This document shows positions 1-64,000 of a stretch of 64,000 nucleotides of DNA, piece by piece. Under the pieces are notes generated by a model. It saw nothing but the letters and a program-made list of their open reading frames with translations. It had not been told where the DNA came from and searched no databases. The stretch's first letter is position 1, and each line of letters starts with the position of its first letter. Position numbers and translations under genes: made by a program. Source of the DNA: an uncultured virus (IMG/VR IMGVR_UViG_3300020185_000029) (Duplodnaviria > Heunggongvirae > Uroviricota > Caudoviricetes); the IMG/VR virus record IMGVR_UViG_3300020185_000029, positions 1 through 64,000 of that record; one strand, 5' to 3'.

Positions 1-493
1 TTATAACAGTTAAGCCTTCTAACTCCTTATGAACTTTACTGAGATTTGTACCTACAGCAATATACGGTCCACCACTTGGGTCAACTGAGTCTAAGCTACC
101 ATCATCCTTTCGAGAACATCCAACATGACCATCATCTTCAAAGGAATACTCAACACAATTCTTAGATATGATAGTGAATTTTCGTTCCTCATTGTATCGG
201 CTTTTAACTACAACATCTGGCCATCCAGCCCAACTACCTTGAATTGGATCAGAGACACCCGAAGACACTACATCTTCAGCAGAATCAAAATCAACTTCGA
301 TTTTATCATCTGGATAAAGATGCTCTGTCATTTCTCGACCTTTTTCAAAAAAGGACTCACCTACAGAATCTGGATGATACCCCGCGGCAACGCACAGACT
401 GTACAACTTCTCGGTCAGGACAGTCATCCCCATTGAATCGTGTTTACTTTCGTATGTAACCTTTTCTTCGTAATGCTCTATTGTAATTTTCAT
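1..493 (-). CDS. Hypothetical phage protein, 3' end outside window
   Basis: Manual translation from ATG at 493 (MKITIEHYEEK...DSVDPSGGPYIAVG...) stays open to the window edge; not in the ORF track. Confidence 0.7.
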   Translation of the reverse strand, partial: MKITIEHYEEKVTYESKHDSMGMTVLTEKLYSLCVAAGYHPDSVGESFFEKGREMTEHLYPDDKIEVDFDSAEDVVSSGVSDPIQGSWAGWPDVVVKSRYNEERKFTIISKNCVEYSFEDDGHVGCSRKDDGSLDSVDPSGGPYIAVGTNLSKVHKELEGLTVI

Positions 494-496
494 AAT

Positions 497-622
497 TTAT
501 AGACAACTCAACCAGATACAGAGGCATACAAAAATGCACACTGAAAATACACCAATAGTAATCTTCTCGATTAATTCGAGCGAGCCGTCCTTGGTCCTTT
601 GTTCGTTAAACGACTTTTTCAT
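497..622 (-). CDS. Small single-TM peptide (41 aa)
   Basis: MKKSFNEQRTKDGSLELIEKITIGVFSVCIFVCLCIWLSCL; tightly packed with neighbours; hydrophobic C-terminus. Confidence 0.5.
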   Translation of the reverse strand: MKKSFNEQRTKDGSLELIEKITIGVFSVCIFVCLCIWLSCL

Positions 623-624
623 AA

Positions 625-726
625 TTATTTCTTCTTCTCTGGATTAACATTAACTACCCACCACACAAATCTAGAGAATGCAGCAACTGAAACTACTGCG
701 GTAATTATATATATTACTTCACTCAT
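625..726 (-). CDS. Small single-TM peptide (33 aa)
   Basis: MSEVIYIITAVVSVAAFSRFVWWVVNVNPEKKK; ATGA overlap with the upstream stop. Confidence 0.5.
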   Translation of the reverse strand: MSEVIYIITAVVSVAAFSRFVWWVVNVNPEKKK

Positions 727-983
727 AATCTTTCCTCAAATTCAAGTTGTATATTCAAAGATCTCATTGCATATTTAGCAACGTGATTCAATGCTTCCAT
801 ATCTTCATACTCAACATATCGATTCCCGATAGTTCTCATATAGCAACCTTCGTTGTCTTGCATGATCCAACAGAGAGTAATACAAGTTTCCCTGTCTAAG
901 CTCTCGCTATAAGTCCAAGCAACAATCTCGGCGCGGCGGTCCACGGTTGCTGGTCTAAATTCAACATCTTTATATCTCATCAT
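723..983 (-). CDS. Hypothetical protein
   Basis: ORF track 723..1040; the ATG at 983 (MMRYKDVEF) avoids overlap with 1003..1167. Confidence 0.65.
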   Translation of the reverse strand: MMRYKDVEFRPATVDRRAEIVAWTYSESLDRETCITLCWIMQDNEGCYMRTIGNRYVEYEDMEALNHVAKYAMRSLNIQLEFEERL

Positions 984-1002
984 GATTGTTTTATATTTAC
1001 AG

Positions 1003-1167
1003 TCATTTCTTGTCCAGATTTTTTTTGATGGCCTTGTCAATCTTTGGAGTCACCAAATGACCGACATGATCGTTGTGGACAAGTGCGCCGCTTGAGCGTC
1101 CCATGAGTTTTCTCTTTGTTGGATTCGGCGCTCTTAAATCAGCACCTGGTTTTGTTTTTTTAGACAT
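1003..1167 (-). CDS. Small basic hypothetical protein (54 aa)
   Basis: MSKKTKPGADLRAPNPTKRKLMG...; starts 7 nt after a TTGACA-N16-CATTAT promoter. Confidence 0.6.
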   Translation of the reverse strand: MSKKTKPGADLRAPNPTKRKLMGRSSGALVHNDHVGHLVTPKIDKAIKKNLDKK

Positions 1168-1174
1168 ACAACAT

Positions 1175-1202
1175 ATAATGCCTAAAATTTAATCAATGTC
1201 AA
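1175..1202 (-). promoter_or_regulatory. Sigma70-type promoter, probably leaderless
   Basis: TTGACA-N16-CATTAT, 7 nt before ATG 1167. Confidence 0.6.
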
Positions 1203-1435
1203 CAAAAAAAGTTTGGTTTGCTGCTTTTTTCTTTATTAAGATAATTTTTTAAAATTAAATAAGCCTCTTGTATTGTTTTGGGCTTCCACTCTGGATTAAC
1301 TTCACGCATTTCTGGGAGAGCTATTTTCTCAAAATATGTTTTGCGCAAATCAGTTATTTCGCCAGATTCAACAAAAGATTCAAGCATACAATAAGTTGAT
1401 TGAAGGTTTTTATGTGTTTTGTCCAAAGGTTTCAT
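1199..1435 (-). CDS. Hypothetical protein
   Basis: 78-aa ORF, co-oriented with and overlapping the upstream gene. Confidence 0.6.
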   Translation of the reverse strand: MKPLDKTHKNLQSTYCMLESFVESGEITDLRKTYFEKIALPEMREVNPEWKPKTIQEAYLILKNYLNKEKSSKPNFFC

Positions 1436-1601
1436 AGATAATAAACTCTGGTTGGTTATCTTTGGATTTGTACTTATTTGGGAAGACGGTTACTGGCATC
1501 TTCTTGCCATCAATAACGACGTATCCAGCGAGATACTTGCCGTTTTTCCCATCTTTCTTCCAGAAAGCGCCGCGTTGTTGATCGGTCCATGTAGTATTCA
1601 T
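1410..1601 (-). CDS. Small beta-rich protein, DUF736-like
   Basis: GAFWKKDGKNGKYLAG...VFPNKYK..DNQPEF resembles DUF736-like small proteins; consensus promoter upstream. Confidence 0.55.
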   Translation of the reverse strand: MNTTWTDQQRGAFWKKDGKNGKYLAGYVVIDGKKMPVTVFPNKYKSKDNQPEFIIYETFGQNT

Positions 1602-1608
1602 ATGTGCA

Positions 1609-1636
1609 ATTATAGCACATAAAACAACGTTGTCAA
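1609..1636 (-). promoter_or_regulatory. Consensus sigma70 promoter, probably leaderless
   Basis: TTGACA-N16-TATAAT with TGn extension, 7 nt before ATG 1601. Confidence 0.8.
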
Positions 1637-1878
1637 GTTAAATTCTTCCAAGCATTTTCACAATGCTTTTTATCTCTAAATAAAAAATTAATAAATTTAT
1701 AAAATTTTCCTCTTACTGGTAAATTTAATTGTTGCCAGTAGCCACAGTAGGCAGAAAAAGTTAGATTAGCATTTAAGCCAAAAACCGAGGCTAGTCCTTG
1801 CGACACAGCCTCGGCTAAATTCCAATAGTAAGACTTACCTCTCGATTTCGAGGGGTCAGCTTTTATAGTTATTCTCAT
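1633..1878 (-). CDS. Hypothetical protein
   Basis: The ATG at 1878 (MRITIKADP) overlaps the stop of the upstream gene (TAATG). Confidence 0.55.
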   Translation of the reverse strand: MRITIKADPSKSRGKSYYWNLAEAVSQGLASVFGLNANLTFSAYCGYWQQLNLPVRGKFYKFINFLFRDKKHCENAWKNLT

Positions 1879-2456
1879 TACCAAACAATAGCACTTAATT
1901 CTGCGAAACTAGTGGCGTTAGCGATTGCTTCGTTAAGTTCTTTTTCACGAGAAAATGCTGCCGACTTTCTTTGAATACCTTCCGAAATTGCTGTTTGAAA
2001 CTGAGCCTTTGAAATTGTATTGTACGAACCATCGGCGTTCTTATAATCTGGGAAAGAGCCGCCGTCTGGCAGGATTTCGATAATTGTTTTTGTGTCGATG
2101 ATGGTTTCTAGGTCGGCCTTAAATTGAAAACCATCACTAGTCGTGAGAATAGAGTTGTATTCCGCATCTCTAGCTCTTTTAATCTCTGCAAACTTTCTAG
2201 ATTTAAACATATCGGGATATTCAATAAATCTTTCTTCTCGTCGCTCCAGTCGTTTGATCTCCATCTTTTCTTGAAAAGTAACAACGTTATTGTTAATCAG
2301 GAAAAGTGGTTCGTCCGAAGACTCAAAAGTTGCAGCCTTCGCATTCGAGATTTGAACGACTTCTTCAGAATTGGTATTATAAGAGCCATCTTCGTATGCA
2401 TCTTCTTGCACTTCGATGATTCGTCTTGTTTCGATGTTAATTAGGGCGTTTTTCAT
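1878..2456 (-). CDS. DUF4376-like protein, fibre/adhesin assembly-associated
   Basis: C-terminal half KFAEIKRARDAE...GFQFKAD...YKNADGS...REKELNEAIANATSFAELSAIVW fits the DUF4376 pattern common beside fibre genes. Confidence 0.6.
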   Translation of the reverse strand: MKNALINIETRRIIEVQEDAYEDGSYNTNSEEVVQISNAKAATFESSDEPLFLINNNVVTFQEKMEIKRLERREERFIEYPDMFKSRKFAEIKRARDAEYNSILTTSDGFQFKADLETIIDTKTIIEILPDGGSFPDYKNADGSYNTISKAQFQTAISEGIQRKSAAFSREKELNEAIANATSFAELSAIVW

Positions 2457-3253
2457 AATTCGTTGATCCAGTTAAATTTTTGGTTAAGTTGTTCTGAGAG
2501 TTGGCGGCCAAGTGTTTCGTGCCAATCTTTTTTTAGTGGTTTTACTTCTTGGCGAATAACATGGTCTCCATATGGGAAACCTACATCATTTTCTTTGGTG
2601 TATTGTTCTACGTTGGAAGTGTTGTGAACGAAAGGCTCTTCTCCAAGAAACTCCCATACATTATTCATTACACTTTGTGGGTCTTCTGTTAAGTCTTCAG
2701 CATGAATAAACATTAATTTATCACCAAATCTTTCGGCAGCTTCATGTAATCTCTCGATTGCAATACCAATTGGAGGGCTTTGTAGCCAACCTTGAGCGCG
2801 TTTATCGATAGTTGTCCAGCTTTGTGGGTTTTGTTGCTCCACTCCGTTAAAAACTTCTGGGTGCTGCTGGCGTTTCTTTTCCATGCTGGAAAGAATGCCG
2901 CGTATATCGCGGACTGGCACAAGAACCTTTGCGTCTGGCCACACCTTAAAAAGTTGATCTAGGTGACCAATCCAAGAGCGGCACTTGTCTACAACTACAG
3001 GGCGGTCTGTGATACTATTAAATGCGTTCTCACATCCAGCCTTAACGTAATCCAAATACATAGGCTCAAGAACTTTTTCCATATCCACTGCCTTTGCCTC
3101 TTCAGTCTGAAAGACTTGGCGAGCTATGTAGCCAATTTCGTGCAAGGCACTTGTTGGTGTAGCGTGGACCCTTGGGTTCTGCGCTAGAAGATTGCAGAGC
3201 AGCGTGGAGCAAGCTCTTGGAAGACCAGATACGAAGTGTAATTTTTTACTCAT
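2453..3253 (-). CDS. Sulfotransferase family protein
   Basis: N-terminal FVSGLPRACSTLL (PAPS loop-like), DKCR.W, VRDIRGILSS and AEDL..DP motifs. Confidence 0.85.
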   Translation of the reverse strand: MSKKLHFVSGLPRACSTLLCNLLAQNPRVHATPTSALHEIGYIARQVFQTEEAKAVDMEKVLEPMYLDYVKAGCENAFNSITDRPVVVDKCRSWIGHLDQLFKVWPDAKVLVPVRDIRGILSSMEKKRQQHPEVFNGVEQQNPQSWTTIDKRAQGWLQSPPIGIAIERLHEAAERFGDKLMFIHAEDLTEDPQSVMNNVWEFLGEEPFVHNTSNVEQYTKENDVGFPYGDHVIRQEVKPLKKDWHETLGRQLSEQLNQKFNWINEL

Positions 3254-3259
3254 ATTATT

Positions 3260-3287
3260 ATGGTGTATCTAATCCTTTAAAAGTCAA
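3260..3287 (-). promoter_or_regulatory. Sigma70-type promoter of the sulfotransferase
   Basis: TTGACT-N16-CACCAT, 6 nt before ATG 3253. Confidence 0.5.
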
Positions 3288-4304
3288 CTATAAATCAAAG
3301 AAAACTGTCAAACCTCCATATGTAGCTGGGTAAGTTGCTCCTACTGGAACGTGAATTGTTGAAGCCGCTACACCAGAAAACACATCAGAACCCAAGGCAG
3401 GAGCAGTTGTAGCTAGGCAGTTGATTGTAGCCAGGCTAGCGCAGTTATAGAATGCTTGACTCCCGATGCTGGTGACGCTGCTGGGAATGGTGATGCTCGC
3501 CAAGCTAGTGTTAATAAATAGTGTAGCCTCAATGCTTGTAAAGTCAACATTATTTGGGAGGGTAGCGCTTTCTAAGATACTGGAGTAACCGAATGCGTAA
3601 GACCCGATACTGGAGACGCTGTCAGGGATGATAATGCTCGTCAGGACGTTGCATCTACTGAATGCGCTAAAACCGATGCTGGTGAAGTTAACGTTATTTG
3701 GGAGGGTGACGCTCGTCAGGCTAGTGCAGTAATCGAATGCGTAAGACCCGATGCTGGTGACGCTGTCGGGAATCGTGACGTTCGTCAGGCCGCAGTTATA
3801 GAATGCTAGAGACCCGATGCTGGTGACGCTGTCTGGAATGGTGATGCTCGTCAGGGCGCTACAGTAAGCGAATGAGGAAGAATCGATGCTGGTGACGCTG
3901 TCGGGAATGGTGATGCTCGTCAGGCCAGAGCAGCTAACGAATGCGCCAGCCCCGATGCTGATCACGCTGTTGGGGATGGTGACGCTCGTCAGGCTGCTGC
4001 AGCTATTGAATGCGGAAGTCCCGAAGCTGGTGACGTTACTTCCAATGTAGATGCTAGTTAATGTCGTGTTACCATCATAACCATCTAAATCAGTAATAGT
4101 TGTAAGATTTCTAGTCTGTGTTACGCCAGCCTGAATATCTGTAGTGAATGGCACAATAGATTCCTTTTCCGCATCACTCAGAGGAAGATCTGCCAACTTA
4201 ATCTTTTTGGTCTGATTTAGGTCGCTGTCTACTAGTGGTAGCACATCGATTGCTGGATCAGCTGAAGTTAGTTCTGTTAGTTGTGATATTTTTTTGTCTG
4301 CCAT
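3288..4304 (-). CDS. BspA-type LRR (LRR_5) protein, ~9 repeats, shared N-terminal module
   Basis: Repeats of LTSxTIPDSVTSIGxxAFxxC after an MADKKISQL...TKKIKL N-terminal module. Confidence 0.9.
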   Translation of the reverse strand: MADKKISQLTELTSADPAIDVLPLVDSDLNQTKKIKLADLPLSDAEKESIVPFTTDIQAGVTQTRNLTTITDLDGYDGNTTLTSIYIGSNVTSFGTSAFNSCSSLTSVTIPNSVISIGAGAFVSCSGLTSITIPDSVTSIDSSSFAYCSALTSITIPDSVTSIGSLAFYNCGLTNVTIPDSVTSIGSYAFDYCTSLTSVTLPNNVNFTSIGFSAFSRCNVLTSIIIPDSVSSIGSYAFGYSSILESATLPNNVDFTSIEATLFINTSLASITIPSSVTSIGSQAFYNCASLATINCLATTAPALGSDVFSGVAASTIHVPVGATYPATYGGLTVFFDL

Positions 4305-4316
4305 GATTTTTAAAGA

Positions 4317-6149
4317 TTAAATTATATTAACGGTTACGTTTGCGTTTCCACCAATATTCAGGCCAGATCCAGCTGTCCAACCAAGTCCAGCTAGTACATT
4401 TATAGTAAGAGGAGATGCCGTGCCGAGGAAAATATTAATTGCGTTGTCTATAACAGTTTTATCTACATTGCAGTTAATTGTATTTAGTAGATTACAACCC
4501 TGAAAAGCTCTCTCTCCTATGCTGCCGACACTAATAGGAATTTCAACAGTTGTCAAAACATCAAGATTGCGGAATGCGTATGAACCGATAGTCGTTACTG
4601 TAGTGGGTATGGTCAAACTCAGTAAAGACCTAAGTTCAGCAAATGTGAATTGCTCAATGGTAGTAAAGCCAGTGTTGCTTGGGAGGGTGAGACTTTCTAC
4701 CCTGTCACAGCCTTGGAATGCTCTTAGTTTGATGGTGGAAACGCTGTCTGGGATGGTGATGCTCGTAAAGTCGCAGTTTTGGAATGCGCCTCTACCGATG
4801 CTGGTGACGCTGTTGGGAATGGTGACGCTCGACAGGCTAGTGCAGTTATAGAATAAGTAATCTTCGATGCTGGTGAAGCCAACATTATTTGGAAGAGTGG
4901 CGCTCGCGAGGTCAGTGCAGTTTTGAAATGCGCTATTCCCGATGCTGGTGACACTGTCGGGAATGATAATGCTCGTCAGGCTTTTGCAGTTGTCGAATGC
5001 ATTCGCCCCGATAGTTTCGACGCTGTCGGGAATGTTGATGCTCGTCAGGCTGCTGCAGTTATCGAATGTGAACTCCCCGATGCTGGAGACGCTGTTGGGG
5101 ATGGTGACGCTCGACAGGCTAGTGCAGCCAAGGAATGCGTAATCCCCGATGGTTTCGACGCTGTCGGGAATGACGATACTTGTAAGAAATACGCAAATGC
5201 CGAACGTATCTCCCGCAATCGAGGTAAACGCAGGATTATTTGGAAGCTTGATACTCGTTAGCGCAGAATAATAAAACGCAAAACTCCCAATGGTGGTGAC
5301 ACTATCAGGAATGGTGACGCTCGTCAGGCTGCTGCACCGATAGAATGCGCTAAACCCGATGCTGGTGACGCTGTCGGGAATGGTGACGATCGTCAGGCTG
5401 CTGCAGACAGAGAATGTGTTATTCTCGATACTGGTGAAATTGTTATTATTTGGAAGTGTGACGCTCGCGAGGTCAGTGCAGCGATAGAATGCCGCAGACC
5501 CGATAGTTTCGACGCTGTCGGGAATGACGATACTCGTCAGGCTAGTGCAGAAATCGAATGCGGAATCCGCGATGCTGGTGACGCTATTGCCGATGGTTGC
5601 GCTCGCGAGGCTAGTGCAGCCACGGATTGCGCGATCCCCGATGGTTTCGACGCTGTCGGGAATGACGATACTTGTAAGAGATATGCAACCGCCGAACGTA
5701 TCTTGCTCAATCGAGGTAAACGCAGGATTATTTGGAAGCTTGATACTCGTTAGCGCAGAATAATAAAACGCAAAACTCCCGATAGTGGTGACACTATCAG
5801 GAATAAAAACGCTCTGATTTGTTAAATTAGCTCCTGCAAAATTGCTATTGCTAAACGCCGCCGATCCAATGCTAGTTACATTAGTCCCAATATAAATGCT
5901 GTCTGGTTGATACGTATTGTAAAACCCATCCGAATTACTAATAGTTGTAAGATTTCTAGTTTGCTCCACGCCAGCCTGAATATCTATCGTGTATGGGTAT
6001 GCGGTATCTTCAGAGGCATCACTAAGCGGAAAGTTGGCTAATTTAATTTTTTTAGTTTTACTTTCGCTGGAGTCTACAACTGGTAAAAAATCTACTGCCG
6101 AGTCTGCTGAAGTTATTTCTGTGAGGTCTGATATTTTTTTGTTTGCCAT
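4317..6149 (-). CDS. BspA-type LRR (LRR_5) protein, ~20 repeats, shared N-terminal module
   Basis: Same repeat; MANKKISDL N-terminal module; C-terminal cap TINCNVD...GTASPLTIN..GLGWTAG. Confidence 0.9.
   Translation of the reverse strand: MANKKISDLTEITSADSAVDFLPVVDSSESKTKKIKLANFPLSDASEDTAYPYTIDIQAGVEQTRNLTTISNSDGFYNTYQPDSIYIGTNVTSIGSAAFSNSNFAGANLTNQSVFIPDSVTTIGSFAFYYSALTSIKLPNNPAFTSIEQDTFGGCISLTSIVIPDSVETIGDRAIRGCTSLASATIGNSVTSIADSAFDFCTSLTSIVIPDSVETIGSAAFYRCTDLASVTLPNNNNFTSIENNTFSVCSSLTIVTIPDSVTSIGFSAFYRCSSLTSVTIPDSVTTIGSFAFYYSALTSIKLPNNPAFTSIAGDTFGICVFLTSIVIPDSVETIGDYAFLGCTSLSSVTIPNSVSSIGEFTFDNCSSLTSINIPDSVETIGANAFDNCKSLTSIIIPDSVTSIGNSAFQNCTDLASATLPNNVGFTSIEDYLFYNCTSLSSVTIPNSVTSIGRGAFQNCDFTSITIPDSVSTIKLRAFQGCDRVESLTLPSNTGFTTIEQFTFAELRSLLSLTIPTTVTTIGSYAFRNLDVLTTVEIPISVGSIGERAFQGCNLLNTINCNVDKTVIDNAINIFLGTASPLTINVLAGLGWTAGSGLNIGGNANVTVNII
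5117..5804. repeat. Internal ~195-bp duplication in the LRR gene (5117-5312 and 5609-5804)
   Basis: Near-identical DNA at a 492-bp offset, including gaggtaaacgcaggattatttggaagcttgatactcgttagcgcagaataataaaacgcaaaactccc. Confidence 0.85.
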
Positions 6150-6161
6150 TGTGGGTTTACT

Positions 6162-6854
6162 TTATATTATGTTAACGGTCACGTTTGTGTTTCCGCCAAT
6201 TGTTTGGCCAGGTCCAGCTGTCCAACCCAGTCCAGATGGCGCGTTTATAGTAAGAGGAGATGCCGTGCCATTGAAAACATTATCTAGGCCATTTATAATA
6301 GAAAAATCTACATTGCAGTTAATTGTCGCTAAGTTAACGCAATTACGAAAAGCGTTATCCCCAATACTAGTCACACTGCTGGGAATGGTTAAGCTGTTCA
6401 GGACATTGCAGTTTTGAAGTGCGCTAACCCCGATGCTGGTAACGCTGTCTGGAATATTGATACTTTGGATAGCGAAGCAGAGCCGAAATGCATTTTGATC
6501 GATACTTGTGATACCGTTAGCGATGGTTACATCCGTCAGGGCATCGCAACGAATGAATGCGGATTGCCCGATGCTGGGAACATTGCTCCCAATATAGATA
6601 CTAGTTAAAGTAGTGTCATCGCCGTAATACTGATTGTAAGTCAACGGAGCAGTAATATTTCGTGTTTGCTCCACAGTGCCGTGAAAGTCTGTAGTATACG
6701 TATACACATGGTTTTTAGCCGAATCGCTCAGTGGCAAATTACTAAATCTAATCTTTTTGGTCTCATCTGCGCTGGTATCTACAACAGGTAAGAGGTCAGT
6801 TGCTGCGTCAGCTGAAGTTAGTTCCGTAAGTTCTGATATTTTTTTGTCCGCCAT
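6162..6854 (-). CDS. BspA-type LRR (LRR_5) protein, ~4 repeats, shared N-terminal module
   Basis: MADKKISEL N-terminal module; C-terminal cap very similar to that of 4317..6149. Confidence 0.9.
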   Translation of the reverse strand: MADKKISELTELTSADAATDLLPVVDTSADETKKIRFSNLPLSDSAKNHVYTYTTDFHGTVEQTRNITAPLTYNQYYGDDTTLTSIYIGSNVPSIGQSAFIRCDALTDVTIANGITSIDQNAFRLCFAIQSINIPDSVTSIGVSALQNCNVLNSLTIPSSVTSIGDNAFRNCVNLATINCNVDFSIINGLDNVFNGTASPLTINAPSGLGWTAGPGQTIGGNTNVTVNII

Positions 6855-6860
6855 AGTATT

Positions 6861-6868
6861 TATTACAC
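6861..6868 (-). promoter_or_regulatory. Putative phage late promoter GTGTAATA
   Basis: The same motif lies 14-18 nt before the starts of several structural genes. Confidence 0.65.
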
Positions 6869-6881
6869 TATAATTTATAGG

Positions 6882-7262
6882 TTAATCTATAATACTAGCA
6901 AAATCATTTTCTAAGTTAGTCTTTGGCTTATCTTCAACGTGCTTATTACCTACTTCTTTTTCATATTTTTCAAAATATGATTTTTTGACTGGATCATATC
7001 CAAGCCTCTCTTCTCTTTCTATGCTAAGCTCTTTAGAGTAGTCCAACATATCTCCATATGTGCCTTTCATTTTTCCAGTCTTATCAGTAAAAGCCACTTT
7101 GTCGAAGGCATCGATTTTACTATGGGTACTGAAGTTTATTGGGGTATAAGATCTATCCCATTTTAAGCCGTCCTCATCATGAAAAACATGTTCATCGTTG
7201 ACCGATTGAATTAACTCAATATACTCTTCTCTTTCTGGATGTTTGTAAATGTATTCTGGCAT
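6882..7262 (-). CDS. Hypothetical phage protein with FmdB-like N-terminus lacking Cys
   Basis: MPEYIYKHP..EEYIELIQSVND; TTGGAA-N17-CATAAT upstream. Confidence 0.6.
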   Translation of the reverse strand: MPEYIYKHPEREEYIELIQSVNDEHVFHDEDGLKWDRSYTPINFSTHSKIDAFDKVAFTDKTGKMKGTYGDMLDYSKELSIEREERLGYDPVKKSYFEKYEKEVGNKHVEDKPKTNLENDFASIID

Positions 7263-7300
7263 AATACATTATGCTATAGTTTTAACCTTATTCCAATTAT

Positions 7301-8338
7301 TTAAGATATAATATCCTTAACGCTTTCTCCAGACTCCCACATTCTGCAGGACCAGTAGCGAGCTTTATATTTTGGACCAGGATTTGTATCGCACTTATGC
7401 CTAGCTCTAAATGACTTTCTGCGATCTGGATCATCTCTCTTTATTTCCATATTAGGATCTCCGAAATTAACCTTTACTACATTCCCCTTTTCGTTTTTAA
7501 CATAAACCGAAAACTTCTTTGGACCCTTTGGTGTTCTGAATGGTTTATTCAATTTGACACCCTTTTTTAATTCAGCCGCAAAAGTAAAAGAGTCAACTTC
7601 TTTTCCATCTCTATCCAAATCATCGTCACAATCGCTAGACATTATACTCTTTGGTTTATTGTAAGAAGCATCATGAGAATCATTTTCGTTAAACCATTTT
7701 TGGAAAACGTCTTCGCTTGATCCTGGAAAATACATAGGAGTTCCGTCAGCCATTTCGTCTGTGTGAATTTCGCCCTTAAAACCAATTTGAATTGATTTTT
7801 TTCTTGCGCCTTCTGGAGTGGAAAAAATATAATCTTCCATTCCAGCTTTACACTTCGCCGCACCATTATGATCAGAGTCTTTCATTAATTTGCCATCAGG
7901 CATATAGTGATAACCTTCAGGAGCTTCTTTGGAGGCTTTTTTGGGTCTACCATCTTTTCCAGAAGGACCAGACATTGGGTGGCTCTTTGGCAATAAATCA
8001 GTGTCGTGTTTTCCACTTTTGTATTTTAAATTTCTTAATGCATGCAAGAAGGAATTGACTCGCGCCATAGCCCATTGCTGCGAGCTTTTTACGCTTGGTC
8101 TAACACTCTGAGGGTTTGTTCGATAGGCTCCAACCCCTCTTTTGTATACCGCTTCTAGTTTAGAGAGGGTAACTCTCTTTCTTTTGTCGTCTCCGAATTT
8201 TTCATTGTGTTCTTTTACCTTCTTTTTCAAGGATTCTGCAAGAGACGCTTCACTCATCTCTATAAAGCATAGCTCATCTTCTGAGAAAGATACTTCCATT
8301 ATTTGTTTTCCGTTTTTTAAAAAATTACGAATGTCCAT
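7301..8338 (-). CDS. Mosaic basic protein with DUF5824-like, DUF3721-like and DUF6321-like segments
   Basis: VYKRGVGAY...QQWAMARVNSF; FSTPEGARKKS..IG; VKVNFGDPNM...RRKSFRARHKC...ARYWSCRMW. Start placed at 8338, 16 nt from GTGTATAAT. Confidence 0.65.
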   Translation of the reverse strand: MDIRNFLKNGKQIMEVSFSEDELCFIEMSEASLAESLKKKVKEHNEKFGDDKRKRVTLSKLEAVYKRGVGAYRTNPQSVRPSVKSSQQWAMARVNSFLHALRNLKYKSGKHDTDLLPKSHPMSGPSGKDGRPKKASKEAPEGYHYMPDGKLMKDSDHNGAAKCKAGMEDYIFSTPEGARKKSIQIGFKGEIHTDEMADGTPMYFPGSSEDVFQKWFNENDSHDASYNKPKSIMSSDCDDDLDRDGKEVDSFTFAAELKKGVKLNKPFRTPKGPKKFSVYVKNEKGNVVKVNFGDPNMEIKRDDPDRRKSFRARHKCDTNPGPKYKARYWSCRMWESGESVKDIIS

Positions 8339-8365
8339 AGTAGGTATTATACACAATAATATTGC

Positions 8366-8395
8366 AAAAAAGAAAGGCCTTCCCGAAGGAAGGCC
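8366..8395 (-). terminator. Rho-independent terminator
   Basis: GGCCTTCC-TTCG-GGAAGGCC stem with a UUCG tetraloop and a U-rich tail. Confidence 0.9.
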
Positions 8396-8400
8396 ATCAA

Positions 8401-8607
8401 TTATACTACAGCAAGACTCTTGATTGAGTTTCGATGGACTTTAATTTCTCCACGCTTTCCAGAGAAGCGATCAAAGATTACGAATGTTTCTCCGATAGAT
8501 TTAACTTTACCCATAAAGCATTCGGAAACTTTAGAATTTTGTAGACTTACTCTCATAAATTTACCGCGGGACTTTGTTACTTTTGATTTAATAGTACTTG
8601 TATTCAT
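8401..8607 (-). CDS. Small basic beta-barrel-like hypothetical protein
   Basis: 68-aa ORF; TAATG coupling to the upstream GT; followed by a terminator. Confidence 0.65.
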   Translation of the reverse strand: MNTSTIKSKVTKSRGKFMRVSLQNSKVSECFMGKVKSIGETFVIFDRFSGKRGEIKVHRNSIKSLAVV

Positions 8608-9719
8608 TATATTTTTATTAGTTCTAGTATTTCGTCACAGAATTTTGCATCTGTGAACTGAGATGGTAGCTTTTTGCCGCCTTCATTAATTTTCCCATCA
8701 AGGACATTTTTAACGGCAGAATCTAATGAAGTAGACATATTTTCTATATCTAAATCATAAATATTTCCGCAATTAAATGGAGACCCCTGTTGAAAGAAAA
8801 GATTATCGATTGCTGAAATTTTACCATTAGGAGCCACTTTAATAGAATTACTATCAGTTGCCCACTCTTTAATTCCAGAATTAAAATTAACTACACATTG
8901 CTTGCCGAGTCCAGCCATATGGAAAGAAGGTAGAGACCAAGATTCTCCACCGCTTCCATCAACAACAATGTCTGCAATATTATATGCTTGATTCAACTCC
9001 GTTAACTTTCTAAAGTAGGGCATAAAGATCATGTTATGGGGAACATCTCCATCACAAGCCTCGACTACTTTCATTTTGTTTATCTCCATAGATTTATTCG
9101 GGTCTTGATGGAAAAAGGGATTGAATATATGAAGATGTATCTTGAATCTCTTATCATTCCCAAATTTATTTTTTAACAAATTAATGATACTAGCAGTATG
9201 CTTTCTTTTTTCAAATTTGCCAGCTAAAGCAATTACAATTTCATTATTTTCATACTTTTTAACTTCAGTCTCTTTAAAAGCAAGGGAGTTGTAACCCAAG
9301 TTAATTGTTTTGTGGTTATCAACTCCATATTCTTTGCAGACCTCTTCCGTGAAAGAACAAGGTGATGCAACTTTGTCATAGGAGTTCAAAATATTTTTTT
9401 CAGTCGCAGTAAGTTGATCTAGCTCATGGAAAAAATAAAGGAAGGGGTTTTTACTGATTGAATCTTGAGAGCCATTGATGTGCCAAATTCTCAAGGACGG
9501 TTCAGTTCTCTTGAAGTCTTTCAATGATTTTTGAGTACACAATTGCAACCAAGCCATGAACTGTTCAGGAATGATATCTTCATAAGAAGATAGATCTATT
9601 CCAGCTATTGGAAAAATATTAGGCTCCAGCTTTCTAGAGAATAGCTCATATAGAAGATTGGTAGATACTTGACCTAAGCTAGTGCCATTAATGGGGACCT
9701 GCAAACTAAAATTACTCAT
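8607..9719 (-). CDS. Glycosyltransferase, GT4/GT-B fold
   Basis: GKFEKRK, YNIADIVV and GESWSLPSF (GEGWGLP-like) motifs. Confidence 0.8.
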   Translation of the reverse strand: MSNFSLQVPINGTSLGQVSTNLLYELFSRKLEPNIFPIAGIDLSSYEDIIPEQFMAWLQLCTQKSLKDFKRTEPSLRIWHINGSQDSISKNPFLYFFHELDQLTATEKNILNSYDKVASPCSFTEEVCKEYGVDNHKTINLGYNSLAFKETEVKKYENNEIVIALAGKFEKRKHTASIINLLKNKFGNDKRFKIHLHIFNPFFHQDPNKSMEINKMKVVEACDGDVPHNMIFMPYFRKLTELNQAYNIADIVVDGSGGESWSLPSFHMAGLGKQCVVNFNSGIKEWATDSNSIKVAPNGKISAIDNLFFQQGSPFNCGNIYDLDIENMSTSLDSAVKNVLDGKINEGGKKLPSQFTDAKFCDEILELIKI

Positions 9720-10236
9720 TATTTAAAATCTGTTTATATCTATCTAAAATTCTATTGTACTTTTGACGAATCCATTCGCCAGAATATTTGTTATTCATGT
9801 CTTTAGCTATCTCTGAAAATGTCATTCCTGACAACCTTTTTTCTAAAATTTCTCTATTTTCTTTATTTTGAATATCATTTTCAACATAACTCAATAACTC
9901 CCTTTTACCGTAATTGGGCATGTGTACTAAGTGGTTATCCTCTATTTCTACGAAATACTTCTTTGAGCTGCAAAGGCTCTGACATGTCCAAAATGCTTTA
10001 TTGCCTATCCAGGTTGAGAATTTGCTCCTACTAACATCAAATTCTTTTGCAGCATCATAAAAAAAACTTAAAGGATTTTCTTTTAAATCTTCAATCTCCA
10101 TTATTCCAGAGTAAGCATTGGCCTTTTTATAAAAGATTCCGCTGTGCCGCTCTTGTAACTCTTTCAAACAGTTATTTACGTCAATACCATTTTTTATATT
10201 TTCAGTAAGCTCTAAATCAGATAAATCATCAATCAT
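9712..10236 (-). CDS. Phage sigma70-family RNA polymerase sigma factor
   Basis: Region 2-like FYDAAKEFDVSRSKFSTWI and region 4 HTH EILEKRLSGMTFSEIAK...SGEWIRQ; start at ATG 10236, after a promoter. Confidence 0.8.
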   Translation of the reverse strand: MIDDLSDLELTENIKNGIDVNNCLKELQERHSGIFYKKANAYSGIMEIEDLKENPLSFFYDAAKEFDVSRSKFSTWIGNKAFWTCQSLCSSKKYFVEIEDNHLVHMPNYGKRELLSYVENDIQNKENREILEKRLSGMTFSEIAKDMNNKYSGEWIRQKYNRILDRYKQILNNE

Positions 10237-10243
10237 TCCTCCT

Positions 10244-10306
10244 AATATACTACAAATAAAACAAATGTCAATAAAAAGTTGACTTTTTTGCAAGATATTT
10301 TATATG
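10244..10306. promoter_or_regulatory. Back-to-back divergent sigma70-type promoters
   Basis: Minus: TTGACA(10271-10266)-N16-TATATT. Plus: TTGACT(10279-10284)-N16-TATATG. Confidence 0.65.
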
Positions 10307-10314
10307 TTTGATAA

Positions 10315-10608
10315 ATGGAAGATATAAAACAACCTAAACGTGCGTGGAAAGGGACTTGGATACCTAAAAATATCTGGGAGAACGAACAACTAACTTGGAT
10401 GGAAAAATGCATCTGGGCAGAAATCTTCAATCTGGATGATGATGATCGAGGTGGATGCTGGGCATCGAATGCTTTTTTGGCGAAAAAATTTAACACCAGT
10501 CCTCAAACCATAACCAATACAATATGCAAACTAAAAAAGCTTAAATTACTTAAGCAAGTAGCCTTTGATGGGAGGCAAAGAGTGCTAAAATCTACCTATT
10601 TAGACTAA
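10315..10608 (+). CDS. Helix-turn-helix protein resembling a replication initiator N-terminal domain (HTH_36-like)
   Basis: WIPKNIW...LTWMEKCIWAEI...GCWASNAFLAKKFNTSPQTITNTICKLKK. Confidence 0.75.
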   Translation: MEDIKQPKRAWKGTWIPKNIWENEQLTWMEKCIWAEIFNLDDDDRGGCWASNAFLAKKFNTSPQTITNTICKLKKLKLLKQVAFDGRQRVLKSTYLD

Positions 10609-10708
10609 ACCTATAGGTTTACTCTGACCAAACCCTATGGTTTACCATAGAATAAAGGATAAAATAAAGATTTATTTCTAAAGAAATAAATAAGAAAACG
10701 AGTTTTCT
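10606..10708. repeat. Cluster of four inverted repeats (candidate replication origin)
   Basis: TAAACCTATAGGTTTA (perfect palindrome), CTATGGT-TT-ACCATAG, TTTATTTCT-AA-AGAAATAAA and AGAAAAC-GA-GTTTTCT. Confidence 0.7.
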
Positions 10709-10751
10709 AAAAAAGAATTGTTTTTAAATCATAATATGACTATAAAAGTTT

Positions 10752-11594
10752 ATGGAAGATTTTACAGATAAGATAACGATTGGGATTCTTGACTTTTTTC
10801 AAGAGAAAGAGTCAAAGGAACTGCTAATGTCCTTAGCTGAAAATCTTTTGATAGATGTTAACATTCTTTTTATCGACAACGGAACTCCAAAAAGTTATAG
10901 TAAACAGTTCCTGAATGATGGACTAATTGATGAGTTAATTATAAACGATAGTAATCTTGGCTGTGGCCCAGCTACCGTTCAAATGTATGATTATTGCAAA
11001 ACTCCATATTTGATATACGTCCAAAGCGATCAAAGGCTAAATCAAAAGATTGACGCAGATTCAATGAATGGGATGATTAGAGCTTTGGACGAATACCACT
11101 GCATTGACTTGGCTGGAAATCAAGGGAATGGAAAATTCTCAGAAAGAGCTAATATGATGAAAACGGAATTCTATAAAAGAATTCCAAAACCTACTTTAGG
11201 TGGACCAGGAATCACAAATGATCAAAAGTATGTAGAGGAATGGGTTCAAGATTTTTTTGCAGACAATAATTGCGTTATAGCTCATGTTAGGCCAACAGTA
11301 TTTTCTGACGAAGGTTATTACTCAGTAAGAGAATTGTCACAAGAAGACCCTTGCATTTTAAAACATTCTTGCTGGACCAAGGAGATGTGGATTCTTACTG
11401 ACCCCCCGAAGAATAGGCATGAGGTTTATCCACCTCTTAACGAAGAGGAGTGGGATAGATTGATAAAAGGAGATTTTCCTAGGTGGAAAAACAACGAAAG
11501 GGGCTATGTACCAGAGGCTTGGAGAGACAACATTATTACCAATGAAATCGTGGAATCAAAAATTAGAGAAGACATAAAAAATGACACCGATTAA
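10752..11594 (+). CDS. Glycosyltransferase, GT2/GT-A-like
   Basis: ILFIDNGT, NLGCGPA and TPYLIYVQSDQ motifs. Confidence 0.7.
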   Translation: MEDFTDKITIGILDFFQEKESKELLMSLAENLLIDVNILFIDNGTPKSYSKQFLNDGLIDELIINDSNLGCGPATVQMYDYCKTPYLIYVQSDQRLNQKIDADSMNGMIRALDEYHCIDLAGNQGNGKFSERANMMKTEFYKRIPKPTLGGPGITNDQKYVEEWVQDFFADNNCVIAHVRPTVFSDEGYYSVRELSQEDPCILKHSCWTKEMWILTDPPKNRHEVYPPLNEEEWDRLIKGDFPRWKNNERGYVPEAWRDNIITNEIVESKIREDIKNDTD

Positions 11595-12450
11595 AAATAA
11601 AATTTGGCTATGCGGACTTACTTATGGCCCAGCTATTGAAGCCGTAAAAAATAACATTATCCCTATTGCTAAGCATTTCGATGGATTGAATATTGTTCTC
11701 CATAAGAGTGGACCAATCCTAACTGAACAGGAAAGCCAGTTATTTAGCATACTAAATGAAAATAGGGGACAAGGTAAAATTCATATTTTCGATTGGATTA
11801 GAAGATATGATTTTTCTAGGAATAGATATTTGTTTGACCCATTAATGAATTCTGGAGACTTCTTTGTAGTTTTAGACTCGTTGGAAAATATGACAGAAAA
11901 TTTCTGTACAACAGATCTTCCGAAGATTAGAAAATCAATGGTAGACAATGACCTTGAGGGAGTCTTTCTTCATGGCAAGGGTTTTATTTTTAGAAAAAAC
12001 GAATGGATGAAATATGAAAACGGAACTCATGAATGCATCAGACCCATGAATAGAGCTGCTGAGCTTACGCAGATTGCGGGCTATGAAGACAGTTCAAAAT
12101 ACTTCACAAACACTAGGCCAAACAAGAGAGAAAAACTTCATTTTGTAGAACACTTTTTTAGATATTATCTAATCGATAACACTATGCAGTGCTATTTAGG
12201 CACTGAGAAAGATGAAGGACTTACTAGAATTAGGTTAGAGAATAGACATGATTTTAGAAATCATCTGTTAAGCAAAGGAGTTGAATTCAATTACGAATCA
12301 GTCCTTGAGTTCTTTGAGCAGGACATAGATCAAGATACTAAAGATCTTATCAATAAAGAAAAAATTCTTAATGACTTCTATAGAAATAAAATACTAGGTG
12401 AAGTAGACATTTTAGATAATCACGATTACGAAAACATAAAGCCTATATGA
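11581..12450 (+). CDS. Putative GT-A-like glycosyltransferase
   Basis: W..RYDFSRN, FFVVLDSLE and YENGTHE resemble GT2-like motifs; lies in the GT run. Confidence 0.55.
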   Translation: MTPIKNKIWLCGLTYGPAIEAVKNNIIPIAKHFDGLNIVLHKSGPILTEQESQLFSILNENRGQGKIHIFDWIRRYDFSRNRYLFDPLMNSGDFFVVLDSLENMTENFCTTDLPKIRKSMVDNDLEGVFLHGKGFIFRKNEWMKYENGTHECIRPMNRAAELTQIAGYEDSSKYFTNTRPNKREKLHFVEHFFRYYLIDNTMQCYLGTEKDEGLTRIRLENRHDFRNHLLSKGVEFNYESVLEFFEQDIDQDTKDLINKEKILNDFYRNKILGEVDILDNHDYENIKPI

Positions 12451-13229
12451 TATCTCTAGCAACTAGTGCATTTAACATAGAGTCTAATGACTTTGACATT
12501 CATTCTGCAATTAAAAACTGGGAATTGTACGTAGATGAGATTGTTATAAGTACTATACCCTCTAGAGACAACTCTCTGCAAATCCTAAAGGAACTCGAAA
12601 GTTCTAAACCTATAAAGATAATTGAGGAAGATTTTTCACTGGAAGATCCTGAGTTTGATGGTAAGCTTAAAAATAGCTCGCATCAAAACTCTTCTAACGA
12701 AATTGTCGTTCAGTGTGATTTAGATGAAAGAATGGGCGGAAAGCCAGAAGCCTGGAAAAGCTTTGCAGAAACTCTTTTATCAAATGAGAGTGTAAAATCC
12801 TTGTTCATTCCAGTTATTGATCTTTATGGATCTTATTATGAATATTCCTCTATCAATAAAAAATGGTATATATGCAAGAAAGAGGGTACTAAGAGGGGAG
12901 TAGTCTCTTTTGCTAGAAAGCAAGATGGTAAAATTGATATAGAAAAATCAGATACTTGCGAACTTCTCGATGAAGATGATAATTTAGTTCCATATATTGA
13001 CATATGCCATCATTATCAAATAGATCCTCTAAGATATTGCCAGCTACATAATCCCTTCATTTGGCACTTAGGTTATATAGATATGGATAGAAGATCGAAA
13101 ATTAATTCTTGGTGGAAACCCCATTGGGAAAACCGTAAAGGAGAAAGTATTGAAGAGGTTGGAATATCTAAAAAAGATTTAGAATCAAGAGAAACTTTTA
13201 AACATAATATTGAAATAGATTTCTTATAA
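12447..13229 (+). CDS. Glycosyltransferase, GT2-like
   Basis: VDEIVI, SRDNSL, DGKLKN, VQCDLDE (DxD) and IWHLGY. Confidence 0.7.
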   Translation: MISLATSAFNIESNDFDIHSAIKNWELYVDEIVISTIPSRDNSLQILKELESSKPIKIIEEDFSLEDPEFDGKLKNSSHQNSSNEIVVQCDLDERMGGKPEAWKSFAETLLSNESVKSLFIPVIDLYGSYYEYSSINKKWYICKKEGTKRGVVSFARKQDGKIDIEKSDTCELLDEDDNLVPYIDICHHYQIDPLRYCQLHNPFIWHLGYIDMDRRSKINSWWKPHWENRKGESIEEVGISKKDLESRETFKHNIEIDFL

Positions 13230-13234
13230 GAATC

Positions 13235-13867
13235 ATGAATAAAAATAATAAAATAAAACAAATTCAAGAAGAGTATGATAAACTAGGGCTAAATTCTTGT
13301 TCCGTACCAGAAGAGGATGGCTGGATATTTGAATCTGCTATGAATATAACGGAATCAAATAATATTCTAGAAATTGGATTTTATAAGGGTGGTAGTGCAT
13401 TTATTATGCTTTCTTTAGATGAAGGTGTGAATTTAACTTCAGTTGACCCTATAGATGGATTGGCTTCCGAAGCATATCAAGCTGCTGAACAAAAGCAGTA
13501 TGATGAAAAACTCAAAGCAACAGAAAAAGTTAAAGAAAAGTTTGATGATCGATTTACTTTCATTAGAAAGTATTCTCAAGATGTCAGACCAGATTTAGAA
13601 GGGCAGTCTTTTGATATGATATTTATTGACGGTGATCATTGGGAAAGTGGCATAAGAAATGACTTTCAATTAATGCTAGATTTGAAAATTCCATATGCTC
13701 TAGTAGATGATTGGATACAGCCAAATAATTGCCACAAATCAGTTCCAACAGTATGGGCAGAAAGTTTTCAAGATAAATTGAAAATGAAAACAGTTTTTTT
13801 TAGACATGCTATTTCTTGCAATGGTGGTCCGATACCAGTTGTATTGCTGGAAAACTTGACCCTTTAG
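13235..13867 (+). CDS. Class I SAM methyltransferase (Methyltransf_24-like)
   Basis: ILEIGFYKGGS, TSVDP, FDMIFIDGDH and VDDW. Confidence 0.85.
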   Translation: MNKNNKIKQIQEEYDKLGLNSCSVPEEDGWIFESAMNITESNNILEIGFYKGGSAFIMLSLDEGVNLTSVDPIDGLASEAYQAAEQKQYDEKLKATEKVKEKFDDRFTFIRKYSQDVRPDLEGQSFDMIFIDGDHWESGIRNDFQLMLDLKIPYALVDDWIQPNNCHKSVPTVWAESFQDKLKMKTVFFRHAISCNGGPIPVVLLENLTL

Positions 13868-13872
13868 AAAGC

Positions 13873-14628
13873 ATGAAGAACTTACCCATATCATTAACGT
13901 TGTATACAACAACCAAAGGACATTTTGGCTACAAGGATTGTGCTAAAGATACAATTAATCATCTTTCTAAGATTGACGAAGGTTGTTTTTCTAACAAGTC
14001 TGCCCACATAAAGGTATGTGATAGCCAGGAAGGTGAAGACAAGTGCGAGGATTTAAAGTCTTTCTTTAAATCAAAAGGTTTTGATGTATTCACGACAAAG
14101 GGTAATTGGAACAGAAAAAACAATAATCATGCAATAGAGTATTTCAAAGACATGGAAACTCTAATGAATGAAAATGTTGTTCACGATAATGAATTTATCC
14201 TATTCCACGAAGATGACTGGTTAATAAACACTGAAAAGCCTTTGATATATCTTTTGCAGGAGGGCATAAAATTGATGAAAGCAAATAAGGATATTCTTTG
14301 TGTAAGAGTTAATGCAGATATAAATACAGATGTTTCAAAAGCCACAAAAATCACAAATGAAATATACTTACAAAATTTTGATTATACTGAATATGGGCCA
14401 ACAATAACATTTCAGCCTACTCTAATGAGAACTAGAGATTGGTATGCAGCAGTAAGACAAATAAACCGAAATGATTTGAGATTCAAATCCCATTGCGAAT
14501 TACTTAGCGGCATGTTTATGAAGGGGCTTTTTGCAACAGTGAGTACGCCATTTGCTTTCTTTGATCCTAATACGATTAATGCTACCCACATTGGCTCAGA
14601 AGAGTTTGCAAAGGAGAATACTAAATGA
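13873..14628 (+). CDS. Putative GT-A-like glycosyltransferase
   Basis: FILFHEDDW, TFQPTLMR and THIG motifs; start at ATG 13873. Confidence 0.6.
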   Translation: MKNLPISLTLYTTTKGHFGYKDCAKDTINHLSKIDEGCFSNKSAHIKVCDSQEGEDKCEDLKSFFKSKGFDVFTTKGNWNRKNNNHAIEYFKDMETLMNENVVHDNEFILFHEDDWLINTEKPLIYLLQEGIKLMKANKDILCVRVNADINTDVSKATKITNEIYLQNFDYTEYGPTITFQPTLMRTRDWYAAVRQINRNDLRFKSHCELLSGMFMKGLFATVSTPFAFFDPNTINATHIGSEEFAKENTK

Positions 14629-14674
14629 TTTACTTTGATGAAGGCAGATCAGATTATATTTTAGATTGGTGGCT

Positions 14675-15430
14675 ATGAAAATAGGTTTTATGCTTTGTGC
14701 TTTCAATCAAGAAGAGTTTCTTGATGGCTGCTTACAGGACCTTGTTCCTTTTTGTAAGGAGTATGGTCATATTATTAGTGCTGTTTCAGTACCTTTTCTC
14801 GAATATAAAGATAAAGGTATAAAGTACGATGGCACTACTAGTATTTTAAAAGGTAAGTTAAAAAATGGTGATATTGATTATTTGATTAGTGATCCCAAAT
14901 ACATAACAGATGCTGAAGCGAGAAACTTCGCCCTGAAGCCTCTTCTCGAAAATGATTGCGACTTAATATTCTTGATTGATTCTGATGAAAAATTCAGCAA
15001 ATTGGATTTAGAAAACATTATTAATTATGTAGAGAATTCTGAATTTATTGATTGGTGGGCTATAAGCTACAAAAATTACGTTGGTAATGGTTACTTGATA
15101 GAGCCTTTTACTCCACCAAGAATATTCAAAGTAAACGCAAGGGGTTTAAAAGCCTCTCATTTTTATTTTGATAACGACTTACTTTACATCTCTAAAGATG
15201 GAAGTGAGTTGAATTACAAATCCCTGTCCAATAAAGTTATTCCACAGTCCATCGCATGGGTTCCACATTTTACTTGGACTAATACAGAAAGAAATAAGCT
15301 CAAAATAGAATATCAAAACATTCATAATCATGGCTGCTCATACAAATGGGAAGATGGAGAGGTTAAGTTGAATGATGATTTTTATCATCGAAACAATCTT
15401 ATCAAACCAAATATAATCTATGAAGATTAG
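14675..15430 (+). CDS. Glycosyltransferase, GT2-like
   Basis: MLCAFNQEEFL, DGT, ARNFAL, IFLIDSDE (DxD) and PRIF. Confidence 0.75.
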   Translation: MKIGFMLCAFNQEEFLDGCLQDLVPFCKEYGHIISAVSVPFLEYKDKGIKYDGTTSILKGKLKNGDIDYLISDPKYITDAEARNFALKPLLENDCDLIFLIDSDEKFSKLDLENIINYVENSEFIDWWAISYKNYVGNGYLIEPFTPPRIFKVNARGLKASHFYFDNDLLYISKDGSELNYKSLSNKVIPQSIAWVPHFTWTNTERNKLKIEYQNIHNHGCSYKWEDGEVKLNDDFYHRNNLIKPNIIYED

Positions 15431-15577
15431 ATATTTAAAATTTAAGTTAAAATTGTATTTGACAACTCCAATATTTTCATCATACATAAGGGCTGCAACA
15501 ATTGCAGCAGTTGGATAAAATATCCAAAATAAAAAACACCACCAAATAAAAATGAAAGAAAAAAAAGAAATGCAAGT
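15404..15577 (+). repeat. 174-bp direct repeat, copy 1
   Basis: Near-identical to 16276-16449; contains the end of the upstream GT gene, a TTGACA promoter, two 7-3-7 palindromes and the MKEKKEMQV start. Confidence 0.95.
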
Positions 15578-16271
15578 TAACGTTGATGGAGAAGTTATGG
15601 ATGAATTAAAAAAAAATAGAGAGAGCTTATTAAAAAGTATGCATAGTAGTTTTTTTGGTTGTTTTACGCAACAAAGGCATGAAGCTTTTGCGGCAATTAA
15701 TGATCTTTTAAATTATTATAATTTTACAAATATTATTGAAATCGGAACCCATGACTGTGGATTATCTATACCTCTTGCTCTTTATTGCTTGAATTCAAAA
15801 ATTCCAGTTGAAGCAGAAAATCCCTCAGAGCCATCTACCCATAAAGCCAGAACTCATCATAAACAACCAAAACAATTTTACACTATGGATATAACTGTAA
15901 GAGATATTCATTCTATAAAATTAATTATTGGGATGGGAGCAAAGTTTTTTAAAGAAGATTGCTTTTTAAAAGAAGCTGAAATTGGAAATTTAATCCAACA
16001 AAATGGACGAAGTCTGTTATTATGTGACGGAGGGGACAAACCAAAGGAAGTAAATACTTTTGCCAAATATCTTAAAAAGGGCGACATTATCATGGGTCAC
16101 GATTATTTTCATAGTGAAGAGGAGGAAGAAAAATATCTTAATAAAATTTGGTATGGCAAGGAATTATGTTATAAAGATGTAGAAAAAACTTTGGAGAAAG
16201 AAAATATTTCTGTAATTTACAGAGAAACTTTTGATCCAGTAGTTTGGATGTGCGCTATAAAAAACGAATAA
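15552..16271 (+). CDS. Class I SAM methyltransferase-like protein (CmcI/Methyltransf_24-like)
   Basis: IIEIGTHDCGLS, YTMDI, LLLCDGGDK and LKKGDIIMGHDY. Confidence 0.75.
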   Translation: MKEKKEMQVNVDGEVMDELKKNRESLLKSMHSSFFGCFTQQRHEAFAAINDLLNYYNFTNIIEIGTHDCGLSIPLALYCLNSKIPVEAENPSEPSTHKARTHHKQPKQFYTMDITVRDIHSIKLIIGMGAKFFKEDCFLKEAEIGNLIQQNGRSLLLCDGGDKPKEVNTFAKYLKKGDIIMGHDYFHSEEEEEKYLNKIWYGKELCYKDVEKTLEKENISVIYRETFDPVVWMCAIKNE

Positions 16272-16275
16272 AATA

Positions 16276-16449
16276 AAACCAAATATAATCTATGAAGATT
16301 AGATATTTAAAATTTAAGTTAAAATTATCTTTGACAACTCCAATATTTTCATCATACATAAGGGCTGCAACAATTGCAGCAGTTGGATAAAATATCCAAA
16401 ATAAAAAACAACACCAAATAAAAATGAAAGAAAAGAAAGAAATGCAAGT
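16276..16449 (+). repeat. 174-bp direct repeat, copy 2
   Basis: 872-bp offset from copy 1, with only a few substitutions. Confidence 0.95.
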
Positions 16450-16597
16450 AGAGGTCGATGGGAAATTTGAGACCAGGGAAGTGGACTTTATTGTCCATAG
16501 AGATGGTTCCCCTTTTAGATATCCAAAGATTAATGACTTCGAACATATTTACGAAAATGAAAAAAGAATATTTGTTTTTACTAGTACGGTAAAGTAG
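16424..16597 (+). CDS. Small hypothetical protein (57 aa) sharing its N-terminus with the methyltransferase
   Basis: MKEKKEMQVEVDGKFETREVDFIVHRDGSPF...; below the ORF-track cutoff. Confidence 0.65.
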   Translation: MKEKKEMQVEVDGKFETREVDFIVHRDGSPFRYPKINDFEHIYENEKRIFVFTSTVK

Positions 16598-16707
16598 ATT
16601 CCGTTACACAATTTAGAGCTATAATTTTATTTCTTTTAAACTTCTTGCAAAAGTTTTTTGAAAGATGTAATTACCTATTGCCCTAACATACAAAACAAAA
16701 AAAACAA

Positions 16708-17676
16708 ATGATATTCGAAGAACAAATCGCAAGAAAACCAGATCACTATCCTTGGACAGAGGAATTCATGAGAGCAATGTGGGAAGGACATTGGACAGAT
16801 AAAGAATTTAGCTTTACGTCCGATGTTCAAGACTACAAAATTAACATGACTGACCAAGAAAGGGAGATTATTATTAGAGCCTTATCGGCCATCGGGCAGA
16901 TAGAGATAGCTGTTAAGACGTTCTGGGCTAAGATTGGAGACAATCTTCCTCATCCATCTATTAGAGATATGGGTTACGTCATGGGCAATATCGAAGTAAT
17001 TCACAACAACGCATATGAGCGCCTGATTGAAGTGCTTGGTTTGGATGACGTATTCGAGCAAAATCTTAAACTGGATTGGATCGATGGTCGAGTTAAGTAC
17101 CTAAAGAAGTATACTCATAGATATTATAAAGACTCTAAAAAACAGTTCGTTTATGCTTTGATACTATTTACTCTTTTTGTAGAAAATGTGAGCCTATTCT
17201 CTCAATTTTATATCATAAACTGGTTTGGCAAAAAGAACTTGTTGAAGGATACTAATCAGCAAACAGCATATACTGCTAGAGAAGAAGATATCCACGCAAA
17301 GATAGGTATCAAGCTAGTCAACGTTATTCGTAAAGAGCATCCAGAACTTTTTGATAAAGATCTAGAAGACAAAATCCTACATGAAGCAGAAGAGGCTTTT
17401 AAGGCAGAGTCTCAAATTATTGAATGGATGATCAATGGGATTAAAGAAGAGGGGCTGTCTTCAGATCTGCTCAAAGAGTTCGTAAAAAGTAGGTTAAATG
17501 ATTCTCTTGAACAAATTGGCTACAAAAAGATTTTTGAAGTTGACAGTGAACAATTGGAGAGTACGCTTTGGTTTGATGAAGAGGTATTAGGTAATTCAGC
17601 TACGGATTTCTTTAACTCTCGTCCAGTGGAATACAGCAAAGGAAACAAGTCTTTTGATGAAGACGATTTATTTTAA
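16708..17676 (+). CDS. nrdB: Ribonucleotide reductase beta subunit, class Id-like
   Basis: QIEIAVK, EVIHNNAY, ENVSLFSQF, EEDIH and DFF..RPVEY. Confidence 0.95.
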   Translation: MIFEEQIARKPDHYPWTEEFMRAMWEGHWTDKEFSFTSDVQDYKINMTDQEREIIIRALSAIGQIEIAVKTFWAKIGDNLPHPSIRDMGYVMGNIEVIHNNAYERLIEVLGLDDVFEQNLKLDWIDGRVKYLKKYTHRYYKDSKKQFVYALILFTLFVENVSLFSQFYIINWFGKKNLLKDTNQQTAYTAREEDIHAKIGIKLVNVIRKEHPELFDKDLEDKILHEAEEAFKAESQIIEWMINGIKEEGLSSDLLKEFVKSRLNDSLEQIGYKKIFEVDSEQLESTLWFDEEVLGNSATDFFNSRPVEYSKGNKSFDEDDLF

Positions 17677-17681
17677 AATTA

Positions 17682-19328
17682 ATGGAAAAATATTATTGGT
17701 TAAACGAAGACTCTAGAACATTTCTTTCTAGAGGTTATTTAAAAAAGGGTCAAAGCCCAGAAGGTAGAATTTCTGAGATTGCCGAAAATGCTGAGAAGAT
17801 TCTTGGTGTAGATGGGTTTGCAGAAAAATTCTTAGACTATATGTCTAAAGGTTTTTACTCTCTATCTACCCCTGTATGGGTCAACTTTGGTAACAAGAGA
17901 GGTCTTCCAGTGTCATGCTTTAATTCTCACGTATCGGATACTATGGAGTCGATCTTAGATAAAGCTTCCGAGGTGGGCATTATGTCTAAAATGGGAGGTG
18001 GTACTTCTGGATTTTTCGGAGAGCTTAGGGCTAGAGGTAAAAATATTTCTGTTGGTGGCGAGTCGTCGGGACCAATCCATTTCATGGAAATTTTTGACAA
18101 AATCGCTGAAGTCGTTAGTCAAGGTTCTGCAAGGCGAGGATCTTTTGCTGCTTACCTTCCCGTTGAGCATCCTGACATTGAAGAGTTTTTGCAGATTAGA
18201 GAGGATGGGCATCCTATTCAAAAAATGAGTATTGGGGTTACGATCACCGATGACTGGATGGAGTCAATGACCGCAGGGGATAAAGATAAAAGAAAGGTTT
18301 GGGGTAAGATTATAAAGAAGCGTTTTGAGAGCGGTTACCCTTATATCTTTTTCTCTGACACGGTCAACAACAACTCGCCTAAGATATATCAAGATCTTGA
18401 CAGAAAGATAAACAGTTCTAACCTTTGTTCTGAAATTTGCCTTAGCTCTAATGAAAACGAGTCTTTTGTCTGTGTATTATCTTCTTTAAATTTACTACAC
18501 TGGGACAAAATTAAAGAAACTGATGCAGTAGAAACTCTAACATATTTTCTTGATGCAGTTAATCAGGAGTTTGTTGATAAGACTGAGAATATCAAGCACA
18601 TGGAATCTTCGCACAAGTTCGCTAAATCTCAAAGAGCTTTGGGTATGGGAGCTTTGGGCTGGCATTCTCTACTTCAATCTAAAGGCATTTCCTTTGAAGG
18701 TCTAGAGGCAAATATACTTAACAGTTCAATTTGGAGTGAAATAGAAAGTAGATCACTAAAAGCATCAAAAGAGATGGCTGATAAGTTTGGTGAACCAGAA
18801 ATGCTAAAGGGTAAAGGAATAAGAAATGTTACTAGACTAGCAATAGCCCCAACAACATCATCCTCTTTCATTCTGGGTCAAGTATCTCCGTCTATTGAGC
18901 CGTTGAATAGTAATTACTTTGTAAAAAAACTGGCTAAAGGAAATTTTACTTATAAAAACCCTTTCTTGAAGTCACTTTTAGAATCTAAAGGTGAGAATAG
19001 TCCAGAATCTTGGAGATCAATCTTACTGCATGGTGGATCAGTGCAACACCTAGACTTCTTAAGTCAAGAGGAGAAGAATGTATTTAAAACATTTGGGGAG
19101 ATATCTCAAAAAGACATTGTTATTCAAGCATCTTCTAGGCAAAAGTTTATAGACCAATCCCAGTCCCTCAATTTAATGATTGGACCAGAGGTAAAACCCA
19201 AAGATGTTAGCGACTTGTTGATTTTTGGCTGGAAGTCTGGAATTAAAACGTTCTATTATCAAAGAAGTGCTAATCCCTCTCAAGAATTAAGTCGGAAGAT
19301 TAATAACTGTACTTCCTGTGAAGGATGA
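17682..19328 (+). CDS. nrdA: Ribonucleotide reductase alpha subunit, no ATP cone
   Basis: LPVSCF, SNLCSEI, AIAPTTSSS, KTFYYQRS and C-terminal CTSCEG. Confidence 0.95.
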   Translation: MEKYYWLNEDSRTFLSRGYLKKGQSPEGRISEIAENAEKILGVDGFAEKFLDYMSKGFYSLSTPVWVNFGNKRGLPVSCFNSHVSDTMESILDKASEVGIMSKMGGGTSGFFGELRARGKNISVGGESSGPIHFMEIFDKIAEVVSQGSARRGSFAAYLPVEHPDIEEFLQIREDGHPIQKMSIGVTITDDWMESMTAGDKDKRKVWGKIIKKRFESGYPYIFFSDTVNNNSPKIYQDLDRKINSSNLCSEICLSSNENESFVCVLSSLNLLHWDKIKETDAVETLTYFLDAVNQEFVDKTENIKHMESSHKFAKSQRALGMGALGWHSLLQSKGISFEGLEANILNSSIWSEIESRSLKASKEMADKFGEPEMLKGKGIRNVTRLAIAPTTSSSFILGQVSPSIEPLNSNYFVKKLAKGNFTYKNPFLKSLLESKGENSPESWRSILLHGGSVQHLDFLSQEEKNVFKTFGEISQKDIVIQASSRQKFIDQSQSLNLMIGPEVKPKDVSDLLIFGWKSGIKTFYYQRSANPSQELSRKINNCTSCEG

Positions 19329-19647
19329 TATACTAAATAAGGAGGAGATGGATCTACTCAAGGAAGATTCCCTACCTTCCATAAATCGGTGTCTCGATGT
19401 TATAATTAAATCGCGAGACATCGTTATGGATACGCATAAGTGGAGCGTAGATCGCAGAACGGACGATAGAGTTCTGGATTTATACTCCGCTCTATGTATT
19501 TCCTACAAAGGTATGGTTAAATATAAGAATAAGTTTGCTAGAAGTCAAAAACTTGAATCCATGATAAACAATAAGGAGGATTTTACATCCTCTTACTTAG
19601 TATGCACAAGAATTATAGAAAGAATGCTAAAAGAATACAAAGAATAG
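19318..19647 (+). CDS. Hypothetical protein
   Basis: 109-aa ORF overlapping the nrdA end. Confidence 0.55.
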   Translation: MKDDILNKEEMDLLKEDSLPSINRCLDVIIKSRDIVMDTHKWSVDRRTDDRVLDLYSALCISYKGMVKYKNKFARSQKLESMINNKEDFTSSYLVCTRIIERMLKEYKE

Positions 19648-19683
19648 TTGCTCAATTGCTCTAATCTCAATATCATCTTCCGT

Positions 19684-20712
19684 ATGAAGAAAGTAATTAT
19701 TACTGGTGTTACGGGGCAAGTTGGATCTTATATGGTAGATTTTCTGTTGAAAAATACAGACTACAAGATTTTTGGAGCAATCAGAAGATTGAGCGTACCA
19801 AATCATCGGAATATTAGCCATATCGACAACCCGCGCTTTGAATTGATCGAAATGGATCTGACGGATGAACCAAGCATCTCATCATGTATCCATGAAATTA
19901 ACCCAGATTATTTTATTAATTTTGCTGCGAACTCTTTCGTAGGAAATAGCTGGAAAATGCCAATAAATCATTTTGATGTTAATGCCGTAGGTGTTATGCG
20001 TCAACTTGAGGCGATAAGAAAGTTTTGCCCTAACTGTAGATATTATAATGCTGGATCTTCGGAAGAATTTGGCGATGTTGCGTATAGCCCACAAGACCTC
20101 AAGCATCCATCCAGACCAAGAAGTCCGTATGGTGCGGCTAAAGTTGCAGCTAGACAAATAGTAAAGGTATGGAGAGACTCATACGACCTGTATGCGGTTC
20201 AGGGCTATTTGTTTAATCATGAGTCGGAGCGCCGTGGCGAAGAGTTCGTAACAAGAAAGATTACTAAGGCTGTAGCTAGAATCAAGAAGTCTATTGAAAG
20301 TGAAGAAGATTTTAAGCCGCTAGAGCTTGGGAACATGAACGCCAAGAGAGACTGGAGTCATGCAGAGGATTTCGTTGAAGCAGTTTGGCTAATGATGAAT
20401 CAGGAAAATCCCAAAGACTATCTTCTTGCTTCTGGCGAAACTCACACAGTAAGAGAGTTTGTTGATTTGGCATTTAAAAATGCTGATATTAATAACAGCT
20501 ATTTTGAATGGGTTGGCTCAGAAGAGAGCGAAATTTTATATTGTAATGGTAAAGCTGTTGTTAGGGTTAATCCTGAGTTTTATCGGCCAGCAGAGGTTGA
20601 CTTATTGCTAGGTGATCCATCAGAAGCTGTAAATGAATTGGGTTGGATCAAGAGAGTAGATTTTGAGACTTTAGTCAAAAGAATGGTTAATAATGATTTA
20701 ATCATTGACTAA
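19684..20712 (+). CDS. gmd: GDP-mannose 4,6-dehydratase
   Basis: ITGVTGQVGSY, PRSPYGAAK, LFNHESERRGEEFVTRKIT and YRPAEVDLLLGD. Confidence 0.95.
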   Translation: MKKVIITGVTGQVGSYMVDFLLKNTDYKIFGAIRRLSVPNHRNISHIDNPRFELIEMDLTDEPSISSCIHEINPDYFINFAANSFVGNSWKMPINHFDVNAVGVMRQLEAIRKFCPNCRYYNAGSSEEFGDVAYSPQDLKHPSRPRSPYGAAKVAARQIVKVWRDSYDLYAVQGYLFNHESERRGEEFVTRKITKAVARIKKSIESEEDFKPLELGNMNAKRDWSHAEDFVEAVWLMMNQENPKDYLLASGETHTVREFVDLAFKNADINNSYFEWVGSEESEILYCNGKAVVRVNPEFYRPAEVDLLLGDPSEAVNELGWIKRVDFETLVKRMVNNDLIID

Positions 20713-20740
20713 TACTCTACTATTAGCATAGTCATAATTT

Positions 20741-21346
20741 ATGATTAAAAGAATTAGGGGAATATACAAAGGAAACATATGCAAAAAGGGAGAATATGGA
20801 ATAGCGCCAAAAATGCTTTTTATAGATCTTTATGCAGACGACCAGTTCCTATGTAGCTCTTACGACTTTTCTTTATTAAAATCTTTTAAAAATTTAAACA
20901 TTAAGCCAAGCAATCTTATTGAGTTTGATGCTACTGTAGAAACGGAAGACGGATTAAAGATAAAGAGACCCAAAAATGTAAAAAAGATTGACCTGTCCTT
21001 CTTGAAAGATTCTTTTGAATACTGTTCAAGTAAATTTATCAAGAAAAAGAAGGCCTTGTCTCGTGAAGAAATGAAGTCAGAGAAAATTGCATTCATAAGG
21101 ATGTATAATAACTATGGAGATGATTTTAACTTTTGGAAATTTCTAACACTTGGCTTCGAGTTGAATTCACTGCACTGGTTTTTAACTGACAAGGGGGAGA
21201 AATTTGTTAGAGAAAACCTAAAAAAGTATTATTATAATAATGTTGACATTCCAGAAATAAAGCCTAACTATATTCTTGAAGATGAGTTCGTCGCAGAAAA
21301 GATTGAACTAAAAAAACCTAAAACAATTATGAATTTTTTAAAATAA
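20741..21346 (+). CDS. Hypothetical protein
   Basis: 201-aa ORF with TTGACT-N16-CATAGT upstream; coupled to the RecA-like gene. Confidence 0.65.
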   Translation: MIKRIRGIYKGNICKKGEYGIAPKMLFIDLYADDQFLCSSYDFSLLKSFKNLNIKPSNLIEFDATVETEDGLKIKRPKNVKKIDLSFLKDSFEYCSSKFIKKKKALSREEMKSEKIAFIRMYNNYGDDFNFWKFLTLGFELNSLHWFLTDKGEKFVRENLKKYYYNNVDIPEIKPNYILEDEFVAEKIELKKPKTIMNFLK

Positions 21347-22449
21347 TGGCCAAGCAAAAAATAAAAGAGGGTATGGACCCCACATCTCAGTTAACTTCGT
21401 TCTTAAAGCAGAACAAGGATGATCACTTTAATTTCGAAGAGTCTGTTGACTTTAGCGTTACCCAAGGAAGTCTACTACTTGACTTACATGTTGGGAAGAT
21501 TACCCCAGGAATCATTCGTCATACTGGAGTTAGTAGGGGTGGAAAAACTTCTCAAATGCTGGAAGATGTTAAGAACTTTCTACAGGGAGTAGAAAACGCA
21601 AGATGTATTTGGGTGTTGGCTGAAGGTAGGCTAGGCAAAGAAACTAAGAAGCGTTCTGGTTTAAAGTTTACTCATGATCCAGAGACATGGGAAGATGGGA
21701 GTGTTTTTGTTTTCGAGTGCCAAGTATACGAAGCTGTATTTGATCTAGTGAGAAGCTTAATTCGTAACAACCCAGAAAATAAGAGATACTTTTTTGTCAT
21801 TGATTCTACGAATGGCCTTAAGCGTAGGGAAGATCTAGAGAAGGCCTCTGGAGCCGTTGAGAAGGTCGCAGGAGCCGCCCTGATAACTTCTGACTTCCTT
21901 AGTCGTGTATCACTCGCTATGTCCAAATTCGGCCATGTATGTGGCCTTATAGGTCAAGTTCGTTCAACTATTAGAATTAACCCGTATGAAAAGGGTTCTC
22001 CGCAACTTTCCAGCGCATCTGGTGGTGCAGCGCAAGATCACTATCCAACAATCTTCCTTGAGTTTCAGCCAAAGTATAAATCAGACTTGATTGGAGATCC
22101 AAACGATCCTTCTGGTCACTGGTGTAAAGTGAACGTTATTAAAACTGATAAAGAGAGGACCTTATCCGTTAAATATCCTATTAAATACAATTCTACTGGG
22201 ACATCTGGAAGTGTTTGGCTTGAGTATGAAATTGCCAGCCTTATGATGGAATGGGGATTTGTTAAGAAGGCTGGGGCTTGGCTATCTTTTAGCAGTGAAT
22301 TCCTTGAAGAGGCAAAATTAAATTCTCTAATCCCAGAAAACTCTGAAGATTTCAAGCTTCAAGGCGAACAGAAGCTTAGAGACTGGCTAGAAGAGAATGA
22401 GATTGCTAAAAAGTATTTATTTGAAAAATTTCAATCCCTGCTCTCTTGA
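21346..22449 (+). CDS. RecA/UvsX-family recombinase
   Basis: GSLLLDL, Walker A GVSRGGKTS, Walker B FFVIDS, GQVR, SGG.A..HY and KKAGAW. Confidence 0.8.
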   Translation: MAKQKIKEGMDPTSQLTSFLKQNKDDHFNFEESVDFSVTQGSLLLDLHVGKITPGIIRHTGVSRGGKTSQMLEDVKNFLQGVENARCIWVLAEGRLGKETKKRSGLKFTHDPETWEDGSVFVFECQVYEAVFDLVRSLIRNNPENKRYFFVIDSTNGLKRREDLEKASGAVEKVAGAALITSDFLSRVSLAMSKFGHVCGLIGQVRSTIRINPYEKGSPQLSSASGGAAQDHYPTIFLEFQPKYKSDLIGDPNDPSGHWCKVNVIKTDKERTLSVKYPIKYNSTGTSGSVWLEYEIASLMMEWGFVKKAGAWLSFSSEFLEEAKLNSLIPENSEDFKLQGEQKLRDWLEENEIAKKYLFEKFQSLLS

Positions 22450-22862
22450 AGATAAAGAATATATTCGGCAAAGATGTAAACAAGTCTTTTGCAAAGAGTA
22501 AAATTGATTGGGATAGGTCCGTATCAAAATCTCAAAAACGAATAAAGGATATCGTTAAACCTCTTTGGTGCTTCCAAGATGTTCACGAAGAACTTTATAT
22601 ACCAAGTAGTAAGCTTAGGGTCGATCTAATTAACTTTACAACTTCAACAGTAATTGAAGTTTCCCCAAAACAGCATGATACATACAATGAGTTTTTCCAC
22701 AAAGATAGGCAAAAATTTTTACGATCCCTAGAAAGGGACTTTAAAAAGATTGAATGGTGCGAAATGAATGGTTTTCAATATATCGAAATCGATGAGAAAA
22801 CACTAAAACTAACAAATGAACAGATCTTTAATTTTATTAAGGATTCAATAGAAAGTGTATAA
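22446..22862 (+). CDS. PD-(D/E)XK endonuclease (Vsr/DUF559-like)
   Basis: LRVDLIN..VIEVSPKQH...FFH...RD..KIEWCE.NG. Confidence 0.7.
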   Translation: MKIKNIFGKDVNKSFAKSKIDWDRSVSKSQKRIKDIVKPLWCFQDVHEELYIPSSKLRVDLINFTTSTVIEVSPKQHDTYNEFFHKDRQKFLRSLERDFKKIEWCEMNGFQYIEIDEKTLKLTNEQIFNFIKDSIESV

Positions 22863-22869
22863 TATGAGT

Positions 22870-24144
22870 ATGGAAGACAAAAAGTTGACAAAGGATTGCA
22901 TCGATCTTTACAAGGATGGTTGCAGTAGAATGGAAGTGGCTAGACATATCATGTCTGAAACAGGATTAAAAGAAACTGCTTCAAAGGTTAGAGCTAAAAA
23001 TATATGGGATGAAAATTTTGACGCGGATTACTCTCCGCAACAAAGTAAAAACGAAGAGTCTATTAATCCTGAAAAGGCTACTTTTGACGAAAAGAAAGAT
23101 TCGGCCACGGCAGAGTCTAAATCTTCCAACATTAGAACTCTTGAGGATCTTATCGAAGTGTGCAAGATTGACCTAGATATTTGGGAGATTGAGAGATACA
23201 TAGTAAATAAATGGGAGGTCGCAGCTAAAGGCAATGACGGAGAGATGAGACACTCTCCGCTCTATCAAGTAAAGGCATGGCTAAAGAAGAAGGAAACAGT
23301 AAATGCCAAAGAAGTAATCAAACTCTTCAAGGAGGAGCTTAATAACATCTCCAGACCAGTACAAAAAAGAAACTCTGCTGGTCAACATATCTATGAAATA
23401 TCTATTCCAGATCTGCATTTAAGCAAATTATGTTGGGGCAAAGAAACTGGCTATGAAGATTATGACATTAAGATTGCCAGCAACCTCTTCAGAGAAGCCA
23501 TGCATTATCTGGTTTCTAAGGTCGATCTAAAATCTGTTGATAGAATTGTGCTTCCCATTGGAAATGACTTCTTTAATTCAGAGGGTCTATCTGGGATGAC
23601 TACAAAGGGTACTAGGCAGGATGATGACTCAAGATGGCCGAAGTCTTTTCAAGTTGGTTGTAATTTGATTGCAGAAGTGGTTGATGAACTATCGAAAAAG
23701 GTAAATGTAGATATAGTTATTGTTCCAGGAAATCATGATTTCGAGAGATGTTTTTATCTTGGAGAATTCTTAAGCGCTTGGTATCGAAACAATGATGCTG
23801 TCAAAATTGACAACTCCCCTACTTCTAGAAAGTATGTTACCTTTGGCAAAAATCTAATTCTATTTACTCATGGCAACGAAGAAAAGGCAGCTAACCTACC
23901 TCTTCTCATGGCTACAGAGAACGCAAACTTCTCTAAGTGTAAGTTTAGAACTGCTCACCTTGGTCACTTTCATGGCACAGAAATGAAAGAATATAATGGA
24001 GTTAAAGTCAGGATACTTCCATCTCTATGCGCCCCAGATGCTTGGCACTCCAATAAAGGGTATGTGGGGAATGTTCGCTCAGCTACAGCTTTTCTCTATG
24101 AAGAGTCGCTTGGAGAAGTAGCTAACTTTTACTATAACGTCTAG
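22870..24144 (+). CDS. Calcineurin-like metallophosphoesterase
   Basis: PDLH, GNDFF, VPGNHD, THG and GHFH motifs; start placed 15 nt from GTGTATAAT at 22855. Confidence 0.8.
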   Translation: MEDKKLTKDCIDLYKDGCSRMEVARHIMSETGLKETASKVRAKNIWDENFDADYSPQQSKNEESINPEKATFDEKKDSATAESKSSNIRTLEDLIEVCKIDLDIWEIERYIVNKWEVAAKGNDGEMRHSPLYQVKAWLKKKETVNAKEVIKLFKEELNNISRPVQKRNSAGQHIYEISIPDLHLSKLCWGKETGYEDYDIKIASNLFREAMHYLVSKVDLKSVDRIVLPIGNDFFNSEGLSGMTTKGTRQDDDSRWPKSFQVGCNLIAEVVDELSKKVNVDIVIVPGNHDFERCFYLGEFLSAWYRNNDAVKIDNSPTSRKYVTFGKNLILFTHGNEEKAANLPLLMATENANFSKCKFRTAHLGHFHGTEMKEYNGVKVRILPSLCAPDAWHSNKGYVGNVRSATAFLYEESLGEVANFYYNV

Positions 24145-24162
24145 AACATATTGATCAACTTT

Positions 24163-24199
24163 GCTCCCGATTACTGACTTTCAGTTTTCGGGAGTTTTT
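24163..24199 (+). terminator. Rho-independent terminator
   Basis: CTCCCGA..ACTGA/TCAGT..TCGGGAG stem followed by a T run. Confidence 0.7.
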
Positions 24200-24237
24200 G
24201 TTTGACATGCTAAAGAAATTGCCCATATTCAACTCCA

Positions 24238-25725
24238 ATGACAAACGTAGAACTTCCCAAGAACAAAGCACTAGAACGCAAGTTTATATCTGGATTGATA
24301 TATAACTCAGATAAAGTATGGGATGAGTTTTCTGAATTTATTAGTGAGGAAGACTTTAAAGACACTGACTCAAGGTCGCTATTCCGTATTTGCAAAAGTC
24401 TATTAGAAGAAGGTCTCTCTCTTGATGCAGCCATAATTTCTGCTAGATGCAAAAGTAGTGGCATAAGTTTAATGTCGGGTAACGTAGAGGACTTTATCGA
24501 CAATATGTTGCTAACTCCCCTGTCTGAAAAGGCGACTGTGGATGCTGCAAAAGAGCTAGTAATTTTACGGATAAAGAGAAATGTAATTGTAAACTCTAAT
24601 GAGATTGCAGAGATTGCTTCTCAATATAGTGGCAGCAATCTATCTGACTTCATGGCATCTATTGAGAGCAAGTTCTCTGAAAATGGCGAAAATATCATAA
24701 GTAGGAATGAACCAATAAATATTGCTTCAGTTGCATACGACCTTGTTGAGGCAACACTTCATGACGATAAGGCTAACTATATAATTAAAACTCCTTGGCC
24801 AACCTTCAATGAGGCTTTTAGTGGGTTTCGCCCAAAGGACAGCTATTGCTTTGCTGGTAGGCCTTCTCATGGCAAATCTGGCGCTTTACTTAGTTTAGCG
24901 CAACAATGTGCAAATCAAATTAAAGAGAATTTTATTGACGGTAAAAAGCTTCCAGTTTTATATCTTGATACAGAAATGGAGCATAAAGAGCAAGCATTGC
25001 GGTGGGCCGCTTTGGTTGCAGATGTAGACCCCTATCTCATTGAAAGTGGTCAATGGGCTAAGAATAAAGATTCCGTTAATAAAATTAGAACGGTTCTTAA
25101 AAGTAGCTCCTCTACTGACAACTTCCACCACGTTTATATTCCAGGAATGAATGCGATTGAAATTCGATCTATCTTTCGAAGATGGATACGTAAGCATGTT
25201 GGCAAAGAGAATCCAGCCATCGTTGTCTTTGATTATCTTAAGATTACTGGAGATGGTTTAGCTAACCCTAAGCATGCTCGATTTGATATAGCTAGAACTC
25301 TAGATATTTTAAAAGATGAGATTAAGCAAAACTCCAATGCAACATTTCTTTTCGGCGCTCAACGAAACAGACATGGAGAAGATGACGATTCATCTTTAGC
25401 AGAAAGTGACTACATTCAGCAACTCTCGACCTTCGTTGGACTAATCAAGAAAAAGACTATGGATGAAAAAGCTGAGCAACCAGTAGAGCGATTTGGAACC
25501 CATGCTTTGATACCAGTTAAATTCAGAAAGCTAGGAAAAGATGGATGGAAGTTTGAAAATCCAGTTAAGATCAATAATAAGTATTGCTCTAATTGGATAA
25601 ATTTAAATTTCCACAACTTTAGATTCGAAGATGGCGGAGATGGTAGAGCTGTTCAAGAGTACCTCGAACTACTTGCTGATGGTAATCCAAGAGACAACAA
25701 TTCAACTAGAGAGGCAATACTTTGA
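24238..25725 (+). CDS. dnaB: Replicative DNA helicase, DnaB family
   Basis: N-terminal LPKNKALER, Walker A AGRPSHGKS, YLDTEM, VFDYLK and AQRNR. Confidence 0.9.
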   Translation: MTNVELPKNKALERKFISGLIYNSDKVWDEFSEFISEEDFKDTDSRSLFRICKSLLEEGLSLDAAIISARCKSSGISLMSGNVEDFIDNMLLTPLSEKATVDAAKELVILRIKRNVIVNSNEIAEIASQYSGSNLSDFMASIESKFSENGENIISRNEPINIASVAYDLVEATLHDDKANYIIKTPWPTFNEAFSGFRPKDSYCFAGRPSHGKSGALLSLAQQCANQIKENFIDGKKLPVLYLDTEMEHKEQALRWAALVADVDPYLIESGQWAKNKDSVNKIRTVLKSSSSTDNFHHVYIPGMNAIEIRSIFRRWIRKHVGKENPAIVVFDYLKITGDGLANPKHARFDIARTLDILKDEIKQNSNATFLFGAQRNRHGEDDDSSLAESDYIQQLSTFVGLIKKKTMDEKAEQPVERFGTHALIPVKFRKLGKDGWKFENPVKINNKYCSNWINLNFHNFRFEDGGDGRAVQEYLELLADGNPRDNNSTREAIL

Positions 25726-26729
25726 ACTCAGTAAAAGACATTTTAGACGAAATAGGTGTAAAAGTCATCAGCGTTAATGACTCTGGCTTTGCTCAATTCT
25801 GCCCAACTTATAGAAATAGTGATAACCCTTCTGGGGCTTCTATAAATCTAAAGAATGGTTGGACTACAGATTGGTCAATAAACGAGAATTTCCCTATTGA
25901 GATTTTGATTGAAAAGATGACTGGCAAAAAGCCAGACAAGGCGGTTATAAATAAAATTGCTTCCTTAGATCTAGACATCATCAATGACGAAAATGAAGTA
26001 AAGTTTTGGTCAAAGGATTCCTTACTCCACCTCTTGCCAGAACACTCTTACTGGATGAATAGAGGAGTATCCAAAGAAACGCTGGACTTCTTTCAAGGTG
26101 GTGTTTCTCATAGCGGAAAGCTTTACCAGCGATACGTATGGCCAGTCTTCGACAGACATCAAAGAATTGTAGGTTTTACAGGAAGAGATCTTACTGAAAA
26201 ACACAGTGTAAAGTATAAGCACGAAGGCAAGTCTACAAATTTCTTATTTGGGCTTTACAATAAAAAGAATGACGAGTTTCCTATTTTAAAATCTATTTTA
26301 AAGAATTCTCATTTGATTCTTGTAGAAGGTCCAAGTGATAGCGTTGCTTGCTATGATGAGGGCATCACCAACGTACTTCCAACTATGGGTTTAAATATTA
26401 GCAAGCCTATGATGTCCTTTATATTGGGAGTCAATCCTAGCCTAATAACTATCTGCTATAATAAGGATAGTAAGTTTAATGGTCAAAATGCAGCAGTAAA
26501 AAATTATACAAAGTTATTTGAGTATTTCGAACCTCATAACTTAGAGATAAAAACTCCTTCATGCAATGATCTTTCAGATGATAAAAGTAATGTAAAAAAC
26601 TTTTTCAAATCAGATCCAGATGATATAATAACTTTATTCAGAGAAAAATATATTAGAGCAAAATCAGATACTAAACAAAAGATGAGTCAAAAAGAGATAA
26701 ACGTAGGAAGGGTTTTATCTAATGGATAA
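25722..26729 (+). CDS. dnaG: DNA primase, DnaG-like TOPRIM
   Basis: RYVWPVFD..RIVGFTGR, KYKH and LILVEGPSD; follows the helicase. Confidence 0.85.
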   Translation: MNSVKDILDEIGVKVISVNDSGFAQFCPTYRNSDNPSGASINLKNGWTTDWSINENFPIEILIEKMTGKKPDKAVINKIASLDLDIINDENEVKFWSKDSLLHLLPEHSYWMNRGVSKETLDFFQGGVSHSGKLYQRYVWPVFDRHQRIVGFTGRDLTEKHSVKYKHEGKSTNFLFGLYNKKNDEFPILKSILKNSHLILVEGPSDSVACYDEGITNVLPTMGLNISKPMMSFILGVNPSLITICYNKDSKFNGQNAAVKNYTKLFEYFEPHNLEIKTPSCNDLSDDKSNVKNFFKSDPDDIITLFREKYIRAKSDTKQKMSQKEINVGRVLSNG

Positions 26730-27777
26730 GCCAACAAAACATGTACTAAGTGCCTCCAAGATTGAAACATATCAGAAGTGCAGTTTAGTTTATTATGCAA
26801 AGTATTTGAACAAGACTCCAGATAAAGAAAATTATGGAGCTTTAAGAGGCACGATATGTCATGACATTTTCGAAATGCTTATCGAAGAAAAACATAAGGA
26901 CAGAGTTGACCAAATTCTAGAAGAGGGGTCTATCCTAAAAGATAAGAAGCTTATTGATTTAATCAATTCTATGATGTCTGGCTTCAACATGGAGGAGCTA
27001 GATGATAAGGGTCAGAATAATTTTGAGATGATTTGCGAAATGATTTTCGTAGGTTTGAATTATGACTTTTACTGCAAAGGCTATAAGGTTGACTATGAAA
27101 ACCTAGAAACCATGTTTTACTTAAAGGGTACTGAAGATCAGCCTTATGAGTTGAGAGGCAAGATTGATAAGCCTTCTAGCCGTGGCAAAAAATATAGAAT
27201 TGTTGATTATAAATCTTCTGCTCAGAAAAAACAAGATGTAGAGTTGGAGTTCAGTGTTCAGGCTCTGTCCTATATTCTCTGGGCTAAGAAAGCTAAGGAT
27301 ATGACTGCCTTTGTTGAGTTTGTTTTTCTTAGATTTCCAGATAAGCCAGACCAAAGAGTAGAAGTCACCGATGAAGTTTTAGAAGGGTTTGAATCTTGGC
27401 TCTCTGATCTTTACGTATACCTAAGAAACTTTGACGAGCTAAACATGTATGACAATATGGCAGCAGACAAAGGCTATCCAAAGGATGGTACATTCTCTGG
27501 TTCTATTGTATGCGGTTATGGAAAATATCCTGGACACTCCTATTCAGACACTCATAAGAATGTAGAAAAGAGAGGCAAGCCATATTACGTATGTTCTGAA
27601 AAATGGCCATACGATTACTGGATACTTAAAGATGAAGATGGCAATATTATAAAAAGTACAAGGGATGAAGAAGATTTTAAAGATAAGGATCAAAGCCTTG
27701 TAGAAAAGAAATCATGGCAAGGATGTCCAAAATTCACAAATTCCGTTGATTTCTTGGAATGGAAAGGCTCTAAATGA
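26722..27777 (+). CDS. PD-(D/E)XK exonuclease (RecB/Cas4-like)
   Basis: LSASKIETYQKC, GTICHDIFE, LRGKIDK, IVDYKSS and Q..SY. Confidence 0.85.
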   Translation: MDKPTKHVLSASKIETYQKCSLVYYAKYLNKTPDKENYGALRGTICHDIFEMLIEEKHKDRVDQILEEGSILKDKKLIDLINSMMSGFNMEELDDKGQNNFEMICEMIFVGLNYDFYCKGYKVDYENLETMFYLKGTEDQPYELRGKIDKPSSRGKKYRIVDYKSSAQKKQDVELEFSVQALSYILWAKKAKDMTAFVEFVFLRFPDKPDQRVEVTDEVLEGFESWLSDLYVYLRNFDELNMYDNMAADKGYPKDGTFSGSIVCGYGKYPGHSYSDTHKNVEKRGKPYYVCSEKWPYDYWILKDEDGNIIKSTRDEEDFKDKDQSLVEKKSWQGCPKFTNSVDFLEWKGSK

Positions 27778-28571
27778 TTTTAGTTATTGGAGAATTTATA
27801 AAGGACGAGTTCATTTACTGTTCTTCCGACAGGCTTTCTCCAGAAGCTTGCTGCCCAGTAATAAAAGAAATTTTCAGAGAAAAGAATGATGGAGGAGCTG
27901 CTAATGTAGTAAGCAACTTAAAGTCATTGGGATGTGATAAAATTTTATTCGTCCATCAAGACAACGAAATCATTAAAACCAGATACGTGCATAAAAGTTC
28001 TGGGCAACATATTGCAAGATTAGACAAAGAAAGTCCCTGTAAACCCCTTAGTCTTGAGAGCTTGATTCAATCAACATCTTCGAGCAAATGCAGTGACCCT
28101 ATAGATATGATTGTAATTTCAGACTACTGCAAGGGATTTATTACTGAAAGTCTTATACATGATATTCGTAAAAAATTCTCATGCAAAATTATTATAGATA
28201 CAAAAAAGAAAGCTGGAAACTGGATCAAGTATGTAGATTTTATAAAAATTAATAAAAAAGAATTTGATGAAAACTTTCTTCCTTATGACCCTGGGAAACA
28301 AGTTAGCACCCTGCTCAAGAAAACTAACTTATTTGTCACGTTGGGCGAGAAGGGGGTTTATCACTTCAATACTGACTCTACCATTAAAACAAAAGAAGTC
28401 GAAGCTAACTGCGTGTCTGGAGCTGGTGACAGCTATTTAGCTGGCTTTGTAGCAGAATACTTGCGCTCTGCCAATATTAATAAAAGCCTTTCATTCGCAA
28501 ATCAAGTCGCATCAATAGCTGTATCAAAGAGAGGAGTTGTTTCTGTTTCAGAAACAGAGCTTAATGACTAA
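27774..28571 (+). CDS. rfaE1: PfkB-family sugar kinase, HldE/RfaE domain I-like (heptose-7-phosphate kinase)
   Basis: RLSPEA..PV, GGAANV..NL..LG, KTRY, VISDYCKG, VTLGEKG and VSGAGDSY. Confidence 0.8.
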   Translation: MILVIGEFIKDEFIYCSSDRLSPEACCPVIKEIFREKNDGGAANVVSNLKSLGCDKILFVHQDNEIIKTRYVHKSSGQHIARLDKESPCKPLSLESLIQSTSSSKCSDPIDMIVISDYCKGFITESLIHDIRKKFSCKIIIDTKKKAGNWIKYVDFIKINKKEFDENFLPYDPGKQVSTLLKKTNLFVTLGEKGVYHFNTDSTIKTKEVEANCVSGAGDSYLAGFVAEYLRSANINKSLSFANQVASIAVSKRGVVSVSETELND

Positions 28572-28968
28572 TAACCCCATCGAAGGTTTTATAGCTGGAT
28601 GCTTTGATGGATTCCATGAAGGTCATCAATATATTTTAAAGACAGCTATGGAGCAATGCGATATTCTCCATGTTGCTCTTAACTCAGATAGGTATATTAT
28701 AAAAAACAAAAGACTTTTGCTCTCTTGCATTGATGAAAGAAAAAAGAAGATTAGAAATTTTGGAGTAAATGAAATTCATTCGTTCATAGAAGACAGCCCC
28801 ATAGACCTGATTAATAAAATTAAACCCAAAATAATATTTGTTGGCGATGACTATCCACTAGAAAAAATAGTTGGTCACAAAGAGTGTAAATACTGGGGAG
28901 GAGAGGTAAGAATCATAAAACGAATTCCAGGATTTTCTAGCACAAATATAAGACAAAAAAATACTTGA
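28564..28968 (+). CDS. rfaE2: Cytidylyltransferase-like nucleotidyltransferase, HldE/RfaE domain II-like
   Basis: GCFDGFHEGH (HxGH), VALNSD, VGDDY, WGGEV and GFSSTNI. Confidence 0.8.
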   Translation: MTNNPIEGFIAGCFDGFHEGHQYILKTAMEQCDILHVALNSDRYIIKNKRLLLSCIDERKKKIRNFGVNEIHSFIEDSPIDLINKIKPKIIFVGDDYPLEKIVGHKECKYWGGEVRIIKRIPGFSSTNIRQKNT

Positions 28969-29045
28969 CATTATATAACTTTGCCCTAACATAGGGCATC
29001 TAAACAACAAACAATAAATAATAATACAAAAAATAATACAAAATT

Positions 29046-29690
29046 ATGGCACTAAACAAACAAACTAAATCATCTACCTACTTGACAGTAGTCGGTGGGA
29101 AGATTTCACAACGTGTCCCAGAAGGCACAGAGGGGGCAGTATCTCGCACCCTTAAAAATGGACCTAACGAAGGCTCTGAAGTATATGAGCTTCAGTACGG
29201 TAGCGTTACTGGTAAGATCTCTGGAGGCTCTGTCGAAAGCGGAGACTATGGTGATCAAATCTCTATTAATCTTGAAGATGGGAAAGAATCGTATATCGTC
29301 AAGCTTCCTTGGAATTCCAAACTCCGAGATGCTTTCGTAAAACGAATTCCAAATATTGAAGTCTCTCAGGAAATAGAATTAGTATGCTTTCCAGATAAGC
29401 AAGATAAGAGTCCTGTAATGCTAATCAAACAAAATGGAGGTTTTGTGAAGTTTGCATATACGAAAGATAATCCAAATGGCCTTCCCGCTCCGAAAAAAAA
29501 GGTTGTTCGTGGCAAGGAAGAGTGGGATTGGTCCGAACCAGAGACTTTCCTGTGGGACGTAGCCTCTTCATTCTTTGAGCAGTTCGAAGGGAATAGTAAA
29601 CCAGCTTTTCAAGAGGAAGAGAAGGAAGCTCCAGATCAATTCGTTGAATCAAGCAATCCGCTTAGTTCCGACGACGATCTGCCGTTTTAA
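29046..29690 (+). CDS. Putative single-stranded DNA-binding protein
   Basis: Beta-rich body with an acidic DDDLPF C-terminal tail; own promoter (28965-28992) and terminator. Confidence 0.7.
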   Translation: MALNKQTKSSTYLTVVGGKISQRVPEGTEGAVSRTLKNGPNEGSEVYELQYGSVTGKISGGSVESGDYGDQISINLEDGKESYIVKLPWNSKLRDAFVKRIPNIEVSQEIELVCFPDKQDKSPVMLIKQNGGFVKFAYTKDNPNGLPAPKKKVVRGKEEWDWSEPETFLWDVASSFFEQFEGNSKPAFQEEEKEAPDQFVESSNPLSSDDDLPF

Positions 29691-29719
29691 TAAGGTCAAG
29701 GTGGGTTAATATAAAAACT

Positions 29720-29750
29720 AGCCAGCTATCGAAAGATGGCTGGCTTTTTT
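29720..29750 (+). terminator. Rho-independent terminator
   Basis: GCCAGCTATC-GAAA-GATGGCTGGC followed by T6. Confidence 0.9.
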
Positions 29751-29785
29751 ATTGTTAAATTAAAGTTTAAATCTATAATTTGAAA

Positions 29786-31705
29786 ATGAAGAAAAAGAAA
29801 ATCATATTCCTCACCAACGCTCTTTTTATTAAAACTGGTTTGTCTCGAAACTTGAAAGCTATTCTAAAGGAGATTTATCCTTTAGACAAGTACGAGATAG
29901 TACATTACTGCTCTGGAGTTAGCGAGAATGATCATAACTTAGATAAGTATCCCTGGAAAACTCTTGGTTCTATTCCCAGTAATCCAGCAGATATTCAAAA
30001 AATACAGTCTGACCCACATCTTTCTCGCATGGCTACATATGGAGGATATAGAGTCGAGCAGATAGTTAAGGATGAAAAGCCTGATATTTTATGGTGTTCT
30101 GATGATATTTGGGCTTTTCCCCCAGATAAGTTTTGCGATACTAAGTGGGCAAAACATCTTAATCTAATTAGTCACGTTACTATAGATTCGGTTCCAATCT
30201 TGCCCGAAGCTATACAGCAAGCAAAGAACTCTAACTTTTATTCTTGGGCAAGCTTTGGTGAAAAAGAAATTAAAAAGGTTTTTGATAAAGAGAATTTTTC
30301 CTCTAGATATAATCTAGGTACTGTTAATGGAGCTGTAGATGGAGAGTGCTACAAGCCAATTTCTAAGTTACAAAAGTCAGAGTTAAGAAAGAAATTTGGG
30401 ATCGAAAAAGACTGTACTTTATTCTTTTACCTTGGACGTAATCAACTTAGAAAAAAATATGACTCTATCCTAAGGGCTTTTAAAAGTCATAAGCTACAGA
30501 ATCCAAAAAGCAAATCCAAGCTACTATTCCATTGTAGCTGGACAGAAGGCTGGCCGCTAACTCGTATCATCGAGTCTCTGGAAATTGATCCAGAAGACAT
30601 TTTAACCACTTATGTTTGCAATAAATGTAAGGAGTTTAAAATTAATAGGTACGTTGGAGAGCAGAAAGACTGCGAATTTTGCGGGAATAAGAAATGCGTA
30701 GACTCTTCTTCTGTTGGGAATGGGGTCACGGATGAGGACATGTGTAAGATTTATGGAGTGGCAGATGCGTGTATTTCAGTTTTTACTAGCGGTGGGTTTG
30801 AATTTTGTAACGCAGAGTCTATGATGTGTGGGCTTCCGCTTGCTACTGTTTCTTATTCTTGCGGGTCAGAGTATACTGCCTGTGATTCAGTTTTCGAAAT
30901 AAGACATATTGAAAGTGGAGAGTGTCAAACTGGCTTCGTAAAAGCAGAGCCAAACATTAATGATATTATTAAATTTATTAAAAAGATCGAAACAATCTCA
31001 GAAAAGGATAAGGATGAAATAAAAATCAAATCCATCAAATGGGCTAAGGAAAGATATGATAGCAAAGTTATTGCCGCTAAATGGATGGAAATCTTCGACT
31101 CTTTACCTGAAGTAGATTATACTGACTTTTCTTTTGACGACGAAGATAGGTCAAATCCAAGCTTTGAACCAAATTTTAATTTAACTGGAGAGAACTTCAT
31201 ACGCAGTCTCTACTTAGGGTATCTTGGAGCAGAGTATCCAGATGAGGCTGGAATGAGGCATTGGATGCAAAGGGTTGAGCAGGGAGAGGACTATAGTAGT
31301 ATCGCTTCCCTATTTCGTAATATTTCTCAGCAAAATGTTGAAAAACAAGAAGATTCCAAGAATCGTGACATAGAAGATATCTTGCCTAAAAATGGCAAAA
31401 AGAACGTGCTGTTCGTAATCAAGGAGAGCTTGGGTGATACCATTATCTCACTTAGCCTTTTAGAGGGTGTTAGAAAACAATATCCAGAGCATAACATTAT
31501 TGTTTGCACTGACCCAAAATACTTTGAAGTGTTTGTTGGCTGCGACTTTGTCGATAAAATGATACCATTTTATCCACAATTAGAGCAAGAGCTTTTTGTA
31601 ATTGGAGCAGGTAGCGAAAAGAATATAGCTGATGTATTCATCATGCCAACAGTATCAACTCAAAAGCACTTAAACTACCTTTCAAACAACAACCCAGAAC
31701 TATAA
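29786..31705 (+). CDS. Fusion: GT4 glycosyltransferase with Cys4 insert, DUF4214-like domain and GT9-like N-terminal half
   Basis: GRNQLRK; GGFEFCNAESMMCGLP; CNKC..CEFC; FIRSLY..YLG...DEAG..HW; VLFVIKESLGDTII...VRKQYP...FVDKMIP. Confidence 0.8.
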   Translation: MKKKKIIFLTNALFIKTGLSRNLKAILKEIYPLDKYEIVHYCSGVSENDHNLDKYPWKTLGSIPSNPADIQKIQSDPHLSRMATYGGYRVEQIVKDEKPDILWCSDDIWAFPPDKFCDTKWAKHLNLISHVTIDSVPILPEAIQQAKNSNFYSWASFGEKEIKKVFDKENFSSRYNLGTVNGAVDGECYKPISKLQKSELRKKFGIEKDCTLFFYLGRNQLRKKYDSILRAFKSHKLQNPKSKSKLLFHCSWTEGWPLTRIIESLEIDPEDILTTYVCNKCKEFKINRYVGEQKDCEFCGNKKCVDSSSVGNGVTDEDMCKIYGVADACISVFTSGGFEFCNAESMMCGLPLATVSYSCGSEYTACDSVFEIRHIESGECQTGFVKAEPNINDIIKFIKKIETISEKDKDEIKIKSIKWAKERYDSKVIAAKWMEIFDSLPEVDYTDFSFDDEDRSNPSFEPNFNLTGENFIRSLYLGYLGAEYPDEAGMRHWMQRVEQGEDYSSIASLFRNISQQNVEKQEDSKNRDIEDILPKNGKKNVLFVIKESLGDTIISLSLLEGVRKQYPEHNIIVCTDPKYFEVFVGCDFVDKMIPFYPQLEQELFVIGAGSEKNIADVFIMPTVSTQKHLNYLSNNNPEL

Positions 31706-32871
31706 TGCCCTCATTGTTAAAAACCTACTCTTTAAATTCTGGCTTTAAAATCAGAAAATGCAAGCCGCTAGAATTCTTCTATCCAACACCTAAAAAGTAT
31801 ATTACTATACAGACCTCATCTGGGATGAGTAGTAAGAATTATGATTACTGGATTGATGTATTAAAATACATTAAAAAGGATCTGCATGATGCTGGATATG
31901 AAATATTGCACATAGGAACAGAGGGGTTAAATATCCCTTTCGTGAAATCTCTTATTGGCAAAACTAGCTTGCATCAAACCAATTACATACTAAGAAACAG
32001 CAGCCTTCATTTGGGCAATGATTCCTTTGCTGTACATTTGTCTGGACTTCACGAAACTCCCGTAGTCTCCGTATATGGCCCAACTACTCCAGAGAATCAT
32101 GGACCTTATTTTAAATCTGAAAATACGCATTTAATCTCTTCACATAGAAATGGGAACAACCCCTCGTTCGCTTCTAATGAGCCTGATAAGACGATTAACA
32201 TGATAAAGGTAGAGGACATTGTAAATAAAGTCTACGAAGCTCTTAGAATTAAAAAGAGTAGTGACGAAGAAACTATCTTTACTGGTAAATTTTATCCGCA
32301 ACAAATAATAGAAATTGTCCCAAATTTAGACGTAGACGCAAACATTCTTAATAATGTTGAGCCAACAATTAGATGCGACTATGAATGTAATGATAACGTT
32401 TTATTTAGTTTATTAAAAAAGGTCAAATGCTCTGTCATTACTTCCAAAGAAAGCGAAATAAGGCTGTACAAAATTTGTAGAGACAATATCTCAAATATTA
32501 ATTTCAAAGTATCGCTTGATGCTAATAAAGATTACGTCAAAAGTCTTTTGAATATCGGTATAGATTGTAAGTTATGGTCAGATGATGCAGAAAATATAGA
32601 CAAAATAAGATTCATGTTTTTAGACATAGGCCAGGTCCACCTAAAGAAGATTGATTCAGTTAATATAGATGGTCTTAATTCTGACTGCTTTTACATTTCG
32701 AATAAATTCATTTTAAGTAACGGCAAGGTCTTTACATCTAAACAAGCGATGATTGCCGATGAAAGCATTAAATCTCTAGAAGATAATTGTATTAAATTCA
32801 AAGAGATGGATGAAGATTTCATGGAAGAGGTCCAATTTTTTAGAATCATCAAAAAAAACTTGACAAAATAA
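31705..32871 (+). CDS. GT9-like C-terminal half plus unknown C-terminal domain
   Basis: YITIQ..SG..SKNY..W, LIGKTSL, LHLGNDSFAVHLS...TPVVSVYGPT and INMIKVEDI. Confidence 0.8.
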   Translation: MPSLLKTYSLNSGFKIRKCKPLEFFYPTPKKYITIQTSSGMSSKNYDYWIDVLKYIKKDLHDAGYEILHIGTEGLNIPFVKSLIGKTSLHQTNYILRNSSLHLGNDSFAVHLSGLHETPVVSVYGPTTPENHGPYFKSENTHLISSHRNGNNPSFASNEPDKTINMIKVEDIVNKVYEALRIKKSSDEETIFTGKFYPQQIIEIVPNLDVDANILNNVEPTIRCDYECNDNVLFSLLKKVKCSVITSKESEIRLYKICRDNISNINFKVSLDANKDYVKSLLNIGIDCKLWSDDAENIDKIRFMFLDIGQVHLKKIDSVNIDGLNSDCFYISNKFILSNGKVFTSKQAMIADESIKSLEDNCIKFKEMDEDFMEEVQFFRIIKKNLTK

Positions 32872-32893
32872 CAATCCCAAATAATATATAGAT

Positions 32894-33241
32894 ATGATTA
32901 AAAATAGCACAGTAGTTAAAAATAAAGAGGAGTTCGAAGATATGAAGCTTATGATGGCAGAAGATTGCCAAATAAATAACAAAGAAGTATTCTTCTCTGA
33001 GGATGTCCCAGAAGATTTTCCATGTTTAGTTAAAATTGTTGAAATGGAGGATGTTGGCCTTGAATTTAATTTCGATGAAAACGAGGATGAGCCAGAAGAT
33101 ATTTTTAATTCAACTGTTCCTTTCTCATCAAATTTCGATTCTTCTATTGAAGAAGATGATATCACCCAAGAGGCTTTTGGCATTTTTTATGACTTTTGGT
33201 TCCTTAGCAAAAAAGAAGTGCAGAAACTATTAGAAAGTTAA
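32894..33241 (+). CDS. Acidic hypothetical protein
   Basis: 115-aa D/E-rich ORF; TTGACA-N16-TAATAT 6 nt upstream. Confidence 0.65.
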   Translation: MIKNSTVVKNKEEFEDMKLMMAEDCQINNKEVFFSEDVPEDFPCLVKIVEMEDVGLEFNFDENEDEPEDIFNSTVPFSSNFDSSIEEDDITQEAFGIFYDFWFLSKKEVQKLLES

Positions 33242-33242
33242 T

Positions 33243-33944
33243 ATGATTGATTGGAAAAAACACTTAGAAGATAATCCAGAGTTTTTGGTTCTGAATAAAC
33301 AGATGGCCAAGAGTTATGGTAAAATAGACAGCGAAAAAATTTCCAAGAAAAAGGAAAAGGAAGTTTTAGAGTCTGTTGACGAAAAGTTTAAAATTATTCT
33401 GCTACAATTCTTCAAAGACATTTTGCACGAAGAAGGTTTCGAGTCAATTGACTATGAACCCATTGGTCAATCTCATGAATCCTACACTGGACTATGCTGT
33501 AAGATTAAGTGGGCAAATGGAAAAGTTACTAGCGGAATTGGTGATGCTCACTATTGCAATACAAATTCTTTTGCAAAATATTACTTAGGTCCTATTGCAG
33601 AAAATCGTTCTTTTGTCAGAGCCGTAAAAGCATATTTTAATATCTCGATGCTTGGAGCTGATGAAATTGGGGAAATTCCAAAAGAGAATGATACATCGAC
33701 TCTTTCTATTGGCGCTCCTACTGGCCCGATCTTCACCCTGAGAAAGGCCTCCAAGGACAAGCTGTCCATTACATCCTTCGATGAATTCAAGCAGTTTCTT
33801 AGGGATAGAGTTAAGTCTCATCCAAAAGAAGCCTGGATTAAGCCAAGCGAATATGACGAATGGGCTGAGTATGGAGATTGGGAAAGTGTAAAGAAAGTGA
33901 AAGCAACTGAGCTTATTTCTAAAATTAAAAGACTAAATCAATAA
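33243..33944 (+). CDS. Possible Rad52-superfamily single-strand annealing protein
   Basis: SGIGDA...IAENRSFVRAVK.YFNI..LGADEI resembles the SSAP C-terminal helix motif. Confidence 0.45.
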   Translation: MIDWKKHLEDNPEFLVLNKQMAKSYGKIDSEKISKKKEKEVLESVDEKFKIILLQFFKDILHEEGFESIDYEPIGQSHESYTGLCCKIKWANGKVTSGIGDAHYCNTNSFAKYYLGPIAENRSFVRAVKAYFNISMLGADEIGEIPKENDTSTLSIGAPTGPIFTLRKASKDKLSITSFDEFKQFLRDRVKSHPKEAWIKPSEYDEWAEYGDWESVKKVKATELISKIKRLNQ

Positions 33945-33947
33945 AAT

Positions 33948-34289
33948 ATGAATACTATTTGTAATTTCCCCCTAATTGTCTACTTGTCCGTATCAGGATG
34001 CCTAGTTCTTACTGTTTGGTTTTTAAGCGACTTTAAAATCCATTTTATTAATACTTTATTTAAAACAGATCTGGATAGCTCAAACATCAATGAGTTTATA
34101 GCAATGAAGTTTGATTTTAAGATCCTTAAGACGGATTTCAGTGTTGCCTCATTACTAATGTGTCCCATCTGCATAGGCTTCTGGATATCAGTAGTACTCA
34201 CCCTTATAGGAGGAAGTGTAATGTACTTGCCCTATATCTACTTCTTGCAAATATTGTTATTTGCAACACTTAAAAAGTTGATGCAATAA
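33948..34289 (+). CDS. Membrane protein, DUF1360-like
   Basis: Hydrophobic segments and an LLMCPICIGFW motif. Confidence 0.6.
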   Translation: MNTICNFPLIVYLSVSGCLVLTVWFLSDFKIHFINTLFKTDLDSSNINEFIAMKFDFKILKTDFSVASLLMCPICIGFWISVVLTLIGGSVMYLPYIYFLQILLFATLKKLMQ

Positions 34290-34326
34290 TTTTAAAAAAA
34301 TATAAAAATAACCAAAAGATAGCAAG

Positions 34327-34689
34327 CTAAATACTTGCTATCTTTTTTTTGTATTGGCTTATCAATCCGTTAAGCTTGCACTGTGAGCAGCCTTTACCCA
34401 AATTATTTTTATCGTTAAGATATGATATTTTTAAATCTTTGTACTTATTAGGAAGTTTTCCTTTTTTTATTCCAAAGAATATATCTTCTAAATTCGCTGG
34501 AGCTTTCTCAACTTCAATCTTCCGCACGGGTTTTATCGACCAGTTCACTAGCCTTCCTATGGCACTTTTATCCTCAAATGCATTTATTGGACACCTCATA
34601 CCCACACAAACCTTAGCCCACTTAATGCAAACTTTATTAGCTTTTAACGGGCAGGTATTACAAATAGCTTCTTTTTCTTCGCAAATCAT
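34327..34689 (-). CDS. Small Cys-motif hypothetical protein
   Basis: ICNTCP...C...C...CP and GCSQC; ATGA overlap with the upstream stop. Confidence 0.65.
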   Translation of the reverse strand: MICEEKEAICNTCPLKANKVCIKWAKVCVGMRCPINAFEDKSAIGRLVNWSIKPVRKIEVEKAPANLEDIFFGIKKGKLPNKYKDLKISYLNDKNNLGKGCSQCKLNGLISQYKKKIASI

Positions 34690-37013
34690 TGTATTACTAT
34701 TACTGAATTTGGTATTGGGGGCTGTGCTTCTGGGCAATCATCCACACATTTTCCATCTACACATATCTGTCCATCTGGACACGGTCCGTCACAGTTACGA
34801 GGATCGTCAGGATCGTCAGGATCGTCAGGAGGTTCGACTGGCGGTGGCTTGTCTGGACCATCTGGACCATCTGGACCATCTGGACCATCTGGACCATCTG
34901 GATCACTTGTATTGCATTTTCCATCTACGCACTGGCTTCCTGCAGGGCAGAGCGAAGGATCATCACCACAGTCTATGTCAAGAGATCCCCTACATTTTCC
35001 GTCGTTATCGCAACTCTGACCTTCTGGGCATTCGGAATTGTTACTACATGGTTGCGTTAAAGTTGCAACGCACTTATTATTTCTACAGTCCTGACCTGAA
35101 TTGCAGTCTTCGTAAGTCTCACAGTAACCTTCTACATCAGGTGGGTTCTGGTCAAATATAGCATCAGGCGTCTCGAATGTTGCTATGATGCCAGGACCAC
35201 TTATGTATACGTCGGTTGCATCATCATACAAACTAGTTGTATACACATTAGTCACGACTATCTTCTGTTGAATTTGAATAGGGTATTTAGTTCCATTAGG
35301 ACTCACTCCGTTTACATCTACAATTCTAGTATCATAGGGTACGCTAGACCAAGGTATAGTTGTGTCAGAGGGCGTAGTACTAATAAAATTTTCATTTGAA
35401 GTTCTTCCATCTACATAAGTATCTTTTTCAGATACAGTGATTTGATCAGTCTGAGTGGTTCGACTAATTTCAATATCTTCACCCCTTTCCTCTGTGGTTA
35501 CAAAACTCGGTGAACTAGCAGTACTAGTTTCTATAACCTTTACAAAATAGTATTGAATCTTCTCTATAAAACCATTTGTCCCATAGCTAGAGCCTGCGTC
35601 AGAATTTACATTTTGCCCTCTTTTAACGTCAGTCGAGCGACTCCCATCTTCATTAAAAGTTATTGTCTTTAAAACCCCATTTTTTGGAAAACCTTTATAG
35701 TTGTCAAATGAAGACTGAAGAATTGCGGTTTTCATAATAGTCCTTAAACGGGCGCTCCTATAAGGAGTATCGAAAATACCCTGGTCGTATATTAAGTCAT
35801 CTGGAGGATTATAATTAGTACCCTCAAGCTGTACATATGCCCTCGTAAATGATCCATCTCCATTTCTTGGTTCTCCATCGTCGGAGTTATTATCAATTGT
35901 ACAGGGTCCTTTATTGCCTATCTGTTTTCCGTACTCACTATACTCATATCCGTTAAAATTTGTACAACCCTCATCAACGTCAACGGTTCTGTATCGCCTA
36001 AACACAATAGTCTGATCTGTAAAATTCTTATAAAAAACTTCACTTGCAACCTGTCCTATTTGATCCCAACCATATTTAACCTTGTTAAGCTCTACCCTTA
36101 CCTTTTGAACCATCATGTATACCTGTCCAATACTAGGAGGATCAGGATCATCTGTTTCCACGCACTCCCCATTTATGCATTCAAAACCAGTGGGACATGG
36201 TCTGTCATCACCACAATCACGACCATCAGGATCATCTGGATCATCTGGATCATCCTCACACTTTTTATCTACACATCTTTGCCCTTCTGGGCATGGGCAT
36301 TCGGTAGCTATTTGGCATTCCCCATCTACGCACCTAAAATCATTTTCGTCATCCGTACAGCAATCGTCATTAGTTTCACAGCCTTGGGTACACTCCCCTT
36401 CTCCATTTGTATAAGCGTCATTTTGCCATATAGGGGCAGATGAATCACAAAAACTATTGCAATCGCATTCTACATCGTTGTCGCATTGAGCAGGTAGTGG
36501 ACATTCGCAATAAACGGTGCAACCTCTATAATCTATATGCGGAAGAAGAGCGCAATCACAACACTGATCATAAGTATAAAAATCATACCCAGCGTTAAGA
36601 ATTTCTACAGTTCCTTTAAATTGGATTGTTACCTCTACTGGTAGAAAATTTGAACTACCTTCAGTATCTCTGACCAACAAAATTTTATTTTCATAATAAC
36701 CTAGAGGCTCATCAAATTCATTTTGTACAGTAGGCTCCTTTGGAAGTTTAAAGCTGGTTATTACTTCATCTTCTTCTATGTCGTAAAATTCAATTCCACT
36801 TCTAGCAAATAATTGAAAAGTTCCCTGAAGTCCATTGTTGGCAACACTATCAAGCGTATTGAAAGTGAAAGACATGGTGTCTCCAACAGAAACGCTCACT
36901 TTAACCGTTCTAGATTTTTCCTCTCTGCCATCTCTGTCACCACCTGAGTTAGTGGACTGCCCAAGGATTATTGGGTTTCCATAAATTTTAAAGTATACGT
37001 CTTCGTCGCCCAT
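34686..37013 (-). CDS. Cys-rich, Asp/Pro-linker protein at the distal end of the tail operon
   Basis: About 40 Cys, many in C-x5-C-P-x-G-x2-C-x2-G-x-C-like units, with (DPD)n and (GPD)n linkers. Confidence 0.8.
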   Translation of the reverse strand: MGDEDVYFKIYGNPIILGQSTNSGGDRDGREEKSRTVKVSVSVGDTMSFTFNTLDSVANNGLQGTFQLFARSGIEFYDIEEDEVITSFKLPKEPTVQNEFDEPLGYYENKILLVRDTEGSSNFLPVEVTIQFKGTVEILNAGYDFYTYDQCCDCALLPHIDYRGCTVYCECPLPAQCDNDVECDCNSFCDSSAPIWQNDAYTNGEGECTQGCETNDDCCTDDENDFRCVDGECQIATECPCPEGQRCVDKKCEDDPDDPDDPDGRDCGDDRPCPTGFECINGECVETDDPDPPSIGQVYMMVQKVRVELNKVKYGWDQIGQVASEVFYKNFTDQTIVFRRYRTVDVDEGCTNFNGYEYSEYGKQIGNKGPCTIDNNSDDGEPRNGDGSFTRAYVQLEGTNYNPPDDLIYDQGIFDTPYRSARLRTIMKTAILQSSFDNYKGFPKNGVLKTITFNEDGSRSTDVKRGQNVNSDAGSSYGTNGFIEKIQYYFVKVIETSTASSPSFVTTEERGEDIEISRTTQTDQITVSEKDTYVDGRTSNENFISTTPSDTTIPWSSVPYDTRIVDVNGVSPNGTKYPIQIQQKIVVTNVYTTSLYDDATDVYISGPGIIATFETPDAIFDQNPPDVEGYCETYEDCNSGQDCRNNKCVATLTQPCSNNSECPEGQSCDNDGKCRGSLDIDCGDDPSLCPAGSQCVDGKCNTSDPDGPDGPDGPDGPDGPDKPPPVEPPDDPDDPDDPRNCDGPCPDGQICVDGKCVDDCPEAQPPIPNSVIVIQ
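34801..34896. repeat. 9-bp tandem repeats encoding DPD and GPD linkers
   Basis: (ggatcgtca)x3 at 34801-34827 and (tctggacca)x5 at 34852-34896. Confidence 0.9.
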
Positions 37014-37021
37014 ATTGTATA

Positions 37022-37369
37022 CTAGGGGTCTACTCTAAAAGCTTGGCTGCAAAGGACCACTATGTTAGCCTCTAACCCATTATTGCATACTTTCAATGTT
37101 CTAAATTTCATCTCTATATCCTTATCCGCCGCATCTGCAATAGCTTTTAAATCTTCTAGATTCATGTCTATATTAAACATCTTTGATCCATTGTCCGAAC
37201 CTGCTTGAATTCTAAACGTATTGAACTTCTTCTCGTCCTCCATATTAAGACTTGGTTTGTCGCTAGATGTTAATGGGGAAATCGAGTAGCTTAAATGTCC
37301 ATCTTGGTTTTCTCCATCTACGTCGTATTCTATAAACGATGCTGCTAAACTTGTATTATTTATTGCCAT
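37022..37369 (-). CDS. Hypothetical tail-operon protein
   Basis: 115-aa co-oriented ORF. Confidence 0.65.
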   Translation of the reverse strand: MAINNTSLAASFIEYDVDGENQDGHLSYSISPLTSSDKPSLNMEDEKKFNTFRIQAGSDNGSKMFNIDMNLEDLKAIADAADKDIEMKFRTLKVCNNGLEANIVVLCSQAFRVDP

Positions 37370-37371
37370 AA

Positions 37372-40300
37372 TTATCCTATAAAAGTTAAAGATCCTGTGT
37401 TATCGTATGATGCGTCTAAAGTACCGATGCCACTATATTTAATTATATTTAAATCTACAGAATCAGCAAAGTATTTTTTCTTTACCATTTGGATATTTAA
37501 GTCATCATCTCCAGTAAGAACAACATAACCCGAATAGCCAGTTAGATTAATAGAAGGTATATTAAAGAAGCCAGTGCATTTAGCAAATCCAGTATTGTTA
37601 ATACCAGTAAGAATCTCATACTCTCCAGTAAAGGTCTTTATATAGTTTGGAATAGGGAAGCTATAACTCAAAGATTCTAAGTCAGCAGGATTAACAAAAT
37701 CAGTATAAAATCCAGTTCCAATAAAAGAGCTATTTAAGTTTCCAGTGAATGGAGTTATAGGAACATTTCCAGAAGATAGTAAAAATACCTCCTGTCCTGT
37801 TGGTACTACTGAATTTATAAACTGCGGCAGTCCAGTTTGAATTCCAGAGAAATTAAACTCTCCGCTTCCTGGGTATACTATTCCAGTAATGTTTCCAGAT
37901 ATTACTCCAATTCCAATCTTGACTCCCGTTTTTTGTAAGTTTCTTTGAGTGAAGTTTAATATTCCAGTGTAATCAAACGATCCAGTTAATATCCCAGTTG
38001 CAAAGTTGAATCCCTTTCTAACTCCCGAATATATAAAATTATCTGCATAAGAATCCTCAAACCCTCCTACTGGTTGGTCAAAGGTTATTGTCTGCAAATT
38101 CACTCCACTAAATGGAAGCATATTGAGAATGGCTTGGTCGAATTCGCCAGACTGCTGTCCAGCAAGGATCGTAATAGGGTCTATTCCAGTTCCACTTGCT
38201 ATGGTTGGCACATAGCCAGTGACTGTAGCATCTAGGTCTAGAATATTGCCACTGAAGTCTAAATTATCTATATACCATTTGGCAGGCCCAGTTTGGATTC
38301 CCGTATAACCTATAGCATATAAAGAACCAGTACTGTCATCCCCAGTAGCAAATGATATTCCAGTAGGAACGCCCGAAAATATATAGTTATCCGCATAAAG
38401 GTCATTATCCCCACCCAATGGGGGGCTATTGGATAATGCCCTTACTCCAGTTCCAGAAAAAGGAAACATATTTAAAAGGGTCTGGGCTAATTCGCCAGAC
38501 TTCTCTCCAGCAAGTACCGTAATTTGGTCTATTCCAGTTCCAAGTCCAGTAGAGGGTATTATTCCGCTAGAAGCAAAGGGATCTATATAAATATCTCCTT
38601 CATTTAATGAACTTATAAAGTATTTGGAAGTAGTATTTTCAATACCAGTAAAAGTTATAGAATAAATATTTCCACTAACTCCAGAATTGAAAGGAACGTA
38701 TCCAGTAGCAAAGGTAGTTGGAATTGCAGTAGTTATTTTTCCAGACATTATACCTGAATATGGAAGATTTGATCCTTGGGTAGCAACCTCTATACCAGTT
38801 TCGATTAAAGTATAAAGTCCTCCACTTTGCCTGGTTGCATATTTTGCATCTTTACTCCAAGGACCATAAGCAGTACTTGTGGTAGTGCCAAGACCAAAAC
38901 CTAATGCACCTCCGATTGGGTAAGTTAATCCAGGATCAGAAGTAAATCCAATTCTGCCACTTCCAAAATATACATTATACCCAATTTTATCACAATATGC
39001 TTTCATGATACCGCTAATCTCTTCCATACTACTTTGATAATTAGATATTCCTAATCGCTCTATTAGTTCATAATTACCCAATGAATAACCGTCGATTTTT
39101 TCGTTGGTGGAGTCTACTCTTTTTCTTAAAAAGCCAACCACATTATTCATAAAAATTCCAGTAGGAATCTCAAAATTATTTATACTTTTCTCGCCATTAA
39201 AATTTCCAGTCATTTGAGTGAATATTTCGTTGGGTATGTTACTATTAGGAAAAAGACTTTCATCTTGAAGGGCATATAAAAATCCAGCATTTTCACCAGT
39301 TACTTCAATAGTACCGCCAACTCCAGACATTCCAGTACCCTCAAAGCTGACATTTTCAGCATATCCAGTCATATTAAACCCAGTTTGAAATACATTCAAG
39401 CCACTTGTAACGCTAATGGTGTTTGGTAAAGCTATGGCGATCCTATTAGTTGTAGACCCAGTTGGATATTTGGTATCGGCAGATAGTAGATATCCACTAG
39501 CATCAGTCGGTGAAGAGTAATTTGTTAAAAATCTGCGAAATCCCTGCCCAGAGCTATCTAAGAACGTATTAAACTGGCGAGGGCCGAACTCAGGTGGATT
39601 CTTGCTGTTGTCGGTGTCCTGAAAATAGAAGTAATTAAACCCACTAGGTTCCAAATCTTCGGTGTCTGAAGTTATTAGAAAGTAGACATTAAACACACCA
39701 TATTGGTCTGCGTTTATATTTCTATCGTTAAATCTCTCATTGAAATCAGTAGTTGAATTAACGCTTATGGTTTCTCTCTCTTTATAGATCATATCTGCAA
39801 GGTTATTCCCAGTATAAACAGTAATTCTGTAGCTTCTACTTTTTCGGCTTTTGTAAACTCCAGTTCCAGATAAAAAGTACTTAGGACTTACGCCAACTGT
39901 CATGTCTGACGGATCGAGATCGAAAAAACCACTCAGCAATCTTCTATTGAGCCATACTGGGTTATGAATATATGAACCCCTGTCTGCATCGTTAGTAGAA
40001 AATGATAATATAGGGGCCTTTTCGTTGGTGTGATCAGAATATAGAAGTATTCCACTGTTGCCACTAAAAATAAAGGGATTAAATCTTGTATAAACGCTGG
40101 AAACGGGGATTCCGTAGGAATTTCCATTCAAAGAAATGCTATCGTCAATAAGCGCTCCAGTGTTTGTTAGATACCGACCAGTTACCCCACTTTCCCCATT
40201 GAAAATTATATCTTTTACTGGTTCAGAAATTGAGCCTATGAGGCCAAGTCCAGTATATCCTATACCAGTAATTTCTTGAGGATGCACATATGCGCCAGTT

Positions 40301-42609
40301 CCTGAATAATGAAACTGACCAGTAAAATCAACATATCCAGAAGAAATGTCTTGTGCTTGAACAGTAAAATTCTTGCTGAAAGTGTTGCCCAATCGAATAG
40401 ATCTGAACAAATAATCATAATTTCCTAGCATTGACAAATCAGTAGCAACATATCTGTCGTCCGTAACTTCATGAACAGTTTCATTAGTCATTCCACTCAA
40501 AAGTTTACCTTTTGCAATGTAATTATAAGTAAAATCTATTCCAGTAAATCCACTTGCTAATGCAGAAGCTTGCCCAGTAATTATTCCGCTACCCGTCAAA
40601 ACTCCAGTAGTAAATTTAGATTCGATTCCAGTTATTCCAGTTCCACTAAATATAAATCCAGTTAAATTTGGATCTTCTGGCAATAACCCAGTTGCTAGTC
40701 CAGTAAGCTCTGTACTAACATACAAACTGTAATCGGGTATTGGAAACTTCATATCAATTCTATTGATTCCAGTAACATTAAAAGCCCCAGTTCCAGTCCC
40801 TATGAATGCCCCTGGAGTTCCAGAAACCTTAAATCCGCTAATAATATTCGTTCCAATTAAACCAATTTGGTCGGCAGGAATTCTCATTTCTCCATCAAAA
40901 ATTCCACTAGAAAACCCGCTAAATATATTAGAATAATAAACATTAGAAGTTTGATTAGATCCAGCGCCAGTTACTCCAGTACCAAATGAGAGCAATCCAG
41001 TAAGATTTGGATCTTCTGGCAATAAGCCAGTTGCTAGTCCAGTTAAAATTCTGTCAGATAGATCTATCGTCCAGCCATTATTAACAAAACCTCCTTGGGA
41101 ATCTCTAGTGTCCATCGGAAAGGTTCCAATGAGGTCAAAAACCCCAGTTCCAGTCCCTATGAATGCCCCTGGAGTTCCAGAAACCTTAGATCCACTAATG
41201 GTAGTGGTTATATCTAAGCCAGCCTGATCTCCTGGGTAATACGCAATCCCATCAAATGCGCCAGTTGCAAATCCGCTAAATCTACTGGCATATTCCTTAT
41301 TTCTTGTTTGATTTGATGTAGCGGTAAACGACTGAACGTCGAAGGAAAAGCAAAGAGAGTCATTTTTCGATGTTACTATCGGTTCTCCGTCAGTATTATT
41401 TCCACTAAGTATTATTCCAGTCGTAAAGCTTGGAAATAGAGACTGTTGACCAGTAAATCTAATAGCGCCAGTTTCAGTGAAGTTATATCCTCCACTAACA
41501 TTCCTTATGAATCCAACATCTAATCCAGTTACAATCCCACTAGAGGACGTTAAAAATGGATACGACATTTCTCCAGTAGCAAATACTGTTTCTCCAGTAT
41601 AAATCTGAGATGGTATATTTCCAGTATAATTAATTTCAAGACCAGTGCTATAGCCAGAGAGTGTTAAATACCCGCCGCCCAAGCTGGACTCAATCATTCC
41701 AGTTAAATTGCCAGTGCCTATTATATTTCTAGAAATATCAAATCCTGGAATTGACCCAGTTATTTTACCAGTTTTAATATCATAGTCAGCGTAACCACCA
41801 TAGCCACTAATATTACCAAATGTAAAATGAAGTCCGAATGGATCATCTGTAAGATTTGGACCGTATCTTTCAGAAAATAAAACATTATAATTAAATATTC
41901 CAGTAGAATCCAAAAAGTCTGACCCCAATAAACTCAACAGGTACTCGTATTCCCTCGTAAAACTAATTAAGCCGCTTTTTGTAAAAGTTCCAAAGTCTGA
42001 AACAAAAGATATTGGTATCAGTACTCCAGTTCCAGTAGTGACATTTGAAATTTGATTAATTAAAAAGTCTCTACTAGATTGACCCTCTATTATTCCAGTA
42101 TTTTGTCCAGTATTGAAATTGAAAAAGTTAGATAATTCTTCAAATTTTCCAGAAAATATATTAAATGATATTCCCTCACTAGAATTATTGCTAACCTTTA
42201 AACTTCCAGTTAAATTACTATTTTCGAATATTCCACTAATACTAATTACTGGCTCTACTCCCATTAAACTAAGTTCCGAAACTACTCCATTTTCAGTAAA
42301 GTTATTTATGTAGCCAGTGCCATTTTCATGGTAAGAATTTATAAGTACATTATTAACGAAATAATTATTATAATTCCCAATTTTATTCCCAGAAACGGAG
42401 AAAGTATCTTGATTCTTGTAAGAGTAGAAAAAGTTATTATCAGAATCATAAAGCTTTCCGCTTTCGCCACTAAAAACAATCCTATCTTCAATAGAGCCAT
42501 CTCCAGTATTTATAAATGAAAACCCAAATGAAATATGATCGTCCCTTTGAGGCCGTATAAAGGCTTGATAAGAAAAGTTTCCTGACTGGGTTCCAATTGA
42601 GAATGACAT
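37372..42609 (-). CDS. Large Ser/Thr-Gly-rich beta-structured virion (tail tip/fibre) protein
   Basis: 1745 aa; about 140 SG/TG dipeptides by manual count; internal duplications; located in the tail operon. Confidence 0.8.
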   Translation of the reverse strand: MSFSIGTQSGNFSYQAFIRPQRDDHISFGFSFINTGDGSIEDRIVFSGESGKLYDSDNNFFYSYKNQDTFSVSGNKIGNYNNYFVNNVLINSYHENGTGYINNFTENGVVSELSLMGVEPVISISGIFENSNLTGSLKVSNNSSEGISFNIFSGKFEELSNFFNFNTGQNTGIIEGQSSRDFLINQISNVTTGTGVLIPISFVSDFGTFTKSGLISFTREYEYLLSLLGSDFLDSTGIFNYNVLFSERYGPNLTDDPFGLHFTFGNISGYGGYADYDIKTGKITGSIPGFDISRNIIGTGNLTGMIESSLGGGYLTLSGYSTGLEINYTGNIPSQIYTGETVFATGEMSYPFLTSSSGIVTGLDVGFIRNVSGGYNFTETGAIRFTGQQSLFPSFTTGIILSGNNTDGEPIVTSKNDSLCFSFDVQSFTATSNQTRNKEYASRFSGFATGAFDGIAYYPGDQAGLDITTTISGSKVSGTPGAFIGTGTGVFDLIGTFPMDTRDSQGGFVNNGWTIDLSDRILTGLATGLLPEDPNLTGLLSFGTGVTGAGSNQTSNVYYSNIFSGFSSGIFDGEMRIPADQIGLIGTNIISGFKVSGTPGAFIGTGTGAFNVTGINRIDMKFPIPDYSLYVSTELTGLATGLLPEDPNLTGFIFSGTGITGIESKFTTGVLTGSGIITGQASALASGFTGIDFTYNYIAKGKLLSGMTNETVHEVTDDRYVATDLSMLGNYDYLFRSIRLGNTFSKNFTVQAQDISSGYVDFTGQFHYSGTGAYVHPQEITGIGYTGLGLIGSISEPVKDIIFNGESGVTGRYLTNTGALIDDSISLNGNSYGIPVSSVYTRFNPFIFSGNSGILLYSDHTNEKAPILSFSTNDADRGSYIHNPVWLNRRLLSGFFDLDPSDMTVGVSPKYFLSGTGVYKSRKSRSYRITVYTGNNLADMIYKERETISVNSTTDFNERFNDRNINADQYGVFNVYFLITSDTEDLEPSGFNYFYFQDTDNSKNPPEFGPRQFNTFLDSSGQGFRRFLTNYSSPTDASGYLLSADTKYPTGSTTNRIAIALPNTISVTSGLNVFQTGFNMTGYAENVSFEGTGMSGVGGTIEVTGENAGFLYALQDESLFPNSNIPNEIFTQMTGNFNGEKSINNFEIPTGIFMNNVVGFLRKRVDSTNEKIDGYSLGNYELIERLGISNYQSSMEEISGIMKAYCDKIGYNVYFGSGRIGFTSDPGLTYPIGGALGFGLGTTTSTAYGPWSKDAKYATRQSGGLYTLIETGIEVATQGSNLPYSGIMSGKITTAIPTTFATGYVPFNSGVSGNIYSITFTGIENTTSKYFISSLNEGDIYIDPFASSGIIPSTGLGTGIDQITVLAGEKSGELAQTLLNMFPFSGTGVRALSNSPPLGGDNDLYADNYIFSGVPTGISFATGDDSTGSLYAIGYTGIQTGPAKWYIDNLDFSGNILDLDATVTGYVPTIASGTGIDPITILAGQQSGEFDQAILNMLPFSGVNLQTITFDQPVGGFEDSYADNFIYSGVRKGFNFATGILTGSFDYTGILNFTQRNLQKTGVKIGIGVISGNITGIVYPGSGEFNFSGIQTGLPQFINSVVPTGQEVFLLSSGNVPITPFTGNLNSSFIGTGFYTDFVNPADLESLSYSFPIPNYIKTFTGEYEILTGINNTGFAKCTGFFNIPSINLTGYSGYVVLTGDDDLNIQMVKKKYFADSVDLNIIKYSGIGTLDASYDNTGSLTFIG

Positions 42610-42615
42610 GTCTTT

Positions 42616-44802
42616 TTATTTTTTGATGAATTTTAAAAGCTTTTCCCGATTCGAAGGTAGCACCTCTATATTTCGGGTATTTAAAGAACTTTTTACTGAA
42701 TACACATTCTTCTTTGGAGGTAATGAATTTGGATTGCCGACAATAACTGCACCCCTTGGCTGAGTTATTAATTCTTTACTAGGTAAAGTAAAGTTTCTAT
42801 TGCCAATCGTATAAGTAGTTTTTACGCCATTACTACTAATACTTATATCTACGTTTTGCAGCCCCTTTTCTATAGAAGCGGTATAATTTGGTATATCTAT
42901 ATTATTAATTGTAAAAGTTTTTTGGACTTTTTTCTGCGTTATAGTATATCCCAAGTTTGGGTAATTAGTTAATGATCCTCCTATTCTAGGACTATTACCA
43001 AGCCTTATATTATTACCGTCTACTTGAATTATATCCGATAAGGCCGCTACTTGATTTGGTGATGTATCCAAATCGACGTCAGTCCTAATTGTATTAGAAT
43101 TATAACTTGGCTGAGTAAAAGCTATTGACTCTAAAGCAGCTGTAAAATTCTCTTCTCCTCCTTGATCTCCTCCTCCTCCTCCATCATCAATGCTGCCCCT
43201 TATATCGATTCTTTGACCCTCCACTCTCAGAGTCTGCTTTAACTCGTATTTAAAGTTTATTCTTTCAAATATATTAGTGAAGTTTATATTCTTAAGAACT
43301 GCTGCAAACTTCAAATTTGGATTATATCCGTCACTTCTAGCCTTGTATCTAGCGGAACTACTTACTTCTAAAAATATTACAGACTTATTTAAATTTAATG
43401 ATTTAACACTATCATAAACGTCGAAAGACAAATCCCACGGAATGGTTGCATATATTCTATGATTACTTTCAGCTGCACTCTTCCTATCTGGATTGACATA
43501 TTCAGTTATATCCTCTCTGTCATACTTTAAATCCGCACCAATAGCCCAATTGTATCTAAAATATTGGGCTTCAGCTAGATTATTCTCGTAGGTCAAGAAT
43601 TGCGCAAATTTTTGCTTTACAGTTTCCACTGTGACTGTATCGGAAATATCTGACTCAATATATGAGATTATGTTATAATCCTCATATAAATCATCCTTTG
43701 GATCAAAAGCCTTTTTTTGCTTAGGGTTCAAAGTATAGACCTGTTCATATCCAAATACACTTGAATATGAATTTGGATCTTTCTTGCACAAGTACAAAGC
43801 AGCGTAAGCAAAAAAAGACTCTCCTACCGCAGCAGCTTTGCCTAGATTTATAGCAAATCCTGGATTAGCCCAATACTGATCTGGCCTGTCAGTAGGCCTA
43901 TAAAGATATATCTGTGTATCTGATTTCTCTTCAAATTCTCCATACTTAGTTTCTCCGCCTCCACCAGTGCTTGTTGTATTTCCGCCTCCTCCACCAGCAT
44001 CTATATTTTTACCAGGCTTTCCGTAATAAACGGAGTGACCTTTTGATATAGTATCTCTCAATGAGAATGAGTTTTTTTCAGATATGAAGTTAACTTCGTT
44101 AGGGAAAACTGGAGAAATACTTTCAGTAAGATCTATAAACTGTATCTTACCAGACTCATTAAAAAAAAAGGTAAATCCATATATTGAACCCCAAGAACTT
44201 AATACGTTTCTTAAAGTACCAGTAGTTTCCTTCAATAGGCTATTATCGTGTCTGGCTAAAGCAACATCTATATTTTCAATTTTCCCTCGAATTTTTCCCA
44301 ACAGCTCCTCAAGGTTATATAAATAATCTGGGAGCTGCCTGACATCCTGAGAGGAGGTTGATCTAGTTAGTGGAATCGAATCTCCACCTAATTCCGACGA
44401 TTCTTCTAATGTAAAGTATCCTCTGCCAACTAGTATTAAAGACTCGTCCGTTGCTGTTGCGTTAAAATTTCTCCCCAATAAAGCAACAAACTTTTTGTCT
44501 AAAAGAAGAATCGACTTGTCGTTATAAGTGACGGTCAAAATTCTTCCACTAACACTATCGTCTATGGAGTACTCTATCGCAACCATATTTAGTTCTCTTG
44601 ATCCTAGATTTATCTTATCACTATCAAAAACATTCAAACTATCTTCGCTTATAGTGTAAGCTCCATTCTCGCTCGAAATAGTTAATGTTAACTGCGTGAC
44701 TTGCGTCCCAAAGCCAATAGAATAAGATGCACTAATTATTAGTCCACCGTACGCTGAAGTACTCCCATTCAAAGTAACCTTATCTGTTTTTCTTATCGCC
44801 AT
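42616..44802 (-). CDS. Putative tail tip / baseplate hub protein
   Basis: TGTLRNVLSSWGSIYGFTFFF..G.IQFIDL resembles hub-like domains; late motif at 44813-44820. Confidence 0.55.
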   Translation of the reverse strand: MAIRKTDKVTLNGSTSAYGGLIISASYSIGFGTQVTQLTLTISSENGAYTISEDSLNVFDSDKINLGSRELNMVAIEYSIDDSVSGRILTVTYNDKSILLLDKKFVALLGRNFNATATDESLILVGRGYFTLEESSELGGDSIPLTRSTSSQDVRQLPDYLYNLEELLGKIRGKIENIDVALARHDNSLLKETTGTLRNVLSSWGSIYGFTFFFNESGKIQFIDLTESISPVFPNEVNFISEKNSFSLRDTISKGHSVYYGKPGKNIDAGGGGGNTTSTGGGGETKYGEFEEKSDTQIYLYRPTDRPDQYWANPGFAINLGKAAAVGESFFAYAALYLCKKDPNSYSSVFGYEQVYTLNPKQKKAFDPKDDLYEDYNIISYIESDISDTVTVETVKQKFAQFLTYENNLAEAQYFRYNWAIGADLKYDREDITEYVNPDRKSAAESNHRIYATIPWDLSFDVYDSVKSLNLNKSVIFLEVSSSARYKARSDGYNPNLKFAAVLKNINFTNIFERINFKYELKQTLRVEGQRIDIRGSIDDGGGGGDQGGEENFTAALESIAFTQPSYNSNTIRTDVDLDTSPNQVAALSDIIQVDGNNIRLGNSPRIGGSLTNYPNLGYTITQKKVQKTFTINNIDIPNYTASIEKGLQNVDISISSNGVKTTYTIGNRNFTLPSKELITQPRGAVIVGNPNSLPPKKNVYSVKSSLNTRNIEVLPSNREKLLKFIKK

Positions 44803-44851
44803 TCCTTTATTTTATTACACTTAATTATAGTCCATTTTAAACTTAATCAAA

Positions 44852-46948
44852 CTAAAGATCGAAAAAGCCACTGGCTCCAGTTAGATAAGATCTATATACT
44901 GATCCAGTTGATAGCTCGCTCTGATAATTTCTATTAACAAATAGAGATTTTACTCCGCTTGGAATAAGCTGCTTTTTATTAGATATTAGATCTGAAGATT
45001 CACTAGTCTCTAAATATAGATCACGGCGCAGCCTCAGCCTTCCAAAATAATTGGTAGAGGAGCCTCTAAAGAATTTCCCCGAAGATGGTATGATATTAGA
45101 CTGGTGTTGACCACTCTGAACTCTAAAGCCAATAGCTAAAATTTCTTTAGTTGAGTCAGATGTTTTTATTGCGGTGAACGAGTTGTTAATTGCGTCTCCA
45201 GTATAATCCAATCCAGACGCTAACTTATACCCTTTTTTGAAAAACAAGTTATCGTGTACGCTTATATTGTTGTTGCCACTAAAGACACTTTTTACTGCAA
45301 AGTCATTAGCATCGTAAAATACTTTTGAGTCAGTATTATTACCGCTTAATATTACCTTACCTGGTTCTATTGAACCAGATTTATAAAAATTTTCTAGACC
45401 AGCTGATGTTATGGTAGAGTTTGAAAATCTCAAAAGACCATTAGAAAAGACTCTAAATTCGGACCCATCATACTCTTGATTAATTGAAAATCCAGTCCCA
45501 TCTAAGCTTGCAAGAGATGTCTTGTTTAAGAAATTGAAATTTCTAAATTCATTAGAATAATCGTCTTCTTTTTCATATAAAGCTAAAGAGTTAAAGCTAT
45601 TTATTCCAGTCTCTTCTTGACCAAACGATTGATCAAAATACTCGCCAAGATAAATAGTTTCACTCATTCCATACTCAGAAAGCTGTCTTCTGTCGCCACT
45701 CATAATATTCTTAAGTCCAGAAATGTCATTGTTGCCAGTATTGAAAATAGTAGTAGCTCTTAACCCACTAGACAAGAACCCAGTGATGTTAACGTTTTGA
45801 TATATATCCGTTCCATTGATAACTTCATCGGTTCCAGAGAATTGACGAATCAACCCAATTACGCCAGTTGAATCTAATGTAACAACCTTTCTATATATTG
45901 GAACTTCTTCGTTTCCTATGCAATACTGCGGTAAGTTTTGTAAGAACTCTATCTTTTCCTCTCCAGGTGCTATAACTCCCGTTTCAACAACATATTGATA
46001 AATGTCAGAGTAACCAGTAGTATATCCAGTGCCAGTCAAAATGCTGTTTGTAGAAAGTATGCCAGTTACTCCAGTTAAATTATATTCATAGCCACTAACT
46101 CCTCCAGTAATTCCAGACTCTATCAAGAAAGGAATCCCACTCTTGGTGTCCGACCAAAAGCCCGAAGCCAGTATGTTTGCATCTACAGTTGAAATGTTTT
46201 GATTTAAGTATACAAAATCGTCCATAAAGCCAGAATAGCTTTTTTGATTTTGCCCACTACCAATTAAAAATTTATTACAAGGAAGAATTTGGTCGGATAT
46301 AACGCTTTTTATTTCACTCTCAAAAGATTTCGTACTATTATTATAAGCTAAAAAGTAAATTGAGTCATCGAATTTTCTTAATCCTATTAAGTTTTTATCT
46401 GATAGCTGCAACAAGCTAGTTTGTATATCGTATCTTTGGTTTTGATTATCAAAATATTCAAAATACATTTTATTTGCAGAATTTATCCCAAAAGAATATC
46501 CACTTTTTATAACGTTGTCGTCAAAACAAGAAAATAAAACTCCATCTCCAGTATAACGCTTATCTTGAGATAAGAGTACGGTAAAATCTCTAGAGAATAA
46601 ATCTTTTTGATTATTTATTTCTAAATATCCGTAATTAAAATTTCCAGAATTTCCATTTCCAGTAAAGCTATCAACGTTTCCTATTATAGAAGCAGAGTTT
46701 GAGCTTAAAATATTTATATCTTGCCCAATAAAAAAAGAAGCAAAGTTTACAGAATTGTATCCTGAAACATCGACGTCCTCTAATATTATAAAAGAAGAGT
46801 CTTGCGTAATTAAGGGGCTTCCTGACTGTGTGACTAGCTGAGTATAAAATTCATCACTAAAATTATTAAAGTCATAGTATACTGGCATGTTGCCTGTATC
46901 TAGTTTTAATATTCCAGAATAAATGTAGTTTATGCCCCTTAAGCCCAT
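44852..46948 (-). CDS. Virion protein with LamG/ConA-like domain, SG/TG-rich
   Basis: DFTVLL...GVLFS...GYSFGIN..NKMYFEY...FLIGS...YSGFMDDF; late motif at 46956-46963. Confidence 0.7.
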   Translation of the reverse strand: MGLRGINYIYSGILKLDTGNMPVYYDFNNFSDEFYTQLVTQSGSPLITQDSSFIILEDVDVSGYNSVNFASFFIGQDINILSSNSASIIGNVDSFTGNGNSGNFNYGYLEINNQKDLFSRDFTVLLSQDKRYTGDGVLFSCFDDNVIKSGYSFGINSANKMYFEYFDNQNQRYDIQTSLLQLSDKNLIGLRKFDDSIYFLAYNNSTKSFESEIKSVISDQILPCNKFLIGSGQNQKSYSGFMDDFVYLNQNISTVDANILASGFWSDTKSGIPFLIESGITGGVSGYEYNLTGVTGILSTNSILTGTGYTTGYSDIYQYVVETGVIAPGEEKIEFLQNLPQYCIGNEEVPIYRKVVTLDSTGVIGLIRQFSGTDEVINGTDIYQNVNITGFLSSGLRATTIFNTGNNDISGLKNIMSGDRRQLSEYGMSETIYLGEYFDQSFGQEETGINSFNSLALYEKEDDYSNEFRNFNFLNKTSLASLDGTGFSINQEYDGSEFRVFSNGLLRFSNSTITSAGLENFYKSGSIEPGKVILSGNNTDSKVFYDANDFAVKSVFSGNNNISVHDNLFFKKGYKLASGLDYTGDAINNSFTAIKTSDSTKEILAIGFRVQSGQHQSNIIPSSGKFFRGSSTNYFGRLRLRRDLYLETSESSDLISNKKQLIPSGVKSLFVNRNYQSELSTGSVYRSYLTGASGFFDL

Positions 46949-46966
46949 ATATTTATATTACACCTT

Positions 46967-47869
46967 TTATTCTGCATCCTGCGAAAATTGCCTAGACCTG
47001 TCTTTAATCTTTATACCCATCTTATCGGCTTCTTCATGCGTCATGCCAACCACATCTACATCTTTTCCGCCAGACACTTCTTCTAGCTTGGACCTGGAAT
47101 TTGCTAATCTAATAATTTCGTCAGGATCTTCGCTTTTTATATTTGGATACCTCTCAAAGATTGTTGTAAAAGTTTTTGCGTAATTAGCTAAATTAGTTTG
47201 ATGGAAAGAGAGTTTGCAAATAGGTTTTCCAAAATACTCAAAAGCATTATTACATATTCTCCAACTAGAAGTAAAAAACTCTTTAGTAGATACCGTTTTT
47301 ATACTTTGCATAGAAATATTTTTAAGACATTCCGAATGTATTCTAAAGTATTTTTGCACATCTAAAGATGGGTCCTGCTTATCGTCTTCGCTAAGCAAAG
47401 GTTCTTCAAATTTTTTATCTTTAAAAAGACTATTTAATAAATAATATTCATTCAGCCTCCTATCGGCGATACTCTCACAAGAATGGGCTAGAAAAGAATT
47501 TTTTTTATTAATTAAAATAAACAGCTTTTGCTCAAGCTCATCAATATAATCTAATTGAACCTTCTTCTGAGAATGGAGAAGAAGTTTCTGAGAGCTTTGC
47601 CTAGTATGATCTATTAGTCGTTCTAAATCTTCAATTTCATAATCTTCCTGCTTAGACCATAGATCCTTGGACTTGGCTTGATCTAACAGCTCTTCATTAT
47701 TCAATACCTTCTTTTTCCTGAGATTTTCGTAGAAAGCATCATATTCACATTCAAAATCTACATAGTCGTCTAGAGTCAAATGCTTAATATAAAAATTTTC
47801 ATCTTTATAATAAGAGAAGCCTTTTAATATGTCAGAAAGAGCTGAACGAAGCTTCGACTCTTCTTTCAA
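46967..47869 (-). CDS. Helical hypothetical protein, possible tail assembly chaperone
   Basis: TTG start with AGGAGG upstream; YFGKPICKLSFHQ segment. Confidence 0.5.
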   Translation of the reverse strand: MKEESKLRSALSDILKGFSYYKDENFYIKHLTLDDYVDFECEYDAFYENLRKKKVLNNEELLDQAKSKDLWSKQEDYEIEDLERLIDHTRQSSQKLLLHSQKKVQLDYIDELEQKLFILINKKNSFLAHSCESIADRRLNEYYLLNSLFKDKKFEEPLLSEDDKQDPSLDVQKYFRIHSECLKNISMQSIKTVSTKEFFTSSWRICNNAFEYFGKPICKLSFHQTNLANYAKTFTTIFERYPNIKSEDPDEIIRLANSRSKLEEVSGGKDVDVVGMTHEEADKMGIKIKDRSRQFSQDAE

Positions 47870-48622
47870 TTAGCCCTCCTTTTTTTTCGAAACTTCTTCT
47901 AAAGGTTCCTCTTCAGCTTCTTCTGCAGGTTCTTCTACAGTTTCCTCCTCAGCTTCTTCCGAAGGCTCTTGCTCTTCTTCAAAGTAGGAGTCATAATAGG
48001 ATTGAAACTCCGCCTCCGTCTGAGCGAGATCTAGATACCATATTGTAAACAAGAATACAAACCTATCGATAACTGAACTCCAGAATTCCGATTCATCTCC
48101 ACCCCTTAGATCGTCAACTTTCTCATATTGTAATATAGCTCTTTTTTGGAAATCTTCTTCATCGACATCAAAAATTGGATCTCCATCCAAACAAGAGTAA
48201 TTTAACATACAGAAGTCAACAGTCTTATCTCTGGATTTAATCTCTGCCGTATTATCATATATTGCAGAATAATAAGATGTGAATTTACGCATATCCTCTT
48301 GTATTTGTACAATTTTAGCGTAAAGCTCAAACTTCTTTTCGGAGTTTGATTTTTCTCTGATCAACTTTTCTTGATTTTGCGCTAATTCCTTTTGCAGATT
48401 AAAATAATAAGCCTGATCTTTCTTTGGTAGGGCGGTATCGCTATTATCAGCATAATACTTGTCTACGGAAGCTTTTGTCTGAACTCCCATGTTCATTAAC
48501 TTTGAGAGCATGGCTGCGTAGTAAATCTCTATTTCCTCTCTCTCGGTTCTATTAGGTTGCTTGAGCGTGAACTCGTAATCCTTGTCCTTATTTTTTTCCT
48601 TAAAACTAAATAATTTTTTCAT
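47870..48622 (-). CDS. Helical protein with acidic tail, possible tail assembly chaperone
   Basis: FTLKQPNRTERE N-terminus, coiled-coil segment and E-rich C-terminus. Confidence 0.5.
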   Translation of the reverse strand: MKKLFSFKEKNKDKDYEFTLKQPNRTEREEIEIYYAAMLSKLMNMGVQTKASVDKYYADNSDTALPKKDQAYYFNLQKELAQNQEKLIREKSNSEKKFELYAKIVQIQEDMRKFTSYYSAIYDNTAEIKSRDKTVDFCMLNYSCLDGDPIFDVDEEDFQKRAILQYEKVDDLRGGDESEFWSSVIDRFVFLFTIWYLDLAQTEAEFQSYYDSYFEEEQEPSEEAEEETVEEPAEEAEEEPLEEVSKKKEG

Positions 48623-48847
48623 TTATTCTCCTGAGTTTAATTTTGTATAATTCTCTCCCTGATCCCTAAAGAAACGAATAGTATCATTGCCCTTATCTAA
48701 AACTCGATTTCTTATTTTTTCGAAATCGTCGTCCTCTATAGAGTATTTTTCCTGTATATCCTCTAATTGATAAAGGAAGTCCTTGAACAAATGCTTGATA
48801 CACCTTTCGCCCAAAAACTCAAAATAATAAAAATCCTTTTCTTCCAT
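48623..48847 (-). CDS. Hypothetical protein
   Basis: 74 aa; CTGTATATA motif 18 nt upstream. Confidence 0.65.
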   Translation of the reverse strand: MEEKDFYYFEFLGERCIKHLFKDFLYQLEDIQEKYSIEDDDFEKIRNRVLDKGNDTIRFFRDQGENYTKLNSGE

Positions 48848-48889
48848 TCCTATATCTATATACAGACATTTAACTAGTATGTGAAATAG

Positions 48890-50539
48890 TTAAACCCTAA
48901 AATCATTTACAACTGAATAGTTGGGAGCCGTAAAAAGATTCTTATTACTTTCAAAAGAGTATTTTGAATTTAGAGTTATCGATAGTGGGTCCCCAGTACC
49001 AATCGATACTCCTTCTAAATTTAAAGATTGAAGCTTCCCGTATTCGCTAAGCATATCATTCGACTTCACTTTCAATGAGGATACCAATTGATCCATAGAC
49101 AGAGAACTTCCAGTTTCAAGTATAGCATTTAAGGATATGTCTAAATATGCTCTGTTTTTAATTTCCAAATCAATTGTATCATATTTTCCACCCTTGCCTG
49201 GAAGTGCGCTTGACGCTATAGAAATCTTAGACGGAGTAAATGATAGAGACGTCTTTACTTCCTTAAAAAAGTCTTCCTCTGGAGCGTCTTTATTATCAAA
49301 TGACTGATCGAAATTTATAGCGAATGTATCAGAGTCCCTTGAAAATGAGTCAGCAGTAACTCTATTGCTTAAAGACTTTGGTGCATTTCCTCCGAAAAAA
49401 GCATTAAACTCTCCATTAGCTATATCGAATATATTTATATCCTCAAAAGCGCTTTGTATAAGTCCAGACCTTATAGACTTATCGGCAGATGATGTTACAG
49501 ACCCTCCTACAGAAACGGAGACTAAAGAGGTTCCACTATTGATCGAAATGTTTGTATCAACTCTAACCTGATCCCGTATAGATTCATCATCACCAAATGA
49601 GTATGAGAAGTTTATATAGTTATTAAATAGGTCTTCAGTAATATCCTTCTGCAGTGGCTCTTGTCCAATAGATGTTGAACCAAATTGATTTGTCAGAAAT
49701 TCACTAGCCGTAGAGAACCAATCATAAGTTAAAAATCTATTCCTAATTATAGATATTGGATCACCTATGCTTCCCTCTAATCTACCTTTTATTGAGATAG
49801 AATTTGGAGCGTCAATAGATGAGTCTATATCTGCCGAATATCTTAATATACCAGAGTTTCCATACAAATCAGAAGAGTAACTTTCAGTTACACTATAAGT
49901 TCCTTGAACTCTATCTATACTTTCTTGCAAAGAATTTAAATTTAAAGAGTAGTCCGAATCCTTGCATATAAAGTGAGGAGAAATGAAAGTTTGAGTAGAT
50001 CCAGTCCTTTGCCTAACGTAGTCTATTGCATTCTGTAATGAAGATGATTTGTCATATGAATCGGCTTGAGGAGTTTCTATGCCCTTTGCGCTTATAAGGT
50101 GAGAAATTGAAACTATTCCATCATTACCTTCTTCAAACGACCAACTCTCCTGTGGATCTATAACTCCATAATTATCACCAAAATAATCTACTGGGTAAGC
50201 AGTAAAGTTAATATTATAATCAATAATTTTATTATATTTGCTTTGCCCAAAGTCGATAGAATCAATCTTTACTCCGCTCCTTACCATTACCTCTGCTTCA
50301 TAAGGCTTAAAATCCTTAACTATAAAAATTCCAAAGTCTTTTGAAAACCCGCTAATCAGCTTCAATTGCTCTGACCTAAGATCATTGAAGTCCCTTCCAG
50401 TAAGCTGACCATTTAGAGAGTACGATTCCTCACTCCCAAAGTTTTCCCCATACTTTAAAAAATTCTCCTGACTACTCAAGAATGGTGTTGGTTGATCACC
50501 AAAGTCAAAGCTATCGTAAATTATTTTAGTTGGAGTCAT
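48890..50539 (-). CDS. Beta-rich tail protein, probable paralog of 50536..52146
   Basis: SWSFEEGNDGIVSISHLISAKG resembles segments in the neighbour; lies after the tape measure. Confidence 0.6.
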   Translation of the reverse strand: MTPTKIIYDSFDFGDQPTPFLSSQENFLKYGENFGSEESYSLNGQLTGRDFNDLRSEQLKLISGFSKDFGIFIVKDFKPYEAEVMVRSGVKIDSIDFGQSKYNKIIDYNINFTAYPVDYFGDNYGVIDPQESWSFEEGNDGIVSISHLISAKGIETPQADSYDKSSSLQNAIDYVRQRTGSTQTFISPHFICKDSDYSLNLNSLQESIDRVQGTYSVTESYSSDLYGNSGILRYSADIDSSIDAPNSISIKGRLEGSIGDPISIIRNRFLTYDWFSTASEFLTNQFGSTSIGQEPLQKDITEDLFNNYINFSYSFGDDESIRDQVRVDTNISINSGTSLVSVSVGGSVTSSADKSIRSGLIQSAFEDINIFDIANGEFNAFFGGNAPKSLSNRVTADSFSRDSDTFAINFDQSFDNKDAPEEDFFKEVKTSLSFTPSKISIASSALPGKGGKYDTIDLEIKNRAYLDISLNAILETGSSLSMDQLVSSLKVKSNDMLSEYGKLQSLNLEGVSIGTGDPLSITLNSKYSFESNKNLFTAPNYSVVNDFRV

Positions 50540-52146
50540 AATGTAGCTCTATTCCTAACCAGTTTGTTGAATTTATATTTTACAGATACTTCTAATGCAT
50601 TTTCCTCTAAATTGTATTGGTAAGTTGCGCCATCAATATAAGTATCATTATAGTTCTTTACATGCTCATTAGCTACACCCTTTGCCTGGTCAAGAAGATC
50701 ATAAAGCGTATCTTCCTCTTGTCCATTTATAGATATTTTTAAGTCTCTAGATCCCTGATTTGTAGTATCGATTTTTTGTACAAATTGTTTCTCACCTAAG
50801 GCGGAGAAATTGGCAAATGTATTAATTGAATCGTCATCGTTAACCGAAATAGAAACTCTTCTTCCGCTTATTAGAGAAGAGTCATCGGAAAAGTTATATT
50901 TATAGTCTATAGAACTTCCATTCGTTTTTTTATTATAAGAACAATCCTCTAGGCTCAAATCTTTAATACCGCCCCGCTCCTGATAAAAACTATAACATCT
51001 TCCATAGATATTTTCTTTTTCTATATTGTAGCCATTCACAGAGTTTTGCATTTTTTCTGCCTCAGATTCACCTCTTCCCAATATACTTGCTTCCTCAGAA
51101 ATCTCCATAATGTCTCCTAGTCTTTGCATGGAGAGTGTTGAATTTAAAATATAATTTTCTCCATAATTAGAATCAGCATCGTTAAAGGATATTGTGTAGT
51201 TAGCCTCGCCAGCAAAATTATCAATAGTTTGAGAATTAGAAATGGCTCCAGAAGGTAGAGCTGAGGAATTACCATATGCTAGATAAGTTTCACTACATCT
51301 ACCATAAGATCCGCTTATTTCACTTTTTATAGCTTCGGATAGATCGACTTCTATAGAAAAGGATTTTGCCTTTATTGAGCCATTTTCAGAAACAGAGATT
51401 ATTCCGTCTGCTTGTTTTGTGAAGTTATGAGAGCGCTTTACTGAATATTTTTCAAATTCAGAAGTATATGTAGAAAATTTTCTAGAAATACTAACCGAGT
51501 TGTTTACTAAATCGTAGGATTCATTAAATTTCTCGTCTACTGCCCCAGTAAAAAAATTCTGTCCAGGAAAGCTATCTAAAAGTTCAAAGGGCGGTTCTAC
51601 TGTTTGAAAAATTTCCGTAGCTAAACCTTTTGCTCTTTGAATAGGGGTGATTATCACTCCATCGCCACTAGCATATTTAATATTTATACTATGCGTATAA
51701 GAAAATTGATCACCATCCCTGTTAATATTAAAATCTTCAGAAAAATCCTCAAGCAGGTATGGAGATTCTAAAATGGTGTTTCCAGTTACTAAGGGAGCTA
51801 ATCCGCTATAATATTTACCAGAAAGATTGCTTAAATTTCCAGATTGGAAGCCTTCGATTGATAGATTGTAAGTAGAGTACTGTAAAGAGTTTGCATCGTT
51901 ATTACTAAAACTTAATACCCTACCTTTTCCGAAGTCATTTCCATTTAGTATTATCGGCTGATAATCTTGAAGACCAGTTCTAAAAAACTCAGAAGCGCTA
52001 ACTAATCCGCTTACACCAATATCATTTTGAAGATCTATGAAATATCCCTCTATCTCATACTCAACTCTTGAACCGAATCTAAAATTGGAATTTAAGAATT
52101 GATTTGTTTTTTTAAAACCTAATAAACTAGCATTATTAAAATTCAC
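50536..52146 (-). CDS. Beta-rich tail protein immediately after the tape measure (distal tail-like position)
   Basis: GTG start; IILNGNDFGKGRVLSFS; repeated beta units. Confidence 0.6.
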   Translation of the reverse strand: MNFNNASLLGFKKTNQFLNSNFRFGSRVEYEIEGYFIDLQNDIGVSGLVSASEFFRTGLQDYQPIILNGNDFGKGRVLSFSNNDANSLQYSTYNLSIEGFQSGNLSNLSGKYYSGLAPLVTGNTILESPYLLEDFSEDFNINRDGDQFSYTHSINIKYASGDGVIITPIQRAKGLATEIFQTVEPPFELLDSFPGQNFFTGAVDEKFNESYDLVNNSVSISRKFSTYTSEFEKYSVKRSHNFTKQADGIISVSENGSIKAKSFSIEVDLSEAIKSEISGSYGRCSETYLAYGNSSALPSGAISNSQTIDNFAGEANYTISFNDADSNYGENYILNSTLSMQRLGDIMEISEEASILGRGESEAEKMQNSVNGYNIEKENIYGRCYSFYQERGGIKDLSLEDCSYNKKTNGSSIDYKYNFSDDSSLISGRRVSISVNDDDSINTFANFSALGEKQFVQKIDTTNQGSRDLKISINGQEEDTLYDLLDQAKGVANEHVKNYNDTYIDGATYQYNLEENALEVSVKYKFNKLVRNRATL

Positions 52147-52154
52147 TTTTATAA

Positions 52155-55100
52155 TTATTCACTGATCGTGTCTACAATTGATTCTAAATTTCTCCTAAAC
52201 TCTTCAACCGCTTCTTCTACTGAACCCAACCTAGCTATGCTGCCTTCTGGAAGCTTTATATCTATATTAGTAACAACATCAGTGGTTTTGATTACTCCCT
52301 CTGCAATCTTTTGACTTAGATTATTAGATGCTTCAATAAATTGCTGTTGAGTAAGAGTATTTGCATTTAATTTTTCTACTAGAGTGGCTATAGCATCTCT
52401 ATTTATCACCGCTTCGGCCTCCTGTATCTTGAGTGCAGCTAATACATTTGCTGCAGAGTCTGCTGCGGTGGCAGATTCGTTGCCTCCTTCTACAACTGGT
52501 GGCGCTCCAGGAAGCCTACCTTCGGTTGGAGTAACCTTACTTAATAGTGAGCCTAATGTTGGGCTGACCTCCCTAAGGGATTCGACAATATCACCTAAAC
52601 CTTGGTTAATTACTTCAAAGCCACCAATCTCTTCACCTGTATTAGTTTCAATCTTAACTAGTTCGTCTAAGTCCAGTCTAACACCCTGATCAGACAAACG
52701 GTCAAATACACGTTCTAATCTTCCAGGTAAATCCGCAAGCCCTTCAGGAGTTCTATCCCCTTTACTCAACTCTCGTTCAAAAATGCTCCTAGCTCTTTTA
52801 CTCTGTTCATCGGTTAGTTGACCCCCTTCAGCTTTTGATCTAGTAACAAGATTAAACTGCTCTCTAATTACATCAGCCGCCCCCTTTAATGCTTGAGCCT
52901 CTGGAGAATTCTTATCAGCCAGCACTTCTCTAACTGGATTTGCTCCATTATCTCCACCATATTGACCCAATCCTAAGAAAGTTTTTCTCATTCCCGTTCT
53001 AATTTCTTCAGTGAGGCTATTAGCTGCCCTATCTTCACCAAATAATTGTGAAAGGTTCTGACCTCCCGTCTTTGACCCTAAATCGTTTAATGCTGCTTGA
53101 GCAACTCTCTGATTTTCAGCCTGTTGATTGAGAGCTACTGTATCTGCAAGTGACTGATTTGTATTTGCGACAAGAGCATCTCTATTTCCTGCTAGTTCAA
53201 TTGCCAATTTTGCAAGCTCTTGTTTCAAATCCTTATCATCTGTCTTTCCTATTAGAGAGTTTATATCGCTAATTGAGGCTCCTTCATTCGCAACCCTTTC
53301 CAAGATTGGGGAAACCTCAGCTCTTTGTTCTGGTGTGAATGTGGACAATCTATCTTTAAAAGCAGATTGGACACCCCCTGAAGCACCCAAGTTAAGATCC
53401 TTTAACCCATCTGTAAGAGCTGTTTTCAGATTACTTATCTGAAGGTCCTGCTTTTTACGTGTCTGGTCAAATCCCTGCCTAGAAAGAAACTCCAATTTAT
53501 TTTGCGCGAGGTTGGACGCTCTACTAACTTCACCCCTTTGCGTTATTCTATCAGCAGCAGACTGTCCAGCCTGAGCTTGGAACAAATTAGATGAAGCAGC
53601 GTCAGAGTCTCTGTTAGCTCCTGCGACTTTAAAGTTCGCATCTGTTATCGCAGCGGCAGCTTGCTGTTCAATTATATTGGTCTTAATGGAGCCATCTCCA
53701 ATCACTTTCTTGAATAGGTTTGATAGAAGCTTATTTGTGTCGAACTGAAGAGCAAAAGCTTTTGCAGTTTCCTTTTCAAGGCCCAGCGCAATTAGCCTCT
53801 GGAGATTACTTCCAGACTTCTCTAAAGTGGAAAAGTCAACATTGTCAAGATCTATATCCGCTAGAAGACCTCCAATAAAAAGAGATACCTCATCTTCTGT
53901 AATCTTACTAAGATCAAGTTGATCTTGGTTTGTTACTCTTGTTATTGGCGCTCCAAAGGCAAATTGACCAACACCCCTAATAGTTTCTGTCTCCTTCTCT
54001 ATAGTAGCTCGCCTATCTTTAGATTTTGTAGCGAAATCGTCGAAAGCCTTCTGTGTTGACGCTGTCCTTATTTTTGACTGCCCTTCCCTTTGGAGTTCAT
54101 CCAATATCCCTCTTCTTTCCTCTGGAGTTGCAGTAACAAAGTCTTGCTTAAGCTTCCTCCCTCTTTCTGATTTCCCAAGATTTGGATCGTTCTGAAAATC
54201 ATTAAAAGTTCTTTGTATATCAGAGAACAGGGCCGCTATCTGTTTTCCTGATGCAGTTCCACTTTCAAATGCATCATTTAGTCTAAACTGCGCATTTACA
54301 TATGCCTGTGCAGAAGCTATATTCTTTTTATAAAAATCTTGCTGCTCGCCCAGAGACTTGGAATACTTGCTGGCATCATCAGTGGCTGTAGAAAGCGCAG
54401 CACTAACTCCACCCAGTAGACCCCCAACTCCAGCACCTATTGCAATACCAAGCGGATTCCCAGAAAATGCACCCACACTTGCTCCAGTCGCAGCTCCACC
54501 TAAAGCACCAGATGCAATTGACCCAGCTCTTTCATTTCCACTTACCTTTGCAATCCCCTGACCAATTACTGGCGCTGCCAAAGCACCAGCAAAGCTAAGT
54601 CCAAATCCAGCCCCCTGTAGTCTTTGTCCTCTAGCTATTTTTCTAGATTGAACCGATTCGTTAAATTTAGCTCTAGACTCTGGTGTAAGTTTTTTACCAG
54701 TTGACGAGTTTAATATTCCTTTTGCCTTTTTTTCTAGGCCGCTGTCGAAACCAAACCTACCCGTTCCAGACTTCTCTAGTTGTGTTTGTGCATCAGCCAA
54801 AAGAGACTGTTGAACTGCATTTCTTGTTCCCTTTTCAATTTGTTTGAAGTTTACCAGTCCAGCATTTTTAATTTTATTTGCTAACTCCCTACCCTCCTTG
54901 GATCTATTGAGTTCCTCGAAGCTCAATGATTTCCCTTGTGATTTAGACTCCTTTTTTAATTCGGCCTCTATAAGCTCAAGTCTTAACCTTCTCTTAAATT
55001 CTGCAAATGGAGCTGCATCTCCCCTAAACCCACTAGGCACAGCGCCAGCCGCAAATTGTTTTTTAAAATCCTTATAGTTGTACTCTTTTAACTCTTTGCT

Positions 55101-57923
55101 AAAGTTTTTTGGCGCATTTCTTGCCTGCTCGGCTAAACTTGGCTGTATTATTGCTGGTGGACCAGCGACTTCAGGGACAAGCCTTGTTTTTCCCTTTAAG
55201 TCCGTTTGTCCAGTAAAAGTAAATCTGCTATTTCTAAGGTCCCCAGTAAATCCAGTTGATCCAGGATTATAAATTGGATCACCTACTGGTCTAAATTTCC
55301 CTTTATCATTTTTAACAAAAGGTTTTTGTGTCGGAGATACTCTAGTCCTTTCATCAGCACCGCTTGGTGGTGTTTTTGGTGTATCTCTACCAAAACCTCT
55401 AGTAGCCTGTTGTGCAGCCATAGAAGTTTGTTCAGCAGCAGCCTGTCTCAATAGTGTTGGAATTTTAAAGCCTTGACCAGAGGCTAAACCAGCTTCAATT
55501 CTTGAAATTTGTCTTGGAGTTAAAGGCTGTCCTGCTCTCAGCCTTCTTTCCATTTGTTTAATTTCTGTATCGCCTAAGTTGACCCTGCCTGAGGATTGAC
55601 CAAAAGGAAAAGGATCGGTTACATCAAGATTGACCCTGCCTTCTGCAAAATTAGGTATATAGGTAGCTCCCCCAGCTCTAACCCTTCTTATATCAGAGAG
55701 TTTTATATTTTTAGTTACTTGTTCGCCACCCTGCATACCTCTAAGAGTAACCATCTGATTCTCCCTTTGGTATTGCTTCCAGCTAGAATACCCCTTAGGA
55801 GGCGGCTTTCCAGCCTTAGATGACTGAGCAACCATAGATGAATGCTGAACCCCTGAAAGCTGTCTAACTGAGTCATATTTCTTACTGTAGTAGCTTACAG
55901 ACTGAAACTTGGTGTTACCCATCAGAAGCTTGCTAATGCCATCCCTAGAGGCCTTGTAGGTCAATCCCTTAACCATAGGGATCTTACCTCTGGCAAAGTT
56001 TCCACCCATAGAGCTAATAGCAGAAGATCCTGCCATATCTCTATTCAATACAATGTCGCCATTTTTATTAGGTATTAAAATCTCATCACTATTCAATACG
56101 GCTGGCCCAATCTTGCCCTTTCCATAATTGAATGAATTTACTACTTTTACTTGCGCGTTTGAACTAGCTCCACCAACGCCATTACTGATCGCCCTTTTTT
56201 CATTTTCTATTGCTCCCCCCAAAGTTCCTCCAGCAAAACCTTTTGCTCTTCCTCCTTTCCTACTTACGTCTCCAGTAAAAACAGATCCACCAAGAGATAC
56301 ACCCTGTCTCGACAAGCTTTGCGCAGTTCTAATCGAACTAGCTTCTAAGGCTTTTTGCGCAGCAAGTTGTTTAGTCAGCAAGCCTAATATAATTTGTTCT
56401 TTTTGTGCCTGCGAAGTTGCTAATTCTAGTTGTTTTAACTCGGAAGAGGTAGCTTGAGCTAACAAGCTTTGAATAACTCTCTGATTTGCTATTCGTTTTT
56501 CTGAAACTTTGTTTATACCACTGAGTTGAAGCAAACTTGCGCCACCCTGAGTGAATACATTTTTTAAAGTATTGGCAATAATTGCCAAGCCAGTTACAAA
56601 TGCAGGACCAGTCAAGACTTTCACAAACCCTTCAGCAAGTGGCGCTAAAAGCTTAAGATCATTAGCTAGTAAAATTACGTCCTTGGTAATATTCGCCAAA
56701 AAGGACCCACCTCCAATATCATTGCCTTGAAGAGCTTCTAGCAATACATTTATATCCGTTACAATAGACTTGAAGAAGTCTTGAAGCCCAGCCTTTCCAA
56801 GGCCTGCAAAAATTTGACCTATATTGTTAGATATTTGATTACTAATACCCTCAATAGTTTGATTGTAAGCTAAGTTGGCTATAATAGCTTCATTAGTTGC
56901 CTTAGTCGCAGCGTCTGTCGCTCCTCCAGCAATACTTTGTTGGGATGCTAAATCTCTAAATAGGGCCGACAATTTTGAAACCTGGAACTGGCCAGCAACA
57001 ACTGTAGATATTTGAGTGGCAAGACTTCTTTCCCCGTCCTTTTGAGCTTGACTAATGGCTACAGATGCTGCTACTAAGTTATCAAAGGTCGAGGCACTTT
57101 CATCAACAGCGACCCCAAGTTCTTTCAACTGTGCAATTCTAGTAGGTAAATTAAGTCTAGTTAAAGCAGTCTTCAGACCTTGACCAATAGTAGCGCCACC
57201 CAAACCAGTTCTTTGTTTTATCGCAGTAATGAAACCCAGCAATTCTTCAAACGATATGCCAGCATCCTGAGCAACGGATGCCGATCTAGAAACCGCATCA
57301 ATTAGATCTGTAGAAGAAACCGCAAAAGCAGTTTCAACTGCTCTTAACTTATTTATGACTTCAGTAGTCGTTATAGCAGAGGATGCAAAACCATTAACAA
57401 CCGCAGTTAAACCAGAAATTGCTTTTTCTGTGTTTAAAGTTGTTAGTCGAGTTAATATCAGAGCGTCACTTGTTCTCTTTAGAGTTTGCTCTACGCTCAA
57501 GCCCTGTCTGGCAAATTCCTGTGCAGTTTCAGCTACTCTTTGAAATCCCTGACCAGTATTCTTAGCAACCTTAAACAGCTCGTCACCAAACTTCGATATC
57601 GTATCGCTACTTCTTCCGAAGATGGAGTTAATAGCATTCAAGCTACTTTCCACCTGTACTACGGTGGTAGCCAATTCTAGGAAGGCTCTTCTTACCCCTT
57701 CAATGACGGCCACAGAAGCACCGAAAGCGATGACACGGGCATTAGAAGCTTCAAGTGATTTAGTAAACTCATTTGCCTTGCCTGTAATTCTGCCTAAAGC
57801 CTGCTCACTTCGCTTTGTGTCAATTATAACTTTACGTTTTTCAAGACCACGCAACTGAGCATTAAACTCTCTTGTGTTTGAGAGTTTTACTTCCGCTAAT
57901 ATTTCTAAATCAGATCTAGCCAT
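52155..57923 (-). CDS. Tail tape measure protein
   Basis: 1922 aa, helical; TP901-like core (AQEFARQG, AFAVSSTDL..AV.RS.S.A...G.SFEEL.G...GATIGQGLKT); follows the tail tube. Confidence 0.9.
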   Translation of the reverse strand: MARSDLEILAEVKLSNTREFNAQLRGLEKRKVIIDTKRSEQALGRITGKANEFTKSLEASNARVIAFGASVAVIEGVRRAFLELATTVVQVESSLNAINSIFGRSSDTISKFGDELFKVAKNTGQGFQRVAETAQEFARQGLSVEQTLKRTSDALILTRLTTLNTEKAISGLTAVVNGFASSAITTTEVINKLRAVETAFAVSSTDLIDAVSRSASVAQDAGISFEELLGFITAIKQRTGLGGATIGQGLKTALTRLNLPTRIAQLKELGVAVDESASTFDNLVAASVAISQAQKDGERSLATQISTVVAGQFQVSKLSALFRDLASQQSIAGGATDAATKATNEAIIANLAYNQTIEGISNQISNNIGQIFAGLGKAGLQDFFKSIVTDINVLLEALQGNDIGGGSFLANITKDVILLANDLKLLAPLAEGFVKVLTGPAFVTGLAIIANTLKNVFTQGGASLLQLSGINKVSEKRIANQRVIQSLLAQATSSELKQLELATSQAQKEQIILGLLTKQLAAQKALEASSIRTAQSLSRQGVSLGGSVFTGDVSRKGGRAKGFAGGTLGGAIENEKRAISNGVGGASSNAQVKVVNSFNYGKGKIGPAVLNSDEILIPNKNGDIVLNRDMAGSSAISSMGGNFARGKIPMVKGLTYKASRDGISKLLMGNTKFQSVSYYSKKYDSVRQLSGVQHSSMVAQSSKAGKPPPKGYSSWKQYQRENQMVTLRGMQGGEQVTKNIKLSDIRRVRAGGATYIPNFAEGRVNLDVTDPFPFGQSSGRVNLGDTEIKQMERRLRAGQPLTPRQISRIEAGLASGQGFKIPTLLRQAAAEQTSMAAQQATRGFGRDTPKTPPSGADERTRVSPTQKPFVKNDKGKFRPVGDPIYNPGSTGFTGDLRNSRFTFTGQTDLKGKTRLVPEVAGPPAIIQPSLAEQARNAPKNFSKELKEYNYKDFKKQFAAGAVPSGFRGDAAPFAEFKRRLRLELIEAELKKESKSQGKSLSFEELNRSKEGRELANKIKNAGLVNFKQIEKGTRNAVQQSLLADAQTQLEKSGTGRFGFDSGLEKKAKGILNSSTGKKLTPESRAKFNESVQSRKIARGQRLQGAGFGLSFAGALAAPVIGQGIAKVSGNERAGSIASGALGGAATGASVGAFSGNPLGIAIGAGVGGLLGGVSAALSTATDDASKYSKSLGEQQDFYKKNIASAQAYVNAQFRLNDAFESGTASGKQIAALFSDIQRTFNDFQNDPNLGKSERGRKLKQDFVTATPEERRGILDELQREGQSKIRTASTQKAFDDFATKSKDRRATIEKETETIRGVGQFAFGAPITRVTNQDQLDLSKITEDEVSLFIGGLLADIDLDNVDFSTLEKSGSNLQRLIALGLEKETAKAFALQFDTNKLLSNLFKKVIGDGSIKTNIIEQQAAAAITDANFKVAGANRDSDAASSNLFQAQAGQSAADRITQRGEVSRASNLAQNKLEFLSRQGFDQTRKKQDLQISNLKTALTDGLKDLNLGASGGVQSAFKDRLSTFTPEQRAEVSPILERVANEGASISDINSLIGKTDDKDLKQELAKLAIELAGNRDALVANTNQSLADTVALNQQAENQRVAQAALNDLGSKTGGQNLSQLFGEDRAANSLTEEIRTGMRKTFLGLGQYGGDNGANPVREVLADKNSPEAQALKGAADVIREQFNLVTRSKAEGGQLTDEQSKRARSIFERELSKGDRTPEGLADLPGRLERVFDRLSDQGVRLDLDELVKIETNTGEEIGGFEVINQGLGDIVESLREVSPTLGSLLSKVTPTEGRLPGAPPVVEGGNESATAADSAANVLAALKIQEAEAVINRDAIATLVEKLNANTLTQQQFIEASNNLSQKIAEGVIKTTDVVTNIDIKLPEGSIARLGSVEEAVEEFRRNLESIVDTISE

Positions 57924-57933
57924 GCCTATATAC

Positions 57934-57941
57934 TATTACAC
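57934..57941 (-). promoter_or_regulatory. Putative late promoter GTGTAATA
   Basis: 18 nt before the tape measure ATG, just downstream of a terminator. Confidence 0.7.
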
Positions 57942-57942
57942 T

Positions 57943-57979
57943 AAAAAAAAGCCCACTGATAAAAAAATCAATGGGCTTT
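57943..57979 (-). terminator. Rho-independent terminator after the tail tube gene
   Basis: AAAGCCCATTGAT...ATCAGTGGGC followed by T8. Confidence 0.85.
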
Positions 57980-58003
57980 GTTTTTTAAATGAATATTTAA
58001 AAT

Positions 58004-59233
58004 TTATGAACGACCTGCGTATCTCGCAGCAAGTTCTGCTGTTGTGACGGCTCCACTGAAGAATATGCCTTTTCCAGTTTCATCAACAGTACCAAGTGGG
58101 ACTTGGAATGTTACAGAACCGTTTCTTGCAGATCCGATATCAAGAGATGTATTTTCCGATTCGAAGGTAGCACCTCTAACAAAAATAGCGAATTGATCTG
58201 TATCTACCGAATTACCAGTACTTCCAGCAGTTACAATACTAAAGTCAAACTCAGTGTTCGATGTGCCGTTGAATAGATCAACAAGAGAACCTGTTGACAT
58301 ATCAGTGACATTAAAATCGAAGCTTACTGTTCCATCGATTGGTGTTTGCAATGGGCGAGCAAAAACGAATTGACTTCCTAGTCTTTCAAGGTTGTCACGA
58401 GCAACTGGAACGCTAACGGAAAACGAATTGATATTCGATTCTGTAATGTTAACACCCATGTTACCCGAAAGAGCATTGATGTTAAGTTTAATTCCACCTT
58501 GTTTGATGACCGCTGGCATTGTAGAACCTGCACCAGCAAAAGCTCCAGTGGAGTCTTGTGAGATTGCAGGAATATCATATTGCCACCCAGTAACCTTGTC
58601 TCCATTTTCTGGGAAAATTGCTGGAGAAATGTTGCCAGTACTATTAGAATTAACTACGTAATTAGAACCTTCAACAGAAACTGTAGATTCCATGAACCCA
58701 CCAACACTTGCGCTAACTTCATAATTAGTTATGAAGCCATTCGACAAGCAAACTACAAAGTCCTCTGAATCGGCAGAGGTATCTCCATAAACGGACTTAC
58801 CTTCTGGGACGAATTGTGCGAAATAGTTCTTGGAATCATTTGTAGAATCAAAGAATCCAGACAAGCAATTTCTCAAGCCACTTACATTTCCAGCAATAGT
58901 GGAAGTTTCAAGGGACACTGGAAATCCAAGAATAGCTTCGTTCAATCCATTATTAGTGAAATAAGTGAAATCGAAGGTTGGGGTCGGTGCAGAAGTAGCT
59001 AATTTGGCAAGAGTAGTAGCTTGTCCAAATTGATTAATGTTCTGAAGAGGGTTGTCGAAAGAGTCGGAGAACGACTGTACTCTGAATAGTGGTCTGATTT
59101 GGTTATCACCGCTTGATCCACTTAATAGATTGGTGTAACCGTAAAGACCATCTGCAAAGTGTCTGCCAGTTGCTGGCGAAGGGCCTACAAATAGGCCAGC
59201 ACTTTCATATCTTGTTTGAATTCTTTTTGCCAT
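58004..59233 (-). CDS. Major tail tube protein
   Basis: RVQSFSDSF...INQFGQ, VPVARDNLERLGS..FAR; sits before the tape measure and has its own terminator. Confidence 0.7.
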   Translation of the reverse strand: MAKRIQTRYESAGLFVGPSPATGRHFADGLYGYTNLLSGSSGDNQIRPLFRVQSFSDSFDNPLQNINQFGQATTLAKLATSAPTPTFDFTYFTNNGLNEAILGFPVSLETSTIAGNVSGLRNCLSGFFDSTNDSKNYFAQFVPEGKSVYGDTSADSEDFVVCLSNGFITNYEVSASVGGFMESTVSVEGSNYVVNSNSTGNISPAIFPENGDKVTGWQYDIPAISQDSTGAFAGAGSTMPAVIKQGGIKLNINALSGNMGVNITESNINSFSVSVPVARDNLERLGSQFVFARPLQTPIDGTVSFDFNVTDMSTGSLVDLFNGTSNTEFDFSIVTAGSTGNSVDTDQFAIFVRGATFESENTSLDIGSARNGSVTFQVPLGTVDETGKGIFFSGAVTTAELAARYAGRS

Positions 59234-59289
59234 AGTTTTAAAAAAGTTGGGTTATAATAGTTAATACATTTTATTTGCGAAATTGTGAA

Positions 59290-60126
59290 TCATTTTCTTG
59301 GGAACCTATAAGCTATAATCGAAAATTCTGCATAGCCTATATTAAACTCTGAAAATTCATTATCTACACTATTTGTAGAGTTTATAGTCACCTTATCAAT
59401 ATAAGCTTTTTCATACCCACCGCTAAATGCTGCGTTGATATCATTGTAGCTATATTCTGGATCTTTTAAGTCACCCTTAAAGTCCCAAGGTATTTTTTCA
59501 AAGTCTCCTACCGAAAAGTAATTTTCCCTCAAATCTCTAAATATAGATAAAGCTCCATCCAAATCATAGTAATTATCAGTTAAAACTAAAGTCTGTAAGT
59601 TATAAGTTACTTCATCTAGGCCACCAAATGCGAGAGGCTCGCTAGAGCTATTTTTAGAACTGACTATAATGCATGGGGCATTTATTCTCAAATTATTAGA
59701 TCCAGTTAAAAAGTTCAACGGGTCCTTGGACCTAAAAGCTTCTCTCAATAAAACCTGAGTTTCATTTTCTGGTTTAAAGTATACGTTAAAGTCCTTGTAT
59801 GCGAATGCTCCCGACACTGGAGAGTCTCCAAAGTCTTCATGATAAGCGCCACCATTTAAAAAGTCTATAGACAATCCACTAGTACCTCTATTCACCTCTT
59901 CGCCATTTACATAAACTCCACTTGGGATTATAGCACCAGTAATTGAGTGATCATAAACCCACTGACCATAAGGACTATTTGAAAAGGTTAGTCCATTAAT
60001 ATTATTTTGATCGTTTGGGTAAAAAATTCCAGTAGTATTAGTAAAAGCCTGCCCCTTCTCTAAGAGCCTGTTTTCTAGATATAGAGTAAAATAAGACCCT
60101 AGCTTATGATCGTATTGCGGTATCAT
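59290..60126 (-). CDS. Putative tail terminator/completion protein
   Basis: Position before the tail tube; PCIIV...PLAFGG motif. Confidence 0.5.
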   Translation of the reverse strand: MIPQYDHKLGSYFTLYLENRLLEKGQAFTNTTGIFYPNDQNNINGLTFSNSPYGQWVYDHSITGAIIPSGVYVNGEEVNRGTSGLSIDFLNGGAYHEDFGDSPVSGAFAYKDFNVYFKPENETQVLLREAFRSKDPLNFLTGSNNLRINAPCIIVSSKNSSSEPLAFGGLDEVTYNLQTLVLTDNYYDLDGALSIFRDLRENYFSVGDFEKIPWDFKGDLKDPEYSYNDINAAFSGGYEKAYIDKVTINSTNSVDNEFSEFNIGYAEFSIIAYRFPRK

Positions 60127-60689
60127 CTATTCCCCCCTCTAAGTTTTGTTTCAAAAATATCTCTTAATCTGTCTAGATACGAACTATCTCTTGGCTCACT
60201 CTCCCTGTTTATTGAGTTTTTAATCTGATAACCAAGCTCAGACCTACCAGCACCTGGCTTAAATAAGAATTTTTCAATACTTCCTAGCCCCTCCTGCAAC
60301 GCTTGCACCCAAGTCTTTGCAGTCCACGGTAGACTCAATCGATCATCATTATAAATTTCTGGCCTTGATGGATATTGTATTTGAAACTTGTAAAATGCTC
60401 TATTTTTATCTCTAGTAGTGCTAGGCCTAGTATTCAGTTGAATTTTTTCTTCGAAAGATTCTTTTATATCTTGCACTGGATTTTGTGATGGCTCTAAGCC
60501 GAAGTAACCTCTTGTTTTATCATCAGACTGAACCATTTGTGACGACCTATCAGAGCCAACCTCCGACAAAAACTGCCTCTTAGATCTTTTGAAATCGGCA
60601 GACATTTTTTTTATTGCGCTAGACCTAGCCTTTCTTCCAGTTAAGGCTTTCGTAATTTTCTTATTTATCTGTGCCTTGAAGATTGCCAT
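60123..60689 (-). CDS. Basic neck/tail completion protein
   Basis: Synteny in the head-tail joining cluster; K/R-rich. Confidence 0.45.
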   Translation of the reverse strand: MAIFKAQINKKITKALTGRKARSSAIKKMSADFKRSKRQFLSEVGSDRSSQMVQSDDKTRGYFGLEPSQNPVQDIKESFEEKIQLNTRPSTTRDKNRAFYKFQIQYPSRPEIYNDDRLSLPWTAKTWVQALQEGLGSIEKFLFKPGAGRSELGYQIKNSINRESEPRDSSYLDRLRDIFETKLRGGNR

Positions 60690-61132
60690 TAGTTAATTTT
60701 CTCTAGGAAGTAAGTGTAGAAGTTATTTTGCAGTAAGCCGTGTCTTCTTGGTTCTGAAATTAAATCATAAAACTCTTCATCCCAATAAACGTCCTTTGAG
60801 TCTTCTAAAAAATCTCTTCCCGTTATATCAGTTACTAGCTTAATTCTAGGGCTTGCTGCAACACTACCCTGATTTCCGTCTATTGGCTTAAATTCAGTAC
60901 CTCTGTCTAGATAATATGCCCTAGCCAAAAACATTCCACTGGTTTGAGTTTCAACAGTTTTACTATTCTCAATGCTATTTTGATAATAAGAGTTATGAGC
61001 GCTACTCTCACTAATAACAGTAGTAGTACCTTTTTTGATAGCAAATAATTTGTTTTTACTAGCAAAAAAATTATGCAAACTCATCATTCCATCATTAACA
61101 CTATCTTGCTGACTGTCGGTCAATACTATCAT
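60689..61132 (-). CDS. Putative head closure/stopper protein
   Basis: Small beta-rich ORF in the head-tail joining position. Confidence 0.45.
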   Translation of the reverse strand: MIVLTDSQQDSVNDGMMSLHNFFASKNKLFAIKKGTTTVISESSAHNSYYQNSIENSKTVETQTSGMFLARAYYLDRGTEFKPIDGNQGSVAASPRIKLVTDITGRDFLEDSKDVYWDEEFYDLISEPRRHGLLQNNFYTYFLEKIN

Positions 61133-61587
61133 TAATACTTGAAGCCAGTTAAATTCTCTTGAGGGTCTCTTGGTCCAGACCTATTATATTTATATAGATT
61201 TACTAAATCCGTAGACCTGCTATCCATATCTCTAGCAATTTTATATATCTCCACAGAGGAATCCTTACTCTTTTCAAAAGTAACTGAACTTTCGTCATCC
61301 TTTATAGAGACAATGTTTCCGCCACTAGAGCTTTTTATTAAGATATCCCTAGATAGATTTGTATAATACTCAACATAGTATAGAGACTTTAAGATGTCTT
61401 TTTCGTCTTGATGTAATAGAGGTGCATATTCTCCAGAATTTAAACTGTAGTTAGTAGAAATCTTATTGTTTAATTTCCCGACGTTGTATTCTAGCCAAAG
61501 GTTTATTCTATTTTGACTTGGTTCGCTAGGGAAATTTAACTCTTGATGAAGCTCATAAGCAACTCCTGTTAATTGGTACGTAGACAT
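61132..61587 (-). CDS. Putative head-tail adaptor
   Basis: Helical, with an IVSIKDDESSVTF hairpin; CTGTAATA motif 14 nt upstream. Confidence 0.5.
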   Translation of the reverse strand: MSTYQLTGVAYELHQELNFPSEPSQNRINLWLEYNVGKLNNKISTNYSLNSGEYAPLLHQDEKDILKSLYYVEYYTNLSRDILIKSSSGGNIVSIKDDESSVTFEKSKDSSVEIYKIARDMDSRSTDLVNLYKYNRSGPRDPQENLTGFKY

Positions 61588-61622
61588 AACTATTATTACA
61601 GTTAAAAAACCCTACAAAGAAA

Positions 61623-61946
61623 TTAAATCCCCTTCTTCAGAACTTCATCTAGCTTCTTTTGTTTGGTCTTAGTCAGCTTTTTTGATAAATCTTGATTCAT
61701 CAATTGGCCAGTAGATTTTCTGAATGCAGCCAAGCATTTTTTTTCAAAAGTTTCTCTACCTTTCAAGGATCTGTTTGGCTTAATACCAAATTCTTCTAAA
61801 CCATGCCTATATAGTTTTTCCATAGGCATCTTACTAATAAGAATTTTATAATCCAAAAACTGAGAAACACCTGCTACTGACTTTTTATTACCCAAAGCGC
61901 TTACCAAAGTATCACTGCCATTAATTTTTCCATTAATTTTTTCCAT
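61623..61946 (-). CDS. Basic hypothetical protein
   Basis: True start likely ATG 61946 (MEKINGK), 14 nt from CTGTATATA; the longer track ORF overlaps the capsid gene and terminator. Confidence 0.7.
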   Translation of the reverse strand: MEKINGKINGSDTLVSALGNKKSVAGVSQFLDYKILISKMPMEKLYRHGLEEFGIKPNRSLKGRETFEKKCLAAFRKSTGQLMNQDLSKKLTKTKQKKLDEVLKKGI

Positions 61947-61998
61947 ATTATTATATACAGGTGTAGCGTCCTTTTGGGAAAATTCTAAACTTAGGCAC

Positions 61999-62028
61999 AA
62001 AAAAATCCCGCCATTTCTGACGGGATTA
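61999..62028 (-). terminator. Rho-independent terminator after the major capsid gene
   Basis: ATCCCGTCA-GAAA-TGGCGGGAT followed by a T run. Confidence 0.9.
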
Positions 62029-62046
62029 GTTTTGATTTTATTAGTT

Positions 62047-63186
62047 CTAGATCGCGATAGCGAAGAGGTTTCTTGGCTCAACGCTAAGATAACCTGCTTC
62101 AGTTGTTCCGTAGAATCCAACCTTACCTTCTCTGGCAACAAACTGGTTGTCAGGAAGAGCATTGAATGTCGAACCACTTTCACTGTCGTTGATTTCAACC
62201 TTAACAAGACCGTTAACATCAACAGATCTGTTGATACCAAGAACGATTTGCTCAGTAGCACCATTGAATTGTGCTGTACCAGTTCCTGCATTATCAGGAT
62301 AAGCATTAGAACCTGCAAACGCATCGAAGATGGTATTGAAGTCCTGACCTACGCCCATTTCAACCATTTGGATGATGTTGCAACCATACAGGGTTGGGAT
62401 ACCAGCAGCACCATACACTTCGTTACGAAGCGAATCAGGAGCAGCAATGCCGTCCTCTGTGTTAGCAGGAGCGCCACCATCAGCAGCAACAGTATTCATT
62501 GGGTTATAAGCGATAGCGCGAATGTCTTCAACGATTTCAGGAGAAACTAGCAGATCAGTAATGCCACGAGCGCCCGAAGCGTTAGGAGTTCCGCCAAGAG
62601 CAGAAGTAACGATACGAGAAGCAAGAGTTTCAAGTCGGTTCAAGTCGGCAAGAACGAATCTGCCAGCTTGGTGCGAACGAGTAACGTGATACTGATCGTT
62701 AGTTTGAACATTAGCAACCGAATCAAGGATTGGCTGGATGCCTTGGCGCTTCATCTTGAAGCGAACTTCGTTGATCATCTTGCGAATACCATTTTCAGCG
62801 TGTTGAATACGTCCAGCCTTAAGATACTTACGATACATTGCGATAGCAGCTGTAACTACGAAAGTAGTGAAGGGGATGTCATCAGCACCAGTCAATTGGC
62901 TGTATGCAAGATCGCCTGGTTGGCTAGAGAATGTTACACGAACATAGTCTGGCTTATCGACGTTATAAAAATCATCGAGAGGAATAGTGCGAGGCTCAAA
63001 CTCTCCAACGGAAATAGTATCATACAAAGAATCGATGATATTAGTTTCGTCAAGAACCTTTCTTGCAAGAGGGCCAACTAGGTTTGCGAAAACCTTCATT
63101 GCTTTTGCAGAAGTTTCCTCGTCACTCGAACCCATTGCCTTAATAAGGGCGATTTGTTCTGGTTTTTCTTTTAGTTTAATTTTCAT
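62047..63186 (-). CDS. Major capsid protein (HK97 fold presumed)
   Basis: 379 aa; ITDLLVSPE..EDIR, GIPTLYGCNI and KVGFYG..EAG; strong terminator; position upstream of the neck genes. Confidence 0.75.
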   Translation of the reverse strand: MKIKLKEKPEQIALIKAMGSSDEETSAKAMKVFANLVGPLARKVLDETNIIDSLYDTISVGEFEPRTIPLDDFYNVDKPDYVRVTFSSQPGDLAYSQLTGADDIPFTTFVVTAAIAMYRKYLKAGRIQHAENGIRKMINEVRFKMKRQGIQPILDSVANVQTNDQYHVTRSHQAGRFVLADLNRLETLASRIVTSALGGTPNASGARGITDLLVSPEIVEDIRAIAYNPMNTVAADGGAPANTEDGIAAPDSLRNEVYGAAGIPTLYGCNIIQMVEMGVGQDFNTIFDAFAGSNAYPDNAGTGTAQFNGATEQIVLGINRSVDVNGLVKVEINDSESGSTFNALPDNQFVAREGKVGFYGTTEAGYLSVEPRNLFAIAI

Positions 63187-63205
63187 TTTAGTAATAACTT
63201 ATATT

Positions 63206-63793
63206 TTAGAGTGACAGTTGGATGAGAACATCAGACTGACGAGTGCCAGTGCTTGAGATAACTTTTCCGATTTGAAGAGCAGCGGCAGGAACAGCGCCTG
63301 TAACAACAACAGATGTATCAACAAGAGCAAATGTGCCAGCAGCTCCAGCCTTAAGACCAGAACCAGGAGCAGGAGTACCACCATTGACTTGATTTGCATC
63401 AATCCAAAATAGACCTTCTGTAGCAATTTGAACTGGCTTGCCAGAAGCAACGTAACCATTTTCGTCAGCCCAACGTTTGTTGAAGCCATCGACTTTATTC
63501 CCGTTAGCGTCTACAGTAGCAGTGCCTTCGAGGGTGATGCCAAGAACCTGAGCAGAAGTATCTCCTGCTGCGGCTTTAGCGACTGAATATGGAGCTACTT
63601 GCTGATTGCTGTAGATACCATCATAGGAACCTCCTACTGGGGATGAGCTGTAATAAGTGTCACTGTCAGGATCGTACGAAGAAACCTTAACGAGATGACC
63701 AGCCTGACCAGTGAAGTCCGTGCGGAACTCAGAAACGATCTTATGAGGAGGAACGTTGCGAGTTGGTTTTAGGATTAGGTCTTTATATGCCAT
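63206..63793 (-). CDS. Putative head decoration/cement protein
   Basis: Lies between the scaffold-like gene and the capsid; VLGITL...VASGKPVQIATEG...QIGKVI. Confidence 0.55.
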   Translation of the reverse strand: MAYKDLILKPTRNVPPHKIVSEFRTDFTGQAGHLVKVSSYDPDSDTYYSSSPVGGSYDGIYSNQQVAPYSVAKAAAGDTSAQVLGITLEGTATVDANGNKVDGFNKRWADENGYVASGKPVQIATEGLFWIDANQVNGGTPAPGSGLKAGAAGTFALVDTSVVVTGAVPAAALQIGKVISSTGTRQSDVLIQLSL

Positions 63794-63816
63794 AATTTAT
63801 TTTTTTTATGTTTTTT

Positions 63817-64000
63817 TTATTTACCCGCAAGTTCGAATTCGAAGTTTTCAAATTCATCTTTAAGGGATTTGTATTCATGTTGAGAGTTAGTAACTTCTTC
63901 TGTTGCTGAATTGGAAGCTTCGGTGATTACCGCCTCTGCTTCTTCTTCCGCCGCAGCTTCTGCTACACACTCTTCGGTTTCTTCTGAATCGGACTCTTCT
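63817..64000 (-). CDS. 3' end of an acidic scaffold-like gene (partial)
   Basis: Manual translation EESDSEETEECVAEAAAEEEAEAVITEAS...FELAGK*; position upstream of the decoration and capsid genes. Confidence 0.55.
   Translation of the reverse strand, partial: EESDSEETEECVAEAAAEEEAEAVITEASNSATEEVTNSQHEYKSLKDEFENFEFELAGK

What the first reader, a model, noticed from the sequence alone, without database searches (positions are those of the whole stretch)
37372..61587. Ser/Thr-Gly saturation of exterior tail proteins: candidate sequon for a virion glycan coat
Seen: about 140 SG/TG dipeptides in the 1745-aa protein (one per ~12 residues, visible as recurring ccagt in the DNA), about 40 in the 698-aa LamG-like protein and about 13 in the tail tube, all manual counts. 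They are aperiodic, and GS/GT looks much rarer. Non-structural enzymes and the major capsid show no such excess. The same window encodes ~8 GT-like genes, gmd, HldE-like enzymes, two methyltransferases and a sulfotransferase. Known: Ser-Gly is the proteoglycan attachment motif, Aah/TibC heptosylate Ser in Gly-rich repeats, and virion glycosylation occurs in some mycobacteriophages. Inference: a sequon-directed system that densely O-glycosylates the tail, possibly with methylated or sulfated glycans, for shielding or host attachment.
Basis: partly seen in the sequence, partly recalled or inferred. Interest (0 to 1): 0.85.

Follow-up and report, generated by a model that had tools for sequence, protein, structure and literature searches.

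The report
Ser/Thr-Gly excess in phage tail fibres
Two large outer tail proteins of this uncultured marine phage put a serine or threonine in front of about 60% of their glycines; this may mark where the phage's own sugar-adding enzymes act, but a purely structural reason is almost as likely and no chemistry exists.

Summary
The counts are right. The 1745-aa protein has 141 [ST]G against 47 expected (z 15). The 698-aa protein has 41 against 13 (z 10). G[ST] is not enriched. The "tail tube" count of 13 is not significant (9 expected). The 728-, 775-, 549- and 536-aa tail proteins, the tape measure and the capsid show no excess. Only 3 of the ~8 claimed glycosyltransferase (GT) genes have family support.

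The excess is specific to Ser and Thr; Asp-Gly and Asn-Gly are depleted. It has a direction, hydrophobic flanks, and the best-conserved residues of both proteins, which are unrelated by profile comparison. The same rich / not-rich / rich gene order recurs across an aquatic siphovirus-like clade of about 140-180 kb. T4, cyanophage S-RIM8 and E. coli Ag43 lack the excess.

A GT module beside the fibre genes is a clade core: its GT9-like gene is in 28 of 32 records and 5 of 5 complete ones. The GT9 fold is split over two genes and matches no autotransporter-heptosyltransferase model. No GT-less relative could be shown, so co-occurrence carries no contrast.

Structure prediction failed on the dense segments. 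In the one confident (LamG-like) domain the motifs sit at strand ends.

Verdict: modification tag, most plausibly O-glycosylation, about 0.42; purely structural element about 0.38. This scan noted the same theme in at least 16 other genomes.

The parts
37372..42609 (-). 1745-aa distal tail (fibre-like) protein. S/T precedes 141 of its 232 glycines. It carries two internal ~113-aa duplications. It is an orphan family.
   Evidence: 141 against 47.2, z 15.3; motif context; motif S/T 85% identical against 59% for other S/T; duplications; 6 hits among 1.84 billion representatives; no Pfam or PHROG hit.
44852..46948 (-). 698-aa protein with a LamG/ConA-like jelly-roll domain (about residues 104-264), followed by [ST]G-dense segments. 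Homologues occupy the same position across the clade.
   Evidence: 41 against 13.0, z 9.9; pLDDT 80-93 in the jelly roll, 22-24 in residues 265-316. Foldseek probability 1.0 to lectin-like jelly rolls. HMM hits in G003, G007, G010, G019 and G022.
42616..44802 (-). 728-aa conserved tail protein between the two rich genes. It is not enriched and serves as an internal negative control.
   Evidence: 4 against 10.0; its three BLAST-confirmed homologues (L020_860, L022_897, L024_788); these score 9 against 7.6, 9 against 11.0 and 4 against 9.4; proteins of similar size at the same position in G010, G019 and G007 score 2 against 6.9, 9 against 10.6 and 8 against 9.8.
59290..60126 (-). 278-aa conserved tail or neck protein with a modest excess across the clade.
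   Evidence: 7 against 3.1; 47 against 24.2 pooled over 8 members (1.94-fold).
61132..61587 (-). 151-aa conserved virion-module protein with a modest excess.
   Evidence: 5 against 1.2; 13 against 4.8 pooled over 3 members.
58004..59233 (-). 409-aa protein just upstream of the tape measure. It is called a tail tube by position only. Its excess is not significant.
   Evidence: 13 against 9.0, z 1.6; 1.37-fold pooled over 8 members; no family hit.
52155..57923 (-). Tape measure protein, 1922 aa, not enriched.
   Evidence: PF10145, E 1.5e-18. PHROG tape-measure families; 31 against 27.1.
48890..52146 (-). Two conserved proteins of 549 and 536 aa after the tape measure, in the Dit/Tal positions. 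Neither is enriched.
   Evidence: 9 against 7.8 and 11 against 7.2; pooled 1.32-fold and 1.06-fold.
29780..31705 (+). 641-aa glycosyltransferase. It is GT-B/GT4-like over residues 6-442. Its last ~110 residues carry the N-terminal start of a GT9 heptosyltransferase fold, with an invariant ESxGD motif.
   Evidence: phrog_2170, E 4.8e-16. Glycos_transf_1 at the cut-off; profile A12 matches residues 8-66 of PDB 3tov (E 0.0021) and 2-36 of 1psw.
31705..32871 (+). 388-aa protein. The GT9 C-terminal (nucleotide-sugar) domain lies at residues ~53-175, followed by an unknown domain of ~210 aa. It is a core gene of the clade.
   Evidence: PF01075, E 1.1e-10; residues 53-145 match residues 217-309 of 1psw. 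LPS heptosyltransferase models only, all below cut-off; present in 28 of 32 records.
27774..28968 (+). Split HldE-like pair: a heptose-7-phosphate kinase-like ORF (27774-28571) and a heptose-1-phosphate adenylyltransferase-like ORF (28537-28968).
   Evidence: TIGR02198 at E 3.5e-43 and TIGR02199 at E 1.5e-25. Both are the best hits but fall below the curated cut-offs.
29046..29690 (+). 214-aa protein of unknown function, conserved next to the GT pair.
   Evidence: 48% identical homologue beside the GT in G001; no family hit.
33243..33944 (+). 233-aa protein of unknown function, conserved after the GT9-like gene across the clade.
   Evidence: homologues in 9 other records.
8607..9719 (-). 370-aa glycosyltransferase-like protein.
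   Evidence: phrog_2170, E 2e-10; homologues in G001 and G003.
19648..20712 (+). GDP-mannose 4,6-dehydratase.
   Evidence: PF16363, E 8e-105.
2453..3253 (-). Sulfotransferase-family protein. No link to the motif is shown.
   Evidence: PF13469, E 1.8e-16.
13235..13867 (+). Methyltransferase. PHROGs calls its relatives DNA methyltransferases. No link to the motif is shown.
   Evidence: PF13578, E 1.2e-14; phrog_2675.

Best explanation
The 1745-aa and 698-aa proteins are distal tail (fibre or baseplate-periphery) proteins of an uncultured aquatic siphovirus-like clade. In certain fibre protein families of this clade, a Ser or Thr precedes about 60% of all glycines, in the context hydrophobic-[ST]-G-hydrophobic.

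My preferred reading is that the dipeptide is a clade-specific recognition tag on the hydroxyl residue. The most plausible use is O-glycosylation in the infected cell's cytoplasm by the clade-core transferase module that lies next to the fibre genes. That module is a GT4-like enzyme fused to the N-terminal piece of a GT9 fold, plus a second protein carrying the GT9 nucleotide-sugar domain. The donors would be phage-made nucleotide sugars: an ADP-heptose-like sugar from the split HldE pair, and possibly a GDP-deoxyhexose via gmd.

Shown: the excess, its specificity, its conservation, its distribution over the clade, and the presence and architecture of the enzymes.

Inferred: that the enzymes act on these proteins at all, the identity of the sugar, and its purpose (shielding, stability or host attachment).
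For: - The excess is specific to the hydroxyl residues. In 10 rich proteins only S (O/E 2.54) and T (3.57) precede G in excess. D-G (0.66) and N-G (0.52), which I recall as the commonest turn dipeptides, are depleted. In 11 non-rich tail proteins D-G is 1.44 and S-G and T-G are 0.76 and 0.64.
- It is directional: G[ST] is at expectation.
- Two families with no detectable homology share it in one phage (hhalign probability 0.3%). It runs through every 100-aa window, including the LamG-like domain (5 against 1.5).
- It is lineage-specific rather than a general fibre property. 18 T4 structural proteins reach at most z 2.0. 11 S-RIM8 proteins reach at most z 2.7.
- The motif residues are the best-conserved positions: S/T 85% identical against 59%, and G 95% against 76%.
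- Across homologues at 21-28% identity the number of sites is kept (31-49 each), while only 7-14 of the window's 26-32 aligned sites are kept. That points to selection on density as well as on position.
- Rich proteins occur in 19 of the 22 clade records of which I examined a stretch.
- The GT9-like gene is in 28 of 32 records and 5 of 5 complete ones. Wherever I looked, it lies convergent to and directly after the fibre genes.
- The nucleotide-sugar motif GNDSFAVH and the ESxGD motif are invariant across the clade.
Against: - No chemical evidence exists.
- Co-occurrence has no contrast. Every sufficiently complete member has both traits, so it counts as one evolutionary event.
- The GT9-like protein's only NCBIfam hits are LPS heptosyltransferases I, II and III. 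No autotransporter heptosyltransferase model appears.
- E. coli Ag43, a glycosylatable autotransporter (abstract of PMC3835316), has no [ST]G excess: 27 against 28.9.
- The flanks are hydrophobic (0.51 at -1 and +2, against 0.35 background) and charge is depleted at -1. This looks like strand ends rather than exposed linkers.
- In the one confidently modelled domain the motifs lie at strand ends and loops, as a turn element would.
- A recognisable propeller domain in homologue P0015 is not enriched (3 against 2.6), while its flanks are. The conserved 728-aa family is exempt. So the excess is module-specific.
- The GT module is co-oriented with the replication genes, not the virion operon.
- 141 sites per chain would be an unusually dense modification.
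- The G020/G025 sub-lineage has a rich ORF of at least 3676 aa and no GT9-like gene in 89 and 116 kb of held sequence. Both contigs break inside that ORF, so this is inconclusive.
Confidence: 0.42

Rival explanations
1. The motif is a purely structural element. Hydrophobic-[ST]-G-hydrophobic would be a strand-end turn or beta-arc: the S/T hydroxyl caps the backbone and Gly takes a left-handed conformation. The fibre modules of this clade would be built from this element. The neighbouring GT module would then act on something else, such as host envelope glycans or another target.
For: - The motif positions are the most conserved residues. At 21-28% identity, 27-48% of sites stay in place.
- Flanks are hydrophobic on both sides and charge is depleted.
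- In the confident LamG-like model the motifs lie at strand starts, strand ends and hairpin loops.
- The excess is module-specific. It is absent from the 728-aa family, from the Dit/Tal-like proteins and from the propeller domain of P0015.
- The rich proteins of other clade members form a mosaic of mutually related families, so much of the excess could be inherited.
- The GT9-like protein's closest models are LPS heptosyltransferases.
I did not check it.
Against: - A general structural grammar should also appear in other phage fibres. It does not in T4 (18 proteins) or S-RIM8 (11 proteins).
- Asx-Gly, which turns usually favour (recalled), is depleted rather than co-enriched.
- Two families with no detectable homology share the excess, and it extends into a LamG-like fold.
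- Site numbers are kept while positions turn over.
- The dense segments could not be modelled, so no fold has been shown to need the motif.
Confidence: 0.38
2. The motif is a tag for some other clade-specific factor. Candidates are a different hydroxyl modification such as phosphorylation or acylation, recognition by a fibre chaperone, or protection against an environmental or host protease.
For: The arguments for an outside cause apply equally here: lineage specificity, hydroxyl specificity, and sharing by unrelated families. Several conserved proteins of unknown function sit in and around the module, at 29046-29690, 33243-33944 and 37022-37369.
Against: No protein kinase, acyltransferase or recognisable chaperone was found in the window. 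The only conserved candidate enzymes next to the fibres are sugar-related.
Confidence: 0.12
3. The excess is a nucleotide-level or codon artefact: a DNA or RNA motif ACTGG/AGTGG is the selected unit, and the dipeptide is a by-product.
For: In the 1745-aa gene 79 of 84 Thr before Gly use ACT, against 43 of 90 elsewhere. GGA is favoured after S/T.
Against: - All 104 A[CG]TGG in the gene are in frame 0.
- ACC-GG is excluded because CCGG is absent from the whole genome (0 against 49 expected).
- T is generally preferred before GGN in the other genes too.
- The ACT bias fades in relatives (0.44 against 0.40 in G022) while the dipeptide excess stays.
- Ser uses both the AGY and TCN codon boxes.
Confidence: 0.02

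Closest known systems
Bacterial autotransporter heptosyltransferases (TibC/Aah) acting on TibA and AIDA-I (PMC4358343: abstract and passages read)
   Same: A cytoplasmic GT9-type enzyme uses ADP-heptose to modify many Ser residues of a large beta-rich surface protein. This phage has HldE-like genes and a GT9-type fold with a conserved nucleotide-sugar motif and a conserved Asp-containing N-terminal motif.
   Different: The phage GT9 fold is split over two genes and fused to a GT4-like enzyme. It matches only LPS-type models, weakly. The substrates are tail proteins, not autotransporters. Ag43 shows no [ST]G excess. No iron-finger or dodecamer features were tested.
Mycobacteriophage virion glycosylation (Freeman et al. 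2023; not held in the library, known here only through the citing passage in PMC12619734)
   Same: Phage-encoded glycosyltransferases decorate the phage's own virion proteins.
   Different: According to the citing passage, the glycans there are on the C-termini of the capsid and tail-tube subunits. Here the capsid is not enriched (4 against 4.1) and the signal runs along the whole length of distal tail proteins. The host group and the enzymes are different.
Ser/Thr-capped Gly turns (ST-turn or ST-motif followed by an alpha-L glycine); general protein-structure knowledge, recalled
   Same: A hydroxyl residue directly before Gly at strand ends. The pattern has a direction, and the positions are conserved.
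   Different: Such turns normally share their positions with Asp/Asn-Gly, and they do not take 60% of all glycines. No such excess is seen in T4 or S-RIM8 fibre proteins.
Proteoglycan xylosyltransferase Ser-Gly sites and collagen-like Gly-X-Thr glycosylation as in BclA (recalled)
   Same: A hydroxyl residue followed by Gly is the attachment context.
   Different: There are no acidic flanks; charge is depleted at -1. There is no period of three: spacing 3 accounts for 9 of 140 spacings.

Membership tests
Bacterial autotransporter heptosyltransferase (BAHT; TibC/Aah) | Sequence membership in the BAHT family model | tested here: not met
   NCBIfam scan at E up to 0.01. The five hits are LPS heptosyltransferases I, II and III and RfaF/RfaQ, all far below their cut-offs. 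No BAHT model is listed.
Bacterial autotransporter heptosyltransferase (BAHT; TibC/Aah) | A single chain carrying both GT-B domains, with the catalytic Asp in the N-domain | tested here: not met
   The N-terminal piece (ESxGD motif) is at the end of the 641-aa protein. The C-domain is in the 388-aa protein. They are separate ORFs in every member examined.
Bacterial autotransporter heptosyltransferase (BAHT; TibC/Aah) | Iron-binding Cys motif and dodecameric ring | not tested
Bacterial autotransporter heptosyltransferase (BAHT; TibC/Aah) | Known substrates carry the same [ST]G signature | tested here: not met
   Ag43 of E. coli K-12: 27 against 28.9 over the full length, and 15 against 18.2 in the passenger part. 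Only this one substrate was tested.
Glycosyltransferase family 9 (ADP-heptose-dependent) | Pfam PF01075 above its gathering score | tested here: met
   41.7 bits against a cut-off of 22, E 1.1e-10, residues 64-156. This covers the C-domain only.
Glycosyltransferase family 9 (ADP-heptose-dependent) | N-terminal acceptor domain carrying the conserved Gly-Asp motif | tested here: inconclusive
   It was found only as a ~60-residue profile match in the upstream ORF (3tov at E 0.0021, 1psw at E 0.48). The single sequence gave no hit.
ADP-heptose pathway (HldE) | Kinase and adenylyltransferase domains above the curated cut-offs | tested here: inconclusive
   These are the best hits, but they fall below the cut-offs: 147.9 against 345 bits, and 89.8 against 181.5 bits. 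No GmhA- or GmhB-like gene was recognised.
Virion glycosylation system | Glycan demonstrated on a virion protein | not testable with these tools
   This needs mass spectrometry or glycan staining.
Virion glycosylation system | The motif excess tracks presence or absence of the GT across related phages | tested here: inconclusive
   The GT9-like gene is in 28 of 32 records. The four without it are 53-71% complete. For G020, G021, G023 and G025 the contig ends in or at the fibre module. There is therefore no informative absence.
LamG/concanavalin A-like jelly roll (698-aa protein, residues ~104-264) | Fold match of a confident model | tested here: met
   pLDDT 80-93 over the domain. Foldseek gives probability 1.0 and E about 1e-6 to lectin-like jelly-roll domains, with 354 matches at E up to 0.001. 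There is no Pfam hit.
Proteoglycan-type Ser-Gly sequon | Acidic residues flanking Ser-Gly | tested here: not met
   Charged residues at -1 are 0.06 against a background of 0.14. Hydrophobic residues are 0.50 at -1 and 0.55 at +2.
Collagen-like Gly-X-Thr repeat | Period of three | tested here: not met
   Spacing 3 accounts for 9 of 140 spacings.

The most novel reading that the evidence does not exclude
A whole clade of 140-180-kb aquatic phages builds proteoglycan-like tail fibres. A two-piece GT9 heptosyltransferase, physically coupled to a GT4-like enzyme, reads the minimal sequon hydrophobic-[Ser/Thr]-Gly. It loads on the order of a hundred O-linked, heptose-containing glycans onto each fibre subunit. 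Selection keeps the number of sites while their positions drift.
Probability: 0.3. Interest if true: 0.85.

Novelty: new variant of a known kind. Interest (0 to 1): 0.6.

Why it matters
If the tag is a sequon, this would be the first sequence-defined, dense O-glycosylation of phage receptor-binding structures. It would involve a new, split type of GT9 enzyme, in an abundant clade of uncultured aquatic phages. It would bear on how marine phages shield or aim their fibres, and it would give a minimal sequon and enzyme pair for glyco-engineering.

If the motif is structural, it defines an undescribed, lineage-specific building rule for fibre proteins that current structure predictors cannot model.

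Either way, the signature is a simple marker for finding the outer tail proteins of this clade.

Tried and rejected
- Structure prediction of the whole 698-aa protein with 10 sequences gave pLDDT 33. A second run on residues 60-430 with 20 sequences gave a good LamG-like domain, but pLDDT 22-24 for the densest motif segment. Surface exposure of most motifs could therefore not be mapped.
- Complex prediction with three copies of residues 270-539 of the 1745-aa protein returned 'no answer' (score 0.00, fold uncertain). I draw nothing from it.
- ESM Atlas gave no usable hit for either protein.
- An exhaustive profile search with residues 270-720 of the 1745-aa protein found only 6 proteins, so no deep alignment is possible.
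- tblastn of both proteins against 50,697 phage records found no match.
- Pfam and PHROGs gave no hit for 17 of the 18 virion-module proteins.
- The search for GT-less relatives failed. Scans with the fibre proteins and with the Tal-like profile returned only near relatives. The tube-like profile found 63 loci and a sister group of 30. Every record lacking the GT9-like gene is a fragment that breaks at the fibre module.
- Two attempts to align the large terminase across the clade picked non-orthologous ORFs from G001 and were dropped.
- A nucleotide-level cause was rejected.
- Freeman et al. 2023 is not held in the library.
- A literature search for tail fibre + O-glycosylation + sequon + phage-encoded glycosyltransferase returned 0 papers. 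Searches for phage heptosyltransferase plus virion glycosylation and for ADP-heptose/HldE in marine phages returned nothing on this topic.
Full report
**What the window is.** The window is the first 64 kb of a 78,182-bp IMG/VR phage record estimated to be 49% complete. Its relatives come from TARA and JGI aquatic metagenomes. On the minus strand, from 63 kb down to 34 kb, lies a virion module. It holds a capsid-like ORF, small neck and tail proteins, and a 409-aa protein. A 1922-aa tape measure follows (PF10145 and PHROG tape-measure families). After it come two conserved proteins of about 540 aa, then the 698-, 728-, 1745-, 115- and 775-aa proteins. Apart from the tape measure, none of the 18 proteins hits Pfam or PHROGs. 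On the plus strand, converging on this module, are replication genes and a sugar-related set. The replication genes include RNR, a UvsX-like recombinase, DnaB and a primase. The sugar-related set comprises gmd, a split HldE-like pair, a 641-aa GT and a 388-aa GT9-like protein.

**The observation.** I scored 54 ORFs against 300 shuffles each.
- The 1745-aa protein has 141 [ST]G against 47.2 expected (z 15.3).
- The 698-aa protein has 41 against 13.0 (z 9.9).
- G[ST] is at expectation in both (41 against 47.7; 10 against 13.0).

Local composition does not explain the excess: every 100-aa window of both proteins has O/E above 1.3, typically 2.5 to 4. The internal duplications do not explain it either. 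Homologues that lack both ~113-aa duplications still have 117 against 39.

The motif is aperiodic. S/T precedes 141 of 232 glycines in the large protein and 41 of 68 in the 698-aa protein.

The claim fails for the putative tail tube (13 against 9.0, z 1.6). It also fails for "exterior tail proteins" as a class. The 728-aa protein between the two rich genes has 4 against 10.0. The 775-aa protein has 5 against 9.2. The 549-aa, 536-aa and tape-measure proteins are at expectation. The 151-aa and 278-aa proteins show modest excesses that hold when pooled over clade members: 13 against 4.8 over 3 members, and 47 against 24.2 over 8.

Of about 8 GT-like genes claimed, three have family support. Six ORFs between 10752 and 16271 hit nothing in Pfam, PHROGs or NCBIfam, and the three of them that I searched against PDB sequences hit nothing either.

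**Nature of the signal.**
- *Specificity.* Across 10 rich proteins only Ser (O/E 2.54) and Thr (3.57) precede Gly in excess. Every other residue is depleted, including Asp (0.66) and Asn (0.52). In 11 non-rich tail proteins of the same phages, Asp-Gly is 1.44 and Ser-Gly and Thr-Gly are 0.76 and 0.64.
- *Context.* Over 1573 motifs in 29 rich proteins, hydrophobic residues are enriched at -1 and +2 (0.51 against 0.35 background), with no strong alternation. Charge is depleted at -1.
- *Conservation, 1745-aa family.* In 7 sequences at 44-93% identity, motif S/T are 85% identical (92% as a class) against 59% for other S/T. Motif Gly is 95% identical against 76%.
- *Conservation, 698-aa family.* The pattern is the same in its 10 sequences.
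- *Turnover.* Against distant homologues (21-28% identity), 27-48% of the window's aligned sites remain [ST]G. Each homologue still keeps 31-49 sites in total. Positions are conserved far above background, but there is also turnover at constant density. Alignment error at this distance is a caveat.
- *Unrelated carriers.* The two families are not detectably related (hhalign probability 0.3%).
- *Not a DNA motif.* All 104 A[CG]TGG in the large gene are in frame. The ACT bias before Gly has two causes. One is the total absence of CCGG from this genome (0 against 49 expected). The other is a general preference for T before GGN. The bias fades in relatives that keep the dipeptide excess.

**The clade.**
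- *How it was found.* A profile of the tube-like protein found 63 loci in IMG/VR. A further scan found a sister group of 30.
- *Gene order.* The order is conserved across members. After the tape measure come two proteins of ~530-550 aa that are not rich. Next is a rich protein of ~600-700 aa at the 698-aa position. Then comes a protein of ~800-930 aa that is not rich (the 728-aa family by BLAST where I tested it). Last come one or more large rich proteins.
- *GT module.* Directly after these, on the opposite strand, lies the GT module.
- *Spread of the excess.* At least one protein of 300 aa or more with z above 4 was present in 19 of the 22 records of which I examined a stretch. The three without were the L017 and L019 loci and the G018 stretch, none of which covered that part of the module.
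- *Orphan family.* The 1745-aa family has no detectable homologue in the other sub-lineages.
- *Other rich proteins.* The rich proteins of those sub-lineages form their own mosaic of related families.

**Controls.** 18 T4 structural proteins, including gp34, gp37 and gp12, reach at most z 2.0, and 11-28% of their glycines follow S/T. 11 proteins of cyanophage S-RIM8, including giants of 2389 and 1806 aa, reach at most z 2.7. E. coli Ag43, one of the glycosylatable self-associating autotransporters (abstract of PMC3835316), has 27 against 28.9. So the excess is not a general property of phage fibres, and it is not a property of the one autotransporter heptosyltransferase (BAHT) substrate that I tested.

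**The enzymes.**
- *The 388-aa protein.* It passes the Pfam GT9 threshold. Only its residues 53-145 align, and they align to the C-terminal domain of WaaF (residues 217-309 of 1psw).
- *The missing start of the fold.* It is in the gene upstream. A profile of the last ~130 residues of the 641-aa GT hits exactly two PDB sequences, the same two GT9 entries, at their N-termini. These are 3tov residues 8-66 (E 0.0021) and 1psw residues 2-36 (E 0.48). The motif ESxGD is invariant across the clade.
- *The split.* The two ORFs overlap by one base here and lie 28-34 nt apart in relatives. The GT9 fold is therefore genuinely split, and its N-terminal piece is fused to a GT4-like enzyme.
- *Family assignment.* NCBIfam lists only LPS heptosyltransferases, all below cut-off, and no autotransporter heptosyltransferase model.
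- *Sugar supply.* The HldE-like kinase and adenylyltransferase are the best hits for their ORFs but fall below the cut-offs.
- *Distribution.* The GT9-like gene is in 20 of 23 and 8 of 9 records searched, and in 5 of 5 complete ones.
- *The four records without it.* They are 53-71% complete. G020 begins and G025 ends inside a giant rich ORF. G021 ends just after the fibres, and G023 begins within them. The place where the module would sit is therefore off-contig in each. No informative GT-less genome exists in my sample, so the perfect co-occurrence amounts to one event.

**Structure.** With 20 sequences, residues ~104-264 of the 698-aa protein fold as a confident jelly roll (pLDDT 80-93). Its five motifs lie in a hairpin loop, at strand starts and ends, and at a helix end. 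The densest stretch, residues 265-316 with 10 motifs, has pLDDT 22-24. Its hydrophobic, low-charge composition does not look like a disordered mucin-type linker. In homologue P0015 a recognisable SdiA-regulated propeller domain has no excess (3 against 2.6), while its flanks do (15 against 3.6; 12 against 3.4).

**Weighing the readings.** These points favour a tag read by a clade-specific factor:
- hydroxyl specificity without Asx-Gly;
- lineage specificity;
- sharing by unrelated families, with spill-over into a LamG-like fold;
- constant density despite turnover;
- a core GT module next door.

These points favour a purely structural element:
- very high positional conservation;
- hydrophobic flanks;
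- strand-end location;
- module specificity, and exemption of a conserved neighbour;
- an LPS-like rather than protein-type GT9.

I put the modification tag (most plausibly O-glycosylation) at about 0.42, the structural reading at about 0.38, another extrinsic factor at about 0.12, and a nucleotide artefact at about 0.02. Nothing supports sulfation or methylation of a glycan.

**Earlier notes and the literature.** Earlier notes of this scan report the same theme in at least 16 other genomes. Some lean to a sequon and some to a turn element. Two report that no transferase tracks the excess. I used them as leads only.

I found no paper describing this signature:
- A search on tail fibre, O-glycosylation, sequon and phage-encoded glycosyltransferase returned 0 papers.
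- Searches on phage heptosyltransferase with virion glycosylation and on ADP-heptose/HldE in marine phages returned nothing on the topic.

Noticed in passing
window 29780-32871 (and L016, L020-L025): The GT9 heptosyltransferase fold is split over two adjacent genes throughout the clade. The N-terminal piece, with an invariant ESxGD motif, forms the C-terminus of a 641-aa GT4-like protein. The nucleotide-sugar domain opens the next, 388-aa protein, which has a further unknown domain of ~210 aa.
   Followed up: partly
whole record G000 (window 1-64000 and beyond): CCGG is completely absent from 78,182 bp (0 against 49 expected by a Markov model). GGATCC (0 against 11.7) and GAGCTC (0 against 12.8) are absent too. 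Relatives differ: G001 has 19 against 94 and G003 has 168 against 172. This is restriction-site avoidance specific to the sub-lineage.
   Followed up: partly
window 37372-42609: The 1745-aa protein carries two internal duplications of ~113 aa (residues 539-651 and 1319-1433). Homologues P0002 and P0004 lack both.
   Followed up: partly
G020 22485-41771; G025 105057-116084 (loci L134-L136, L171-L172): A sister sub-lineage (GC 0.45) has a tape-measure ORF of 6429 aa. It also has a [ST]G-rich ORF of at least 3676 aa (300 against 121, z 18.6) that runs off the contig.
   Followed up: partly
G000 73352-74710 (L012 12353-13711): A 452-aa virion structural protein (phrog_1645) is 55-61% identical to proteins of cultured Synechococcus myoviruses. 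That is far closer than any other gene here, which suggests horizontal exchange with cyanophages.
   Followed up: no
window 3288-6854 and 1878-2456: Three consecutive BspA-type leucine-rich-repeat (LRR_5) proteins lie in a GC-richer patch (0.45 against ~0.35). A DUF4376 protein follows them.
   Followed up: no
window 22446-22862: An HNH/homing-endonuclease-like ORF sits between the UvsX-like recombinase gene and the SbcD-like exonuclease gene.
   Followed up: no
G010 124526-125731; G019 92194-93402: In two complete clade genomes the GT9-like match contains one in-frame TAA. I did not examine it.
   Followed up: no
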